DNA of 64,000 bases from an uncultured Clostridia bacterium (GCA_949538735.1 CATGLK010000011.1:766-64765); one strand, 5' to 3'. Positions 1-64,000 are shown, numbered from the stretch's first letter. The notes: generated by a model from the letters alone, not told the origin. Numbers and translations are program-made.

Positions 1-1
1 A

Positions 2-1748
2 GTTGTACTTGACTTTTTCCGAGACCAATTAGATAGAAATGGAGAAGTTGAAACTCTTATACTTAAAATTAATGAATTTTTAAAAACTTATACTGGCAAC
101 CTTGTTCTAAACAACGATGACCCAAATGTTGCAAGACTTCGGACAAGCAAATCCAAATAATCACAATGTTTATTATTTTAGCGTGGAAAAATACGAATAT
201 GCAACAAAAGAATTAAAAGAAGCTGGAGAAGGTAAATTTTGCCCATTCTGCAATACTCGTATAGAATATGAATATTATCAATATTCTCACATTGGTAAGT
301 TCAAATGTCCTAACTGCAATTATGGGGATAATGGAATTTATAAATTAGCTACAAATGTCGATTTAAAAAATAGAACTTTCAGTGTTGATAACGTGGATTA
401 TAAAATTAGGTTCAACAGCATTTACAATATCTACAACTTTATTGCTGTTATATCTTGTGTAAGTTTATATAATATTGAAACAGAAACTGTACAAAAAGCT
501 TTATCAACATTTGTTTTGAATAATGGTAGATTAGAAGAATTAGAAATAAATGGTGTTCCTACTATAATAAATTTAGCCAAAAATCCAACTGGCTGTAATG
601 TTAGCCTTCGTATTTTAAATGAAGATGCTGACGAAAAAGAATTGTTATTTGTGCTAAATGATAATTTAGCAGATGGTCATGACGTTTCTTGGATTTGGGA
701 TATCAATTTTGATGATTTGAATAATGTTTCAAGAATTGTGACTGCTGGAACAAGAGCTTATGATATAGCAATTAGAATTAAAACATCTGGCTTTGATGCA
801 AGCAAAATTGAGCCTTATTTAGATTTAAAAGAAGCTGTAAAAAATTTCTATAAAACAGATGTAAAAAAATATGTAATAGCAAACTACACAGCACTTCAAC
901 CTACTAGAAAAGAAATTCTTAACTTAGGACCTGTACAAATTGAGAAAAAAGAAGATGTGTCCCAAAATGGACAAAATGTCCAAAAGGAAACGTCCCAAAA
1001 TGTCCTAAAAATATTGTACTTATATCCTGACATCCTAGAATTATATGGAGACTTCGGGAACATTCAAGTACTAAAATATCGTTTAGAGAAACGTGGAATA
1101 GAAGCTATAATAGTTCCTTATTCAATTGGAGATACTCCACCTAACTTCTCTGATTTTGATTTGGTTTTTGCTGGTGGTGGTGCTGACCAAGAACAAGGTA
1201 TTTTGTCTGAGGATTTGCTTAAGTATAAAGAAAGCATTAAGGAAGCAGTTGAAAATGGTGTATTCTTTTTACTAATTTGTGGTGCTTATCAGTTATTTGG
1301 AAAATATTATAAAGGTGTTGAAGGAAATATTATTCCTGGTTTAGAAGTTTTTGATTATTATACAGAGGCTATAAATGATAGAAAAAAAAGATGTATTGGT
1401 AATGTTGTTATTAATGCCAATTTGAATAATAAAGAAACTAAAGTTATTGGTTTTGAAAATCATGGTGGACAGACTTTTGATGTTTCTACTTCTTTTGGAA
1501 ATGTACTTGCTGGTAATGGTAATAAGTTTGGCGATAGCAAAGAGGGCTTCTTTGCAAATAATGTTATTGCAACTTATTTACACGGTCCACTACTTTCTAA
1601 AAATCCTGAACTTGCTGATTATATTATAAAATATTGTTTGGATAGAAAATATGGCGAGGATATTGTTTTAGAGCCCTTAGATGATAATTTTGAAAATCTT
1701 TGTCGTGAGCAATTGCTTAAACGTTTTCTAAATGCAGATGAAAAATAA
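2..1748 (+). CDS. murT-gatD: Lipid II isoglutaminyl synthase: MurT (Mur-ligase family, 5' end outside window) read in-frame into glutamine amidotransferase GatD; one frame break near nt 140
   Basis: Frame 2 (2..139) encodes ...GNLVLNNDDPNVARL. After an extra C at 140 the frame-3 ORF continues GQANPNN, a Cys4 ribbon (FCPFC...CPNC) and a DUF1727-like C-terminus. From ~1003, LKILYLYPDILELYGDFGNIQ...LLICGAYQ matches the GatD/CobB-type amidotransferase. There is no stop between the two parts. Confidence 0.75.
953..1007. repeat. C-family intergenic repeat copy C1, lying in-frame between the murT and gatD parts
   Basis: agatgtgtcccaaaatggacaaaatgtccaaaaggaaacgtcccaaaatgtccta recurs almost identically at 7755..7809 and as reverse complement at 33835..33875. 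Confidence 0.8.
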
Positions 1749-1777
1749 AATATACTATTATACTTACAAAAAAATCA

Positions 1778-1808
1778 CCAGAAAGAATATTTTCTTTCTG
1801 GTTTTTTT
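1778..1808. terminator. Bidirectional rho-independent terminator between gatD and the HNH gene
   Basis: Hairpin ccagaaag-aatatttt-ctttctgg followed by a T-run. Confidence 0.6.
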
Positions 1809-1815
1809 ACTCTGT

Positions 1816-2520
1816 CTAATAAAACACTTGCACATTTTCCAAAATAATGACTGGCATTGTTTCTATTTTTTTCTCTCTTTTTCTGTTCCTCTCTTTAGCA
1901 AATCTTAAAGTTTCATAGCCACCAAGCAAATTCATATTTCTATCTACAATAAGTGGTTTCTGAAATCTGTTATACCTACTATAATGATGACTTATGCCTT
2001 CATATTTTTTGCATTTTTTACTTTCTTTGTTTGTATAGTCGATTCTTTTATCTGCTCCTTTAATCTTGTTTATTGGACACTGCTTAACCCAATAACCATT
2101 TTCATCATCACACAAATAAGAAAAGTTTTTGTCATACCGTAAGTTCTCATTTTCCAAATTACACTTTTTTGCAAATTGGCGACGTCCTTCTTGGCTGCTA
2201 ATTGCTAGATATTCGTCATGTTGCTTCGGCATTAAATTTGTTTTTCTCGAGTTACATTTTTCACAATATGGAATCATATTGTTTGTAATGTCTGGGCCTC
2301 CATAGTCCTGTGGAATTATATGGTCTATTGTTGCTTTACTTCTTGGAATATGACTTCCACAGCAATAGCAACGATCGTTACCATAAATTGCATATGCTAA
2401 TTCCATCATCAATCTTTTAAATTGATATGTATTTTTCATATACAAAATCCCTTCTTCTATAAAAACCACTTTCTCTTGCTCTATATACCGAGTAAAATTT
2501 TCTGGTAATATAATATTCAT
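1816..2520 (-). CDS. Free-standing HNH endonuclease (homing-endonuclease-like)
   Basis: HNH motif CYCCGSHI...IDHIIPQDYGG...NNMIPYCEKCNSRK. It lies directly downstream of nrdD where nrdG is usually found, but lacks the CxxxCxxC activase motif. Confidence 0.7.
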   Translation of the reverse strand: MNIILPENFTRYIEQEKVVFIEEGILYMKNTYQFKRLMMELAYAIYGNDRCYCCGSHIPRSKATIDHIIPQDYGGPDITNNMIPYCEKCNSRKTNLMPKQHDEYLAISSQEGRRQFAKKCNLENENLRYDKNFSYLCDDENGYWVKQCPINKIKGADKRIDYTNKESKKCKKYEGISHHYSRYNRFQKPLIVDRNMNLLGGYETLRFAKERNRKREKKIETMPVIILENVQVFY

Positions 2521-2549
2521 TATATTTACCTCCTATCTGTTATGTTTAC

Positions 2550-2578
2550 ATTATATACTGTATTTATTGACCTGTCAA
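2550..2578 (-). promoter_or_regulatory. Consensus sigma-A promoter for the HNH gene
   Basis: Minus strand reads TTGACA-17 nt-TATAAT, then AGGAGG and ATG at 2520. Confidence 0.55.
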
Positions 2579-2616
2579 CAAATATGTCGAAATATGTCAA
2601 TTTTCCTTCGTTTTTA

Positions 2617-4743
2617 TTACAAATGCATTACCCTTTGTTTTATTTCTTTAGTTTTCCCAACATTCCAAAAATTTTCTCCTAAATATCCGCAAGTCCTTCT
2701 TACTACTGTCATTTTATTATGATCCTTATTTCCACAATTTGGGCATTCCCATTCATTATCTTTGTTTATTAATATTTCTCCGTCAAATCCGCACTCATGG
2801 CAATAATCAGACTTTGTGTTAAATTCTGCATATTGAATATTGTCATATATGAATTTTACAACTGTTTCTAATGCTTCTATGTTTTTGTTCATATTTGGTA
2901 TTTCAATATATGAAATAGAACCACCTGTTGATATCTTTTGGAATTCACTTTCGAAATTTAATTTCGCAAACGCGTCTATTTCTTCTCTAACATCTACGTG
3001 ATATGAATTTGTATAATATCCTTTATCTGTTATATCTTTTATTGTGCCAAATTTTTCTTTGTCAATTCTTGCAAATCTATAACACAAGCTTTCTGCTGGT
3101 GTTCCATATAATGCAAATCCAATATTTGTTTCTTTTTTCCACCTTTGAGTAGCATCTTTTAGATAATTCATTACTTTAAGGGCAAATTCACGTCCTTCTT
3201 CTGTTGTATGTGATACTCCTTTTACTAGTTTAGTAAGCTCATATATTCCTATATATCCAAGTGACATTGTAGAATATCCGCCATATAATAGTTTATCTAT
3301 TTTTTCACCTTTTTTTAATCTTGCTAATGCTCCATATTGCCAGTGAATTGGGCTTATATCTGAACGTGTTCCAAGCAATGCGTAATGTCTACACATTAGT
3401 GCTTCTTTGCAAAGTTCTAATCTTTCATCTAACAATTCCCAAAATTTTTCTTCGTCTCCATCTGCTATAATTCCTATTTGTGGTAGATTGATACTTACTA
3501 CACCTTGATTAAATCTTCCTTCAAATTTGTAGTTTCCATTTTCGTCTTTCCAAGGTGATAAAAAGCTTCTACATCCCATTGGACTAAACACATTGCCTTC
3601 GTAGTTCTCACGCATTTTTTTAGCTGATATATAGTCTGGGTACATCCTTTTGGCTGAACATTTTACTGCAAGCTTTGTTAGATAGTCATATTCTCCACCT
3701 TTTAAATTATTGAATTCATCTAATACATACACAAGTTTTGGGAATGCTGGTGTTACATATACTCCTACTTCGTTTTTTACGCCTTCATATCTTTGATTTA
3801 AGATTTCTTCAATTATCATCGCATTTTCTTTGATATATGGGTCGTCTTTTTCTAAATGCAAAAATAGTGTTACAAATGGAGATTGCCCATTTGTTGTCAT
3901 TAATGTGTTTATTTGATATTGCATTGTTTGTATTCCTGCTTTTAGCTCTGCTTTTACTCTTTCTTGTACTAGTTCCTCTATCATTTCTTTTGATAATTGC
4001 TTTCCGTGTTTTTCTTCAAGTTCTTTTTTGTATTTATCATAGCTTACTCTTAGGTATTTTCCTAAATGTATCATATCTATTGATTGCCCGCCATATTGAT
4101 TACTTGCTACTGTTGCAATTATTTGTGTTGTAACTGTACACGCAACTTGAAAACTTTTTGGACTTTCTATCATTTTTCCATACATTACTGTTCCATTATC
4201 TAACATGTCCCCAATGTTTACTAGACAGCAATTAAATATTGGTTGTACAAAATAATCTGCATCGTGAAAGTGCAAAATTCCGTCTTCGTGTGCTTTTGAT
4301 ATTTTTTCTGGTAATAGCATTCTTTTTGTTAAATCTCTTGATACTTCTCCTGCTATGTAGTCTCTTTGTGTTGATGCTAGCATTGTGTTTTTGTTTGAGT
4401 TTTCTTCTGCTAGTTCTTTGTTTTCGTTTCTTAAAAGGCCTAATATAGATTCGTCTGTTGTGTTTTGTTTTCTTACTAATGCTCTTGTGTATCTATATAC
4501 TATGTATCTTTTTGATAGTTCGTATTTTTGTATTTCCATTAGTTTTTGTTCTATTATGTCTTGTATGTCTTCTACTAGTATTCTTTTTTTGCCCATTTCT
4601 TCAATATAATTTATTATTTCTTTTATTTCTTCTTTTGTGGCTCTTTCTTTTGGCCTTACTTCTTTGTTTGCTTTTTCTATTGCTATTTTGATTTTTTCTC
4701 TGTCAAAGTCTACTACTTGTCCGTTTCTTTTTATGACTTTCAT
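2617..4743 (-). CDS. nrdD: Anaerobic ribonucleoside-triphosphate reductase (class III)
   Basis: 708 aa. C-terminal Zn ribbon CHECG...CPNCG and glycine-radical motif RRTCGYLG. Confidence 0.9.
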   Translation of the reverse strand: MKVIKRNGQVVDFDREKIKIAIEKANKEVRPKERATKEEIKEIINYIEEMGKKRILVEDIQDIIEQKLMEIQKYELSKRYIVYRYTRALVRKQNTTDESILGLLRNENKELAEENSNKNTMLASTQRDYIAGEVSRDLTKRMLLPEKISKAHEDGILHFHDADYFVQPIFNCCLVNIGDMLDNGTVMYGKMIESPKSFQVACTVTTQIIATVASNQYGGQSIDMIHLGKYLRVSYDKYKKELEEKHGKQLSKEMIEELVQERVKAELKAGIQTMQYQINTLMTTNGQSPFVTLFLHLEKDDPYIKENAMIIEEILNQRYEGVKNEVGVYVTPAFPKLVYVLDEFNNLKGGEYDYLTKLAVKCSAKRMYPDYISAKKMRENYEGNVFSPMGCRSFLSPWKDENGNYKFEGRFNQGVVSINLPQIGIIADGDEEKFWELLDERLELCKEALMCRHYALLGTRSDISPIHWQYGALARLKKGEKIDKLLYGGYSTMSLGYIGIYELTKLVKGVSHTTEEGREFALKVMNYLKDATQRWKKETNIGFALYGTPAESLCYRFARIDKEKFGTIKDITDKGYYTNSYHVDVREEIDAFAKLNFESEFQKISTGGSISYIEIPNMNKNIEALETVVKFIYDNIQYAEFNTKSDYCHECGFDGEILINKDNEWECPNCGNKDHNKMTVVRRTCGYLGENFWNVGKTKEIKQRVMHL

Positions 4744-4804
4744 TTCTACATTTCCCCCTTTAAGTTTTTTCTTTGTTTATTATATATTAACTCGTCTTTC
4801 TTTC

Positions 4805-4821
4805 TGTTGCAAAAGCAACAA
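4805..4821. promoter_or_regulatory. Palindromic operator candidate tGTTGCAAAAGCAACAa, ~60 bp upstream of nrdD
   Basis: Perfect inverted repeat, copy 1 of 2. Copy 2 is at 5569..5586. Confidence 0.5.
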
Positions 4822-4850
4822 AGCAAACTTATTTTTTTATAAGTTTGCTT
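4822..4850 (-). terminator. Terminator of the Crp/Fnr gene
   Basis: Hairpin gcaaactta-ttttttta-taagtttgc. Confidence 0.5.
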
Positions 4851-4891
4851 GTTTGTATGTTTTGATGTTTTATTACATTTTTGTTACATTT

Positions 4892-5533
4892 TTAATATAT
4901 TTTTAAAGTAATTTTATTCTTATTCTTCTCAATACAACCATCTTCTTTAAGAAGCTTCATTTCACGCATCATAGCACTTCTATCAACACTTAAATAATCA
5001 GCCAAGTCAGTCAAAGAAAATGGCAAAGTAAAAGTTTTATTCAAAGTTCTTGTAGAAAGAAGTGTAAAATATCCAAGTAATTTCTCGCGAATAGTCCTTT
5101 TAGTTAGTAACTCTACACGCATATTTAAGTCTATAACTTTGTTTAAAATTAATTCAGGTAAATTTTCAGTTAAAAAATTGTGAAATTTACAATTATTTCT
5201 ACATTTTGTATGTATACTATCATATATATATATTAAAACTTCGCATTTTTCGCGCGCTTCTACTAGTAGTTCATTGTTTGTTGTTACAGTATAAAATACT
5301 TCTCCAAAAATATCATTTTTTGATAAATGCTCTACTATAGTTCTATTTCCGTTTAAGTCATAACGAACTAAATCTGCATTTCCGCTTATTAGTATGCAGA
5401 ATTGGTTTCTTTTTTGTATGTATGTCGTTATTACTTCGTTTTTTGAAAAGGTCTTCTTTTGTACTCTTTGACAGTTATGTTCAAAGTCATTTATGAAACT
5501 GTCCATATCAAAATTCAAATTCATTTTTATCAA
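4892..5533 (-). CDS. Crp/Fnr-family transcriptional regulator (cNMP-binding domain plus C-terminal HTH)
   Basis: 213 aa with HTH TDLADYLSVDRSAMMREMKLLKEDG. Flanked on both sides by the same 18-bp palindrome. Confidence 0.7.
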   Translation of the reverse strand: MIKMNLNFDMDSFINDFEHNCQRVQKKTFSKNEVITTYIQKRNQFCILISGNADLVRYDLNGNRTIVEHLSKNDIFGEVFYTVTTNNELLVEAREKCEVLIYIYDSIHTKCRNNCKFHNFLTENLPELILNKVIDLNMRVELLTKRTIREKLLGYFTLLSTRTLNKTFTLPFSLTDLADYLSVDRSAMMREMKLLKEDGCIEKNKNKITLKIY

Positions 5534-5568
5534 CCCTTTTTCAATTCTGAAGGTATTATATAATATTT

Positions 5569-5586
5569 TTGTTGCAAAAGCAACAA
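5569..5586. promoter_or_regulatory. Palindromic operator candidate TTGTTGCAAAAGCAACAA, ~40 bp upstream of the Crp/Fnr gene
   Basis: Perfect 18-bp palindrome, copy 2 of 2. Confidence 0.5.
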
Positions 5587-5629
5587 TTTTTAATGTTAAA
5601 AAGAGTACAATTTCTGCACTCTTTTTTCA

Positions 5630-6937
5630 TTAAAATTTTATCTCATTAATTTCTTCCAAACTATATTCCTTCTCTTCTCCTGAAGCCATATCTTTTAGTT
5701 TGAACTTATTATTTGTAATCTCATCTTCGCCCAAAATAATAACATAAGGAATTTCCAATTTGTCAGCATACTTAAACTTAGCCTTTAACTTTTTATTATT
5801 CAAATAAATCTCAGTATTAACCCCATTATTTCTCAAAGCGGTCGCAACCTTAATTGGAACAGTCAAATCTTCCACCATAGGTATTACTAAAACTTGAGCA
5901 ATTGATTTCTTAGTTGCCTTTATTAATTCTAATTCATTCAACTTGTAGAACAAACGTGTTAAACCAATTGATATTCCAACACCAGGAAGTCTCTTATCTG
6001 TGTAATATTCTGCTAAATTTTCATATCTTCCACCTGAACACACACTGCCCAATTCTCTATAATCATCTAAAAATGTTTCATATACTGTACCAGTGTAGTA
6101 ATCTAATCCTCTTGCTATTGTTAAATCCACCTTATAATTCTTCGCTGGAATTCCAAATAAATTCATATTTCTAATTACATATTCCAATTCATATATTCCA
6201 GTTTTAAAAGTTTCATTTTCTATGTTCAAAGATTTTAGTTTTTCTAGTTTTTCTTCGTTCGTTCCTTCTATTTCTATGAAATCAACTATTTTTGTAATCG
6301 CATCTTCTGAAATCCCTATTTTTTGTAATTCTACAATTACCGCTTCTTTTCCTATTTTATCAATTTTATCTATTATTCTTAAAATATCCACAGAAACATC
6401 CTTTTGTCCAATACCTTCAAATAATCCATTCAAAATTTTTCTATTATTAACTCTAATTGTAAAATCATTAAATCCTAACTCTGTAAAAATTGAATAAATC
6501 ACACTTGGAAGCTCTGCATCATTTATTAAATCTAGTTCTCCATCTCCAATAATATCAATATCACATTGATAAAACTCACGAAATCTTCCCTTTTGAGTTC
6601 TTTCTCCCCTGTATACCTTTCCTATTTGATATCTTCTAAATGGAAAACTCAAATTTCCATAGTTTTTTGCAACATATTTTGAAAGTGGTACAGTCAAGTC
6701 AAATCTTAAAGATAAATCTGTATCTCCTTTATTAAATCTATAAATTTGTTTCTCTGTTTCACCACCTGCTTTTGCAAGCAAAACTTCTGACAACTCTACA
6801 ATTGGTGTATCTAGTGGTAAAAATCCAAATTTTTTATATGTATTTTCTATTTTTTCTCTCATTTGATTAAACAATATCTGTTCATTTGGTAACAATTCCA
6901 TAAATCCAGATAATGTCCTTGGTTCTGTTTTTGCCAT
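5630..6937 (-). CDS. hisS: Histidine--tRNA ligase
   Basis: MAKTEPRTLSGFMELLP...RFREFYQCDIDIIG. Start placed at MAKTEP (RBS aaagaaagga). The longer ORF N-terminus is a translation of the upstream repeat. Confidence 0.85.
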   Translation of the reverse strand: MAKTEPRTLSGFMELLPNEQILFNQMREKIENTYKKFGFLPLDTPIVELSEVLLAKAGGETEKQIYRFNKGDTDLSLRFDLTVPLSKYVAKNYGNLSFPFRRYQIGKVYRGERTQKGRFREFYQCDIDIIGDGELDLINDAELPSVIYSIFTELGFNDFTIRVNNRKILNGLFEGIGQKDVSVDILRIIDKIDKIGKEAVIVELQKIGISEDAITKIVDFIEIEGTNEEKLEKLKSLNIENETFKTGIYELEYVIRNMNLFGIPAKNYKVDLTIARGLDYYTGTVYETFLDDYRELGSVCSGGRYENLAEYYTDKRLPGVGISIGLTRLFYKLNELELIKATKKSIAQVLVIPMVEDLTVPIKVATALRNNGVNTEIYLNNKKLKAKFKYADKLEIPYVIILGEDEITNNKFKLKDMASGEEKEYSLEEINEIKF

Positions 6938-6956
6938 TTTTCTCATTCCTTTCTTT

Positions 6957-7065
6957 GGGTGTTTTTGGGGACAGTCCTTAAAAACACCCTTAATTGAATT
7001 TATTTTTATATTATTTATATTTTTGAAGATTAGGGTGTTTTTTAGGTCTGTCCCCAAAAACACCC
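6957..7065. repeat. B-family palindromic repeat pair (B1a 6957..6989, B1b 7033..7065) in inverted orientation
   Basis: gggtgtttttggggacagtccttaaaaacaccc / gggtgttttttaggtctgtccccaaaaacaccc. Each is a GGGTG...CACCC hairpin. Confidence 0.75.
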
Positions 7066-7072
7066 TATCCCC

Positions 7073-7720
7073 TTATATTAATTTTGGTTTTAATTCTAGG
7101 TAAATTGGTTTTTCGTCTTTTATCCTTGTGCTTACTCCATGTCCCGGATATACTATTGTTTCATCAGGTAATTTCATTAGTTTGCTGGTTATTGAATTCA
7201 TTATATCTTCTCTGCTTGACGTTGGTAAATCGGTTCTTCCCCAAGTTCCCCTAAACAAAGTATCTCCGGAGAATAGACATTTCTCACTTTCACAATATAA
7301 TGATGTACCACCTTTCGTATGCCCTGGTGTGTGAATTACCTTAAATTCTAAATTTCCTAAGTGGATTAAATCTCCACCATCTATTCTAGAATCTGCTTCT
7401 AATTCTATTTTCTCGTCTCTGATGTATGGTGTTAGGTTTATACTTGCATCATTTAACCCTTCTGCATCATCACGATGTATTAGTATTTTTCCACCACATT
7501 TATTCTTTAATTCTGTTACTCCAAATATATGGTCTCCGTGGCAATGTGTCAAATAGATATATTTTAATTTGCCACCTAAAATGTCAATCATCTCTTCTAG
7601 TTTGTCTACATCTCCTGCTGGGTCTATTATCATAATTTCTTTTGATTTTTCATCAAATATTATATAACAATTTGTTGGGTCTCCTACCCAAGTGTCTATT
7701 TTCATTTCTTTTAGTATCAT
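7073..7720 (-). CDS. MBL-fold metallo-hydrolase (glyoxalase II-like)
   Basis: HxHxDH motif THCHGDHIFG. Start at MILKEMK with RBS gaagggg. The upstream ORF extension is repeat-derived. Confidence 0.75.
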   Translation of the reverse strand: MILKEMKIDTWVGDPTNCYIIFDEKSKEIMIIDPAGDVDKLEEMIDILGGKLKYIYLTHCHGDHIFGVTELKNKCGGKILIHRDDAEGLNDASINLTPYIRDEKIELEADSRIDGGDLIHLGNLEFKVIHTPGHTKGGTSLYCESEKCLFSGDTLFRGTWGRTDLPTSSREDIMNSITSKLMKLPDETIVYPGHGVSTRIKDEKPIYLELKPKLI

Positions 7721-7754
7721 TTGTTTTCCCCTTCTTTTAATTCCGCATTTATAT

Positions 7755-7809
7755 AGATGTGTCCCAAAATGGACAAAATGTCCAAAAGGAAACGTCCCCA
7801 AATGTCCTA
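7755..7809. repeat. C-family repeat copy C2
   Basis: Near-identical to 953..1007. It sits between the relA stop and the MBL gene start. Confidence 0.8.
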
Positions 7810-10002
7810 TTTTTTCCTATTTACTTCATACACACTGTTTACTTTTCTGATTGCTTTTATTGCTTTGCTTAATTCTGCTAAGTTTTCTATTTCTAGTGTT
7901 ATATCGATTGTTGCAATTTTTTCTTTTGTTACTTTTGTGTTTACGCCTTCTATTTTTGCTTTTGTTGTGCCTATTTCTTTTAGTATATCTAATAATAAAC
8001 CTGTCCTGTCATTTGCACGTACTTCTATGTCTGCATGGTATGCTACTTTTTCTTCTTTATCCCATTCTACGTCTATCATTCTGTTTTCTTCTGATAACAG
8101 GTCTCCTATATTTGTACAGTCTTTTCTGTGTACAGATACTCCTCTTCCTTTTGTGATATATCCTACTATTTCGTCTCCTGGTAGTGGGTTACAACATTTT
8201 GATAGTTTTACTAAGCAGTTGTCTATTCCTTTTACTATTATTCCTGCATTTGATGATTTTGGCTTTTTAGCTTTTGCTGTTGCTAGTTCTTGTATTTTTT
8301 CTTCTATATTTTCTTCTTGATGTTCTTTTCTGTATTCTTGTAGCATTCTAGCTATTACCTTTACTGATGAATTTGCTCCAAAGCCGATTGCAGCATACAT
8401 TTCGTCTAGGTCTTTATATTTGTATTTGTTTAACATTGGTTCTATATATTCTGTTTTAAATAAATCACTATGTAAAAATCCAATTCTTTTTAGTTCTTTT
8501 TCTATTAAGTCTTTTCCTTTTTCGATGTTTTCAGCTTTTTGCTCTTTTTTGAACCAACTTTTTATTTTGTTTTTTGCTGATGAGCTTTTTACAAATTTTA
8601 GCCAATCTCTACTTGGTCCTTTTGAGTTTTCTGATGTTATTATTTCTACTATATCACCTGATTTTAGTGGTGTTAATATTGGCATCATTTTACTGTTTAT
8701 TTTACATCCTGTCATATGATGTCCTATCTCTGCATGTATGCTATATGCAAAGTCTATTGGTGTTGAGCCACTTGGAAGTACTTTTATTGCTCCTTTTGGA
8801 GTAAATACATATACTTCGTCTTCAAATAGTTCTGTTTTTAATGTTTCTAAAAATTCTTGTGGATCTTGCATATCTTTTTGCCATTCTAATGTTTCACGTA
8901 GCCATGCAAGTTTATCTTCTTCTACTTTTACTGATTGTTTCTTGCCAAAATAGCTTGCTTCTTTATATGCCCAGTGTGCTGCTATACCATATTCTGCAAT
9001 TTTATGCATTTCCCATGTACGTATTTGTACTTCAAATGGTGTTCCTTTTTCTCCTAATAATGTTGTGTGTATTGATTGGTACATATTTGGTTTTGGTACT
9101 GCTATGTAGTCTTTAAATCTACCTGGCATTGGGCTGTATAAATCGTGTACTACTCCTAGTGCTGCATAACAGTCTTTTACTGATGTTACTAGTATTCTAA
9201 GTGCAAATAGGTCATATATTTGGTCTAATGTTTTATTGTCTCTTTTCATTTTACGGTAAATACTGTATAAATGTTTTGCTCTACCTGTTACTTCTGCATC
9301 TATTTTTTGTTTTTTAAGTTGTACTCGTATGTCTTGCATTATTTTTTCAATGAATTTTAATCTTTCTTCTCTTTTTTTATTTATTCCTTCTACTAGTTCG
9401 TGGTATTCGTCTGGATATAAATATTTAAATGCTAAGTCTTCTAATTCCCATTTTATAGAATATAATCCTAGTCTATTTGCAAGTGGCGCATATAGTTCCA
9501 TTGTTTCTTTTGAAATTGCAATTTGCCTATCTCTTTTTAAATGTTTCAGGGTTCTCATATTATGAAGTCTATCTGATAATTTTATTAATATGACCCTAAT
9601 GTCCTTTCCCATTGCAAGAAACATTTTTCTATAATCTTCTACTTGTTGTTCTTCAACTGTTGCAAATGCTATTTTTCCTAATTTAGTAACACCTGCTACC
9701 ATATCTGATATTTCTTGTCCAAATTCTCTTTTTATATCATTTTCTGTTGCATCTGTATCTTCTACAACATCATGTAAAAGTGCTGCACAAATTGTGCTCT
9801 CGTCTAGTCCAATATCTGCTAAAATATATGCTACATTTATTGGATGTATTATATATGGTTCTCCTGATTTTCTACGTTGATCACCATGGTGTTCTACTGC
9901 ATATTTGTACGCCTTCTGTATTAATTTTTGATCTACTCTTCTTGAATGTTCTTTTCTTTTCGCAATTATATCTTGTATTGTTATTTCCTTTGTTTCTTGC
10001 AT
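7807..10002 (-). CDS. relA: Bifunctional (p)ppGpp synthetase/hydrolase
   Basis: 731 aa with the HD domain HGDQRRKSGEPYIIHP, a synthetase domain, and TGS/ACT C-terminus. Confidence 0.9.
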   Translation of the reverse strand: MQETKEITIQDIIAKRKEHSRRVDQKLIQKAYKYAVEHHGDQRRKSGEPYIIHPINVAYILADIGLDESTICAALLHDVVEDTDATENDIKREFGQEISDMVAGVTKLGKIAFATVEEQQVEDYRKMFLAMGKDIRVILIKLSDRLHNMRTLKHLKRDRQIAISKETMELYAPLANRLGLYSIKWELEDLAFKYLYPDEYHELVEGINKKREERLKFIEKIMQDIRVQLKKQKIDAEVTGRAKHLYSIYRKMKRDNKTLDQIYDLFALRILVTSVKDCYAALGVVHDLYSPMPGRFKDYIAVPKPNMYQSIHTTLLGEKGTPFEVQIRTWEMHKIAEYGIAAHWAYKEASYFGKKQSVKVEEDKLAWLRETLEWQKDMQDPQEFLETLKTELFEDEVYVFTPKGAIKVLPSGSTPIDFAYSIHAEIGHHMTGCKINSKMMPILTPLKSGDIVEIITSENSKGPSRDWLKFVKSSSAKNKIKSWFKKEQKAENIEKGKDLIEKELKRIGFLHSDLFKTEYIEPMLNKYKYKDLDEMYAAIGFGANSSVKVIARMLQEYRKEHQEENIEEKIQELATAKAKKPKSSNAGIIVKGIDNCLVKLSKCCNPLPGDEIVGYITKGRGVSVHRKDCTNIGDLLSEENRMIDVEWDKEEKVAYHADIEVRANDRTGLLLDILKEIGTTKAKIEGVNTKVTKEKIATIDITLEIENLAELSKAIKAIRKVNSVYEVNRKK

Positions 10003-10015
10003 ATTACACCTCTTT

Positions 10016-11707
10016 CTATATCGATTTCATAATATCCTTAATATTTATTTGTAGGTTGTCCACTCCGCCAAAAGTGTTTATTTCTAGCACTCCTGCTACA
10101 TCTACTTTATCGCCTATCAAATATTCTTCTGCTAAATGTCCAATATTAAACCCTATTGCATTTATTATATTATTGTTATTTTTTAATGTTAACTTCAAAT
10201 GTTTTCCACCTGATAGCGCCCTAATTGAATCTATTTTTAGGTTTTTAAATGCGAATATAGGCATTTTGTTTGCTTCACCAAATGGCTCTAATTGTTTTAT
10301 ACTTTCCACCATTTCTTTATCTATCTCATTTAAACTGATTTTTGCATCTATGTTTATAATTGGAATAATTTTATCAATTTCATTTTTTTCTGCTATTTCT
10401 TCGAATTCTTTTCTGAATTCTTCTAATTTGTCTTTTCTAATTGTTATTCCAACTGCCATACTATGTCCACCAAATTTTTCAATTGTGTCTAGACATTGCA
10501 TTAGCGCTTCGTGTAGGTCAAACCCTGGAATGCTTCTTCCCGAACCTTTTCCAATTCCGCCTTCTTCAAAGCTTAATAATATACTTGGTTTGAAGTACAT
10601 ATCTGTTATTTTAGATGATACTATTCCTATTACCCCATGATGCCAGTTTTCTCCGCCTAATATTATTGCTTTATTTTGGTTTAAATTTTCTTTTTCTATT
10701 TTTTCTACTGCATTTTCAAATATTGCTTTTTCTGTTTCTTGTCTTTCCTTGTTGTGGTCATTTAATTTTTGTGTTAGTTCATTTACTTCATATATATCTG
10801 TTGATAATAGTAAATTTAAAGCTTCTTTTGCTTTTCCCATTCTTCCACAAGCATTTATTCTTGGTGCTACTCCAAATGAAATTGTATTAGAGTCTATTTT
10901 TGTATATCCTGACGAATTTATTATAGACCTTAATCCTATATTTTTTGTTTGTTTTACTAGCATTAGACCTAGTTTTGCAATAACTCTGTTTTCATCTACT
11001 AATGGTACTATGTCTGATATTGTTCCTACACATACAATATCTAAATATTTTAAATATGTTTCTTCTTTTAATTCTAGCCTTTTTGCTAAAGCTTGTGTTA
11101 GTTTAAAAACTACTCCTACTCCTGCTAATTCTCTAAATGGATATTTGCTATCTTTTCTTTTATTATCTATTACTGCAACAGCATTTGGAAGTTCGTTTCC
11201 GGGTTCGTGGTGGTCTGTTACTATTGTTTCAATTCCTAGTGAATTTGCATATTCAATTTCTTCTATTCCAGAAATTCCGCAATCAACTGTAATCATTAGG
11301 TTACAGCCGTCTTTTGCTATTTTGTCAATTGCATTTTTGTTTAATCCATATCCTTCGTCTAACCTATTTGGAATGTATACAGATGTTTCTAGCCCTATTT
11401 CTTTTAAAAAGCTTTTTAGTACTGTTATACTTGTTATTCCGTCTACATCATAGTCCCCATATATTGTTACTTTTTCTTTGTTTTCTATTGCTTTTATTAT
11501 TCTTTCAACTGCTATTTCCATATCTGTTATTAAATATGGGTCATAAAAGTCATTTCTTGTTGGATTTAGAAATAGTCTTATTTGTTCTTCTTCTGTTATA
11601 TTTCGGTTTGATAGTATTGTTGCAAGTAATTCGTTTAGTCCATATTTGCTTTTTAGTTCTTCTATTTGCTCTTCGTTAGTTTGGTATATTTGCCATTTTT
11701 TGTTCAT
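10016..11707 (-). CDS. recJ: Single-stranded-DNA-specific exonuclease RecJ
   Basis: DHH motifs DYDVDGITS and TDHHEP. Confidence 0.85.
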   Translation of the reverse strand: MNKKWQIYQTNEEQIEELKSKYGLNELLATILSNRNITEEEQIRLFLNPTRNDFYDPYLITDMEIAVERIIKAIENKEKVTIYGDYDVDGITSITVLKSFLKEIGLETSVYIPNRLDEGYGLNKNAIDKIAKDGCNLMITVDCGISGIEEIEYANSLGIETIVTDHHEPGNELPNAVAVIDNKRKDSKYPFRELAGVGVVFKLTQALAKRLELKEETYLKYLDIVCVGTISDIVPLVDENRVIAKLGLMLVKQTKNIGLRSIINSSGYTKIDSNTISFGVAPRINACGRMGKAKEALNLLLSTDIYEVNELTQKLNDHNKERQETEKAIFENAVEKIEKENLNQNKAIILGGENWHHGVIGIVSSKITDMYFKPSILLSFEEGGIGKGSGRSIPGFDLHEALMQCLDTIEKFGGHSMAVGITIRKDKLEEFRKEFEEIAEKNEIDKIIPIINIDAKISLNEIDKEMVESIKQLEPFGEANKMPIFAFKNLKIDSIRALSGGKHLKLTLKNNNNIINAIGFNIGHLAEEYLIGDKVDVAGVLEINTFGGVDNLQINIKDIMKSI

Positions 11708-11716
11708 ATTCCACTC

Positions 11717-12097
11717 CTAATTTATTTCGTTTTTCCATAATCCGTGTTTATTGCAATATGCATAGATAGTAGCTCCTTTTATATATGGAAATCTAACTTC
11801 TGCATTTTGTTCTGGATATAATTTTACAGTGATTTCTTTATTTTCTTTTACTAGACTAATCCATTCTATGAAGTGTTCTTTTTCCATTACGTGATTTACC
11901 TTTACAAGTATTTCGTCTTCTACTATTTCATAAGTTGGTACGTGTTTTTCAATTGCTGCGTCTACTGAGTTTGGAATTAGTGTCTGCATTTGCTCTCCAC
12001 AACATATTATTCCACATCCATTACAGTTGCAGTCTTCTATTACTTTTATTGTTGCTCCACATGATTTACATTTTTTGATTATTAATTCGTTTTTCAT
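11717..12097 (-). CDS. dfx: Desulfoferrodoxin (superoxide reductase)
   Basis: N-terminal desulforedoxin CxxC...CC, then EKHVP and the centre-II His/Cys ligands. Confidence 0.85.
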   Translation of the reverse strand: MKNELIIKKCKSCGATIKVIEDCNCNGCGIICCGEQMQTLIPNSVDAAIEKHVPTYEIVEDEILVKVNHVMEKEHFIEWISLVKENKEITVKLYPEQNAEVRFPYIKGATIYAYCNKHGLWKNEIN

Positions 12098-12294
12098 AAT
12101 TTTTTCGCTCCTTTTTTTGTTTTTTCATAGTATATCACTATTTTTATATTTTTTCCATAATATTCAATATTTTTAGTAAAATCTCTTGCATTTTTTTATT
12201 AAAAAATATATACTATATATAGAAAAATAATTCCCCTGTCAATTCGAAGCTTTACGTTTAGTACGCAAAAGGTATATGTAGATTAGATGGGGGA

Positions 12295-13140
12295 TTATTG
12301 ATTTTGTTTATGTTTTGTAAGTTTTTTATAGTACGTAGAATTGCTAGGAATAAATCTCCAATGTCTATATGGTATAGTCCAAGTATTCCAATCGTGTAAT
12401 CCTGTGGAAACTCCTATATTAAAATTTGGATGTACTTCACGTATTCTTTTTAGAATGTGCTTATATAGCTTTTCTTTGGCTATTGTTTTTTTGCCTCTTT
12501 TATTACTATTTGGTAACTTTTCTTTATGAAAATTATTTAATCTAAAATTTACTGAACCCAATATAACATCCATACATTGAAGTATTACATGATTATGTGA
12601 AATCACTTCCGCAATATTTTCTCTAGATATATGAACATTATTTTCTTTAAAGATATTAACATTGTTTAGACCATATACAAAATCTATAAAAGTGTTATTT
12701 CTATTAGGTGTATTTGGCAACTTATCGAAATAAAATCTAACAGAAATATTTTTGTCTTTGTTAGTATTGCTATTTTCAAATCCAAATGCCCATTTTACAA
12801 ATTGATAATATAATAAGTAATATTCATTATCAATTTGATTATCTGTTAAATCGTTTGCAATATAGCATACTGGCTTAAACATTATTCTTATTTTTATATC
12901 ACTTTTCTTGATATAATCAAAAAATAAGTCTATTATTTCAATGTATTTTTGCAGATAATTTTCAGTAACTTTTGACCATTTTATTTCTCCTAATAAATTT
13001 AGTTCTTGTTTTTTTGCGTTTAATTTGTTATTTAATTGATTTATCTTATTTCCGTTTGTAATTGCTCCTCCATAGAAATTACCAAAATACTTCCCTTTTT
13101 TAGCGGATTCATCACAATATATAATATATTCTTCATTCAT
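12295..13140 (-). CDS. DUF3800-like hypothetical protein
   Basis: N-terminal IYCDES...GEIKWSKV pattern resembles DUF3800. No other recognisable domain. Confidence 0.4.
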   Translation of the reverse strand: MNEEYIIYCDESAKKGKYFGNFYGGAITNGNKINQLNNKLNAKKQELNLLGEIKWSKVTENYLQKYIEIIDLFFDYIKKSDIKIRIMFKPVCYIANDLTDNQIDNEYYLLYYQFVKWAFGFENSNTNKDKNISVRFYFDKLPNTPNRNNTFIDFVYGLNNVNIFKENNVHISRENIAEVISHNHVILQCMDVILGSVNFRLNNFHKEKLPNSNKRGKKTIAKEKLYKHILKRIREVHPNFNIGVSTGLHDWNTWTIPYRHWRFIPSNSTYYKKLTKHKQNQ

Positions 13141-13274
13141 ATATTATTCACTCCTCTCATTTGGTAATCACTTCTCTATTATAGAACATAGGTTTGCGTT
13201 TGTCAATAATTTTTTTTATTTTCAAAATATATTTTTGTTTGTATAATTATTTTAAAAAAAACTTATCATTTTAC

Positions 13275-13303
13275 TTGAATTTATTTTACTTTTAGTATAA
13301 TAT
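13275..13303 (+). promoter_or_regulatory. Sigma-A-like promoter for the DUF4912/GH57 operon
   Basis: TTGAAT ... TATAAT/TAATAT, then aaggag..aaggagg RBS and ATG at 13343. Confidence 0.4.
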
Positions 13304-13342
13304 AGTAAGGAGATTAAAAGAGATTACCTTAAGGAGGAAAAA

Positions 13343-14176
13343 ATGCCAAGAAAAACAAAAGAACAAACAGAAATAGAAAAAGAAGAAAACAAAAGAAAAT
13401 CAACAAAAAAAGCAACTACTACTGCAAAAAAAACAACAACCAAAAAAGCTCCTGCTACGAAAAAAGCTGCGGCGGCAAAAACAAAAACAGCAAAAACCTC
13501 TACTACAAAAAAAACTGCTGCATCAAAAGCAAAAACATCAAAAGCTTCTACTACTAAAAAAGCTGCTACAAAGAAGGCAACAAGCAGAAAAAAGACTACA
13601 ACAAAAAAGAAACCAGAAATAGTAGAATATTACGATTTACCATACAGATACAACCAAACAGTCGTAAAAGTTTTGGCACAAACTCCAAATACCCTATTTA
13701 TTTATTGGGACATTTCAGACAAAGACAGGAAATCATTTGAAGAACAATATGGAGAAAATTTCTTCGAGAAAACAAAACCAGTCTTAATTGTAAGAAATGA
13801 CACTTTAAATTATAGTTTTGAAGTAGAAATTAACGATTTTGCAAATAGTTGGTATTTACACATAGCAGATAGCAAATGTGATTACAAAATTGAACTTGGT
13901 AGACGTCCTATCAAAAAAACAGAAAAAATAAATGTTGATTATATATATGTTTCAAGCTCTAACGAAATAGAAGTTCCAAATGATAGAGTTCTATTCAATA
14001 AAAATCAAAAAATGGTTTATTTTAGAGATATAAAAACAGGAATTCAAACTGAAAAAGAAATAACAAATATTTCATTTATCAGAAATATGGGCAAAATTTA
14101 TGATATTTATGATTTAGGCGAAAATCATAATGTTAGTATTTTATCAAACCCTTCATCTGGTAGTATGTACCAATAA
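13343..14176 (+). CDS. DUF4912 protein with ~90-aa histone-H1-like K/A/T-rich N-terminal tail
   Basis: KKATTTAKKTTTKKAPATKKAAAAKTKTAK... then a globular C-domain. It sits directly upstream of the GH57 enzyme, as DUF4912 commonly does. Confidence 0.6.
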   Translation: MPRKTKEQTEIEKEENKRKSTKKATTTAKKTTTKKAPATKKAAAAKTKTAKTSTTKKTAASKAKTSKASTTKKAATKKATSRKKTTTKKKPEIVEYYDLPYRYNQTVVKVLAQTPNTLFIYWDISDKDRKSFEEQYGENFFEKTKPVLIVRNDTLNYSFEVEINDFANSWYLHIADSKCDYKIELGRRPIKKTEKINVDYIYVSSSNEIEVPNDRVLFNKNQKMVYFRDIKTGIQTEKEITNISFIRNMGKIYDIYDLGENHNVSILSNPSSGSMYQ

Positions 14177-14196
14177 TTAACAAAGGAGAAATAAAT

Positions 14197-15783
14197 ATGC
14201 AAGAAAAAAAAGGATATGTAAGTTTTGTACTTCATGCACATCTTCCATTTATCCACCATCCTGAAAGTGATGATTATTTAGAAGAATCTTGGTTATATGA
14301 AGCAATATCTGAAACATATATACCATTACTTACAAACTTTCAAAAACTAGTAGACGAAGGAGTAAAATTTAGAATAACAATGTCTATGACTCCTCCTCTA
14401 CTTTCAATGCTAGACAATAAATTATTACAAAAAAAATATATAAAATATCTAAAAAAATTAATTGAATTGTCTAAGAAAGAAATAAAAAGAACAGCAGGTG
14501 ACGAAAGGCTAAATAAACTTTCTCATTATTATTTTGACCGCTATTCAAGTGACCTACATTTATTTAAAGATGTTTATAAATGTAATTTAATTGAAGCATT
14601 TAAACACTTCCAAGATATTGGTGTATTAGAGATAATAACTTGTGGAGCAACACACGGATACTTCCCTATTCTATATGTTAATGAAAAAACTGTAAAAGCT
14701 CAAATAGCTGTTGGAGTTCAAACATATGAAAGATATTTTGGAAGAAAACCACGTGGTATTTGGCTACCTGAATGTGGATATGTTCCAGAGGCTGACAAAT
14801 ACTTAAAAGAATTTGGAATAGATTATATAATAACAGAATCACATGGAATTTTATATGCAAACCCTACACCTGTTTATGGAACAGCTGCACCAATTGTCTC
14901 TCCTGAAGGTGTTGTGGCATTTGGTCGTGATATGGAATCTTCAAGGCAAGTATGGAGTTCTATTAATGGTTACCCAGGTGACTTTAATTATAGAGAATTT
15001 TATCGTGATATTGGCTATGAGGCTGATTATGACTATATAAAACCATATATAGCACATAATGGTGTAAGAGTTCACACTGGAATTAAATATCACAGAATAA
15101 CTGGAAAAACAGAATTTAAAGATTACTATAATGTACAATGGGCAAAAGACTCTGCTGAAAAGCAAGCTGGACATTTTCTAGATTCTAGAACAGCACAAAT
15201 TGGAAATTTAGCACCATACACACAAAATCCACCTATTATATTATGTCCTTATGATGCTGAACTTTATGGCCATTGGTGGTATGAAGGCCCATATTGGTTA
15301 TACATATTATTTAAAAAAGTTTATTATGATGATTGCAATTTCGAATTAATAACACCATCTGAATATATTGATAAATATCCTAATATGCAAGTCGCTTCTC
15401 CTTGTCGTTCAAGCTGGGGTGCAAATGGATATAGCGAAGTTTGGCTAAATCCTTCAAATGACTATGTCCATAGACATCTTCATGTTGCAGGAGACAGAAT
15501 GTGTGAATTGGCCTACCTTTATCCTAATGCAAAAGGATTAAAGAAAAAAGCATTAAATCAATGTGCAAGAGAACTTCTTTTGGCACAAAGTAGCGATTGG
15601 TTATTTATTATAACAAATGGTACAATGGTTGACTATGCAAAAAAGAGAATTAAAGACCATATTGGTAGATTTACGAAATTGTATTATCAAATAAAAGATG
15701 ATAATATTGATGAAGAATTTTTGAAAGATATTAGCAAAAAAGATTGTGTCTTTCCTGATATAGATTATATGATTTATAGATAA
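14197..15783 (+). CDS. Glycoside hydrolase family 57 1,4-alpha-glucan branching enzyme
   Basis: N-terminal YVSFVLHAHLPF motif. 528 aa. Confidence 0.8.
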   Translation: MQEKKGYVSFVLHAHLPFIHHPESDDYLEESWLYEAISETYIPLLTNFQKLVDEGVKFRITMSMTPPLLSMLDNKLLQKKYIKYLKKLIELSKKEIKRTAGDERLNKLSHYYFDRYSSDLHLFKDVYKCNLIEAFKHFQDIGVLEIITCGATHGYFPILYVNEKTVKAQIAVGVQTYERYFGRKPRGIWLPECGYVPEADKYLKEFGIDYIITESHGILYANPTPVYGTAAPIVSPEGVVAFGRDMESSRQVWSSINGYPGDFNYREFYRDIGYEADYDYIKPYIAHNGVRVHTGIKYHRITGKTEFKDYYNVQWAKDSAEKQAGHFLDSRTAQIGNLAPYTQNPPIILCPYDAELYGHWWYEGPYWLYILFKKVYYDDCNFELITPSEYIDKYPNMQVASPCRSSWGANGYSEVWLNPSNDYVHRHLHVAGDRMCELAYLYPNAKGLKKKALNQCARELLLAQSSDWLFIITNGTMVDYAKKRIKDHIGRFTKLYYQIKDDNIDEEFLKDISKKDCVFPDIDYMIYR

Positions 15784-15929
15784 TTAGAAAATAGCTTTTT
15801 CAAGATACTAATTCTTGGACAAGCTATTTTTTATTTTATAAACAAGCTACATTTTTGTTAAAGCAACATAGTATAGTGTATAAGTTTTGTACTTTTAGTA
15901 GATAATAGTTATATTAGAGAGGAGTTTTT

Positions 15930-16793
15930 TTGATGAAGTCATTATGTATTAAAACAAATAATTCGAATTCGCTTTCTTATCTACTAAATGAGTTAAACAA
16001 TTTAGAATTAGAAGAAATTTGTTATTCTTGCAACCAATTTAAACATTATAAAAATATAATTATTCATTACACAGGAAATGACAACAAATTATTCTTAGAT
16101 AAAATAAGCACAATTCTATCTTTTCTTGTAATTGACGAATTAGATGAAACTTTTTTGAAAAGAATAATTTTTCAAAATTATTTCTATTTTGACGCTAAAG
16201 AAAGAGAAGAAATACTAATTCTATGTTTTGATGCCATGGCAAATGATTTCTCAGTTATTTTCGATAAAAAATTTAAAACCATTTATAACTGTTTTATTGA
16301 TTTTATATCAGAAAATAAAACCCTTGTACTTGACGGATTTCTGAATTTTAGAATAAAACCATATCTAACTATTTTAGATGAAATTGTAAATGAAGCTGTA
16401 AATCAATTTGTTGTTGAAAAAGAATATTTAGAATTTATCTCTTTACTCAGACTATATATAAACTCTCAATCTAGTAATTCTGAAATTGCCCATATTGTAT
16501 ATTCTAATTCAGAATCAATATTATTAGACGAAAAGAAAGAAATTATAACTGTATCTGACAAATGTTTTAAAGCAAAATATTTAAGTGACATTACATTTTC
16601 TTCGAACGACTATACTTTGAATTCTTTATTAACACTACTTCCGAAAAAAATATATGTCCATTTAATAGATTATTGTGTTGACGAATTTATCACAACACTT
16701 CAAGCAATATTCGAGAACCGTATTCAAATTTGCACCGATTGCAACATTTGTAACCTATATAAAAATGCCAAAAGAACCCAAAGTCCTATTTAA
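15930..16793 (+). CDS. Hypothetical protein, possibly YtxC-like sporulation protein
   Basis: 287 aa. Length and composition resemble the YtxC family. No catalytic motif. Confidence 0.35.
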   Translation: MMKSLCIKTNNSNSLSYLLNELNNLELEEICYSCNQFKHYKNIIIHYTGNDNKLFLDKISTILSFLVIDELDETFLKRIIFQNYFYFDAKEREEILILCFDAMANDFSVIFDKKFKTIYNCFIDFISENKTLVLDGFLNFRIKPYLTILDEIVNEAVNQFVVEKEYLEFISLLRLYINSQSSNSEIAHIVYSNSESILLDEKKEIITVSDKCFKAKYLSDITFSSNDYTLNSLLTLLPKKIYVHLIDYCVDEFITTLQAIFENRIQICTDCNICNLYKNAKRTQSPI

Positions 16794-16828
16794 CACTCTG
16801 GGTTCTTCACTTTTACTCTTTACTTTTC

Positions 16829-17410
16829 TTACTCACCTGCTTGGAAAGCATTCATAGCATCTTGTAGCCCTGGTAATAAAGCATTTGTTAAATCATCATT
16901 ACCAACAATCTTCCATTTTCCGTCTTCTTTTACAGCTTGGATTGTTTTAGTAGCTGTAGTCATTTGTACACCTTCATTTTTCAACTCTTCTACTAAATAA
17001 TTTCCAGCTGTTTCTTCTGTTACATTTTCCCCACCAAATACTAATTTTAGTATCTTTTGTGAATAATTTGTAATTATTGTTTTAAAATCTTTATTTGTTA
17101 TTTCAAGTTCAATTGTCGCATTTTCCTTTTCTTCTGTTATATTTGTAATTTTCCAAGACAATTTATCAAAAAGATATTTTTCCCCTTCTTCGTTAAATGC
17201 GTCTTCTTCTACTAATCCATCACCTGTCATAAACTCTTGTGCCTTTTCAAAATCTCCTGCTTTTAAATTTGTTAATAATCCATCTACTGATTTCTTTGGA
17301 TTACTTGATGTAACCATTAATATTGTTAATACTACTACTAATGCAATTATTGCTACTACTGCTACCCCTGTTGTAATTAATGAAACTTTCTTTGTTTTTT
17401 TATCCATTTG
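16829..17410 (-). CDS. Membrane-anchored hypothetical protein (DUF4878-like)
   Basis: Start at MDKKTKKVSLITTGVAVVAIIALVV (signal anchor). The ORF N-terminal extension MPKRSVPSGK is a translation of repeat A1. Confidence 0.55.
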   Translation of the reverse strand, partial: QMDKKTKKVSLITTGVAVVAIIALVVVLTILMVTSSNPKKSVDGLLTNLKAGDFEKAQEFMTGDGLVEEDAFNEEGEKYLFDKLSWKITNITEEKENATIELEITNKDFKTIITNYSQKILKLVFGGENVTEETAGNYLVEELKNEGVQMTTATKTIQAVKEDGKWKIVGNDDLTNALLPGLQDAMNAFQAGE

Positions 17411-17492
17411 TATCTCTCCTTTTAATATATTTATTTCTATATTTGAATTATATATTAACATTCTATTTTTTGCAACAATTTTCGATAAATTT

Positions 17493-17521
17493 TTGCCACT
17501 GGGGACGGACCTTTTTGGCAA
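17493..17521. repeat. A-family repeat unit A1
   Basis: ttgccactggggacggacctttttggcaa. Confidence 0.75.
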
Positions 17522-17533
17522 TATTTGCTTGAT

Positions 17534-18469
17534 TTATACTGCGTTGTTTATTCCGCGAGCTACTATTTGTGACATATTTTCTATTAAATCATCTATTTCC
17601 TTTGGTGTAACAATTAAATTATAATCTTTTGGGAGCAACACTTCTCTTATTTCTTGATAATTGTCTTCCTCTTTTAATTGATTTAAATAATCATTTGATT
17701 TTGCTTCATCTTGCAGTTTTGCAATAAATAAATCTAAGCAGTCATTTACGAGCACCGCTGTTTCTACAACTGTTGGAATTCCGATTGCTACTACTGGGAT
17801 TCCTAAAGTTTTTTCGCTTATTTCACTTCTTGTGTTTCCAACTCCTGCCCCAGGTACTATTCCTGTATCTGACAATTGTATTGTACTACTTATTCTTTCG
17901 ATACTTCTTGATGCTAGTGCATCTATTACTATAACTAATTTAGGGTTGATGTTGTCTACAATTCCTTTTAGAATTTCGACTGTCTCAATACCTGTTGTTC
18001 CTAGTACTCCCGGTGAAATTGCACTTACCATTCTCGTTCCTTCTTCTACGTATTGTGGCAAATAATTTATTATGTGCCTTGTTACTTCTATTTCATTTAT
18101 TACTTTTGGGCCTAAGCTATCTGGCGTTACATACATATTCCCAAGGCCTACTACTAATATTTCTCCCTGTTTGTCTATATGTGTATCTAAAACTTTAACT
18201 AGTTGATTTGACAGTGTTTCTGCCGCTTTTTCAATTTCTTCTTCTTGTGCTATTTTTAGTTGTTTTACATCTATGGTTATATAGTTCCCAACTGGCTTTC
18301 CTATTGCTTTTTCGCCATTTTCATTGGTTATCTTTACTGTTTCTACTTTTATATTTTCGTTTATCTCTTCTTTGCTACTCTCTATCCCATCAATTTCATT
18401 TTCTAATTTGTTTGCTTTTTGATATATGTCTCTTCTTTCTGATGCTAAGTCTGTTCTAAAATTATACAT
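17534..18469 (-). CDS. gpr: Germination protease (GPR endopeptidase)
   Basis: MYNFRTDLASER... start, typical of Gpr. 311 aa. Confidence 0.85.
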   Translation of the reverse strand: MYNFRTDLASERRDIYQKANKLENEIDGIESSKEEINENIKVETVKITNENGEKAIGKPVGNYITIDVKQLKIAQEEEIEKAAETLSNQLVKVLDTHIDKQGEILVVGLGNMYVTPDSLGPKVINEIEVTRHIINYLPQYVEEGTRMVSAISPGVLGTTGIETVEILKGIVDNINPKLVIVIDALASRSIERISSTIQLSDTGIVPGAGVGNTRSEISEKTLGIPVVAIGIPTVVETAVLVNDCLDLFIAKLQDEAKSNDYLNQLKEEDNYQEIREVLLPKDYNLIVTPKEIDDLIENMSQIVARGINNAV

Positions 18470-18584
18470 AAAAATTCCACTCCTTTTTTGTTTATTATGA
18501 GTGGAATTTTATAAATTTATTCAAAATGATTTGTGTACCAAAAACATAAAAAAGAAATAGTTGTGCAAGCAACTACTTCTTTTA

Positions 18585-18761
18585 TCTATTGCATATTTCT
18601 ACATATGCCTTATATTTTTTATTGCAGGTTTTCATTACTGCAATTTCGCCAATTGCATAGCTTTTTTTGCTACGCATTTTTAGTTTCCTTTCTAAAGCTT
18701 TCCGCGCTTTTCTTTCTGTATTTTCTGCTTCAGAATAGAGTGTTTTTGTGTCTTTAAGCAT
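18585..18761 (-). CDS. Possible small basic protein (58 aa) with a strong RBS
   Basis: aaaggagaaagtacaaaATG; MLKDTKTLYSEAENTERKARKALERKLKMRSKKSYAIGEIAVMKTCNKKYKAYVRNMQ. Below the 60-aa ORF cutoff. Contains one in-frame CGG. Confidence 0.3.
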
Positions 18762-18896
18762 TTTGTACTTTCTCCTTTATATTAATAAATGGATTCCCCT
18801 ATCTTGCACTAGGTGAATTTAACTATATGTTTATATTATAACATATTATTGATATTTTTACAAGACTCTTTTTTGTTATGTTTACTTTAGGTTATA

Positions 18897-21733
18897 TTAT
18901 AAATATTTCTCCAAAAATTTTCCTGTATAACTTCTTTCATTTTTACAGACTTGTTCTGGTGTACCAATGGCAACTACTTCTCCGCCGCCATCTCCACCTT
19001 CTGGTCCTAGGTCAATAATATGGTCACATGTTTTTATTAGGTCTAAATTATGTTCTATAACAATTATTGTATTTCCTGTATCAACTAGTCTTTGTAGAAT
19101 GTCAACTAATCTATGAACATCTGCTATATGTAGTCCTGTTGTCGGCTCGTCCAAAATATATAAAGTTTTTCCTGTTGCTCTTTTTGATAGTTCTGTTGCT
19201 AGTTTTACTCTTTGTGCTTCTCCTCCTGACAATGTTGTTGAAGGTTGTCCTAGTTTTATGTATCCTAATCCCACATCATATAGTGTTTGCATTTTTTGTT
19301 TTATTTTTGGTATTTTGTCAAAGAATTGTAATGCTTCTTCTACTGTCATATCTAGTACATCTGCTATTGTTTTTCCTTTATATTTTACTTCTAGTGTTTC
19401 TCTATTATATCTTTTTCCTTTACATACTTCACATGGTACATATATATCTGGTAAGAAGTGCATTTCTATTTTATGAACTCCGTCTCCATTACAGCTTTCA
19501 CACCTTCCGCCTGATACGTTAAAGCTAAATCTTCCTTTTTGATATCCACGCAATTTAGCTTCTTCTGTTGCCGCAAATATATCTCTTATTATGTCAAATA
19601 CTCCTGTGTATGTTGCTGGGTTTGAACGTGGTGTTCTTCCTATTGGTGATTGGTCTATATTTATAATTTTATCTATATTTTGTAGTCCTTTTACACTTTT
19701 ACATTTACCTGGTTTTTCATTTGCTCCATTTAGTTCTTTTGCTATTGTTTTGTATAAAACTTCATTTACTAATGTTGATTTTCCGTGAGCCTGAAACTCC
19801 TGTTACACAGTTAAATACTCCTAATGGAAATTTTACACTTATATTTTTTAGGTTATTTTCTGTTGCATCTTGTACTTCTATTACTTTTGATTTTACTGGT
19901 TTTCTTCTTTTTTTAGGTACTGCTATTTGTTTTCTTCCACTTAAGTATTGCCCTGTTACTGAGTTTTCCACTTGTTTTATTTCTTCTGCTGTTCCGCTGT
20001 GCCATTACTCTTCCACCATGTGTTCCAGCTCCTGGTCCTATATCAATTATTTGGTCTGCTGCATACATTGTGTCTTCATCGTGTTCTACTACAAGTAGTG
20101 TATTTCCTAAATCTCTTAATTTTTTTAGTGTTTCTAATAATCTATCATTATCTCTTTGGTGTAGCCCTATACTTGGTTCGTCTAAAATATATAGTACTCC
20201 TGTTAGCCCTGAACCTATTTGTGTTGCTAGCCTAATTCTTTGTGCTTCTCCTCCTGATAGACTTCCCGCATTTCTTGATAGTGTTAGGTATTCTAGTCCA
20301 ACATCTATTAAAAATTGTAACCTTTGGTCTATTTCTTTTAGTATTAATTCTGCTATCATTGCTTGTGTTTTTGTTAGTTCTAGCTTGTTTAAGTAGTCTT
20401 TTATTTTTCTTATTGACATTTCTGTTAGTTCATTTATGTTTTTGTCTCCTACTTTTATTGCTAATATTTCTGGTTTTAACCTTGCTCCATTACAAGCATG
20501 GCAGTGTGAATTTGTCATATACATTTCGTAGAAATCTCTCATTCCTTGTGATTTTGTTTCGCTGTGACGTCTGTCTAGTGTTGGCAATACTCCTTCAAAT
20601 GGTGCTGTAAATTTTCTTGTTCCTGCATAAGATGTGTATTCAAATTCAATTTCTTCGTCACCTGTACCATATAGTATTTTTTCCATAAACCAACGTGGTA
20701 GGTCTTTAATTTTTTTGTTCTTTATTTCTACTCCATAATGTTTTCCTATACTTTCGAAATACATCTTTGCCATTGTGTCGCCTTTTTTCATTGTGCTTGA
20801 GCCAAATGCTTTTATTCCGTCATATAGAGTTTTGTTTTTATCTGGTACAATTAGGTCTTCGTCCATTTTCATTAAATATCCTATTCCTGTACATTCTGGA
20901 CATGCTCCGAATGGATTGTTAAATGAAAACATTCTTGGCGTTAACTCTGGAAAACTAAATCCACAATCAGGACAAGCATAATTACAGCTATATAATATTG
21001 GCTTTTCTCCAACTATATCTATTAATACCATATTGTCCGCATATTTTAATGCTGTTTCTACTGATTCTGTTAACCTACTTATTATCTCTGGTTTTATTAC
21101 TAGTCTGTCTACTATTAATTCTATTTCGTGTTTTTTCTTTCTGTCTATTTCTATGTCGTCTGAAAGTTCGTATACTTCTCCATCTATTCTTACTCTTACA
21201 AATCCGTCTTTTTGGTATCCCTCTAATTGTTTTGTGTATTCACCTTTTCTTCCTCTTACTACTGGTGCTAATACTTGTATTTTTGTACCTTCTGGTAAAT
21301 TCATAATGTTGTCTATTATTTGATCTATGCTTTGTTTTTCTATTTTTTTATGGCAGTTTGGGCAGTATGGTGTTCCTATTCTTGCATATAGAAGACGTAT
21401 GTAATCATATATTTCTGTTACTGTTCCTACTGTTGAACGTGGATTTTTGGATGTTGTTTTTTGGTCTATTGATATTGCTGGTGATAGTCCGTCAATTCTT
21501 TCTACATCTGGCTTTTCCATTAGTCCTAAGAATTGTCTTGCATACGAAGATAAGCTTTCTACATATCTTCTTTGTCCTTCTGCATATAGTGTGTCAAATG
21601 CTAAACTAGATTTCCCTGAGCCTGATAGCCCTGTTATTACTACTAGTTTATCTCTTGGTATTTCTAAATTTATGTTTTTTAAATTGTGCTCTTTTGCACC
21701 TTTTATTGTTATTTTGTCATTCATTTTTTTCAC
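18897..21733 (-). CDS. uvrA: Excinuclease ABC subunit A, split into three ORFs by two +1 frame breaks (near 19996 and 19785)
   Basis: N-terminal part 19913..21733 ([21 protein letters not shown]...[14 protein letters not shown]). Middle part 19762..19971 ([24 protein letters not shown]...GVSGS). C-terminal part 18897..19553 (GKSTL...DEPTTGLH). Both breaks are an extra C before a GGA glycine codon. Confidence 0.85.
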
Positions 21734-21786
21734 CCCAAAACATTATACAATATTCCGAGTTAAAAAACAAGAGTTTGGTTTACATT

Positions 21787-22887
21787 TTATACATTTTCTA
21801 GTTCTAATTCTTCGTTTTTTAGTTCTTCTAGCTCTTCTTTGCTTATTTTCGTCATGTTCATTATTTCTTCATCTTTCATTTCATTTATTAACATCTCTCT
21901 TGCAATTTGTTTTATTCCTTGTCTTAGCCCTTGTTTCAATCCTTGTGCTATTCCTTGCTTCATCCCTTGTTGCATTCCTTGTTGCATTCCTTGTGCCATC
22001 CCTTGTGTCACACCTTTTTTTAGTCCACGTTTTACTGCTTTTGCCTCTTTATCTTTCACATACTCAACAAATAATTTTTCAAACATTAACATACTATCAC
22101 TTTCTCCCTTCTTTTCTAATTTTTCCAAATATTCATCAGCTACATCTGGTAATTCTTTTCTTACAAAATTTGAATATTTAAGCATAATTCTAATATATTT
22201 TATTTCATCTTGTGCTAAATCTTTTTTTAACAATCCTGATAATATTTTCTCAAACTCTCCTTTATTCCTTAATTTTTCAAATAGTATTACTTTGGATAAT
22301 CCTGTATTTTCCATTATTAATTTTTCTTTTACGTCATTTTTTATATCTATTAGGTCATATTTAGGATAATTTTGTGGTGGCACTTTATAGAAAGATTCTT
22401 GTGTTTCATCAATTGTTAATGGTGCTGTCCATTTTTCTTTCCCTGTATATAATACAATTGGAAATATTAATGGAGTTTTCTTTTTGTTTCGTCTTCTTAC
22501 ACTTCTAATTATTTCAATGCAATATTCTGTCATTCTGTTTGGCATATTGTAATCTACTTTGCTTTGCTGTTCTACTATTATGAATACATCTTTTTTAGAA
22601 ATTTTATATATTATGTCTGATTCTCTTATTTTCATTCCTGATGTCACAAATTTTCTGTTATATTTTTCTATGTCTTCTTCTTTCAAATTTTCAAATCCTA
22701 GACCTGGTTCATACTTTTTCAAAAATTCTAAGAATTCCTTTTTATCATCTAATATAATGCGAAATATTTTATCTCTATATTGATGTATTTCTTCTCTTCC
22801 ATATTCTTCTTCTGTATCATTTAGTGTGTATTTTATTGGAAAGCCACGAGAGTATTTCCAATAATCTACCATTGTGAATACTACCAT
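21787..22887 (-). CDS. Rpn-family recombination-promoting nuclease / putative transposase (YhgA-like, PD-(D/E)XK)
   Basis: 366 aa with the characteristic C-terminal QG repeats GMAQGMQQGMQQGMKQGIAQGLKQGLRQG. Confidence 0.65.
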   Translation of the reverse strand: MVVFTMVDYWKYSRGFPIKYTLNDTEEEYGREEIHQYRDKIFRIILDDKKEFLEFLKKYEPGLGFENLKEEDIEKYNRKFVTSGMKIRESDIIYKISKKDVFIIVEQQSKVDYNMPNRMTEYCIEIIRSVRRRNKKKTPLIFPIVLYTGKEKWTAPLTIDETQESFYKVPPQNYPKYDLIDIKNDVKEKLIMENTGLSKVILFEKLRNKGEFEKILSGLLKKDLAQDEIKYIRIMLKYSNFVRKELPDVADEYLEKLEKKGESDSMLMFEKLFVEYVKDKEAKAVKRGLKKGVTQGMAQGMQQGMQQGMKQGIAQGLKQGLRQGIKQIAREMLINEMKDEEIMNMTKISKEELEELKNEELELENV

Positions 22888-23056
22888 TCATTCATCTCCT
22901 TTAAGTATAATTTTTATTGATTTATTTGTCAATATTTATTTTTAGGTAAATATTGAGCTGATTTCGTATTTTCTTTATAATGCTCTTTTTTTCACCTTCT
23001 TTCGCCTGTTTTTTGTTTTTTGGATTTTTTTAGATTTAAATTTTTTGAATAAAATT

Positions 23057-23088
23057 AGTAGCAATACTTAAATTTGCATTGCTACTAT
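23057..23088 (-). terminator. fhs terminator
   Basis: Hairpin agtagcaat-N-attgctact downstream of the fhs stop. Confidence 0.45.
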
Positions 23089-23123
23089 ATATTACTACTT
23101 TTTATTTTAAATTTCAAGACTTT

Positions 23124-24782
23124 TTAAAAAATTCCTACTATTTCTCCATTTTTATCAATATCAATAGTTTCTGCTGCTGGTATTTTTGGAAGACCTGGCA
23201 TAGTCATTATTTTACCAGCCAATACGACCACAAATCCTGCTCCTGACTTTAATACAACATCTCTAACAGTTATATTAAAATCTTCTTTACATTCTAAGTT
23301 TTTTGCATCATCTGAAAATGAATACTGAGTTTTAGCTATACAAACTGGTAGATTTCCATATCCCAATTTTTCTATTCTATCTATCTCTTTTATAGCTTCT
23401 TCAGAATAATTTACATCTTTTGCGCCATATATTTTTGTTGCCACTTTAAAAATCTTATCTTTTATATTGTCTGTATCTTTATACATATATTTAAGCTCTT
23501 CTTTTTGGTCGACTAATTCTACTAATTTTTTAGCAATATCTATTGCACCTTCGCCACCTTTTGCCCAACCTTCTACTAGACTTAGTTGAACTTGTCTATC
23601 TTCAAGATTTTTTCTAATTTCATTAATGTCTTCTTCACTGTCATTTGCATATTTATTTAATGCAACTATAACATTTAGCCCAAATTTATTTTTTAGGTTA
23701 TCAATATGTCTATATATATTTTCCATTCCACCATGATATTTTATTGCTTTTACTGTTGCAACTATAACCACTGCGTCTGGCTGTAATCCTGTTTTTCTGC
23801 ATTTTATGTCTAAGAACTTTTCTGCTCCTAGGTCTGCTCCAAAACCTGCTTCTGTTACTACATAATCAGCTAATTTCAAGGCTGTTCTAGTTGCAATTAC
23901 ACTATTACATCCATGTGCTATATTTGCAAATGGTCCTCCATGTACTATTGCTGGTGTATGTTCCAATGTTTGTACTAAATTTGGTTTTATTGCATCTTTT
24001 AAAAGTACTGTCATAGCTCCTGCTGCATTTAACTGTTTTGCATAAATTGGCTTGTCCTCCTCATTGTATCCAACTATTATATTTTCTAGTTTTTGTTTTA
24101 AGTCTTGTAAATTTTCTGCTAGACACAATATTGCCATAATTTCAGAAGCAACACTTATAGCAAATCCGTCTTCTCTTGGAACTATTTTCTTTTCTCCTGA
24201 TAATCCTGTTTCAATTTTTCTCAATTGCCTATCATTTAAATCAACACATCTTTTCCATGTTACTTTTTTGAAATTCAATTCGTTTCCAAAATATATATGA
24301 TTATCAATTATGCTTGCCAACAAGTTATTTGCAGAAGTTATTGCATGTATATCTCCTGTAAAATGAAGATTTATATCTTCCATTGGCGCTATTTGAACTT
24401 TTCCGCCACCTGTTGCACCACCTTTTATACCAAAAACTGGCCCAAGTGAAGGTTCTCTTAATGCCAAAATTGAATTTTTGCCAATCTTTTTCAATCCGTC
24501 TGCTATTGCAATTGAAATGGTAGTTTTCCCTTCCCCTAAAGGAGTTGGTGTCATTGCTGTTACTAAAATCAATTTTCCATTTGGTTTATTTTTATTTTTT
24601 TCAAATATTTCATTTGAAATTTTAGCTTTATATTTTCCATACAACTCTAAATCATCTTCTGATATATCAAGTTTCCTTGCAATATCACTTATTTTTTCTA
24701 ATTTTGTATTTCTAGCTATTTCTATATCTGTCATTTCAATTTGCCCCCTTTTTTTAGTTGGAAAAGAATTAAATTTTAACAA
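23124..24782 (-). CDS. fhs: Formate--tetrahydrofolate ligase
   Basis: 552 aa. PTPLGEGKTT P-loop. Confidence 0.9.
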   Translation of the reverse strand: MLKFNSFPTKKRGQIEMTDIEIARNTKLEKISDIARKLDISEDDLELYGKYKAKISNEIFEKNKNKPNGKLILVTAMTPTPLGEGKTTISIAIADGLKKIGKNSILALREPSLGPVFGIKGGATGGGKVQIAPMEDINLHFTGDIHAITSANNLLASIIDNHIYFGNELNFKKVTWKRCVDLNDRQLRKIETGLSGEKKIVPREDGFAISVASEIMAILCLAENLQDLKQKLENIIVGYNEEDKPIYAKQLNAAGAMTVLLKDAIKPNLVQTLEHTPAIVHGGPFANIAHGCNSVIATRTALKLADYVVTEAGFGADLGAEKFLDIKCRKTGLQPDAVVIVATVKAIKYHGGMENIYRHIDNLKNKFGLNVIVALNKYANDSEEDINEIRKNLEDRQVQLSLVEGWAKGGEGAIDIAKKLVELVDQKEELKYMYKDTDNIKDKIFKVATKIYGAKDVNYSEEAIKEIDRIEKLGYGNLPVCIAKTQYSFSDDAKNLECKEDFNITVRDVVLKSGAGFVVVLAGKIMTMPGLPKIPAAETIDIDKNGEIVGIF

Positions 24783-24880
24783 GGAAAATTTTATTTAAAA
24801 GGCAAGGGCGCATACGTGTGTATGTAACCGCGTTTTAAATAAAATTTGACACAGTTAAAATTATAATTATTTTTCAACTA

Positions 24881-25336
24881 TTATACTAAAATTCCTGCAA
24901 TAAAGCCAATCAAAGCCCCCACAAAAACTTGTATTGGAGTGTGTCCTAACACTTCTACTAGTTTTTCAGAAACCTGTACTCCTGACAATCCCAGAGTTTC
25001 AATTAACTTGTTTAATAGAGTAGCTTGTTTTCCAGCTGCTCTTCTAACTCCACATGCATCATACATTACTACAAATGCTAAAATTAATGCTATTGCAAAT
25101 ATTGGTGTATTTACTCCTTCATATTTTCCAACTAGAGTTGCAAGTCCAGTTACTACTGCTGAGTGTGAACTTGGCATTCCTCCAGCTCCCATAATTCTTT
25201 TAAAGTTAAATTTCTTTGTTGTTACTAAGTCATATATTAATTTGAATAATTGTATTCCAAACCACAAAAAGAATGGTACATATATGTACTTATTTTGAAC
25301 AAATCCTAATAAATCGTTCATATTTTCCCCTTTCAT
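24881..25336 (-). CDS. Divergent PAP2-family membrane protein (DUF212)
   Basis: GAGGMPSSHSAVV motif. 151 aa. Confidence 0.65.
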   Translation of the reverse strand: MKGENMNDLLGFVQNKYIYVPFFLWFGIQLFKLIYDLVTTKKFNFKRIMGAGGMPSSHSAVVTGLATLVGKYEGVNTPIFAIALILAFVVMYDACGVRRAAGKQATLLNKLIETLGLSGVQVSEKLVEVLGHTPIQVFVGALIGFIAGILV

Positions 25337-25387
25337 ATTTTCCTTAAAATATCTCTCTATTTATTGTTTTCATAAAACATAATTATT

Positions 25388-25603
25388 CTATGCTTCAAAG
25401 TCTTCTTCTGATATTTCTCCGTCTTTATTGACTAACATAGTTATTTTCTTTTCTGCTTCTTCTAACATTTTGTTACAAGATTTAGATATTTTTATTCCTT
25501 CTTCAAATTTAGAAACTGAATCATCTAAGTTTAAGTCACCTTTTTCTAATTCGCCAACAATTTTTTCTAATTCTTCCATTTGTTCTTCAAAGTTTTTGCT
25601 CAT
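25388..25603 (-). CDS. xseB: Exodeoxyribonuclease VII small subunit
   Basis: 71 aa MSKNFEEQMEELEKIVGELE. Confidence 0.8.
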   Translation of the reverse strand: MSKNFEEQMEELEKIVGELEKGDLNLDDSVSKFEEGIKISKSCNKMLEEAEKKITMLVNKDGEISEEDFEA

Positions 25604-25663
25604 TTTGTGCTCCCTTCAACATCATTTATTCTAGGTATTCTATCCTGTAATTTCCTATACCCT

Positions 25664-26857
25664 TTACATTATTATCGCTTGTTTCTTTCCGTCTGCAAAC
25701 CTAATATCAACTAAATCATCTTTTTTTACATCATTTTTACTTTTTACAATTTTGCCTTCTTTTTCTGTAATTGAATATCCCCTATATAACGTCTTAAGTG
25801 GACTAAGTGTGTCTAGCTTTGCAATCATTTCAATATATCTTGATTTTTCTTTTTCTTGTATTGTTTTGATTTTATTTTCTAACTGTTTTATGTATAAATC
25901 TACTTTTAAGTAATTGTCATTAATTTTTCTCAATGGTTCTCTAAATGCTGAACTTGCCATACATTTTTCATAACGCATTTTCATTAATTCTACTTTTTTT
26001 ATTAATGCCATTTTTAATCTATCTTGATAGCTGTAAATTTTTCTTTGAACTTCATATATATCAGGCACTGCCAATTCTGCCGCAGCAGATGGTGTTGGTG
26101 CTCTTAGGTCTGCTACAAAGTCTGCTATTGTAAAGTCTGTTTCATGTCCCACTGCTGATATTACTGGTATTTTAGATTTATATATACTGTGTGCAACAAT
26201 TTCTTCATTAAATGGCCATAGATCTTCTAATGACCCTCCACCTCTTGCTATAATTAGAACATCGGCTAAGTTATTTTCACTCATAAAGTCTATTCCTTGA
26301 GCAATTTTTTCTGCTGCTCCTTCACCTTGTACTGGTACTGGTAATAGCTTGATATTGACATTTGGATTTCTTCTTGTTGATACATTGATTATATCTCTTA
26401 TTACAGATCCTGTTTGTGATGTTAAAACACCTACTACCTTAGGTAACATTGGAATTTTTTGTTTATGTATTTCGTCAAAAAGTCCTTGTTCTTCTAATCT
26501 TGCCTTTAATTCTTGATATTTTGTGTATAGGTCTCCTAATCCGTCTTCTTCCATTGTTCTTGCATAAATTTGATAAACTCCGTCTCTTTCAAACACAGAT
26601 ACTCCGCCCAAAATCATAACTTTCATACCGTCTTTTGGCATGAAAGTTAGTTTTTGTGCATAGGTTTTAAACATTATACATTTTATTAGCGAATTTTCAT
26701 CTTTTAATGTAAAATACATATGTCCTGTGTAATGGTTTTTAAAGTTTGATATTTCGCCTTTTATTAATATGTTGTTTAGGTTTTCGTCATCTGCTATTTT
26801 ATCTTTTATATATCGATTTAAATCAGAAACTGTTATTGCTAAATTTGCATATTTCAT
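25664..26857 (-). CDS. xseA: Exodeoxyribonuclease VII large subunit
   Basis: 397 aa with OB-fold N-terminus, adjacent to xseB. Confidence 0.85.
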   Translation of the reverse strand: MKYANLAITVSDLNRYIKDKIADDENLNNILIKGEISNFKNHYTGHMYFTLKDENSLIKCIMFKTYAQKLTFMPKDGMKVMILGGVSVFERDGVYQIYARTMEEDGLGDLYTKYQELKARLEEQGLFDEIHKQKIPMLPKVVGVLTSQTGSVIRDIINVSTRRNPNVNIKLLPVPVQGEGAAEKIAQGIDFMSENNLADVLIIARGGGSLEDLWPFNEEIVAHSIYKSKIPVISAVGHETDFTIADFVADLRAPTPSAAAELAVPDIYEVQRKIYSYQDRLKMALIKKVELMKMRYEKCMASSAFREPLRKINDNYLKVDLYIKQLENKIKTIQEKEKSRYIEMIAKLDTLSPLKTLYRGYSITEKEGKIVKSKNDVKKDDLVDIRFADGKKQAIIM

Positions 26858-26860
26858 TTT

Positions 26861-27274
26861 TTAATCTTCCTTTTGTTCTTTTACAACACTTGCTAATATT
26901 CCATTAACAAAGTTTTTTGAATTGTCTTCTCCGTATTTTTTTGCTAGTTCAACTGCTTCGTTTATAACTACTTTAAATGGTATTTCTTTGTATTTTATTT
27001 CATATATAGCAAGTTTTAATATTGATAAATCCATTTTAGAAATTCTTTCAATTTTCCAGTCAGATTTCAAGTTTTTTTCTATATTTTGAATTATCTCTTC
27101 TTTGTTGTTTTCAATTCCTAAAACTGCGTCTTTTATGTATTCTATTGCATCTTTGCTTTTTATATTGTTACTTTCTATATATAGTTCTACTTGTTCTTCC
27201 AGGTTTTCTTGCTTTTGTATTTCTAAGCTATATATTAATTTGAATGCTTGCTCTCTTATTTCTGAACGATTCAT
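26861..27274 (-). CDS. nusB: Transcription antitermination factor NusB
   Basis: 137 aa. [19 protein letters not shown]. Confidence 0.85.
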
Positions 27275-27298
27275 TTTATTCCCCTTCTATATTTAAAT

Positions 27299-27502
27299 CT
27301 ACATTTTGTCGATAAAATTTTTCAATTTTGTTTTTACAAAGTCTTTATTGTTTTGTACATAATTTCCAACAAATGCTCCTAAAATTAGTACAACAATTGC
27401 TAGTATTAAATCGTGTAATCTAGTTATAAGTATTAATGTTGCAATTATAACTCCAATAATTGCACCTTTATATTGATTCCAGAATTCTTTAAATCCACCC
27501 AT
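27299..27502 (-). CDS. DUF2273 small membrane protein
   Basis: 67 aa with two TM segments. Conserved partner of amaP/asp23. Confidence 0.6.
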   Translation of the reverse strand: MGGFKEFWNQYKGAIIGVIIATLILITRLHDLILAIVVLILGAFVGNYVQNNKDFVKTKLKNFIDKM

Positions 27503-27539
27503 TTTATCATGTTCCTTTCTATTTCATCTTTATAAAAGT

Positions 27540-28097
27540 TTATGCTTCTTCTTGTTTTGGTTTTGCTGCAACTTTTTTTACTGTAATATTCACTTCTTTT
27601 ACTTCTAAATCTGTTGCCATTTTTATTTTTTCTTTTATTTTAGCTTGAAGATTTGCTGATAAATCTTTTATTATTGCATCTGATGTTACTATTAAATTAA
27701 CAAATACTTTTACATTGTTTTCTTTATCTAATTCTACTCTTGTTATTACATCTTCTGCACTTTGGAAGTTCAATGCTACTGAGTTTACTAAGTTTTCAAT
27801 TGTTTCTTTTGATATCATTAATTTTCCACTTTCGTTTTCTAGTAAAACTCCTTGTCTTTCTTTTATTTGTTCTTTTGATGTTGAGTCAAAGAATATGCAT
27901 CTAATTGAAAGTAAAATAAATACAATACTTATTCCAAGTAGTATTTTGCTTGATACTTCCCCTGCTATAATTTGATTTACTATTCCTCCTACTAGTGATG
28001 TGTCTAGCCACCCAAATACTAGTAAACATAGTATTATTGATAAAATCAATATAATGTTTGAATATATGATTAGTGTAAGTTTTTCTAAAATTTTCAT
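27540..28097 (-). CDS. amaP: Alkaline shock response membrane anchor protein AmaP
   Basis: N-terminal TM segments. Located upstream of asp23. Confidence 0.6.
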   Translation of the reverse strand: MKILEKLTLIIYSNIILILSIILCLLVFGWLDTSLVGGIVNQIIAGEVSSKILLGISIVFILLSIRCIFFDSTSKEQIKERQGVLLENESGKLMISKETIENLVNSVALNFQSAEDVITRVELDKENNVKVFVNLIVTSDAIIKDLSANLQAKIKEKIKMATDLEVKEVNITVKKVAAKPKQEEA

Positions 28098-28150
28098 TTC
28101 TTTTTTTCTCCTTTTCGTGTTTCTTTTATTATTTTAATTTTGTTTATATC

Positions 28151-28600
28151 TTAGTTTTCGCTATTTTCGCTTTCATTGCTTTCTTCTTGTTTTTCTGCTT
28201 TTACAACATCTGTGTTAACACCTTGAACGTGTACATTTACTTCTTCTACTTTTAATCCTGTCATATTTTCTACTGCTTTCTTTACTTTTGTTTGGATTTC
28301 AAATGCTACGTCTGGGATTCTTGTTCCATATTCTACTATGATGTTTACATCTATTTTTGCATCTGTGTCTGCTACTTCTACTTTTATTCCTTTTGCTAGG
28401 TTCTTCTTTCCACTTAGTACTTCACTTATTCCACCTGCAAATCCGCCTGACATTCCTGCTACTCCTGGCACTTCTGATACTGCTACTCCTGCTATTACTG
28501 CTACTACGTCATCTGATATTTTTATTCCGTTGTCTTCTGCTGTTGTTGTTATTTCGCTTTCTAGTTCTACAATCTCTTCATTCTTATTTTCTTCACTCAT
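28151..28600 (-). CDS. Asp23/Gls24-family envelope stress protein
   Basis: 149 aa. ...VIAGVAVSEVPGVAGM... is typical of Asp23. Confidence 0.8.
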   Translation of the reverse strand: MSEENKNEEIVELESEITTTAEDNGIKISDDVVAVIAGVAVSEVPGVAGMSGGFAGGISEVLSGKKNLAKGIKVEVADTDAKIDVNIIVEYGTRIPDVAFEIQTKVKKAVENMTGLKVEEVNVHVQGVNTDVVKAEKQEESNESENSEN

Positions 28601-28708
28601 TTTTCTTCCTCCTTTTAAGTATTCTTTGTAAAAAAAAATATACTTATTTTTCTCGTTATAAGTATATCAATTTTTTCCTTTTTTTACAACTGTTTTCACA
28701 AAAAATCC

Positions 28709-30158
28709 TTAATCAGTTGTTACAATTATATTGGGAAAGTTCTCAGAAGACGTACGTACTTCTATATTTGAAGCCTCAAACTGCAACAACTTATCAATTA
28801 TAGTTTGGTCAAAAATTTCTCCTGGAGTAATTAACGGAATCCCTGGCGGATAAACCCAAACATACTCTTTAGAAATTTTATTTCTAACATCTTCTATATT
28901 AATCAATTCCGATTTCTCAGCAAAAATTGCATGGTTTATGCTCATAGCTTTTTCAGGGATATTGACTATATAATCTATTTCGTTAGTTTTTGTATGTTCC
29001 ACTTGATTGTCTATATCTTTCAGAGCTGTAATTAACCTTTTAAAATTTTCTTCACTATCACAAACGCTAGTCATTGCGATAATGTAGTTAATAGAACTCA
29101 TTTCTACTTCAATTTTATATTTATTTCTTAAAATATTTGCCAGTTCTTTTCCTGTAATATTTGTGTTTTTAGTTATTACAACAATTTTTCCTTTGTCATA
29201 TATAAGTTTGTCAGAAACAATATTTCCTAAGATTTTTAATTTCTTAAGACTTTTTGTTTCTTCATAAAATTCCTCTAATCTTTTATTATATTCTTCAAAT
29301 AGCTCTTTTCCTTGATTTTCTAGTATATTTAAGCATTCTTCAATAGAAGACATCAATATATAAGAAGGACTACTTGTTTCAAATATTGCCAATTGAGTTT
29401 CTATTTTCTTCTCGTCTACAAATTCACTATTTATGTGCATAATTGCTGTTTGCGTTAAAGCTGGTAATGTTTTGTGTAAACTTTGTATTACGATATCTGC
29501 TCCTGAATTCAGTGCTTCATATTGTTTTAAATTTTCATCAAAATTAAGATGTGCACCATGTGCTTCATCTACTAATACTGGTATTGAATATTTATGCGCT
29601 ATTTTTGCTATTTCTTTTATGTTGCTAATTACACCTTCATATGTTGGAGATGTTATTACAACAAGCTTTATATCTTGGTTTTGTTCTATTTTAGTTTGAA
29701 TTTCTTCAACAGATATTTCTTCTTCAATTCCATATTGGTTTATATTTGGCTTTAAATAAATTGGTTCTAAAAAGTTTAGCTCAATTGCATTGTACACAGA
29801 TTTATGGCAGTTTCTAGCAACTAGTATTTTGTCTCCGCGGTTTTACCACTGCTCTTATTCCTGCTAAAAGTCCACAAGTACTACCATTTACTAGTATAAA
29901 ACTTTTTGGGACTGTCCCAAAACGTCCGCATTCAAAACTTTTTTGGCCTGTCCCAAAAAGTTTTTGGGCTTTTTCTTGAATTTCTTTTATTACACCTTGT
30001 GAGTTATGTAAGTCGTCAAATCCGTCTATTTCTGTTATATCAATGTTGTATGGTAGTTTACTTCCCAATAATTCTGTGTTTCTTTTATGTCCTGGCATAT
30101 GCATTGGGCAATAGTTTTGTTTATTATAACTTTCTAATTTATTATATAAATTCTCCAT
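28709..30158 (-). CDS. Orn/Lys/Arg decarboxylase family protein (SpeA/YaaO-like, PLP-dependent), with one +1 frame break near 29837 and a 12-aa in-frame insertion
   Basis: HMPGHKRN...ITEIDGFDDLH...FILVNGSTCGLLAGIRAVVKP | GDKILVARNCHKSVYNAIELN...VLVDEAHGAH...SLHKTL. The two ORFs 29814..30158 and 28709..29797 join exactly at a CGG/GGA site. Confidence 0.8.
29888..29923. repeat. 36-nt in-frame insertion carrying the B-family palindrome core
   Basis: aaaactttttgggactgtcccaaaacgtccgcattc contains the perfect palindrome ttttgggac-t-gtcccaaaa. It encodes the extra ECGRFGTVPKSF between FGTGQKSF and ILVNGST, which are contiguous in homologues. Confidence 0.65.
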
Positions 30159-30211
30159 TTTATTTCCTCTTCTTGCTCTTCAGCAAGTTTATAGCATTTT
30201 TATTTTTTTGT

Positions 30212-31600
30212 CTAGCAAGTTGCTAACATTTCGTCTTCTTCCATTGCTTCTGCTATTTTTACCATAATTGCACATTCAATTCTTTTTTTGAATAATTTGC
30301 AACCATATTCATATACATTGTTTATACTACCTGTTGCATGGTAGGCATTTGCTGAACATCCACCACTGCAATATAGTTTTGCCCAACAGTCTTTACATTC
30401 TTTTCTTGAATATGCATTACATAGTTTAAATTCGTCTCTTATTTTTGTGTTTGTTACTCCGTCTTTTACATTTCCCATTAGAAATTTTTTATCTCCAACA
30501 AATTGGTGACATGGGTAGAAGTCTCCTGATGGCGTTACTGCTAAGTATTCTGTTCCTGAACCACATCCTGTTATTCTTTTATAAATACATGGTCCTGCTG
30601 ATAAGTCTATCATATAGTGGTAAAATGTAAATGGATTTCCTTGTTTTTTTCTTTTTATCATTTCTTTTGCTAATATTTCGTATTGCTCGTAGATTTTATC
30701 TAAGTCTTCTTCTTTTAGTCCGTATTCTGCGTCTGGACTTGATACTACTGGTTCCATTGATAGTTCTGTAAATCCAAGATCTGCCATATGGAATATGTCG
30801 TTTGTGAAATCTAGGTTATTTCTTGTGAATGTTCCTCTCATGTAGTATTCTTTGTTTCCTCTTTTTTCTACAAAATTTTTGAATTTTGGAACTATTATGT
30901 CATAACTTCCGTCTCCATTTAGTTTTTTTCTTAATCTGTCGTGAACTTCTTTTCTTCCATCAAGACTTAGTACCACATTGTTCATTTCTTTGTTTAGGAA
31001 GTCTATTACATCATCATCTAGAAGTACACCATTTGTTGTTAGTGTAAATCTGAAGTTCTTACCTGCTTCTTTTTCTATACTTCTTGCGTATTCTACTAAT
31101 TGTTTTACAACATCAAAGTTTACAAGTGGCTCTCCACCAAAAAAGTCTACTTCTAAGTTTTTTCTTGTTCCTGAGTTTTTCACTAAGAAATCTAATGCTT
31201 GTTTTCCAACTTCAAAACTCATCAATGCATCTTCTCCATGATATTTTCCTTGGCCTGCAAAGCAGTATTCGCAGTTTAGGTTACATGTGTGTGCTATGTG
31301 TAAACATAATGCTTTTACTACTGTGTCTCTTTTCTTTAAGTCTAGTTCTTTGTTTTCGAAGATGTCTTTTGTGAATAGTTTCCCTTCTTTTTTTAAGTTG
31401 TCTATTTCTTCAAATGTTTCTTCTATGTCTTTTTCTGTTATTTCTTCATATTTTTCTTGCATTTTTTGTTTTATTTCTTCTTTGCTTTTTGTTTCATATA
31501 ATTCAATTATGTCATAGCTTAGGTCGTCTACACAGTGTACTGCTCCGCTGTATGTGTCTAATACTATATTAAATCCGTTTAGTTTGTATTGGTGTATCAT
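30212..31600 (-). CDS. scfB: SCIFF radical SAM/SPASM maturase (thioether cross-link-forming)
   Basis: Start MIHQYKLNGFNIVLDTYSGAVHCVDD. CxxxCxxC radical SAM cluster (CNLNCEYC) and a Cys-rich SPASM C-terminus. Confidence 0.8.
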   Translation of the reverse strand: MIHQYKLNGFNIVLDTYSGAVHCVDDLSYDIIELYETKSKEEIKQKMQEKYEEITEKDIEETFEEIDNLKKEGKLFTKDIFENKELDLKKRDTVVKALCLHIAHTCNLNCEYCFAGQGKYHGEDALMSFEVGKQALDFLVKNSGTRKNLEVDFFGGEPLVNFDVVKQLVEYARSIEKEAGKNFRFTLTTNGVLLDDDVIDFLNKEMNNVVLSLDGRKEVHDRLRKKLNGDGSYDIIVPKFKNFVEKRGNKEYYMRGTFTRNNLDFTNDIFHMADLGFTELSMEPVVSSPDAEYGLKEEDLDKIYEQYEILAKEMIKRKKQGNPFTFYHYMIDLSAGPCIYKRITGCGSGTEYLAVTPSGDFYPCHQFVGDKKFLMGNVKDGVTNTKIRDEFKLCNAYSRKECKDCWAKLYCSGGCSANAYHATGSINNVYEYGCKLFKKRIECAIMVKIAEAMEEDEMLATC

Positions 31601-31695
31601 TTTTATTTCTCCTATTTTTATGATAATTTTCAAAATAAATTGCCGTTCCAAATTCTTTTATTTGGCGTCCGGCAATTCTTTTGTTTTTTATTTAA

Positions 31696-31842
31696 TTATT
31701 TGTTTGCGTTTTCGCATTTTTGGTTTGCTACTCCGCATGATGTTTTACATGCTGATTGGCATGATGTTTGGCATTCTCCACATCCACCGTTTTTTTCGCT
31801 TTCTTCTAAGTTTCTTGTTTTTATTGTTACTATTCTTTTCAT
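31696..31842 (-). CDS. scfA: SCIFF precursor peptide (six cysteines in forty-five residues)
   Basis: aggaggaaacaaaaaATG; MKRIVTIKTRNLEESEKNGGCGECQTSCQSACKTSCGVANQKCENANK. Six Cys in the C-terminal half. Not in the ORF track (48 aa). Confidence 0.8.
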   Translation of the reverse strand: MKRIVTIKTRNLEESEKNGGCGECQTSCQSACKTSCGVANQKCENANK

Positions 31843-31962
31843 TTTTTGTTTCCTCCTACTTTTTCATTGCTTTTTCTATTTTACCACGGATTGGAGGAAC
31901 TGTCAAATATTTAGTATAAAACTTCCCTATCGTAGTTGCTGCTATTGAAAATATATCTCCTT

Positions 31963-33183
31963 CTACAGTTGCCTCTGGAATATTTCTTCCAAGCATTCTA
32001 TTCTCTTTTTATATCCTTCATATAATTTGTTAATTTCTTCATCAGAAAGCTTAGTATAATTCTTGTATTCAACTAGCATTGACCTATAAAAATCAGCTAA
32101 TTCCTTTAATTTCTCAATTTGACTATCTGTTATATCTTTTTTTAATATTTTTTCTAATTTTTTACTTGAAATCAATTCTTTTGTAAAACATTTGACTTCA
32201 CCTTCTTTAAAATCCCAATAACTTGTTGTTACATTTGTATTCATACTTCTTCCAGTATCAAATATTGGACATATTCTTTTCCATTCTAGTGTTTTCACAT
32301 CTCTTATAATTCCAAAGTTATTTAAATGCCTATCTTCATTCAGCATAATATAATCCAACAAGAACATTTTCTGCAAGTACTCTTCTGCATTTGGAACATT
32401 GTGTTTTTTTAGTATTTGCAAATATGTGTAATAGTCTTCTATAGTTTTTGTTATTTTGCCTTTTTCTTCTGTTAGTATACTATGAGCTGGTATAATTTCT
32501 TCATTTTTATCTATTATGCATTTGCACACACTAACTAAATTGTCTTGCCTTTTGCTATGTATTATATCTATATAATATTCAACATATGGAACTTCTAAAA
32601 TTTCACATATCTTGCTTGCTAGCACTTCATTTATTGGCTCAAAGTTATGAATTGTTCCTGCTCCTTTATACAAATAGTTTTCATTATTTTGCTTTATCCA
32701 CACTTTTTTTAGTTGACCATTTGCAGTATTGTTTGGTGTTCTGTCTGAATGTTCATTTGAGGTTTGTTTTAGTGTTGTTCCTGCTCCACTACCATATGTG
32801 GCATCTGCGAAACTAAAGCTATTGTAATCTTTATCGAAATAGTTTATATCTTCCCATTGTAAATTGCTATTTTCTACTGGTTTAAACCAGTACTGGTCTG
32901 ATAATGATAATGCATAGTCTCTGCTTGTCAATTCTTTTATGTTACTAACACCAAATATCTCAATGATTTCTTTGACATTGTCTCTGTATACTGGTATTCC
33001 CCTTTCGTTAAACCAATTATTTAACTCAATTACTCTTTTTTCTTCATCTATGTTCTTTATGTTTAATGGGGCATATTCTATGTTGTATATTTCTTCTATA
33101 TTGGTTATTACATTTAAGTCTTTGTCAAATTCAAATTTTAATACTTCTGTATTTTGGTTCATTAAAACATATTTTTCCTTCAT
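31963..33183 (-). CDS. HipA-like Ser/Thr kinase domain protein with no HipB partner
   Basis: Catalytic loop LNEDRHLNNFG aligns with HipA GNTDDHAKNFS. 406 aa. No HTH gene on either side. Confidence 0.6.
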   Translation of the reverse strand: MKEKYVLMNQNTEVLKFEFDKDLNVITNIEEIYNIEYAPLNIKNIDEEKRVIELNNWFNERGIPVYRDNVKEIIEIFGVSNIKELTSRDYALSLSDQYWFKPVENSNLQWEDINYFDKDYNSFSFADATYGSGAGTTLKQTSNEHSDRTPNNTANGQLKKVWIKQNNENYLYKGAGTIHNFEPINEVLASKICEILEVPYVEYYIDIIHSKRQDNLVSVCKCIIDKNEEIIPAHSILTEEKGKITKTIEDYYTYLQILKKHNVPNAEEYLQKMFLLDYIMLNEDRHLNNFGIIRDVKTLEWKRICPIFDTGRSMNTNVTTSYWDFKEGEVKCFTKELISSKKLEKILKKDITDSQIEKLKELADFYRSMLVEYKNYTKLSDEEINKLYEGYKKRIECLEEIFQRQL

Positions 33184-33253
33184 TTATGACCTCTTTCTTT
33201 TATTTTAAAATCTCTATAAAAATTGATACTTCAATAATTATAGAGATTCTGTA

Positions 33254-33328
33254 TTGGTGACCCGTACGGGAATCGAACCCATGATTCCACCTTGAGAGGG
33301 TGGCGTCTTAGCCGCTTGACCAACGGGC
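33254..33328 (-). tRNA. tRNA-Glu (anticodon CUC)
   Basis: ggcccgttggtcaagcggctaagacgccaccCTCTCAAggtgg...cgggtcacca. Near-identical to Bacillus tRNA-Glu apart from the anticodon arm. 7-nt loop CUCUCAA. Confidence 0.8.
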
Positions 33329-33411
33329 CATATAAATTTAAAGTGCCTAATTATTTCGGCACTTTTATTTATATCATTTTTTTATCGATACGTCAAGACA
33401 AATTAATCAAA

Positions 33412-33816
33412 TCAGTCAAATATTTTGTCAAAAATTTCTTTTAATCTATCTTCTCTTCCATTTAAATATAAGTAACCTATTAAAGCCTCAAACGCAGTAG
33501 CATACATATAATCTTTAACATCACAGTTTTTAGGTAAATGGTGATTTTCTGCGTTTCTTCCACGTCTAATTATATCTTTTTCTTCTTCTGTCAAATCTTC
33601 CATAATGCTTTTCAAAAATTCTGCTTGTGCCTGTGCTTTAACATATTTTATTGATTCTATATGTAACTTATGTGGTTTTAAATTTGTTTTATTTATAAGT
33701 TCTGTTCTGATAAATAACTCATATACGCAATCTCCCACGTATGCCCATGTAAGTGGAGACATCATATTAACTTCAGTCTCACTCTTTTCTAAATTTATAA
33801 ATTTCATTAATTTCAA
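33412..33816 (-). CDS. mrnC: Mini-ribonuclease 3
   Basis: LTWAYVGDCVYELFIR motif. 134 aa. Confidence 0.75.
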   Translation of the reverse strand: MKLMKFINLEKSETEVNMMSPLTWAYVGDCVYELFIRTELINKTNLKPHKLHIESIKYVKAQAQAEFLKSIMEDLTEEEKDIIRRGRNAENHHLPKNCDVKDYMYATAFEALIGYLYLNGREDRLKEIFDKIFD

Positions 33817-33828
33817 GTCTCCTTTCTG

Positions 33829-33927
33829 TCCATCGGGGACGTTTCCTTTTGGACATTTTTGTCCACTTGGGACACTTCTTTAATTTCATTAGTGATGTTT
33901 TTTTGCTCCGTCCCCAAAAGCATCACT
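33829..33927. repeat. C-family repeat copy C3 (reverse orientation) plus an adjacent palindrome
   Basis: ggggacgtttccttttggacatttttgtccacttgggacac, then agtgatg...ctccgtccccaaaagcatcact. Confidence 0.7.
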
Positions 33928-34825
33928 CTAATGTTATTTTCCCTAGTTTTCCATTTTTGAATTCATCTAATATTATTCTTGATGTTTTTTCTTCGTCTAT
34001 GTTTCCGCCTGAAATTATACATCCTCTTTTTCTGCCTATTTCTAGCATTATTTCATATATATTGATGTTTTCTGCTTGTTCTTGATTTAGTGTTTCTTTT
34101 ATGTAACTTTCAGTTAGTCCATATCTTTCTATTAGCTTTTCTTGATAATTTTCTAATAAGAATTTTACTAATTGATATGCTATTTCTGTTCTTTGTAGTA
34201 TATCTTCTTTTATTGTTCCTGTAAATGCTAGTTTTAGTGCTACGTCTTCACTTTCAAATTTTGGCCATAATACTCCTGGTGTGTCTAATAGTTCTATTTT
34301 GTCGTTTATTCGTATCCATTGTTTTTGTTTTGTTACTCCTGGCTTGTTTCCTACTCCTGCTGTTGTACTTTTTGATATTCTATTTATGAATGATGATTTT
34401 CCTACGTTTGGTATTCCTAGTATCATTGCTCTTATTTTTCTGCCTATTCTTCCTTTTTCTGCCTGTTTTTGCATTTGCTCTTCCATTATTTTTTCTATTT
34501 CTTTTATGCAGTTTTCTATTCCTTTTCCTGTGTTTGAGTCTGTTAACACTGCTGGTATTCCTTGTTTTTTGAAGTAGCTTATCCATTGGCTGTTTTTCTT
34601 TTCGTCTGCTAGGTCACATTTATTTAACACTACTATTTTTTTCTTTCCTGCTGTTATTCTTGCTATGTCTGGGTTTTGACTTGCCTTTGGTATTCTTGCG
34701 TCTAGTAGTTCTATTACTATGTCTACCATTTTTAGGTCTGCTTCTATTTGTTTTCTTGTTTTTGCCATGTGACCTGGATACCAGTTTATGTTTGTTTTTG
34801 ATATTGTTTCTTCTTTTTTATTCAT
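33923..34825 (-). CDS. rbgA: Ribosome biogenesis GTPase A (YlqF)
   Basis: INWYPGHMAK, circularly permuted GTPase motifs NKCDL ... GIPNVGKSS. Confidence 0.85.
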   Translation of the reverse strand: MNKKEETISKTNINWYPGHMAKTRKQIEADLKMVDIVIELLDARIPKASQNPDIARITAGKKKIVVLNKCDLADEKKNSQWISYFKKQGIPAVLTDSNTGKGIENCIKEIEKIMEEQMQKQAEKGRIGRKIRAMILGIPNVGKSSFINRISKSTTAGVGNKPGVTKQKQWIRINDKIELLDTPGVLWPKFESEDVALKLAFTGTIKEDILQRTEIAYQLVKFLLENYQEKLIERYGLTESYIKETLNQEQAENINIYEIMLEIGRKRGCIISGGNIDEEKTSRIILDEFKNGKLGKITLE

Positions 34826-34978
34826 TAATTTAACCTTCTCTCATTTTTAACTGTACCCTATTTTCATACAGTTACTCACTTAAATATTATAATACAAAAA
34901 CCAATATTTTTCAATAATTAGAGCCATATTAGGGCAAAAAAGAAACTAACTTTAAAAATTAGTTTCTTTCTTACACAA

Positions 34979-35464
34979 CTACAAAGTCCTGTAATTATTC
35001 TTATCAGCCCTTTCATCAAGCTGTCTATCATATTGCTCATTAGTATGAAACCAATCAGTTTTCTTATCCTTTGGATTATTCTTTCTGCTCTTATCCATAA
35101 GTAAATCTAACATAACTGCTACTGCCAAAATTATTCCAACCAATGATATAAATAAATTAGCATATGCATTTATATCAACATTTCCTTCTACTGCTGACAT
35201 TATTACTTGTATGTTATTTACTACATCTACACCAAAGTACATTCCATAACCTAATAGATAAATTAGTCCTCCTGCTATTTTTCTTTTTATTACTAATACT
35301 AAACTTAATAATGCAACAAATAGCAATACTATCTCAAATGTTTGGTTTAATGGTGCTATTCCACCTAAATCCCAGTGTAGTTCTCCTGCAAGTGCTACTA
35401 TTATTCTGAATACCCAAAACATTATCATAAACATTACTAACATCCACGTTGAAAAGTTTTTCAT
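34979..35464 (-). CDS. Hypothetical integral membrane protein
   Basis: 161 aa with 4 predicted TM segments. Confidence 0.4.
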   Translation of the reverse strand: MKNFSTWMLVMFMIMFWVFRIIVALAGELHWDLGGIAPLNQTFEIVLLFVALLSLVLVIKRKIAGGLIYLLGYGMYFGVDVVNNIQVIMSAVEGNVDINAYANLFISLVGIILAVAVMLDLLMDKSRKNNPKDKKTDWFHTNEQYDRQLDERADKNNYRTL

Positions 35465-35541
35465 TTGTTTTCCTCCTTTATTTGTAAAAAGTGAAGTAAA
35501 AGAATTTTATTCTTTCCTTCACCTTTACCTTTTATATTTTA

Positions 35542-35847
35542 TTAGTCTACAAAGTCAAAGTCATCTTTGAATTTTTCTTTGAATATTTCAAATACTTTGT
35601 TTAATATTTCTTCGTCGTCGATGCTTACATATGATTCTTTTTCTTCGTCTTCTTCACTGTCTTCTAGTTTTAATATTACTACTTCTCCCTCTTCTTCTTC
35701 GCCTTCTTCTGTAATTGGTAGTAATACTACGTATTGTTCATCGTCTAATTCTACTAAATCTAAAAATTCAAAGTTTACTTCGTTTCCTTCTTCATCATAT
35801 AATTGTACTATGTTATCTAGTTCTTCTCCCTCGTAATTTTCTTCCAT
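35542..35847 (-). CDS. DUF1292 acidic protein
   Basis: 101 aa, very acidic. Conserved neighbour of ruvX. Confidence 0.7.
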   Translation of the reverse strand: MEENYEGEELDNIVQLYDEEGNEVNFEFLDLVELDDEQYVVLLPITEEGEEEEGEVVILKLEDSEEDEEKESYVSIDDEEILNKVFEIFKEKFKDDFDFVD

Positions 35848-35936
35848 TTCTTTCTCCTTTCATATTTATATATTTTTTAAATATAATATCGTAATTTTAT
35901 TTTTTTTGCAATATATTTTTAACATTTCTTATATTT

Positions 35937-36368
35937 TTATTGTTCTTTAAGATTTTTCATTTTGTTTAAGTATGTCTCTAAAATATATACTGCAGATATA
36001 GTATCTACTATATTTCGCTTTTTATTCTTGTTGACTTCTAAAAAATTCATTGTTTTATGAGCTTCAACTGTTGTTAGCCTTTCATCTATTGTTTCTATCT
36101 TCATTTTGTTGTATTTACATTTCAATTTGTGTACAAATTGTTCTGTTATTTTGGCTCTTTCTGACATTGTTCCATTCATATTAAGTGGCATTCCTACTAC
36201 TATTGTGTCTACTTCATATTTTTCAAATATTTCGTCTAGCCTTCTTAATATTACTTTATCTGAGCCGTTTCTTTGTATTGTTTCTAGTCCTTGTGCTGTT
36301 ATTCCCAATAAATCTGTTACAGCTATTCCAACTCTTGCTTCTCCATAATCTATTCCTAATATTCTCAT
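35937..36368 (-). CDS. ruvX: Holliday-junction resolvase-like RNase YqgF/RuvX
   Basis: MRILGIDYGEARVGIAVTD. Confidence 0.85.
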   Translation of the reverse strand: MRILGIDYGEARVGIAVTDLLGITAQGLETIQRNGSDKVILRRLDEIFEKYEVDTIVVGMPLNMNGTMSERAKITEQFVHKLKCKYNKMKIETIDERLTTVEAHKTMNFLEVNKNKKRNIVDTISAVYILETYLNKMKNLKEQ

Positions 36369-36371
36369 GGT

Positions 36372-36626
36372 TTAGTCTTCTAGCCCTATATAATCTTTTA
36401 CCATTTTTTCAAGTAGTTCGTCTCTTTCTATTGCTCTTATTTTATTTCTTGCGTCATTATGGCTTGTGATGTATGTTGGGTCTCCTGATAATATATAGCC
36501 AACAATTTGATTTATTGGATTATATCCTTTTTCTACTAATGCTTCATATACCTCTTTTAGTATTTCTCTGCATTTTGTATTTTCTTCTCTTTCTACTTGA
36601 AAGTGCATTGTTTTGTCAAATTCCAT
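36372..36626 (-). CDS. IreB-family regulatory phosphoprotein (UPF0297)
   Basis: 84 aa. Conserved position next to ruvX. Confidence 0.7.
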
Positions 36627-36646
36627 AGTTATAATCCTCCTTTAAT

Positions 36647-37774
36647 TTATATATTTGTTATATCGCTTTCATTTATGTCAGCGCTATCTAAGTATTCTTC
36701 TAATTTTTTCAATACTTTTTCTATTCCTGTACCTTTATAATATGAAGATATTACAAAGTTTAATCTTGGTGTTGCAACTTGTTCTACTTGTTTTTTCTTC
36801 GCTATCTTTTTCTTAGGCTCTTCATATACTTGTGGTTCTTCTTCTAGTTTTATTGGTGTTGTTTCTATTTTTTCTTTGATTTCATTTAAGAAATCTGCTA
36901 CACCTGTTGCGTCTACACCTGAGAATGCAATTACAAATTTTGGCCCCATATATCTTACAAATACGTATTCATCTGATAGGTTTTCTTTTATATATTTGCT
37001 TATTTCTGTAATTACTTTGTTTCCCAAATCTCTAGAATATTGCTTATTTATTTGTTGTATGTTTGTTACTTTGAACATACACATTGTTGATATTGTATAT
37101 TGTTCTATTATTTTTTTGCCTTCACCATATAGATATGCTTCTGAATTTAGTCCTGTAAATTGGTCTTCTCTTACTATTGATTCTAGTGTTTTTTGATGTA
37201 CTACTGTTTTTAGTACTGCAACAATGTTTTCTTTTATTATTTCTAATACTGTTATATCTATGTTATCAAAGTCGTGTGGTGTTCCGCTTTCTATTATCCA
37301 ATATCCAATATATACATTATCTATATATAGTGGGAAAAATATAGCTGATTTTGCTCTTCCAAATTCCATTTGTTGATATGGTAATCTTTCATTTTCATTG
37401 TTTACTGTTACTGATTTTGGAACAGCGGCTTCTATACTGTCTTTAAACATTTCTACTTTATGCAAGTTTCTTAATGAATCCCAGTGTTTTGGGTCTACAT
37501 TAGATGTTTTTACTTGATATTCTGCTCCATCATATACAACTATTGTTGAGTATTTGATTTCATATCTTTCTATTAAAATGTCATTTATTTTCTTTATTTT
37601 GTTTTCTACTGTTGATGTTTCTCCTATTGCGTTTATGAAATCTTGCACAACATTTAAGTTTCTAATTTTTTGATTTAAATTGTTAAATTTTTGTATTTTT
37701 TTGTGTATCGTTATATTGTACACTATTAGTCCAAATATAACTACCACTAATACTATAACTACTGCTATTATCAC
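36647..37774 (-). CDS. Membrane-anchored protein with a degenerate GGDEF-like domain
   Basis: N-terminal TM segment. The C-terminal region aligns loosely to diguanylate cyclases, with VRYMGPKFVIAF in place of GGDEF. Confidence 0.4.
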   Translation of the reverse strand: MIIAVVIVLVVVIFGLIVYNITIHKKIQKFNNLNQKIRNLNVVQDFINAIGETSTVENKIKKINDILIERYEIKYSTIVVYDGAEYQVKTSNVDPKHWDSLRNLHKVEMFKDSIEAAVPKSVTVNNENERLPYQQMEFGRAKSAIFFPLYIDNVYIGYWIIESGTPHDFDNIDITVLEIIKENIVAVLKTVVHQKTLESIVREDQFTGLNSEAYLYGEGKKIIEQYTISTMCMFKVTNIQQINKQYSRDLGNKVITEISKYIKENLSDEYVFVRYMGPKFVIAFSGVDATGVADFLNEIKEKIETTPIKLEEEPQVYEEPKKKIAKKKQVEQVATPRLNFVISSYYKGTGIEKVLKKLEEYLDSADINESDITNI

Positions 37775-37797
37775 TTATTTTCCCCTTTCAGTACATT

Positions 37798-40092
37798 CTA
37801 ATAATTATTTTTCATTTGATTTAATGTATTATTCATATTTGGTGTAAAAGTATTTCTACCTTTATTTCCTCCTGATGTTGGAGGTGTATATGTGTTTGTT
37901 AGCGGATATACCATATTTGATAGTTCTCTAAGTATCTGCATAAATCCTTTAGAATATCCTTTTAATGACAAACTACATTCTATCACATTTTGTAAATATT
38001 TTGCATATATTTCTTCTTCAAAAGGAATTGATATGTATTTTATTAGTGTGTTATCAAATAGTTTTGTCATAAATGACATTGCTGGGTCATTGTAATTCGC
38101 CATACCTGCGATTATTGCTTTTTCAGGTGTTTTTATTCTCACCATTTTATTTAATATAATTCTTAGTTTCTTTTCATCCAAAGCATCTTTTGCTTTTAAA
38201 TTTCTTAAAAATTCTGTTAGCGGTTGTATTGTTAGTATGTCTAATGTTTGTACTAAATATGTTTCTTGTGATTGTTTAAAATATCTAACTGGTGTTTCGA
38301 AATCTGTATCTATTAAAATTAATGTATGATTTTGTAATAGTGTTTCTAATATCTTGTCCGCATTTTCGATTCCTTCATCTTCGTTTGGCACTGATGTATA
38401 CACTGTTAAATTTTTATTTATTTGTATCCCGCTTGCTACTCCTTTTGTCAGGTCATATATACTATGTGTTGCAATTTCTCTTAGTTCTTCTTCATTATTA
38501 GTATATATGTAATATGAGTTTTTATTTCTTGTTGTGTCTAATATTGCTACATTTACTCCTGTTGAAGATAGTAATTCTGCTAGGTTGTTTACTATAAATG
38601 ATGTTCCATTTTTGCTTGTTCCTACAAATGTTACTATTTTTTTGTCTGATGATAGTAAATAAGATAAGTCAACTGTTTCTATGTTCTCTTTTTGTATGCT
38701 ATATTCTTGTCTTACTGGCTCTACTACTGTTCTTACTGGTTCTACTATTTGATGTTCTTCTGGTTTTTGATAATAATTTTGTTCTTCTGGCTCTTCATCA
38801 AATCCTGGTAGCATTGTATTGTTAATTGATTCGTTTTCTTCTTCATCATAGAAACTTGAAACTTTTTCTTCGTTTGAAGGTTCTTCTATTTCTTCAAATC
38901 CAGGTAATACAAAATCGTTATCTTCTTCTACCTTTTCGTCAACCTTTGGTAAAAAGTCTTCAATTGGTTCTTCTGTTTTGTTTTTTGGTGGCCTTCCCGG
39001 CTTCCTCTTTTCCTTCGGAGTTTCTTCCTTCTTGTTTTTCGGTGGCCTTCCTGGCTTTCTCTTTTCCTTTGGAGTTTCTTCCTTCTTGTTTTTTGGTGGC
39101 CTTCCCGGCTTTCTCTTTTCCTTTGGAGTTTCTTCTACCACTTCTGTTTCTTCTATTGAAGTTACTGGTTCTATTTCCTTAATCTCTTCAATTTCGTGTA
39201 CTTTTTCTTCTGAAACTTCTTTTGGTGCCTCTGTCTTCTTTCTAGCTAATTTCTTTTCACTGTTCATATCTATGTTTGTTGGGATTACTACTGATGTTGG
39301 TTTTATTCTTGGTTTATTTGATGACATTAAAAGTTTTTCGCTAGGACCTTGCTTTTCGTCTTCTTTGGTTTTTCTTATTTTATCTGAAACTTTATTGTTG
39401 AATGACATTACTTGTTGATATTTTGGTGACCTTTCTTCCAATACAGCTCTTACATTTAATGGCAAAAATTTGCTTATAATTCTTAGTTGAGTGTCATTGT
39501 ATTGTGCTGCTATATTGTCAAAGCTGTCTACAAATCTGTCTTCATTTTTTCCTAACCTTTTGTAATGTGCTAAAATATTTTGTATTTCCATTTCACTGAC
39601 ATCATTTTCGCTTTCGCTTTGATAGCTTACATTTTCAGCGTCTATTTTGTAGTATGCTTTTGCTTCTTTTTTTAGACGTGGTCTGTTTATCAATTTACAT
39701 ACTTCGTCAACACTTCTGTCTGTTCCTATTATTGCATTATATACACCTATTCCAAATATTTTTACTAGCATTTCTTCTGATTTTGTTCTTCTATCAGAAC
39801 ATATTAAAATTATTGGAATGTCATTTCCACGCATATTTGAAGCTTCATCACTTATACTGTCTAATTTTTCAAATATGAATTTGTCAATTTGGTCGTATTG
39901 TGTGTGTGTGAATGCTTCTAAGTCTTCACTTATTACTATTCTATCGTAATTTTTGTCTTTTTGTATTTCTTTCAATATTGCGTTAAAGTAATATACGTTT
40001 TTGTATGAAATGATTTGTTTGTATTCTTTTTGATATTTTTTTACAATTAATTCTGATATTTCTTCATTACTTACAGCAAATAGAACTTTCAT
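37798..40092 (-). CDS. TadZ/CpaE-like protein: receiver-like N-domain, three AT-hook repeats, degenerate MinD/ParA-like C-domain
   Basis: MKVLFAVSNEEISELIV... then TPKEKRKPGRPPKNKKEE three times, then ...VGTSKNGTS... (deviant Walker A). 764 aa. Confidence 0.5.
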   Translation of the reverse strand: MKVLFAVSNEEISELIVKKYQKEYKQIISYKNVYYFNAILKEIQKDKNYDRIVISEDLEAFTHTQYDQIDKFIFEKLDSISDEASNMRGNDIPIILICSDRRTKSEEMLVKIFGIGVYNAIIGTDRSVDEVCKLINRPRLKKEAKAYYKIDAENVSYQSESENDVSEMEIQNILAHYKRLGKNEDRFVDSFDNIAAQYNDTQLRIISKFLPLNVRAVLEERSPKYQQVMSFNNKVSDKIRKTKEDEKQGPSEKLLMSSNKPRIKPTSVVIPTNIDMNSEKKLARKKTEAPKEVSEEKVHEIEEIKEIEPVTSIEETEVVEETPKEKRKPGRPPKNKKEETPKEKRKPGRPPKNKKEETPKEKRKPGRPPKNKTEEPIEDFLPKVDEKVEEDNDFVLPGFEEIEEPSNEEKVSSFYDEEENESINNTMLPGFDEEPEEQNYYQKPEEHQIVEPVRTVVEPVRQEYSIQKENIETVDLSYLLSSDKKIVTFVGTSKNGTSFIVNNLAELLSSTGVNVAILDTTRNKNSYYIYTNNEEELREIATHSIYDLTKGVASGIQINKNLTVYTSVPNEDEGIENADKILETLLQNHTLILIDTDFETPVRYFKQSQETYLVQTLDILTIQPLTEFLRNLKAKDALDEKKLRIILNKMVRIKTPEKAIIAGMANYNDPAMSFMTKLFDNTLIKYISIPFEEEIYAKYLQNVIECSLSLKGYSKGFMQILRELSNMVYPLTNTYTPPTSGGNKGRNTFTPNMNNTLNQMKNNY
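38984..39145. repeat. Three near-perfect 57-bp tandem direct repeats inside the TadZ-like gene
   Basis: ggtggccttcc(c/t)ggctt(c/t)ctcttttcctt(c/t)ggagtttcttccttcttgtttt three times. Encodes the AT-hook copies. Confidence 0.8.
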
Positions 40093-40095
40093 TTG

Positions 40096-40524
40096 TTACC
40101 CCCTTCCAAATTTTACAAACACTGCAAATGCTAGTGGTAAGATTTGGCATATAATTAATATTGTTACAAAGCTTACTATTAAAGCCATTCCTCTTTCTAG
40201 TGTGTCTAATTTTCTTACACCTATTACATATTGATGTATGGCTCCCATTGCTATTCCTAAGAAACATAATGGTATACTGTATATTCTAACTAGATTTAAA
40301 ATGTATGCTACAAATCCGTAAGCGTCTGAACCATATTTTTCTTTATAGTCTTCTAATGAATTTGCTGCATTTTCTTTTATTTCTACTATTTTGCTTTCTG
40401 TTTTTTCATCAATTGCTTTTTCCGCTGCATATGATGTACTAACATTTAAGAATATTCCCATTATTAGTGCTAAAATTGTAACAATTAATACTATCTTTTT
40501 CATTTTCTTGCCCCTTTCTTCCAA
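40096..40524 (-). CDS. Hypothetical membrane protein with signal peptide
   Basis: 142 aa. 4-nt gap to the TadZ-like gene. Confidence 0.4.
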   Translation of the reverse strand: MEERGKKMKKIVLIVTILALIMGIFLNVSTSYAAEKAIDEKTESKIVEIKENAANSLEDYKEKYGSDAYGFVAYILNLVRIYSIPLCFLGIAMGAIHQYVIGVRKLDTLERGMALIVSFVTILIICQILPLAFAVFVKFGRG

Positions 40525-40603
40525 GTTCTTTTTGGCAAATTAGGCCTTATAAACTTTATACTTCTATATAATACAATAAATTGTAAAAAATAGCAAGAAT
40601 TTT

Positions 40604-41857
40604 TTACAATTTATTATATAAATATTTTATATGCTTATATACTGCATTTGCCCAGTTTTTATCTGTTGCATATTTTTTATTTATTCCTGTTAATGTTGGT
40701 CCATTATAATATGTAGCAACTGCCTTTTCTCCACCATAAATACTTGTTCCTTTTGGGTTTATATAGTATTTTACAAAAACTCTCGCAATTAAATCTATAC
40801 TTTCTGAATAATCTGAAAATTGATATGCACCATTATATGGATTGCTGTCATATGCTCCATATCCAAACAAATTATGCTTTTGATTAGCTATTTTTGACGT
40901 TCCCCACGTACTTTCGTGTATTCCAACTGCTGCAACAAAAACTCCATTAATATTATATTGTTTTTCTATGTAATAAAAATATTCTGCATTATTAGCAAAC
41001 ACTTTATTTGTATCTTTACTATCTGTTAAAATCTTTTTAAATTGTTCTAATGTCAATCCACTCGGTTTATTTAGTGCCATATCAAAACTTGGAGCTGCAA
41101 TTTTACCACCATTGCCACTATTGCTTGTGTTTCCTTGTTCTGGCTCATTCTTATTTATATATGTAGTATTTTCTGCTTTCACATATCCTGTTGTACCTGC
41201 TGTTGATATTCTATACCAATTATCATTTATTCCTAAAACTTTTAGTTCTGTATCCCTATCTAACGTTGTCAACTTTTCTGCTTCTTCATTTGGCTCTAGC
41301 ATAACACCCAATCTATCTGATGTTACATACACTATGTCTCCTACTTTTACTTTGTATGAACTTGTATACTTTCCTATACCTACTTCTACAATTTTATTTA
41401 CAGAAGCTTTTGTTATTTTAGAACTTATTTGCTCTTCTGCTTTTAGCACTCCATTTTCATATACTTTTCTTCGTGTTATCGCCTGCTTTCCACTTCTTCC
41501 TTCTTGTATAACTTGAACCATACCTTTTGGAAGTTCTGGATTATTCTGATATTTTGTTATGTATTCTAAATCTATTTCTTCTGTATAATATTCTTCCTGT
41601 TCATCACTTATATTATTTGCAATAATTTCATCTATATTTATTGGACTTGCATTACTTATTTTTATCTCTTCTATCTCTTGTTCACTTTTTGCAAGTACTT
41701 CACTCGTCTTTAAGTAATGGTCATAAAATACTATTCCCATTAATATAATAGTAATAGATGCCAAAAATATTGCTACATTTATGTATTTCCTTCTTTTATC
41801 TTTCGCTTTCATTTTATCACCTAATATAATTCTACCTTTTTCGTGTTTTTTTGTCAA
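40604..41857 (-). CDS. Cell-wall hydrolase: G5 + SH3b + mannosyl-glycoprotein endo-beta-N-acetylglucosaminidase domain
   Basis: C-terminal FVAAVGIHESTWGTS glucosaminidase motif. N-terminal TM anchor. Confidence 0.65.
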   Translation of the reverse strand: MTKKHEKGRIILGDKMKAKDKRRKYINVAIFLASITIILMGIVFYDHYLKTSEVLAKSEQEIEEIKISNASPINIDEIIANNISDEQEEYYTEEIDLEYITKYQNNPELPKGMVQVIQEGRSGKQAITRRKVYENGVLKAEEQISSKITKASVNKIVEVGIGKYTSSYKVKVGDIVYVTSDRLGVMLEPNEEAEKLTTLDRDTELKVLGINDNWYRISTAGTTGYVKAENTTYINKNEPEQGNTSNSGNGGKIAAPSFDMALNKPSGLTLEQFKKILTDSKDTNKVFANNAEYFYYIEKQYNINGVFVAAVGIHESTWGTSKIANQKHNLFGYGAYDSNPYNGAYQFSDYSESIDLIARVFVKYYINPKGTSIYGGEKAVATYYNGPTLTGINKKYATDKNWANAVYKHIKYLYNKL

Positions 41858-41919
41858 TTTAAAATTATGGAAATTTTTATAACACTTGATTTTATTTAAA
41901 ATTTATACTATTATATAAA

Positions 41920-41981
41920 TTGCCATTAGGGACGGACCTTTTTGGCAATAAATTGTCAAAAAGGTCCGTCCCCAGTGGCAA
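41920..41981. repeat. A-family repeat pair A2 (inverted) in the 5' UTR of the 41994 gene
   Basis: ttgccattagggacggacctttttggcaa-taaa-ttgtcaaaaaggtccgtccccagtggcaa. Confidence 0.8.
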
Positions 41982-41993
41982 AAAGGAGAAATT

Positions 41994-42797
41994 ATGGATA
42001 AGAAAAAAGTTATATTGACTGTTTTAACAGCAATTTTGATTTTTATAATACTTACAATTACATATTTATTTTTTAATAGGGCTATTTTAAAAAGTAGGCT
42101 TGAAAATAATTTACTTTCGTTTGCAAGTAAGAATGAAAAGACTGTATTTTCAATTGATAAGATTACTTTTTTTAGTAGTTGTGATGCTAAAAATAAGACT
42201 GCTACTAGTTCAAATTTTACAATTGAAAATTTATATCAATACACAGATATGGCTTTTTTTATAAGTAGTCCTAGTGATAGTGGAGAGAAAAATTTAGAGA
42301 ATACGTTTAAAAAGGTTTATATTGATAATATCAAATATGAGCAATCACCAACGTTAGGCGAGCCAAAGTTGTATTACAAAAATATTAATAATTTTGCTAA
42401 GAGTGATATAATAGATGAAAACTTGATTGACAATAAGTTGGAGTTTGAGATAACTTCAGAGGATGAGACTGATTTGAATAAACCTACTTTGTATAATAAT
42501 TTAGCAAATCCTATTGTGCTTAGCTATGTTAATAGTAATATAAAGTCTGATTATACTTTAACAGATACGTCAAAGCCTCTTACTTATGATGGTTCGTTAT
42601 TAAAAAGTTGCAATGTTTTATTAAATAATATAGCTTGCAAAGTTTCATTTGATATATACATTACAAATAATTTAGATCAAGAGTTTAAAACTACTGTATA
42701 TGCTAGTTTACCATTAGAGACAGAAGAAAGATCTATATATGATGGTAATGTTACTCTAAAACAAGATACTAATTTTATTTTTTATAGATATAAATAA
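41994..42797 (+). CDS. Hypothetical membrane-anchored protein
   Basis: 267 aa with an N-terminal TM segment. RBS aaaaggag. Confidence 0.4.
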   Translation: MDKKKVILTVLTAILIFIILTITYLFFNRAILKSRLENNLLSFASKNEKTVFSIDKITFFSSCDAKNKTATSSNFTIENLYQYTDMAFFISSPSDSGEKNLENTFKKVYIDNIKYEQSPTLGEPKLYYKNINNFAKSDIIDENLIDNKLEFEITSEDETDLNKPTLYNNLANPIVLSYVNSNIKSDYTLTDTSKPLTYDGSLLKSCNVLLNNIACKVSFDIYITNNLDQEFKTTVYASLPLETEERSIYDGNVTLKQDTNFIFYRYK

Positions 42798-42812
42798 AAA
42801 AGATAGGAAGGA

Positions 42813-44549
42813 ATGAATTTAAAAATGAGCAAAAAACAAAGTCTTACTGTTGCAGAGCAATTAAGAGAAAAATATCACAAAACAGAAGAAGTTACAAATT
42901 TAAAGGATATGCTTTATCGTTCAGGCGATATTTATCGTAATAGAACAGCTTTTAAGAAGAAAAATAAAAATGGAGAAATTGAAACTGTTACATATGAACA
43001 GTTCAAAAATGATGTTGTTAACCTTGGTACTAGTTTAATTGATAAAGGTTTTTTAAATAGACGTATTGCGGTTATTGGTAAAAATAGTTATGATTGGTGC
43101 GTTTCTTATATGGCTGCTACTATTGTTGGTATTGTTGTTCCTATTGATAAAGAGTTACATACTGATGATGTTATTAATTTTATGAATGTTTCTCAAACTG
43201 TGTGTATTTTGGGAGATGATAAAAATTTATCTTCTATTTTAGATAACATACAAAAGGTTGAAAATCCTGATACTGAGTTCATTACTTTTGAAAAGAACTT
43301 TGCTTCTGTTTTAGAAACTGGGAAAAAGTCTTATGAAAATGGAAACACAAAATTTGATGATATAACTATTGACCCTGATGAGTTACGTATTTTACTATTT
43401 ACTTCTGGTACAACTGGAAGTGCTAAGGGTGTGTGTTTATCTCAAAGAAATATATGCTCAAATATATTATCAATATATGGAATTGTAAAAGTAAAAAGAA
43501 GTGATTTATTTTTATCAATTTTACCACTACATCATACTTATGAATGTACAATTGGATTTTTACTACCTATTTACAGTGGTGCGAGTGTTGCACATTGTGA
43601 AGGACTAAGATATATTGCAAAAAATATGCAAGAGTATCATCCTTCTGTTATTTTATGTGTACCATTGCTTTTAGAGAATTTGCACAAAAATATTGTAAAA
43701 AATATGAATAAAACTTTACCTGAAAAATATAGAAATTCTAATGGCGAAACCCCTTATTCTAGCTTACCTTTCTTTATGAAGAAAATTGTTAGAAATAAAG
43801 TTAAAAATACTTTGGGCGGAAGGCTTCGTGTATTTATTGTTGGTGCAGCTGCTGCAAATCCAAATATTTTATCAGATTTTAGAGATTTAAAATTGAATAC
43901 TTTACAAGGATATGGTTTGACAGAATGTGCCCCACTAGTTGCTGGAAATACGGACTTTTTCCAAAGGGATGATTCTGCTGGACTTCCTATTCCAAATGTG
44001 GAATATAAAATTGATTCGCCAAATGATGAAGGTGTTGGAGAAATTCTTGTTAAGGGTCCAAATGTTATGCTTGGATATTATGAAGATGAAGAAAAAACAA
44101 ATCAAACTATTGTTGATGGCTGGTTCCATACTGGCGATTTAGGTAAAATTGATGAAAATGGTTATTTATATATTACTGGTAGATGTAAAAGTGTTATTGT
44201 TACTAAAAATGGTAAAAACATTTATCCTGAAGAAGTTGAGTATTATTTAAATGATAATCCTTTAATTTCTGAGGCTCTAGTATTAGGCATTCACAAAGAA
44301 AATGATGATGAAACTTATATAAATGCTCAAATTTATCCAAATATTCAGGCTATTACAGAATATTTAAAAGGTAGTGTTCCTACTAAGGAAGAAATTTGGA
44401 AGGTTATGTCTGATGTTGTTAGCAATGTTAATAAAAAACTTCCTAATTACAAACATATTAAAAGCTTTGGTGTTCGTGATAAAGAATTTGAGAAAACTAC
44501 TACTCAAAAAGTTAAGCGCTATGGCGATAATATGAAAGTTGATAAATAA
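42813..44549 (+). CDS. AMP-dependent long-chain fatty-acid--CoA ligase
   Basis: LFTSGTTGSAKGV AMP-binding motif. Confidence 0.8.
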   Translation: MNLKMSKKQSLTVAEQLREKYHKTEEVTNLKDMLYRSGDIYRNRTAFKKKNKNGEIETVTYEQFKNDVVNLGTSLIDKGFLNRRIAVIGKNSYDWCVSYMAATIVGIVVPIDKELHTDDVINFMNVSQTVCILGDDKNLSSILDNIQKVENPDTEFITFEKNFASVLETGKKSYENGNTKFDDITIDPDELRILLFTSGTTGSAKGVCLSQRNICSNILSIYGIVKVKRSDLFLSILPLHHTYECTIGFLLPIYSGASVAHCEGLRYIAKNMQEYHPSVILCVPLLLENLHKNIVKNMNKTLPEKYRNSNGETPYSSLPFFMKKIVRNKVKNTLGGRLRVFIVGAAAANPNILSDFRDLKLNTLQGYGLTECAPLVAGNTDFFQRDDSAGLPIPNVEYKIDSPNDEGVGEILVKGPNVMLGYYEDEEKTNQTIVDGWFHTGDLGKIDENGYLYITGRCKSVIVTKNGKNIYPEEVEYYLNDNPLISEALVLGIHKENDDETYINAQIYPNIQAITEYLKGSVPTKEEIWKVMSDVVSNVNKKLPNYKHIKSFGVRDKEFEKTTTQKVKRYGDNMKVDK

Positions 44550-44609
44550 AAGTAGAATGAAAAGAACTCAAATTGTTAAACTTTTTGTCTAACAATTTGG
44601 GTTCTTTTA

Positions 44610-46136
44610 CTATTTCGATTCCTTTTTAAAAACTTTTGAATATATTCTTTTAAATATTTCGCCTATATTAGTTTCACAATTTATCTTTATAGATGCTATT
44701 GGAATTAACACTACTATGTATGGGATTATATATCTTGACTTCGCTTCCCATAGAATATGAAATGCAAATCCACCAATGAAAACAGTAATCAAGAAAAGTG
44801 CCTCTAATGAAATGTCTTTTCTATTTTTTATTAAAAAAGTAATACAACATACGCAGATTACCAATAATAATGCTTTTTGATAAAACATCAATATACCTGT
44901 TCCATTTTCTATTGGGTCATTTTCTTTTACTATATTGCTCCTTATTGCAGAATATGTATTTTCTGTCCACATAGATGTCACTTTTTTTGTATAAAATTCT
45001 AGTGTATAACCAGGATTTTGAGCAAAGTATGCTAGCCTTTGTTTTACTTCATCTACATATTCTTCTTTTGCTTGTTCTATATTTTTCAAGGCATATTCGC
45101 CTCTTTTTTCGTTATACCATCCGTTTCCACGCCATGATTCTTCCATAGCCATTAAGATATAACTTATTGTAGGGTATTCTGCTTTTTTATCCATGTTGTA
45201 TTTATCTAAATAATAGTTTTGTACTAACCCTGCTGGTACAATAGAAATGATGATATACATTAAAATTATTAGTGTTTCGATTAGATTTTGTTTCCAGTTC
45301 TTGTTTTTTATTTCTTTAAATAAACTAAATATTAGATACATTGTAGTTGCAATTATAAAAATCAAACTATTCATTCTCATCATATATGCTATCATTGTAA
45401 AAACTGCTGCAAATATTGGATATTTAATTTTTTTAGTTTCTGTATATTTCATCATAAAATATATTGCAAATAAACATAGCGCTAGGCTTGGTATGTCTCC
45501 ATATATGAATGTTGATAGCATTGGTATTGATATGAATGTTAGTGTTAATAAAAATAATCTTACATTGTTTATTTCATATTTTTTTGATAGTTGTTTGCCT
45601 ATTTTATATAGAGCAACTATCATTAATATATTTCCTATAACATTTAATGCTCTTAGGATTTCAATTACATCAAAGTGTATTATTCTGAAAAATATGCTAA
45701 ATACAAATGATAGTGAAATTTGTTGGTGATATGATTGCATGTATTGTCCTAATGGTATTCCTGCATATGTCATATTTGGTAAGTATTGTCCTAAGTTGTT
45801 GTTGTAAAAAGTTTGTGCTAAATTACAGGCATGAATTTGATCTCCAACAATCGGCGGATTTACTAATATAACCCATATTATATTAAATATTATGTATGCA
45901 ATAATTGCTATAATTAGTATTCGCTTTTTGCTTTCTTTTGTTTCTATGTGTTCATTGATTTTTTTGGTGAGCATGTATATGATTATTCCGCTTGCTATTA
46001 TTCCTATTGTGTATATTAGTGTATTGTTACTGATTGTGATGTGTTCTGATGTGTCGAGTTTTGCTGTGAATATTAAGTTTAGTATTACTATGATTGCTAG
46101 GAATGTTATTCCTAATATTTGTATGATTTTTTTCAT
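44610..46136 (-). CDS. Polytopic membrane protein, GT-C-type glycosyltransferase-like (PMT/ArnT fold)
   Basis: 508 aa with more than 10 TM segments and an extracytoplasmic domain. Confidence 0.45.
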   Translation of the reverse strand: MKKIIQILGITFLAIIVILNLIFTAKLDTSEHITISNNTLIYTIGIIASGIIIYMLTKKINEHIETKESKKRILIIAIIAYIIFNIIWVILVNPPIVGDQIHACNLAQTFYNNNLGQYLPNMTYAGIPLGQYMQSYHQQISLSFVFSIFFRIIHFDVIEILRALNVIGNILMIVALYKIGKQLSKKYEINNVRLFLLTLTFISIPMLSTFIYGDIPSLALCLFAIYFMMKYTETKKIKYPIFAAVFTMIAYMMRMNSLIFIIATTMYLIFSLFKEIKNKNWKQNLIETLIILMYIIISIVPAGLVQNYYLDKYNMDKKAEYPTISYILMAMEESWRGNGWYNEKRGEYALKNIEQAKEEYVDEVKQRLAYFAQNPGYTLEFYTKKVTSMWTENTYSAIRSNIVKENDPIENGTGILMFYQKALLLVICVCCITFLIKNRKDISLEALFLITVFIGGFAFHILWEAKSRYIIPYIVVLIPIASIKINCETNIGEIFKRIYSKVFKKESK

Positions 46137-46169
46137 TTTCTATCTCTTTTCTTTTAACACTTTATTTTT

Positions 46170-46752
46170 TTACTCATACCACTTTGCAAATTCCTGCATC
46201 GCCTGTACTGAGCCATCAATTTTCCTTCTATTTTCTCTCTCATCTGAATCCATTTGGGCTAAGGTTTTATCAAATCCTTTTGGCTTAAAAACATACCATA
46301 AGTCAGACCATTTTTCTTCTCTATCAATTCCTTGAATTTCCTTTGACAAATTTCCGTGGATGTTTCCCATAAAAATAGTGGATTTCTTTTCCGTCGTGAT
46401 ATGCTAGACATTCGTTAAATGAACACGTTCTGTTTTCTTTATTTTCCATTAGTCTTAACATTCCTTGTATTCCTATTGTGTCTAAAGCAAAGTTTACAAA
46501 TGCTCTTGGAAAACCGTTTAATTCGTCAATTCTAAAATCTGTATCAAGAGCTATACATGGTCTTTTTACTATTTCATATGCTTGTTTTACTTTTGCCGTG
46601 GCTATTTCTTTTATATCATCACTTCTTGGTTCGTCTAGTTCATAGTTGAATGTCGTGAATTTTAGATTTTTAAAGTATTTTTCGGCTGATTTTATTTTTC
46701 CTGTATTATGTGTTACAAAAACTATCTCTTTTTCCATTTTGTTTCTCCTCAT
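46170..46752 (-). CDS. Ham1/RdgB-family NTP pyrophosphatase-like protein, with one +1 frame break near 46356
   Basis: EIVFVTHNTGKIKSAE N-terminus. ORFs 46324..46752 and 46170..46370 overlap. The only in-frame CGG lies at the overlap. Confidence 0.55.
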
Positions 46753-46766
46753 TTTTCTGTTTATTA

Positions 46767-46955
46767 TTATTTTAATACTAATGCTTTTTTAGGGCAAAAG
46801 TTTGAGCATTTGCCACATCTTATACATTTATCATAATCGATTTTTGGTGCTTCAAAGTCCTTCTGGCTTAATGCTCCTACTGGGCAAACTTTTACAGCTG
46901 GACACTTATGATTTTGTGGGCAATTCTCTGTTATTATTTTTAATGTTTTTTCCAT
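46767..46955 (-). CDS. Small 4Fe-4S ferredoxin-like protein
   Basis: CIRCGKCSNFCP plus a second Cys cluster. Confidence 0.6.
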   Translation of the reverse strand: MEKTLKIITENCPQNHKCPAVKVCPVGALSQKDFEAPKIDYDKCIRCGKCSNFCPKKALVLK

Positions 46956-47119
46956 ATTTGTCTCCTTTCAAATTTCTCTACTTTATATTTATGATTTTCT
47001 TGGCATTTTATCTCTTATTGGAATATATCTTTTTATTTTTCTCTCCTAATAAAATTACTACATAGTTATCATATAAAATTATTGTCATCTGAATAAATTT
47101 TTCTCATAAATCGAAATTT

Positions 47120-47548
47120 TTACAAAATTTTCCTTCTTCTAGCTTCTTCTAATAATTTTGGTTGAATTTTAGGATATGTCCAGTTATCTACTAAATCATC
47201 TGTTAAAATAACTTTTTCTATTTCATAACATAATTTTTCATCAAAACTTTTAATATCTGCATAATAAAGCATTCCAAAAGTTTCTTGTCCATCAAAATTA
47301 TTAGGTGCTGTTACAGAATATGCACAAATTGGTTTGATATTAAAATCTATTGCACCTGTTTCTTCATTTAGCTCTCTTTTAGCTGTTTCTAATATATCTT
47401 CGCCTGCTTCTCTATGTCCTCCTGGCACTTCGTATGTATCTCTATCTTTGTGTTTACAAAACACCCATTGATTATTTGATTTTGCTATTATTACAGCAAA
47501 TTTGAATAATTTTTCATCAACTTTATCATAAAAATTAATTTTCGTCAT
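47120..47548 (-). CDS. NUDIX hydrolase
   Basis: Nudix box GGHREAGEDILETAKRELNEETG. Confidence 0.8.
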   Translation of the reverse strand: MTKINFYDKVDEKLFKFAVIIAKSNNQWVFCKHKDRDTYEVPGGHREAGEDILETAKRELNEETGAIDFNIKPICAYSVTAPNNFDGQETFGMLYYADIKSFDEKLCYEIEKVILTDDLVDNWTYPKIQPKLLEEARRRKIL

Positions 47549-47604
47549 AATATTCTTCTCCTTTTCTTTATTCCTAAATCCTAATATTTAAAACTTTTTT
47601 ATGG

Positions 47605-48294
47605 TTACAATACAAATGGAATGACTTTATATTTGACTTTGCTTTTATATTCTGTATATCCTACTAGTTCTTTTTCTAATACCTTTTCCTCATTCTTAAT
47701 CCTTTTACTAATTATAATTGGATACATTAAAAAAATCACAAATGATATAATAGAACCTAAAATTAAAGGCATTGTTAAGAATAACAAAATAGTTACTGCA
47801 TACATTGGGTGTCTTACAATTCCATATAATCCTTTGTCAATTACTTTTTGATTTTCTTGTACTTCGATTGTACGTGATAAATATGTATTTTCTCTTAATA
47901 TTTCTGCATATAAAATATATGCCAATATAAATAAAATTGAAGCAATAATTACTACTATATTAGGGATTGTTATCCAACTATATCTATAATTTAGTCCTGC
48001 AATTATAAACCCAAATAAAAACATTAAACCACTAAATGCAAGCACTTGTTTTTGTTCGCTTTCTTTTTCTTTTGTATTTAGTCTTTTTCTTAATAGTTCT
48101 GGATTTTTTATCATTAAAACAATTCCTGCAATAAGCATTGGAACAAATAGAAGTCCCATAAATAACCATCCATTCCAGTAATAAATAGTGTTTGCAGGTA
48201 TGAATAATAATAATCCTATTACTAGTACACCTAAAGTAAATTTTATAGCTGCTTGAAAAAGTAATTTTATATCCATAATTTTTATATCCCCCAT
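47605..48294 (-). CDS. Isoprenylcysteine carboxyl methyltransferase-family membrane protein
   Basis: Several TM segments. GLYGIVRHPMY motif. Confidence 0.65.
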   Translation of the reverse strand: MGDIKIMDIKLLFQAAIKFTLGVLVIGLLLFIPANTIYYWNGWLFMGLLFVPMLIAGIVLMIKNPELLRKRLNTKEKESEQKQVLAFSGLMFLFGFIIAGLNYRYSWITIPNIVVIIASILFILAYILYAEILRENTYLSRTIEVQENQKVIDKGLYGIVRHPMYAVTILLFLTMPLILGSIISFVIFLMYPIIISKRIKNEEKVLEKELVGYTEYKSKVKYKVIPFVL

Positions 48295-48329
48295 TTTCTT
48301 TTATCTATCACATCTCAAATTTTACTATA

Positions 48330-48782
48330 TTATAAGTCAAATTTATATAGCTTTTCATTATTGTTTAGTTTTCTTATAAAAATAGCGCCAAATTTCTCAT
48401 AATAATTCGACAAATCTGTCTTTAAGTATAAAGTTTCAAAATTTCGCTTTTTAGCTTCATTTAATATTGCATCATTTAATAATCTTGAATATCCTTGATT
48501 TCTATATTCCTTCTTTACATACATTGTCGCATACCAAGGAGTCAATTCTTTTTCTTCTTCGCAATCGTTAGGAAAGATTGATATAAATCCTATTAATTTA
48601 TGATTATCCACTAAAATTAGTTTGCAAAATGATTTATCTGAAAACATATTACAAATTTTTTCTTTTTTTCTTTCAATTCTAGCTTGTTTATTTTCTTCTT
48701 TATTACTAGCCCATTCTTCATATTCTAAAATTGCAACTTCTTCTAAATATTCCAATTTATCTTGTAAATTATATATTTTCAT
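48330..48782 (-). CDS. GNAT-family N-acetyltransferase
   Basis: 150 aa GNAT fold motifs. Confidence 0.6.
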   Translation of the reverse strand: MKIYNLQDKLEYLEEVAILEYEEWASNKEENKQARIERKKEKICNMFSDKSFCKLILVDNHKLIGFISIFPNDCEEEKELTPWYATMYVKKEYRNQGYSRLLNDAILNEAKKRNFETLYLKTDLSNYYEKFGAIFIRKLNNNEKLYKFDL

Positions 48783-48982
48783 ATTTTCTCATTCCTTTTA
48801 GTAACCTTTATATCTCTATATCTGTATCTACAAAATATTCATTGATTGCTTTACATGTTGTTAACGAAATACTATTTTATTTAAAACATTTTACTAGTGC
48901 TCACATTATAACATTATCTTTTCACTTTATCAACTACATTCATTCCTACTAGCAAAAAAGCTATTGCATTTGCAACAGCTTT

Positions 48983-49468
48983 TTAGTATTTTCTCCCGCC
49001 TTGTATATGAATATATCTTATTTTTTCAAAATCATAACTTGTTACTAATTTCCCAAAAGTATCTATTGTATGGGATGCACTATATATTTCACCATTTTCT
49101 ATTTTTACAATTATTAACGTGTGGCCAAATGTAATCCCATCAAAAGAAAGTTGCGCTATATCTCCTATTTCTACTTTTTGTTTTGTTGTTTCTTTACCAT
49201 ATGGCCCTACTAACTTATTTTGTGTTAAAAATTTATAAAGATATTCTACACCACTCCACGATGGTGATTTCTCATTTCCATTTATATAGTACCACCCTCT
49301 GTTTTTTGTATAGTTCATTTCTTTTATTCCAGCATATATGCATTGTGATACATAGCTTGTACAATCTCCTCCTACTGTGTCAAAATTATAGTATTTTGGA
49401 TTTCGTTTATATGCCCATTCTTTTGCATATTTATATACTTGTTCTCTGTTATATTTGATTTCTTTCAT
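48983..49468 (-). CDS. Putative amidase-domain protein (CHAP/NlpC-like)
   Basis: VGGDCTSYVSQCIYAG ... H ... pattern. Confidence 0.5.
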   Translation of the reverse strand: MKEIKYNREQVYKYAKEWAYKRNPKYYNFDTVGGDCTSYVSQCIYAGIKEMNYTKNRGWYYINGNEKSPSWSGVEYLYKFLTQNKLVGPYGKETTKQKVEIGDIAQLSFDGITFGHTLIIVKIENGEIYSASHTIDTFGKLVTSYDFEKIRYIHIQGGRKY

Positions 49469-49558
49469 ACCTAGAACTCCTTATATGTTTTTATATAATA
49501 TGCTATTTTAAAAAATTTGTACAAAAAAACAGTAACTTTTTAGTTACTGTTCTTTTAT

Positions 49559-49634
49559 TGGTGGCTTCACCTGGAATCGAACCAGGGACACAGGGATTTT
49601 CAGTCCCTTGCTCTACCAACTGAGCTATAAAGCC
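49559..49634 (-). tRNA. tRNA-Phe (GAA)
   Basis: ggctttatagctcagttggtagagc...gactGAAaatc...ccacca. Confidence 0.85.
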
Positions 49635-49642
49635 AAAAAAAA

Positions 49643-49719
49643 TGGCGACCTGGAACGGGCTCGAACCGTCGACCTCTAGCGTGACAGGCTAGCGTTCTAA
49701 CCAACTGAACTACCGGGCC
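49643..49719 (-). tRNA. tRNA-Asp (GUC)
   Basis: ggcccggtagttcagttggttagaac...cctGTCacg...gcca. Confidence 0.85.
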
Positions 49720-49725
49720 ATAAAA

Positions 49726-49801
49726 TGGTGGTCGCTATAGGGCTCGAACCTATGACCCCCTGCTTGTAAGGCAGATGCTCTCCCAGCTGAGCTAAGCGAC
49801 C
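49726..49801 (-). tRNA. tRNA-Val (UAC)
   Basis: ggtcgcttagctcagctgggagagc...ccTTACaag...cacca. Confidence 0.85.
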
Positions 49802-49993
49802 GTGTGTCCTTTCGACGAGATTAATTATACTAATTTTTTTTCTAGTTGTCAATACATTTTTCAAAATTTTTTCATATTTTTTTAAAATTTTATTTTTTCA
49901 CCTAAAAATAGCCTGTTATGGACCAAATTAAAGAGCCTTAACATTCTAATATATGAAAAAAACTGCCATATTAATGACAGTTTTTTTCTGCTA

Positions 49994-50296
49994 CTAAATA
50001 CTCATTTCTGCACCTTTGAGATTAAGCCACTTATTTCTAAGTTTTGACTTAATAGCAATTACTTCATTTCCTTCTAACATATACTCAACTTTAGACCCCT
50101 GACGAATATTTTCTTTTTCGAATGCATTTCTAAAAGTTTCATATTCGTTTGCCGCAATTCTTTCCAAATCATTAAGGTTCACCAATTGTGAAAACCGATG
50201 ATTTAAATCATTTCTGAATTTAAGCTCTACGGCCCAAGTTGCGTCTTTGCCAAAATGAAGACTCGAGAAGTGAATAGTAGCTTTTCCTTTTTTCAT
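49994..50296 (-). CDS. Hypothetical protein (100 aa) in a locally GC-richer patch beside the tRNA cluster
   Basis: Own hairpin terminator at 49958..49988. Contains an in-frame CGG (NHRFSQ). Confidence 0.4.
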   Translation of the reverse strand: MKKGKATIHFSSLHFGKDATWAVELKFRNDLNHRFSQLVNLNDLERIAANEYETFRNAFEKENIRQGSKVEYMLEGNEVIAIKSKLRNKWLNLKGAEMSI

Positions 50297-50414
50297 GTCA
50301 ATCCTCCTCGTTGAATAGGAATTTATTCAACAATAGCAATAATGCTATATCTAGATTATACTACATTTTATGTTAATAGTCAATTTTTTTATTATAATTT
50401 GTGTATTTAATTTG

Positions 50415-51144
50415 TTACATATCTTTTTTTATGCTATTAAGCACATCTGATGTTGTATTACTTTTATCAAATTTACTAACAATTAAAATAATAGCTCCCA
50501 CAACTAAAACAATAGCTGCATACAACATCATACCAACTCGCCAATCTCCGATTGATCACATTATCGCCAGCCAAAGTAGAAGAAATAACAGAAGGAAAAC
50601 GAGCAAAAGTCGAAATCAAAATAAATCTACTTGGCTTAATTGGTAGCAACCCAGCAACATATACTAACAAATCCTTTGGTGTACCAGGAAGCAAAAATAA
50701 TATCAACATTATAAATTCAATTTTCTTCGGATTTTGAAACAACTTACTGTTTTCAATTTTAGAAACTTTCTTCTCATCACAAAAATCGTAAACAAATTTC
50801 TTACCAAATTTCCTTACCAACAGATATATAGAAATAGATACAATTGCAGCAGATGTCATAATAAACACTGTTCCCCACACACTGCCATAACACATTCCAG
50901 CTAATATTTCTATTGGTTCACCTGGCACTATTATTAAAAATATCTGAGCCAATTGAAGGCCAAAAAGCGTTAGCACTCCAAGCACACCTGAATTGTCTAT
51001 TTTTTCCTTGAAAGCCATTTTACCTTCCACTGTTGCTAAATTTTTCATCACTGGAAATAAGTATACACTTATTCCTATTAATAATGCTACTACTGCTATT
51101 CCAATTATTATTTTAAATGCTTTTACTTTATTTTTTCTACTCAT
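50415..51144 (-). CDS. TVP38/TMEM64 (DedA-like) membrane protein, with one +1 frame break near 50550
   Basis: ...STLAGDNVIN | GDWRVGMMLYAAIVLVVGAIIL... is recovered only after skipping a C before GGA. Confidence 0.7.
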
Positions 51145-51192
51145 AATACTACCTTCTTTTAAATTTCTTGTTCAGCAGGGGTCTCTCTCCCT

Positions 51193-51264
51193 TAGCAATA
51201 AATTGCCAATAAGGACCGTCCCCAGTGACAATTTATTGCCAAAAAGGTCCGTCCCCGTTGGCAA
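51193..51264. repeat. A-family repeat pair A3 (direct)
   Basis: ttgccaataaggaccgtccccagtgacaa ... ttgccaaaaaggtccgtccccgttggcaa. Confidence 0.8.
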
Positions 51265-51267
51265 TTT

Positions 51268-52557
51268 CTAAAAATACTTGATTGTAAAAATTGTTCCTTT
51301 TCCTTCTTCTGATTCCGCTTCTACGTATCCGCCATTGCTTTCTATTATTGATTTTGCCAATGCTAGTCCAATTCCTACACTTTCATTTGAAGATTTTTCG
51401 CCTTTGTAAAATCTTTCAAAAATATGTGGTAAATCTTTTTCAGAAATTCCTACACCATAGTCTTTAATTTTTATTTCTGTATATATTTTGTTTTGTTCAC
51501 AAATTATATCTACATTCGAGGTTACTCTTGAATGTTCTATTGCATTTTTCAAAATGTTTGTTACTGCTTCTACTTGCCATTTTAGGTCACAAGATATTTT
51601 GCTTTCTACTTGTCCTATTACATTTATTTTTATGTCTTTTAAGTCACACAATGTTGAGACATTTTTAATGCTTTCATTAATAATATTTTCAATTCTTTCT
51701 TCTTTATTTATGAACTTTACACTGTTTGCGTCTAATTTTGATAATTTTAATAGTGAATTCACTAAAAAGTTTATATTTATAATTTCTCTTTTTATGTCTT
51801 TTATAAATTCATTTCTAGTTTCTTTGTTCATTTCAGGATTATCCAAAATATTATCAAGCATAATTGATATTGATGTTAGTGGTGTTTTTAGTTGATGTGA
51901 TATGTCTGATAGTGAATTTTTCAGATTGATTTTATCTTGTTTTGAATTTTCTGCTATTTCTTTTAACATAATTGTTGTTTTATATACTTCATTTTTCAAA
52001 ATAGACAATTCGTCTTCTGTATTGTCTTCTATATCTAGCTTGTATTTTCCACTATTTATTTCTTCTATATATCTTGTTATTTCTTCTAGTTTTTTATCTT
52101 TTGAATGATTATATACTAAAAACACTAAAATCATTGTAATTGCAAGTGCTACAAGAATAGCCAAATCTAATATTAAATATGTTAAAAAATATTTTTCGTT
52201 ATCAAAAATTATAGAGTCTTTTTCAGCATCTATACCAAACTCTCTTAAAATCGATGTATCTACTTCTTCTTTGTTATTTATTATATTCATAATTTCATTT
52301 TGGCTAATGTCTGGGTATTTCTCATTTATTTTTGTAATTATACTTAATATTTTTTCATTTAAATTGCTTGTATATGTTTTATATTGATTATATTGCATTA
52401 CTCCAAATATACATATAGCAATTGCAATTATATAAAAGCTTATTATTATTGTTTTTTTCAATTCCACTTTATTCTTCATTTTGATTTTGTTCCTTCCGTC
52501 ATATCTTGTTGCTATCAGGTTTCTTTGTTTTTTCCTGTAATACTGTAATGACTGCAA
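51268..52557 (-). CDS. Sensor histidine kinase (two TM segments, extracytoplasmic loop, HisKA, HATPase)
   Basis: H-box SHQLKTPL. N/G boxes near the C-terminus. Confidence 0.8.
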   Translation of the reverse strand: MQSLQYYRKKQRNLIATRYDGRNKIKMKNKVELKKTIIISFYIIAIAICIFGVMQYNQYKTYTSNLNEKILSIITKINEKYPDISQNEIMNIINNKEEVDTSILREFGIDAEKDSIIFDNEKYFLTYLILDLAILVALAITMILVFLVYNHSKDKKLEEITRYIEEINSGKYKLDIEDNTEDELSILKNEVYKTTIMLKEIAENSKQDKINLKNSLSDISHQLKTPLTSISIMLDNILDNPEMNKETRNEFIKDIKREIININFLVNSLLKLSKLDANSVKFINKEERIENIINESIKNVSTLCDLKDIKINVIGQVESKISCDLKWQVEAVTNILKNAIEHSRVTSNVDIICEQNKIYTEIKIKDYGVGISEKDLPHIFERFYKGEKSSNESVGIGLALAKSIIESNGGYVEAESEEGKGTIFTIKYF

Positions 52558-52559
52558 TA

Positions 52560-53228
52560 TTATTCTTCTTTATCAACCCTATATCCTATACCTTTAACTG
52601 TGGTTATTATGCCATTTCCCACTTTTTCTCTTATTCTTTTTAGATATACAGTTACTGTGTTGTCATTTACATCATTCCCTGTCCATTCCCATATCTTCTC
52701 TATTATATCATTCCTTGCAACCACTCTATTCAAATTTGTAAATAATAAATGTAATATTTTTAACTCTAAACTTGTTAAAATTATTTCTTTATTGCTTTTA
52801 TATACCACCATTTTATCCAAGTCAAATTCAATATCTTTCACTTTTACAATTAAATTTTTTCTTTCTTTTATAATAATCTTATTTATCCTTGCAATCAACT
52901 CTCTTGTAGAAAAAGGCTTTGTAATGTAATCTTCTGCCCCTAACTCTAGCCCTTTTACTATATCATCTTCTTCATCTTTTGCCGTCAAAAAAATTGTTGG
53001 GATATTTTTATCTTTTAAATCTTCCTCATATAATGTAAATCCGTCTCCATCTGGAAGCGAAATATCTAGTATTACTAATTTTGTTTTTGTATTTTCACTT
53101 TTATTCTTTAAAAAAGCCCTTGTTTCTTTTACATTAGCTTTGTGTATTGGTTCATATCCATTTTGTTTTAATGTGTATAGCAAACCCTTTGCCACCATTT
53201 CATTATCTTCCACTAGTAAAATCTGCAT
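52560..53228 (-). CDS. OmpR-family response regulator
   Basis: MQILLVEDNEMV... receiver domain plus winged-helix C-terminus. Confidence 0.85.
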   Translation of the reverse strand: MQILLVEDNEMVAKGLLYTLKQNGYEPIHKANVKETRAFLKNKSENTKTKLVILDISLPDGDGFTLYEEDLKDKNIPTIFLTAKDEEDDIVKGLELGAEDYITKPFSTRELIARINKIIIKERKNLIVKVKDIEFDLDKMVVYKSNKEIILTSLELKILHLLFTNLNRVVARNDIIEKIWEWTGNDVNDNTVTVYLKRIREKVGNGIITTVKGIGYRVDKEE

Positions 53229-53271
53229 AAACTCTCACTCCCGTTTATTATTATACTTCTTATTTCTAAAA

Positions 53272-53387
53272 TTGCCAAGAGGGACGGACCTTTTTGGCAA
53301 TAAATTGTCAACGGGGACGGTGCTTTCTGGCAATAAATTGCCAAAAAGGTCCGTCCCCAGTGGCAAAAAAGTCTGTCTCCAATGGCA
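53272..53387. repeat. A-family repeat cluster A4 (four units, mixed orientation) between the response regulator and the permease
   Basis: ttgccaagagggacggacctttttggcaa / ttgtcaacggggacggtgctttctggcaa / ttgccaaaaaggtccgtccccagtggcaa / degenerate fourth unit. Confidence 0.8.
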
Positions 53388-53391
53388 TGCT

Positions 53392-55965
53392 TTAAATGTT
53401 TTCTTTTCTTATTGTTTCAATTGTATTTTGCTTGTTTATTTTATTAATTGAATACTTCATTATAATAAATACCAAAACAAATACACCTATAATTGAAATC
53501 AATATTGGTTCATATGGAATTTTTATTCCACTGTCTAATTTTATTGAAAATGCCTTATATAATGCAAATGTAGCCAATAATCCTAAGGCGATTCCATATA
53601 TTAAAGATTTTGTTCCATAAAATAATGTTTCTAAACGTATCATTCTGTTAAATTCTTTTTTGGTCATTCCTATACTTTTTAGCATTGCAAATTCTTTTTG
53701 TCTTAATTCCATATTAGATGTAATTGTATTGAATATGTTTGTTATTCCTATTAATGTGATTACTGTTATAAATCCATATAAAAATATGCTTATTATAAGA
53801 ACCATAGATTTTTCCGCTTCTTCTGATTCTTGTATGTCTGTGCGTTCAATTCCTGAGTGGATTTTTTCTACTTCGTCCATTATTTTTGATGTGTCTTCTG
53901 TGTTTATAAGTATTGCATTAAGTTCAAATTCTATATCTTTAAATTCGTCTACATCAAAAACTATATATCCACCGTCATAAAATACTGTCTCTTTTCCATA
54001 TGGTGGCGTTTCTGTCACAGCTCCAACTTTTACATTTATTTCTTTGTCTTCAAATTTTCCAGTTATTGTGTCTCCTGCCTTGTATTTATATCTCCTTGTT
54101 TGTTTTATTGAAGCTTTGTCTTCTTCTAAATATTGAACTAAATCGCATAAAATTCCGTCTTTTTTTACTTTATTATAATCTATTCCCGCCTTTTTACAAT
54201 ACTTTTGGAATGTATTGTCATCAAGTCCAACTAGCCTTAAATTTGCGACTTCTGGTCCATTTGTAAATATTTCTTCATTTTTTTCTTTACTATAATAATA
54301 ATCTACATTATAAGCAAAACCGTCTTCTTCATTGATTTTACTCTTGTCACTTATTCTTATGCTGTTTGGGTTTCTATAATTTATGAAATATTCATCTATT
54401 CCTTCTATTGCCAAAATGCTGTTTTTGTTTTGTTCCAATATTCCTTCACTATTGTATAAAATTAAGTTATAGTTATAATCTTTGTAATACACTCCTGTTA
54501 GGCCAAATGCGTATGTTAATAAGCTGTTCATTGATATAAAAATACATACACTTACTGCTATTGATATGACTGTTGTTCTGTATTTCTTTTTGCTTCTTTT
54601 TAGGTTCTTGTACGCTAAAACTCCACCTGTTTTAAATATTTTTTGTATTATTTTTGGCACTTTTAATTTTTTATTTTTTATTTTGATATCATTTGAATTT
54701 CTTAAATTTTCTATTGGTGATACTTTGCTTGCTTTTTTTGCTGATGATATACTTGATAGATATATTGTTACAATTCCTAATATTGCGGATAATATTATTG
54801 GTAATATTGATATTTCTAGTACCATTGCGCCTGTACGTGCAAATAGATATTCACCTATTACTGCATTAACTATTTTAACTAGTACAAAGCACGCGAATAT
54901 TCCTGATAATATTCCTAGCGGAATTCCTACTGTGCCTAATATTAAACCTTCAAATATAACATTTTTTCTTATTTGCTTTTTAGTCGCTCCAATACTTGCT
55001 AGCATTCCATACATTTTTGTTTTTTCAGCTGTCGCTATTGCAAATGAATTTCTTATACAAAACACACTTGTAAATATTATAATAATTACAACAACTGCTG
55101 CAACTGTATATATCATTGATATCGTTGAATCACTAAATTTAAAAACTTCCCATTTTAGTAGCTCTTCGTTTATTTCGAATTCTTCATATTTCGTTTCTCC
55201 CTTTGCTTGTGCCAAATCATCAATCTCTGATACACCTAATATTTCTGATATTGATTTTTCATATTGTTTTGGATTATTTAAAGCTATGTATGCAATTTTA
55301 TTTCCTTCATTCTTATTTGTTGTAATAGCTGTGTAACCTGGGTCACTATATCCTTCCTGAATTGAAGATGGTCTTTCCATTATTCCAACAATAGTATACT
55401 CGCTTGTTTCCGCTTCTGATATTTTCTCTTCGTTTTCTATATATGGATTATGGCTATATAGCTTTCCTCCGTCCAAAGTAGTCCTTTTTCCTAAATCCAA
55501 TTTTATTTTGTCGCCTATTTTATAAGGCTCACCGTCCCTTTTATTGGTCATATTAGATGCAATTATGATTTCATTACTATCTTTTGGAAACTTTCCTTCT
55601 ATTAAATTAAATTTTAAATATTCAAATGTAGTTCTATTCATTGATAAAAGCTTTAAATATGGCTTACTATCACTCTTCATATTCTGTAATTTAGCATAAC
55701 CATTTTCATAAATTGTATAAATACTTTTCACATCTCTGTTATTTTGTAAAGTCTTCAAATTATCATTTGTAATATTAGACAATGTTAAATGATAGTATCC
55801 AGCTGTGTCAACTGCCTCTTGCACTAGCGTTGCTTGCAAGCTGATTGCCATTGTTGCAACAGCACATATTAAAGCAACTGACAATATAATTCCTATTATT
55901 GTACTTATTGTCCTCTTTTTATTGAACTTCAAATTCTTAATAGACACTTTATTTAAGATTTTCAT
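53392..55965 (-). CDS. ABC transporter permease with two FtsX domains (MacB/Bce-like)
   Basis: 857 aa, 8-10 TM segments, large extracytoplasmic domains. Confidence 0.75.
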   Translation of the reverse strand: MKILNKVSIKNLKFNKKRTISTIIGIILSVALICAVATMAISLQATLVQEAVDTAGYYHLTLSNITNDNLKTLQNNRDVKSIYTIYENGYAKLQNMKSDSKPYLKLLSMNRTTFEYLKFNLIEGKFPKDSNEIIIASNMTNKRDGEPYKIGDKIKLDLGKRTTLDGGKLYSHNPYIENEEKISEAETSEYTIVGIMERPSSIQEGYSDPGYTAITTNKNEGNKIAYIALNNPKQYEKSISEILGVSEIDDLAQAKGETKYEEFEINEELLKWEVFKFSDSTISMIYTVAAVVVIIIIFTSVFCIRNSFAIATAEKTKMYGMLASIGATKKQIRKNVIFEGLILGTVGIPLGILSGIFACFVLVKIVNAVIGEYLFARTGAMVLEISILPIILSAILGIVTIYLSSISSAKKASKVSPIENLRNSNDIKIKNKKLKVPKIIQKIFKTGGVLAYKNLKRSKKKYRTTVISIAVSVCIFISMNSLLTYAFGLTGVYYKDYNYNLILYNSEGILEQNKNSILAIEGIDEYFINYRNPNSIRISDKSKINEEDGFAYNVDYYYSKEKNEEIFTNGPEVANLRLVGLDDNTFQKYCKKAGIDYNKVKKDGILCDLVQYLEEDKASIKQTRRYKYKAGDTITGKFEDKEINVKVGAVTETPPYGKETVFYDGGYIVFDVDEFKDIEFELNAILINTEDTSKIMDEVEKIHSGIERTDIQESEEAEKSMVLIISIFLYGFITVITLIGITNIFNTITSNMELRQKEFAMLKSIGMTKKEFNRMIRLETLFYGTKSLIYGIALGLLATFALYKAFSIKLDSGIKIPYEPILISIIGVFVLVFIIMKYSINKINKQNTIETIRKENI

Positions 55966-55977
55966 TTTGCACCTCCT

Positions 55978-56641
55978 TTAAACAATTTTTCCGTCTTCAA
56001 TTTTGATAATTCTATCCGCAATTTTTGCAATTTCCATATTGTGTGTAATCATTATAATAGTTTGTTTATAATCTCTATTTGACTTTTTTAACAGTTCCAC
56101 AATCTCGCTACTTGCCTTACTATCTAAGTTTCCTGTTGGCTCATCTGCCAATATTATTGCAGGATTAGTTATCATAGCCCTTCCTATTGATGTCCTTTGT
56201 TGTTGCCCACCTGATAATTCATTTGGCAAATGATTTTTTCTTTGCTCCAAACCTAGTAGTTTTAACATCTCACTTAACTTTTGCTTATTAACTGGTCTAT
56301 TATCTAGATCTAATGGCAAAGTTATATTCTCTTCAACATTTAAAATAGGTATCAAATTATAAAATTGATAAATCAAACCAACTTGCCTTCTTCTAAAAAT
56401 CGCAAGCTCATCATCATTAAACTTGTGAATATCCTTTCCATCAATAAAAACCTTTCCACTTGTAGGCCTATCAACACCACCAATTAAATGCAATAATGTT
56501 GACTTCCCACTACCAGAAGCACCGCACAATCGCAACAAACTCCCCTTTCTCCACTTTAAAAGAAACATTATCCAAAGCCGTAACCTTAGTTGAACCTTTC
56601 CCATAAACTTTACTTAAATTCTCCACTTTCAATATTTCCAT
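55978..56641 (-). CDS. ABC transporter ATP-binding protein, with one +1 frame break near 56524 inside the Walker A motif
   Basis: MEILKVENLSKVYGKGSTKVTALDNVSFKVEKGEFVAIV | GASGSGKSTLLHLIGG ... LSGGQQQR ... ILADEPTGNLD. Confidence 0.8.
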
Positions 56642-56722
56642 TATTTAGACTCCTTCCTTTTCTCTTTCATAATTATACTTTAACACATCAGTTGTGACAA
56701 CTAAGTGACTTTTAAAAAATTA

Positions 56723-56770
56723 TTGCCATTGGGGACGGACCTTTTTGGCAATTTTTTGCCAACAGGGACA
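56723..56770. repeat. A-family repeat A5 upstream of the ABC operon
   Basis: ttgccattggggacggacctttttggcaa + ttttttgccaacagggaca. Confidence 0.75.
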
Positions 56771-56817
56771 CTCCTTCATTCATAAAATTAATTTTTTTTA
56801 ATATATTTTTTATAAAG

Positions 56818-57636
56818 GTGATTATTTTGAAAATTTTCTTATTAACTAAAAAAACGATATTTATTAGTACTTTTATAGCACTTGCTACTATTATAATATT
56901 ACTTTTAATTTTTACATTTAATACTCCTGTTAATTTTGCAGTTGAACTAACTCACAATTGTGTTGTTTCAGATGTTTTTATAGATGAAGTGGCTAATCTT
57001 ACTAAAAAATCTGAAAAAATAGCATATTTGACTTTTGATGACGGGCCAACTACTTCTGTTACTCCAAAAATTTTGGATATTTTAAAAGAAGAAAATGTAA
57101 AAGCTACTTTTTTTGTAATTGGAAAATCTGCTGAAGAACATCCGGAGATTGTAAAACGTGCTTATGATGAAGGTCATTACATTGCTAATCATGGCTATTC
57201 TCACAACAATTCTAAATTGTATAAAAGTCTTGATAGTTTTAAAAATGAGATTGAAAAAACTGATGTGGCTATTGGAAAAGCTATTGGAAAAGATGACTAT
57301 TGTTCTCATGTTTTCAGATTTCCTAATGGCTTTATGTCTCCTAATTATAAGTCAAAAAAGAAAGAAGCTGCTAAACTTCTTTCTGAAATGAATTATACCT
57401 ATATTGATTGGAATTGCTTAAACAATGATTCCATTAAAAAATATAGTTCTAATCAGTTATTAAATAATCTTAAAAAATCGTGCAAAAATAAGAATACCTT
57501 AGTTGTTTTAATGCATGATACAAAAGATGTTAGTAATAGTTCTCTTGTTTTAAAAGATTCTATTTCATATTTAAGGTCACAAGGTTATACATTTAGAAAC
57601 TTTTATTATTTTTTTGAGGACAAAGGCGGACGTTAA
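56818..57636 (+). CDS. Polysaccharide deacetylase (NodB-type)
   Basis: YLTFDDGP motif and His ligands. Confidence 0.8.
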   Translation: MIILKIFLLTKKTIFISTFIALATIIILLLIFTFNTPVNFAVELTHNCVVSDVFIDEVANLTKKSEKIAYLTFDDGPTTSVTPKILDILKEENVKATFFVIGKSAEEHPEIVKRAYDEGHYIANHGYSHNNSKLYKSLDSFKNEIEKTDVAIGKAIGKDDYCSHVFRFPNGFMSPNYKSKKKEAAKLLSEMNYTYIDWNCLNNDSIKKYSSNQLLNNLKKSCKNKNTLVVLMHDTKDVSNSSLVLKDSISYLRSQGYTFRNFYYFFEDKGGR

Positions 57637-57704
57637 TAACATTGTCTCTGTTTAAAACATTGTAAAGTCTGCGTATTTGTTCGTCATTAAAAAGTGGTTA
57701 ATAT

Positions 57705-57737
57705 GGGTGTTTTTTAGGACTGTCCCCAAAAACACCC
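57705..57737. repeat. B-family palindromic repeat B2
   Basis: gggtgttttttaggactgtccccaaaaacaccc. Confidence 0.8.
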
Positions 57738-57740
57738 TTT

Positions 57741-57974
57741 TTAATCGTCTATTATTTCTGGACCTGCTATATTGATTTTTCTACTAGTTTTGTTTTTTGG
57801 CTTGTTAGCAGTGTTTGCTCCGCCAGAAATTTTTTCGTATGTTTCTAAATTCATAATAACCATTGAACCATATCCATTTTGTGTTAAATATACATTTTCT
57901 GCTTGGTCTACTACTAAGTCTTGTATTTTTGCAAAGTTTTCTTTTAAGTCTGATGTTGGCATAATGTGTAACAT
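57741..57974 (-). CDS. Phd/YefM-family type II antitoxin with no toxin gene
   Basis: 77 aa ...VYLTQNGYGSMVIMNLETYEKI. Downstream, where the toxin would sit, is the B2 repeat. Confidence 0.6.
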   Translation of the reverse strand: MLHIMPTSDLKENFAKIQDLVVDQAENVYLTQNGYGSMVIMNLETYEKISGGANTANKPKNKTSRKINIAGPEIIDD

Positions 57975-58129
57975 ATAACTCCTCCTTTTTTATCTGTTCT
58001 TTTTTTATTATTTCCTAAGGTTTGTTTCTTTATTACATTTTTTAGAAATTAATTTTGGTTTATAATATTTTTTACGTTTTTGGAAATACTATTATTGTTA
58101 AATTTATATGATTAATTGGAGTGTGTTTC

Positions 58130-58564
58130 ATGGAAAATCAAAATTTGAATATTTTAGATGAAGTTAATAAGGGTGCTACTATGGGTATGGATGCAATTTC
58201 TTTTGTTTCTGAAAAGGTTAAAGATAATGATTTCAGAAAGGTTTTAGATGTGGAGTATAATAAGTATAAGGAGATTTCTAATAAGGTTAATGATTTGTAT
58301 TCTGATTATTCTAGTGCTGAACCTCACGAGACTAATGCTATGAATAAGATGATGACTTGGTATGGTATTCAAATGAAGACTATGTCTGATGATACTACTT
58401 CTAAGTTGTCTGAGCTTTTGATGCAGGGTACTAATATGGGAATTATTGAGGGTAGACGTTTGATTAATCAAAATCCTGATGCTGATAGGCCTGTTATGAA
58501 TATTTTGGATAGTTTTGTTTCTATGCAAGAGGATAGTGTTGAGACTTTGAAGAAGTATTTGTAG
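58130..58564 (+). CDS. Hypothetical protein
   Basis: 145 aa. RBS ttggag then ATG. Followed by a hairpin terminator. Confidence 0.4.
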   Translation: MENQNLNILDEVNKGATMGMDAISFVSEKVKDNDFRKVLDVEYNKYKEISNKVNDLYSDYSSAEPHETNAMNKMMTWYGIQMKTMSDDTTSKLSELLMQGTNMGIIEGRRLINQNPDADRPVMNILDSFVSMQEDSVETLKKYL

Positions 58565-58570
58565 AATATA

Positions 58571-58598
58571 AAAAGGACGAATTTTTCGTCCTTTTTAA
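58571..58598. terminator. Bidirectional hairpin terminator
   Basis: aaggacgaa-ttttt-cgtcctt flanked by A/T runs. Confidence 0.6.
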
Positions 58599-58612
58599 TT
58601 TTCCTATATGTA

Positions 58613-64000: not shown

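What the first reader, a model, noticed from the sequence alone, without database searches (positions are those of the whole stretch)
953..57737. Superfamily of short palindromic intergenic repeats with a shared GGGGAC/GTCCCC core, in three sub-families
At least 18 copies of 29 to 55-bp repeats occur in the window.
- Family A has the unit TTGCCA-N3-GGGACGGACC-TTTTTGGCAA and its complement. About 10 units lie at 17493, 41920, 51193, 53272 and 56723, as direct or inverted pairs.
- Family B is GGGTGTTTTT-GGGGACAGTCC-TTAAAAACACCC. Copies lie at 6957, 7033 and 57705, with a core copy inside a gene at 29888.
- Family C is AGATGTGTCCCAAAATGGACAAAATGTCCAAAAGGAAACGTCCC, at 953, 7755 and 33835.
All are intergenic apart from two in-frame intragenic copies. 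Most sit in promoter or 5' UTR regions or between convergent genes. They create spurious N-terminal ORF extensions with the recurring peptide KRSVPSG. They behave like MITE/REP-type elements, plausibly mobilised in trans by a transposase outside this window, and are candidates for regulatory or terminator roles.
Basis: seen in the sequence. Interest (0 to 1): 0.6.

Follow-up and report, generated by a model that had tools for sequence, protein, structure and literature searches.

The report
REP-like hairpin repeats of gut Clostridia
The window is peppered with about 20 short hairpin-forming repeats that share a GGGGAC core, and they appear to be the cognate repeats of a single-copy REP-type tyrosine transposase gene found elsewhere in the same genome, a pairing not yet described for Clostridia.

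Summary
The window (29% GC, an uncultured gut Clostridia genome) holds 11 A units, 4 B units, 3 C elements and an in-frame intragenic pair. All carry the core GGGAC-N-G-N-N-C: 14 matches against 0.08 expected by chance.

The core sits at the top of hairpins whose stems differ between families but stay complementary, with clear covariation. Units lack target-site duplications. Inverted pairs are always GGGGAC-unit first (25 of 25). Unit number differs by 33 or 66 bp from a relative 89% identical over the 7.5 kb compared. No copy was found in phage or plasmid collections.

In related genomes, and on another contig of two assemblies that hold a near-identical copy of the window, a 246-267 aa Y1 HUH transposase lies between dnaB and tilS. 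Its best structural match is the E. coli REP transposase 4ER8. It is flanked by these units, sense upstream and antisense downstream, the latter in-frame inside tilS.

This matches the TIRYT/TIRtron class (RAYT group 1, TnpA-Y1 subclass 2.1), whose repeats share the motif GGGGWSAS.

Mobilisation is inferred, not shown. Orientation statistics suggest that many copies also act as terminator-like 3' hairpins.

The parts
17493..17521 (+). A unit (A1), TTGCCACTGGGGACGGACCTTTTTGGCAA. It lies 13 nt after the stop of the upstream minus-strand gene and is antisense to it.
41920..41981 (.). A2(+) and A3(-), an inverted '+-' dimer with a 4-nt spacer. It folds as a 62-nt hairpin in a divergent region, and its right end abuts the ribosome-binding site of the gene at 41994.
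   Evidence: (-47 kcal/mol, z = -12)
51203..51264 (-). A4 and A5, a direct pair with a 33-bp period. Both are sense to the minus-strand transcript, and the pair starts 3 nt after the histidine-kinase stop codon.
53272..53387 (.). A four-unit cluster: A6(+), A7(+), A8(-) and a degenerate A9(-). The relative L065 has only the outer pair, so the window carries an extra 66 bp (two units).
56723..56777 (+). A10, a full unit, plus A11, a partial unit with core GGGACACTCC. The same composite lies upstream of the Y1 transposase gene in L109-L114 and L119. L065 has one extra inverted unit here (33 bp).
6957..7065 (.). B1(+) and B2(-), an inverted pair separated by 41 nt. On the minus-strand transcript B2 is the sense unit and starts 7 nt after the stop codon at 7073.
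57705..57737 (-). B3 unit between convergent genes. It starts 3 nt after the antitoxin gene's stop codon (sense to that gene), and TTTTT follows it on the plus strand.
33893..33926 (-). B-like unit GTGATGCTTTTGGGGACGGAGCAAAAAAACATCA. Its left arm contains the TGA stop codon of the gene at 33923-34825.
33835..33879 (+). Family C element (GGGGACGTTTCC - TGGACA/TGTCCA hairpin - GGGACAC). It forms a '+-' arrangement with the B-like unit next to it.
7755..7809 (-). Family C element, sense to the minus-strand transcript. Its first three bases are the TAG stop codon of the gene at 7807-10002.
953..1007 (-). Family C element in frame inside ORF 117-1748. It encodes the linker (about residues 280-297) between the MurT_C domain (153-260) and the GATase_3/GatD domain (298-496).
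29898..29964 (-). Two units in frame inside an Orn/Lys/Arg decarboxylase gene. On the plus strand they read AAAACTTTTT-GGGACTGTCCC-AAAACG (palindromic core) and AAAACTTTTTTGGCCTGTCCCAAAAAGTTTT (core GGGACAGGCC on the minus strand). They encode GTGQKSFECGRFGTVPK.

Best explanation
These are REP-like hairpin repeats belonging to a REP-associated-type tyrosine (Y1, HUH) transposase system of the TIRYT/TIRtron kind (RAYT group 1, TnpA-Y1 subclass 2.1).

Each unit is a 29-33 nt imperfect palindrome. It presents a conserved G-rich motif, GGGGAC(N)G, near the tip of a hairpin. The stem sequence may vary as long as it still pairs.

A single-copy, vertically inherited Y1 enzyme is encoded between dnaB and tilS, outside this window, and is itself bracketed by the units. 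It is inferred to bind the folded single strand, cut near the motif, and copy or rearrange units. That would produce singletons, head-to-head dimers and 33-bp-period arrays without target-site duplications.

Selection then keeps copies where they do no harm or are useful. In the GGGGAC (sense) orientation the RNA hairpin is more stable and is followed by a T-rich tail. Copies accumulate right after stop codons, where they probably act as terminator or 3'-end-stabilising hairpins.

Shown: repeat anatomy, covariation, orientation rules, unit-number polymorphism, absence from phage and plasmid collections, and the association with the Y1 gene.

Inferred: catalysis on these hairpins, the single-strand intermediate, and the terminator role.
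For: Repeats and statistics.

The same core occurs in hairpins with at least 10 unrelated stems. 206 cores have a perfect flanking stem of at least 5 bp and 188 have at least 6 bp; four control 10-mers together gave 2 with at least 6 bp.

Stem covariation: at hexamer position 4 the pair is C-G 34 times and T-A 29 times, with 4 unpaired; 0 of 500 shuffles reach the observed covariation score.

Distribution: more than 100 hits in Clostridia genomes assembled from metagenomes, spanning 25-53% GC.

No target-site duplications. Inverted dimers are 25 of 25 in '+-' order.

Unit number differs by 33 or 66 bp from the relative L065, which is 89% identical over the 7.5 kb compared.

Zero exact matches in 2.9 million viral contigs for A, B and C patterns. 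The A2-A3 dimer also found no match in the phage or plasmid collections.

Y1 gene:
- Pfam Y1_Tnp 3e-9.
- NCBIfam REP_Tyr_transpos 6e-18 against IS200 at 0.006.
- Invariant N-H-x-H and Y-I-H-x-N-P motifs.
- The only PDB sequence hit and the best fold hit is 4ER8, the E. coli REP transposase bound to a REP hairpin.
- Conserved synteny rplI-dnaB-Y1-tilS-ftsH down to 46% identity.
- All eight lineages have a sense unit within 160 nt upstream, and an antisense unit downstream, overlapping the 3' end, or inside tilS.
- The P0049 locus occurs in JGI Ga0137297 and ENA ERZ27241790, the two assemblies that also hold the near-identical window contig.

Literature: TIRYT genes are flanked by inverted repeats sharing GGGGWSAS, some forming repeat families in dimers or clusters (PMC3733652). 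These genes correspond to subclass 2.1, with NHVH, Y[IV]HLNP and a C-terminal HTH (PMC6006769).

Orientation: within -15 to +25 nt of stop codons, 66 units are sense and 21 antisense (p = 1e-6). Just upstream of start codons, 16 are antisense and 5 sense. The sense RNA fold averages -13.6 against -10.3 kcal/mol and is more stable in 63 of 68 units.
Against: - No transposase lies in the window itself. That the Y1 contig belongs to the same genome rests on co-occurrence in two assemblies, not on a closed genome.
- Classical REPs carry a 5' GTAG head; these do not.
- The Y1 protein scores below NCBI's RAYT equivalog cut-off (65 against 80 bits).
- No activity of any group-1/TIRYT enzyme on repeats has been shown, and Quentin et al. 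found no REP-like hairpins for subclass 2.1.
- The observed unit-number differences could come from recombination or slippage between units rather than transposition.
- The unit sequence is unusually constant across very different genomes, whereas classical REPs are species-specific.
- The simple terminator scan did not call any unit, and B units lack a T-tail in the sense orientation.
Confidence: 0.75

Rival explanations
1. The units are purely functional RNA hairpins, meaning intrinsic terminators or binding sites for an RNA-binding protein. They would be conserved by selection and would not be mobile. The Y1 gene's neighbours would then simply be two more copies.
For: Sense units cluster a median of 8 nt after stop codons: 29 of 36 singletons lie within 20 nt. 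Near stops there are 66 sense against 21 antisense units. The right flank is 60-76% T. The sense RNA fold is more stable in 63 of 68 units. At the equivalent position downstream of the deacetylase gene, one relative has an ordinary hairpin instead.
Against: Overall orientation in co-directional regions is 55 sense to 50 antisense. Copies also occur in divergent promoter regions and in frame inside genes. Ordinary terminators do not need a conserved 10-nt core. No Rfam family matches. The simple terminator scan called none of them. Unit number changes by whole units between close relatives. The sense-upstream, antisense-downstream bracket around the Y1 gene is kept in eight lineages with different neighbours.
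Confidence: 0.1
2. The palindromic core GGGAC-N-GTCCC is a double-stranded binding site for an abundant DNA-binding protein, such as a nucleoid-associated protein or a global regulator. The hairpin potential would be incidental.
For: B-type and several other cores are perfect dyads. Family C carries GGAC/GTCC motifs about 10 bp apart.
Against: The commonest core, GGGACGGACC, is not a dyad (70 of 188 cores with a stem of at least 6 bp). Flanking arms of unrelated sequence covary to keep pairing, which a duplex binding site does not require. The strict '+-' rule for dimers and the REPtron-like bracket of the Y1 gene are left unexplained.
Confidence: 0.06
3. They are classical MITEs: internally deleted insertion sequences with terminal inverted repeats, moved by a DDE transposase.
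For: Inverted terminal arms are present. A composite of about 300 bp bounded by two units exists in L038 and L023.
Against: Units are only 29-33 bp long. Flanking direct repeats occur at chance level. No DDE transposase recurs in 800 kb of unit-containing loci. The associated enzyme is a Y1 HUH protein.
Confidence: 0.03
4. The matches are chance or low-complexity similarity in an AT-rich genome.
For: None beyond the AT-rich stems.
Against: The core occurs 14 times against 0.08 expected, and the 44-nt family C sequence recurs exactly. The exact 29-nt pattern recurs in more than 100 loci of other genomes.
Confidence: 0.01

Closest known systems
TIRtrons and TIRYTs (Di Nocera, De Gregorio and Rocco 2013, PMC3733652), equivalent to TnpA-Y1 subclass 2.1 (Quentin et al. 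2018, PMC6006769) and RAYT group 1 (Bertels et al. 2017, PMC5581495)
   Same: The Y1 protein is about 240-270 aa with NH(V/A)H and YIHxNP motifs and a C-terminal helical HTH-like tail. The gene is bracketed by inverted repeats carrying a GGGG(A/T)(C/G)A(C/G)-type motif; here GGGGACAC and GGGGACAG fit and GGGGACGG is a near fit. The repeats also occur elsewhere in the genome as singles, dimers and clusters. The gene is low-copy and vertically inherited.
   Different: It is not described for Clostridia in the papers found and read here. Here the motif sits at the top of short self-complementary hairpins with many alternative stems, whereas Quentin et al. reported finding no REP-like hairpins for this subclass. 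Local density is high, about 20 units in 64 kb. The gene has a fixed position between dnaB and tilS, with one flanking unit in frame inside tilS.
Classical REP/BIME/REPIN elements with RAYT (E. coli TnpA-REP, PDB 4ER8; Pseudomonas REPINs)
   Same: Both are short, extragenic, imperfect palindromes in high copy, forming inverted dimers and arrays, preferentially downstream of genes, without target-site duplications. Both have a single-copy Y1 HUH gene flanked by the repeats (a REPtron). The best structural match of the protein is 4ER8.
   Different: There is no 5' GTAG/GTGG head; the conserved motif is inside the hairpin. The stems are AT-rich rather than GC-rich. The unit sequence is conserved across genomes of 25-53% GC rather than being species-specific. 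The protein scores below the NCBIfam RAYT cut-off.
Rickettsia palindromic elements (RPE) and intragenic REPs
   Same: Some copies are inserted in frame in protein-coding genes that seem to stay functional: tilS, the murT-gatD linker, the uvrB C-terminus, and the C-terminus of the Y1 gene itself.
   Different: RPEs are CGTC-tagged, 100-150 bp long and have no known dedicated transposase.
IS200/IS605 ends and their miniature derivatives (PATEs)
   Same: Both involve single-strand hairpins recognised by a Y1 HUH enzyme, with no duplications.
   Different: The enzyme here is single-copy and syntenic, not a multi-copy insertion sequence. No tnpB gene is present. NCBIfam scores it as IS200 only at E = 0.006.

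Membership tests
REP/RAYT system (classical) | Short (about 20-40 bp) imperfect palindromes, many copies, mostly extragenic | tested here: met
   Units are 29-33 bp. There are about 20 in 64 kb, and all but the copies at 953 and 29898-29964 are intergenic.
REP/RAYT system (classical) | Conserved unpaired GTAG/GTGG tetranucleotide at the 5' foot of the hairpin | tested here: not met
   No GTAG is present. The left flank is A-rich, and the conserved motif GGGGAC lies inside the hairpin.
REP/RAYT system (classical) | Units organised as inverted dimers or arrays (BIME/REPIN) | tested here: met
   25 of 25 inverted pairs are '+-'. Arrays have a 33-bp period.
REP/RAYT system (classical) | Single-copy Y1 HUH transposase gene bracketed by the repeats in inverted orientation (REPtron) | tested here: met
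   This holds in eight lineages, including the locus L119/L112 from the assemblies that hold the near-identical window contig. No such gene lies in the window itself.
REP/RAYT system (classical) | Protein reaches NCBIfam REP_Tyr_transpos equivalog score | tested here: not met
   The score is 60-66 bits against a cut-off of 80. It is still the best family by far.
REP/RAYT system (classical) | Enzyme binds and cleaves the repeat; repeats are mobile | not testable with these tools
   Only indirect evidence exists: whole-unit presence or absence against L065.
TIRtron/TIRYT (TnpA-Y1 subclass 2.1, RAYT group 1) | HUH motif NH(V/Y/F)H, tyrosine motif Y(I/V)HLNP-like, length about 240 aa, C-terminal HTH-type extension | tested here: met
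   Invariant N58-H59-x-H61 and Y119-I120-H121-x-N123-P124. Length is 246-267 aa. A conserved ISYRxMEKxLGISRETLRKL helical tail has pLDDT around 90. Pfam did not call Bac_DnaA_C for it.
TIRtron/TIRYT (TnpA-Y1 subclass 2.1, RAYT group 1) | Gene flanked by inverted repeats that share the motif GGGGWSAS | tested here: met
   The upstream partial unit reads GGGGACAC (or GGGACAC). B units read GGGGACAG. A units read GGGGACGG, one position off. One lineage (L115) uses GGTTCCGGGTT instead.
TIRtron/TIRYT (TnpA-Y1 subclass 2.1, RAYT group 1) | Flanking repeats are members of a dispersed repeat family in the same genome | tested here: met
   The unit upstream of the P0049 gene is identical to window units A1 and A8.
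MITE (DDE-type) | Terminal inverted repeats plus target-site duplication, usually 70-300 bp | tested here: not met
   Flanking direct repeats occur at chance level, and units are 29-33 bp.
Intrinsic (Rho-independent) terminator | Stable stem-loop followed directly by a U-tract, at gene 3' ends, in the sense orientation | tested here: inconclusive
   For: position, orientation and a T-rich tail for A units. Against: the consensus scan called none, the apical region is long, and B units lack a sense-strand T-tail.
Any curated RNA family (Rfam 15) | Match at the gathering score | tested here: not met
   No hit on any unit. Only sub-threshold generic miRNA-hairpin matches appeared.

The most novel reading that the evidence does not exclude
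This would be the first hairpin (REP-like) repertoire assigned to the RAYT group-1/TIRYT lineage, and the first such system described in Clostridia.

- The enzyme's recognition motif is displayed at the apex of hairpins whose stems are free to vary.
- The enzyme gene is fixed between dnaB and tilS, with one 'end' living in frame inside tilS. That implies an old, domesticated, vertically inherited partnership.
- The hairpins have been co-opted as orientation-dependent transcription terminators across many gut Clostridia.
Probability: 0.4. Interest if true: 0.65.

Novelty: new member of a known kind. Interest (0 to 1): 0.5.

Why it matters
The role of RAYT group-1/TIRYT enzymes is unresolved. 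It is the second-largest TnpA-Y1 subclass and is found in about 15% of strains (PMC6006769). A systematic study found no hairpin partner for it.

Here the partner is abundant, sharply defined and conserved across many uncultured gut Clostridia. That gives a concrete substrate for biochemistry: which strand is bound, where it is cut, and what the GGGGAC motif does.

Practically, these repeats:
- break metagenome assemblies, since many Y1 contigs are only 1-2 kb long;
- create false N-terminal ORF extensions and in-frame peptide inserts (KRSVPSG, NCQKGPSPMA) that contaminate protein databases;
- probably mark transcript 3' ends.

Tried and rejected
- **Outward-facing promoter idea.** The arms contain the TTGACA/TTGGCA -35 hexamer, and A6 pairs with a TATAAT at 17 nt spacing. 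Across 128 units there is no enrichment of -10 boxes at 16-18 nt, so this is rejected as a general function.
- **Sigma-54 promoter at unit junctions** (TGGCAA-N4-TTGC). The spacing is one base short by inspection, so this was dropped.
- **CRISPR-like array.** There are no spacers and the orientation is mixed.
- **Invertible promoters between spaced '+-' pairs.** The spacers are not conserved and hundreds of sites would scramble the genome; this was not pursued.
- **Target-site duplications.** None found.
- **Recurrent neighbouring gene.** All-against-all clustering of 714 ORFs showed only common paralogue families. The Y1 gene was found only after a tblastn search with E. coli RayT.
- **Literature search by sequence strings.** Only irrelevant primer hits. 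'RAYT' plus 'Firmicutes' gave only noise.
- **Close strains** (L001-L004). They show no unit polymorphism; the only differences lie in the tRNA cluster at 49715-49724.
- **First structure job.** It was rerun without that row.

Full report
**Observation.** The window is 28-31% GC, with most genes on the minus strand.

I count:
- 11 family A units, consensus TTG(C/T)CA-NN-GGGGACGG(A/T)(C/T)C-TTTT-TG(G/A)CAA;
- 3 family C elements;
- 2 units in frame inside a decarboxylase gene.

The shared core GGGAC-N-G-N-N-C occurs 14 times against 0.08 expected. Of the 35 GGGAC/GTCCC pentamers in the window, 24 lie in these repeats. Rfam has no family for them, either at gathering score or at permissive E-values.

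**Anatomy.** Each unit is a hairpin: two arms enclose the G-rich core.

The hits are uncultured Clostridia, Lachnospiraceae, Eubacterium and Syntrophomonas genomes assembled from metagenomes, spanning 25-53% GC. In GC-rich genomes the unit reads (G)GTTGTCA-NN-GGGGACGGTTC-TTTT-TGACAAC(C).

Across the window plus these loci:
- 272 cores were found. 206 have a perfect flanking stem of at least 5 bp and 188 have at least 6 bp. Four control 10-mers together gave 2 with at least 6 bp.
- The stems are of many unrelated kinds, including TTGYCA, GGGTGTTTTT, GATGTTTTT, TGAGACA, ATGCTCCGAAAA and TTTTTCATTG.
- Within family A, position 4 of the arm covaries: C-G 34, T-A 29, unpaired 4. The first flanking pair also covaries (G-C 27, A-T 17). 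None of 500 shuffles reaches the observed covariation score.

So the 'superfamily' is real: a constant core displayed on interchangeable but always complementary stems.

Family C has the same parts in another phase: core GGGGACGTTTCC, then a TGGACA/TGTCCA hairpin, then core GGGACAC. It recurs in 14 of the related loci.

**Behaviour.**
- No target-site duplications.
- Inverted pairs are always GGGGAC-unit first, 25 of 25, with spacers from about 0 to about 160 nt and no conserved spacer.
- Compared with a relative 89% identical over the 7.5 kb compared (L065), the cluster at 53272 has two extra units (66 bp). The cluster at 56723 lacks one unit (33 bp). The B unit at 57705 differs and is accompanied by another unit.
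- At the position downstream of the deacetylase gene, three relatives carry a B unit, an A unit, or an ordinary hairpin.
- Exact-pattern scans of 2.9 million viral contigs found no A, B or C copy. BLAST of the A2-A3 dimer against the phage and plasmid collections found nothing.

**The enzyme.** Clustering the ORFs of the 100 loci showed no recurrent neighbour. A tblastn search with E. coli RayT then picked out a 267-aa ORF in L048, and that ORF found relatives in L039, L047 and L010.

The family has the following properties:
- Pfam Y1_Tnp at 3e-9.
- Its best NCBIfam model is REP_Tyr_transpos (6e-18, 65 bits, below the 80-bit cut-off), against 0.006 for IS200.
- Invariant N-H-x-H and Y-I-H-x-N-P motifs, plus a conserved C-terminal helical tail.
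- Its only PDB sequence match and its best fold match is 4ER8, the E. coli REP transposase bound to a REP hairpin. IS608 and ISDra2 TnpA follow.
- 839 homologues exist. Six, down to 46% identity, were looked up, and all sit in the same place: rplI-dnaB-Y1-tilS-ftsH.

In all eight lineages examined the gene is bracketed the same way. One or two sense units lie within 160 nt upstream, usually right after the dnaB stop codon and often as 'full unit + GGGGACAC partial unit'. That is the same composite as window 56723-56777. An antisense unit lies downstream, either overlapping the gene's own 3' end or in frame inside tilS, where it encodes NCQKGPSPMA.

One lineage (P0092, locus L115) keeps the TTGCCA stem but has a different loop, GGTTCCGGGTT, on all three flanking units. 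This hints at enzyme-repeat co-evolution.

**Link to this genome.** The window has no Y1 gene. Contigs 99.97% identical to the window over the 12.7 kb compared occur in JGI 3300010956 (Ga0137297_10109) and ENA ERZ27241790.

The P0049 Y1 locus occurs in exactly those two assemblies, as Ga0137297_10004 and k141_260534. It was the only JGI hit. Its upstream unit, TTGCCACTGGGGACGGACCTTTTTGGCAA, is identical to window units A1 and A8.

Co-occurrence in two assemblies is strong evidence for a shared genome, but it is not proof.

**Comparison with what is known.** Di Nocera et al. (PMC3733652) described RAYT-like 'TIRYT' genes. Instead of GTAG REPs, these are flanked by inverted repeats sharing GGGGWSAS, and some of those repeats form moderately abundant families arranged as dimers or clusters. 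No Firmicutes appear in that paper.

Quentin et al. (PMC6006769) place TIRYTs in TnpA-Y1 subclass 2.1. That subclass has NHVH and Y[IV]HLNP motifs, a median length of 238 aa and a C-terminal DnaA_C/HTH tail, and it equals Bertels' RAYT group 1. They state that no REP-like hairpins were found near those genes. Bertels et al. note that group 1 also occurs in Clostridia (PMC5581495).

The present units fit this class: GGGGACAC and GGGGACAG match GGGGWSAS, and GGGGACGG is one base off. They add a clear hairpin context, many stem variants, high local density and a Clostridial host.

They fail the defining GTAG feature of classical REPs. I therefore file them as a new member of the TIRYT/TIRtron kind that works like a REP/RAYT system.

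**Function of the copies.**
- The overall sense-to-antisense ratio between co-directional genes is 55 to 50.
- Position depends on orientation. Sense singletons lie a median of 8 nt after the upstream stop codon, with 29 of 36 within 20 nt, and some supply the stop codon themselves. Antisense singletons are spread out, with a median of 69 nt.
- Counting all units, 66 sense against 21 antisense start within -15 to +25 nt of a stop (p = 1e-6). Just upstream of start codons, 16 are antisense and 5 sense.
- The sense RNA folds better because of G-U pairs: -13.6 against -10.3 kcal/mol, more stable in 63 of 68 units. The right flank is 60-76% T.
- In the window, six of the seven clusters that follow a gene's 3' end begin with a sense unit 0-7 nt after, or overlapping, the stop codon. 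A1 is the exception.

This pattern is what one expects if the sense orientation terminates or stabilises transcripts and is therefore favoured after genes and avoided before them.

It remains an inference. The consensus terminator scan called none of the units, and B units have no sense-strand T-tail.

The idea that the arms act as mobile -35 boxes was tested and rejected.

**In-frame copies.** The family C element at 953-1007 encodes the linker between the MurT_C and GatD (GATase_3) domains of a single ORF. From general knowledge, murT and gatD are normally two separate genes.

The decarboxylase copies insert GTGQKSFECGRFGTVPK and the frame continues after them. The gene is split 20 codons later for an unrelated reason.

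Similar in-frame copies occur in tilS, at the C-terminus of uvrB (L010), and at the C-terminus of the Y1 protein itself (L039, L115).

**Verdict.** It is best described as the REP-like repeat population of a TIRYT-type tyrosine transposase in gut Clostridia. Mobilisation and the terminator role are inferred. Interest is moderate.

Noticed in passing
window 117-1748: MurT_C and GatD (GATase_3) domains are read as one continuous ORF, with the family C repeat as the in-frame linker. From general knowledge these are normally two genes. This could be a repeat-mediated gene fusion, or a missed internal start.
   Followed up: partly
window 28709-30158 (-): An Orn/Lys/Arg decarboxylase gene is split into ORFs of 114 aa and 362 aa about 20 codons after the in-frame repeat insertion. 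This is either a pseudogene or an assembly frameshift.
   Followed up: partly
L048 762-790; L109 about 3916-3997; L117 about 3447-3478; L115 about 3450: tilS, the gene downstream of the Y1 transposase, carries one or two units in frame (peptide NCQKGPSPMA) in five Y1 lineages (L048, L109-L114/L119, L115-L116, L117-L118) and in L005. This looks like an old, tolerated insertion in an essential gene.
   Followed up: partly
window 12230-12296 (+): Rfam DUF3800-VIII RNA motif (49 bits against a gathering score of 40.2). It abuts the 3' end of a DUF3800 gene (12295-13140, minus strand) and lies on the opposite strand.
   Followed up: partly
window 38968-39135: Three tandem 54-nt repeats (88-92% identical) lie inside a 764-aa ORF (37798-40092, minus strand) that has no Pfam match.
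   Followed up: no
L038 639-943; L023 4104-4401; L038 5826-6133: An imperfectly palindromic composite of about 300 bp is bounded by a '+' and a '-' unit. It is 90% identical between two genomes, and its inner 140 bp is reused in a third copy with different ends. No Rfam match.
   Followed up: partly
L115/L116 2353, 3239 and about 3450; L060 4438; L095 about 1640: A sub-family has the usual TTGCCA/TGGCAA stem but a different loop, GG(T/A)TCC(G/A)GGTT. It is the type flanking the P0092 Y1 gene. The same locus also has GGGGTCGGGTC-loop hairpins at 305 and 398.
   Followed up: partly
window 53250-53278 (-): The left arm of unit A6, read on the opposite strand, gives TTGGCA. With a TATAAT 17 nt away it makes an 11-of-12 promoter match in front of the response-regulator gene. 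This is an individual case and not a general property of the units.
   Followed up: yes
window 62056-62120 and 63703-63767: A 65-nt direct repeat (80% identical) occurs in two intergenic regions near the tRNA-Asn/5S rRNA end of the window. It is unrelated to the GGGGAC repeats.
   Followed up: no
upstream of Y1 genes: L109 about 2920-3000; L106 about 2920-3000; L010 about 7850-7900: Between the flanking unit and the Y1 start codon lies a conserved small hairpin, ATGTTTTT(T)-G-rich loop-AAAACAT. It resembles a B-type unit and could be an autoregulatory site.
   Followed up: no
table: For about 78 of the 120 listed Y1 homologues the longest contig carrying the gene is under 5 kb, and for many only 1-2 kb. 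This suggests that assemblies break at the flanking repeats.
   Followed up: no
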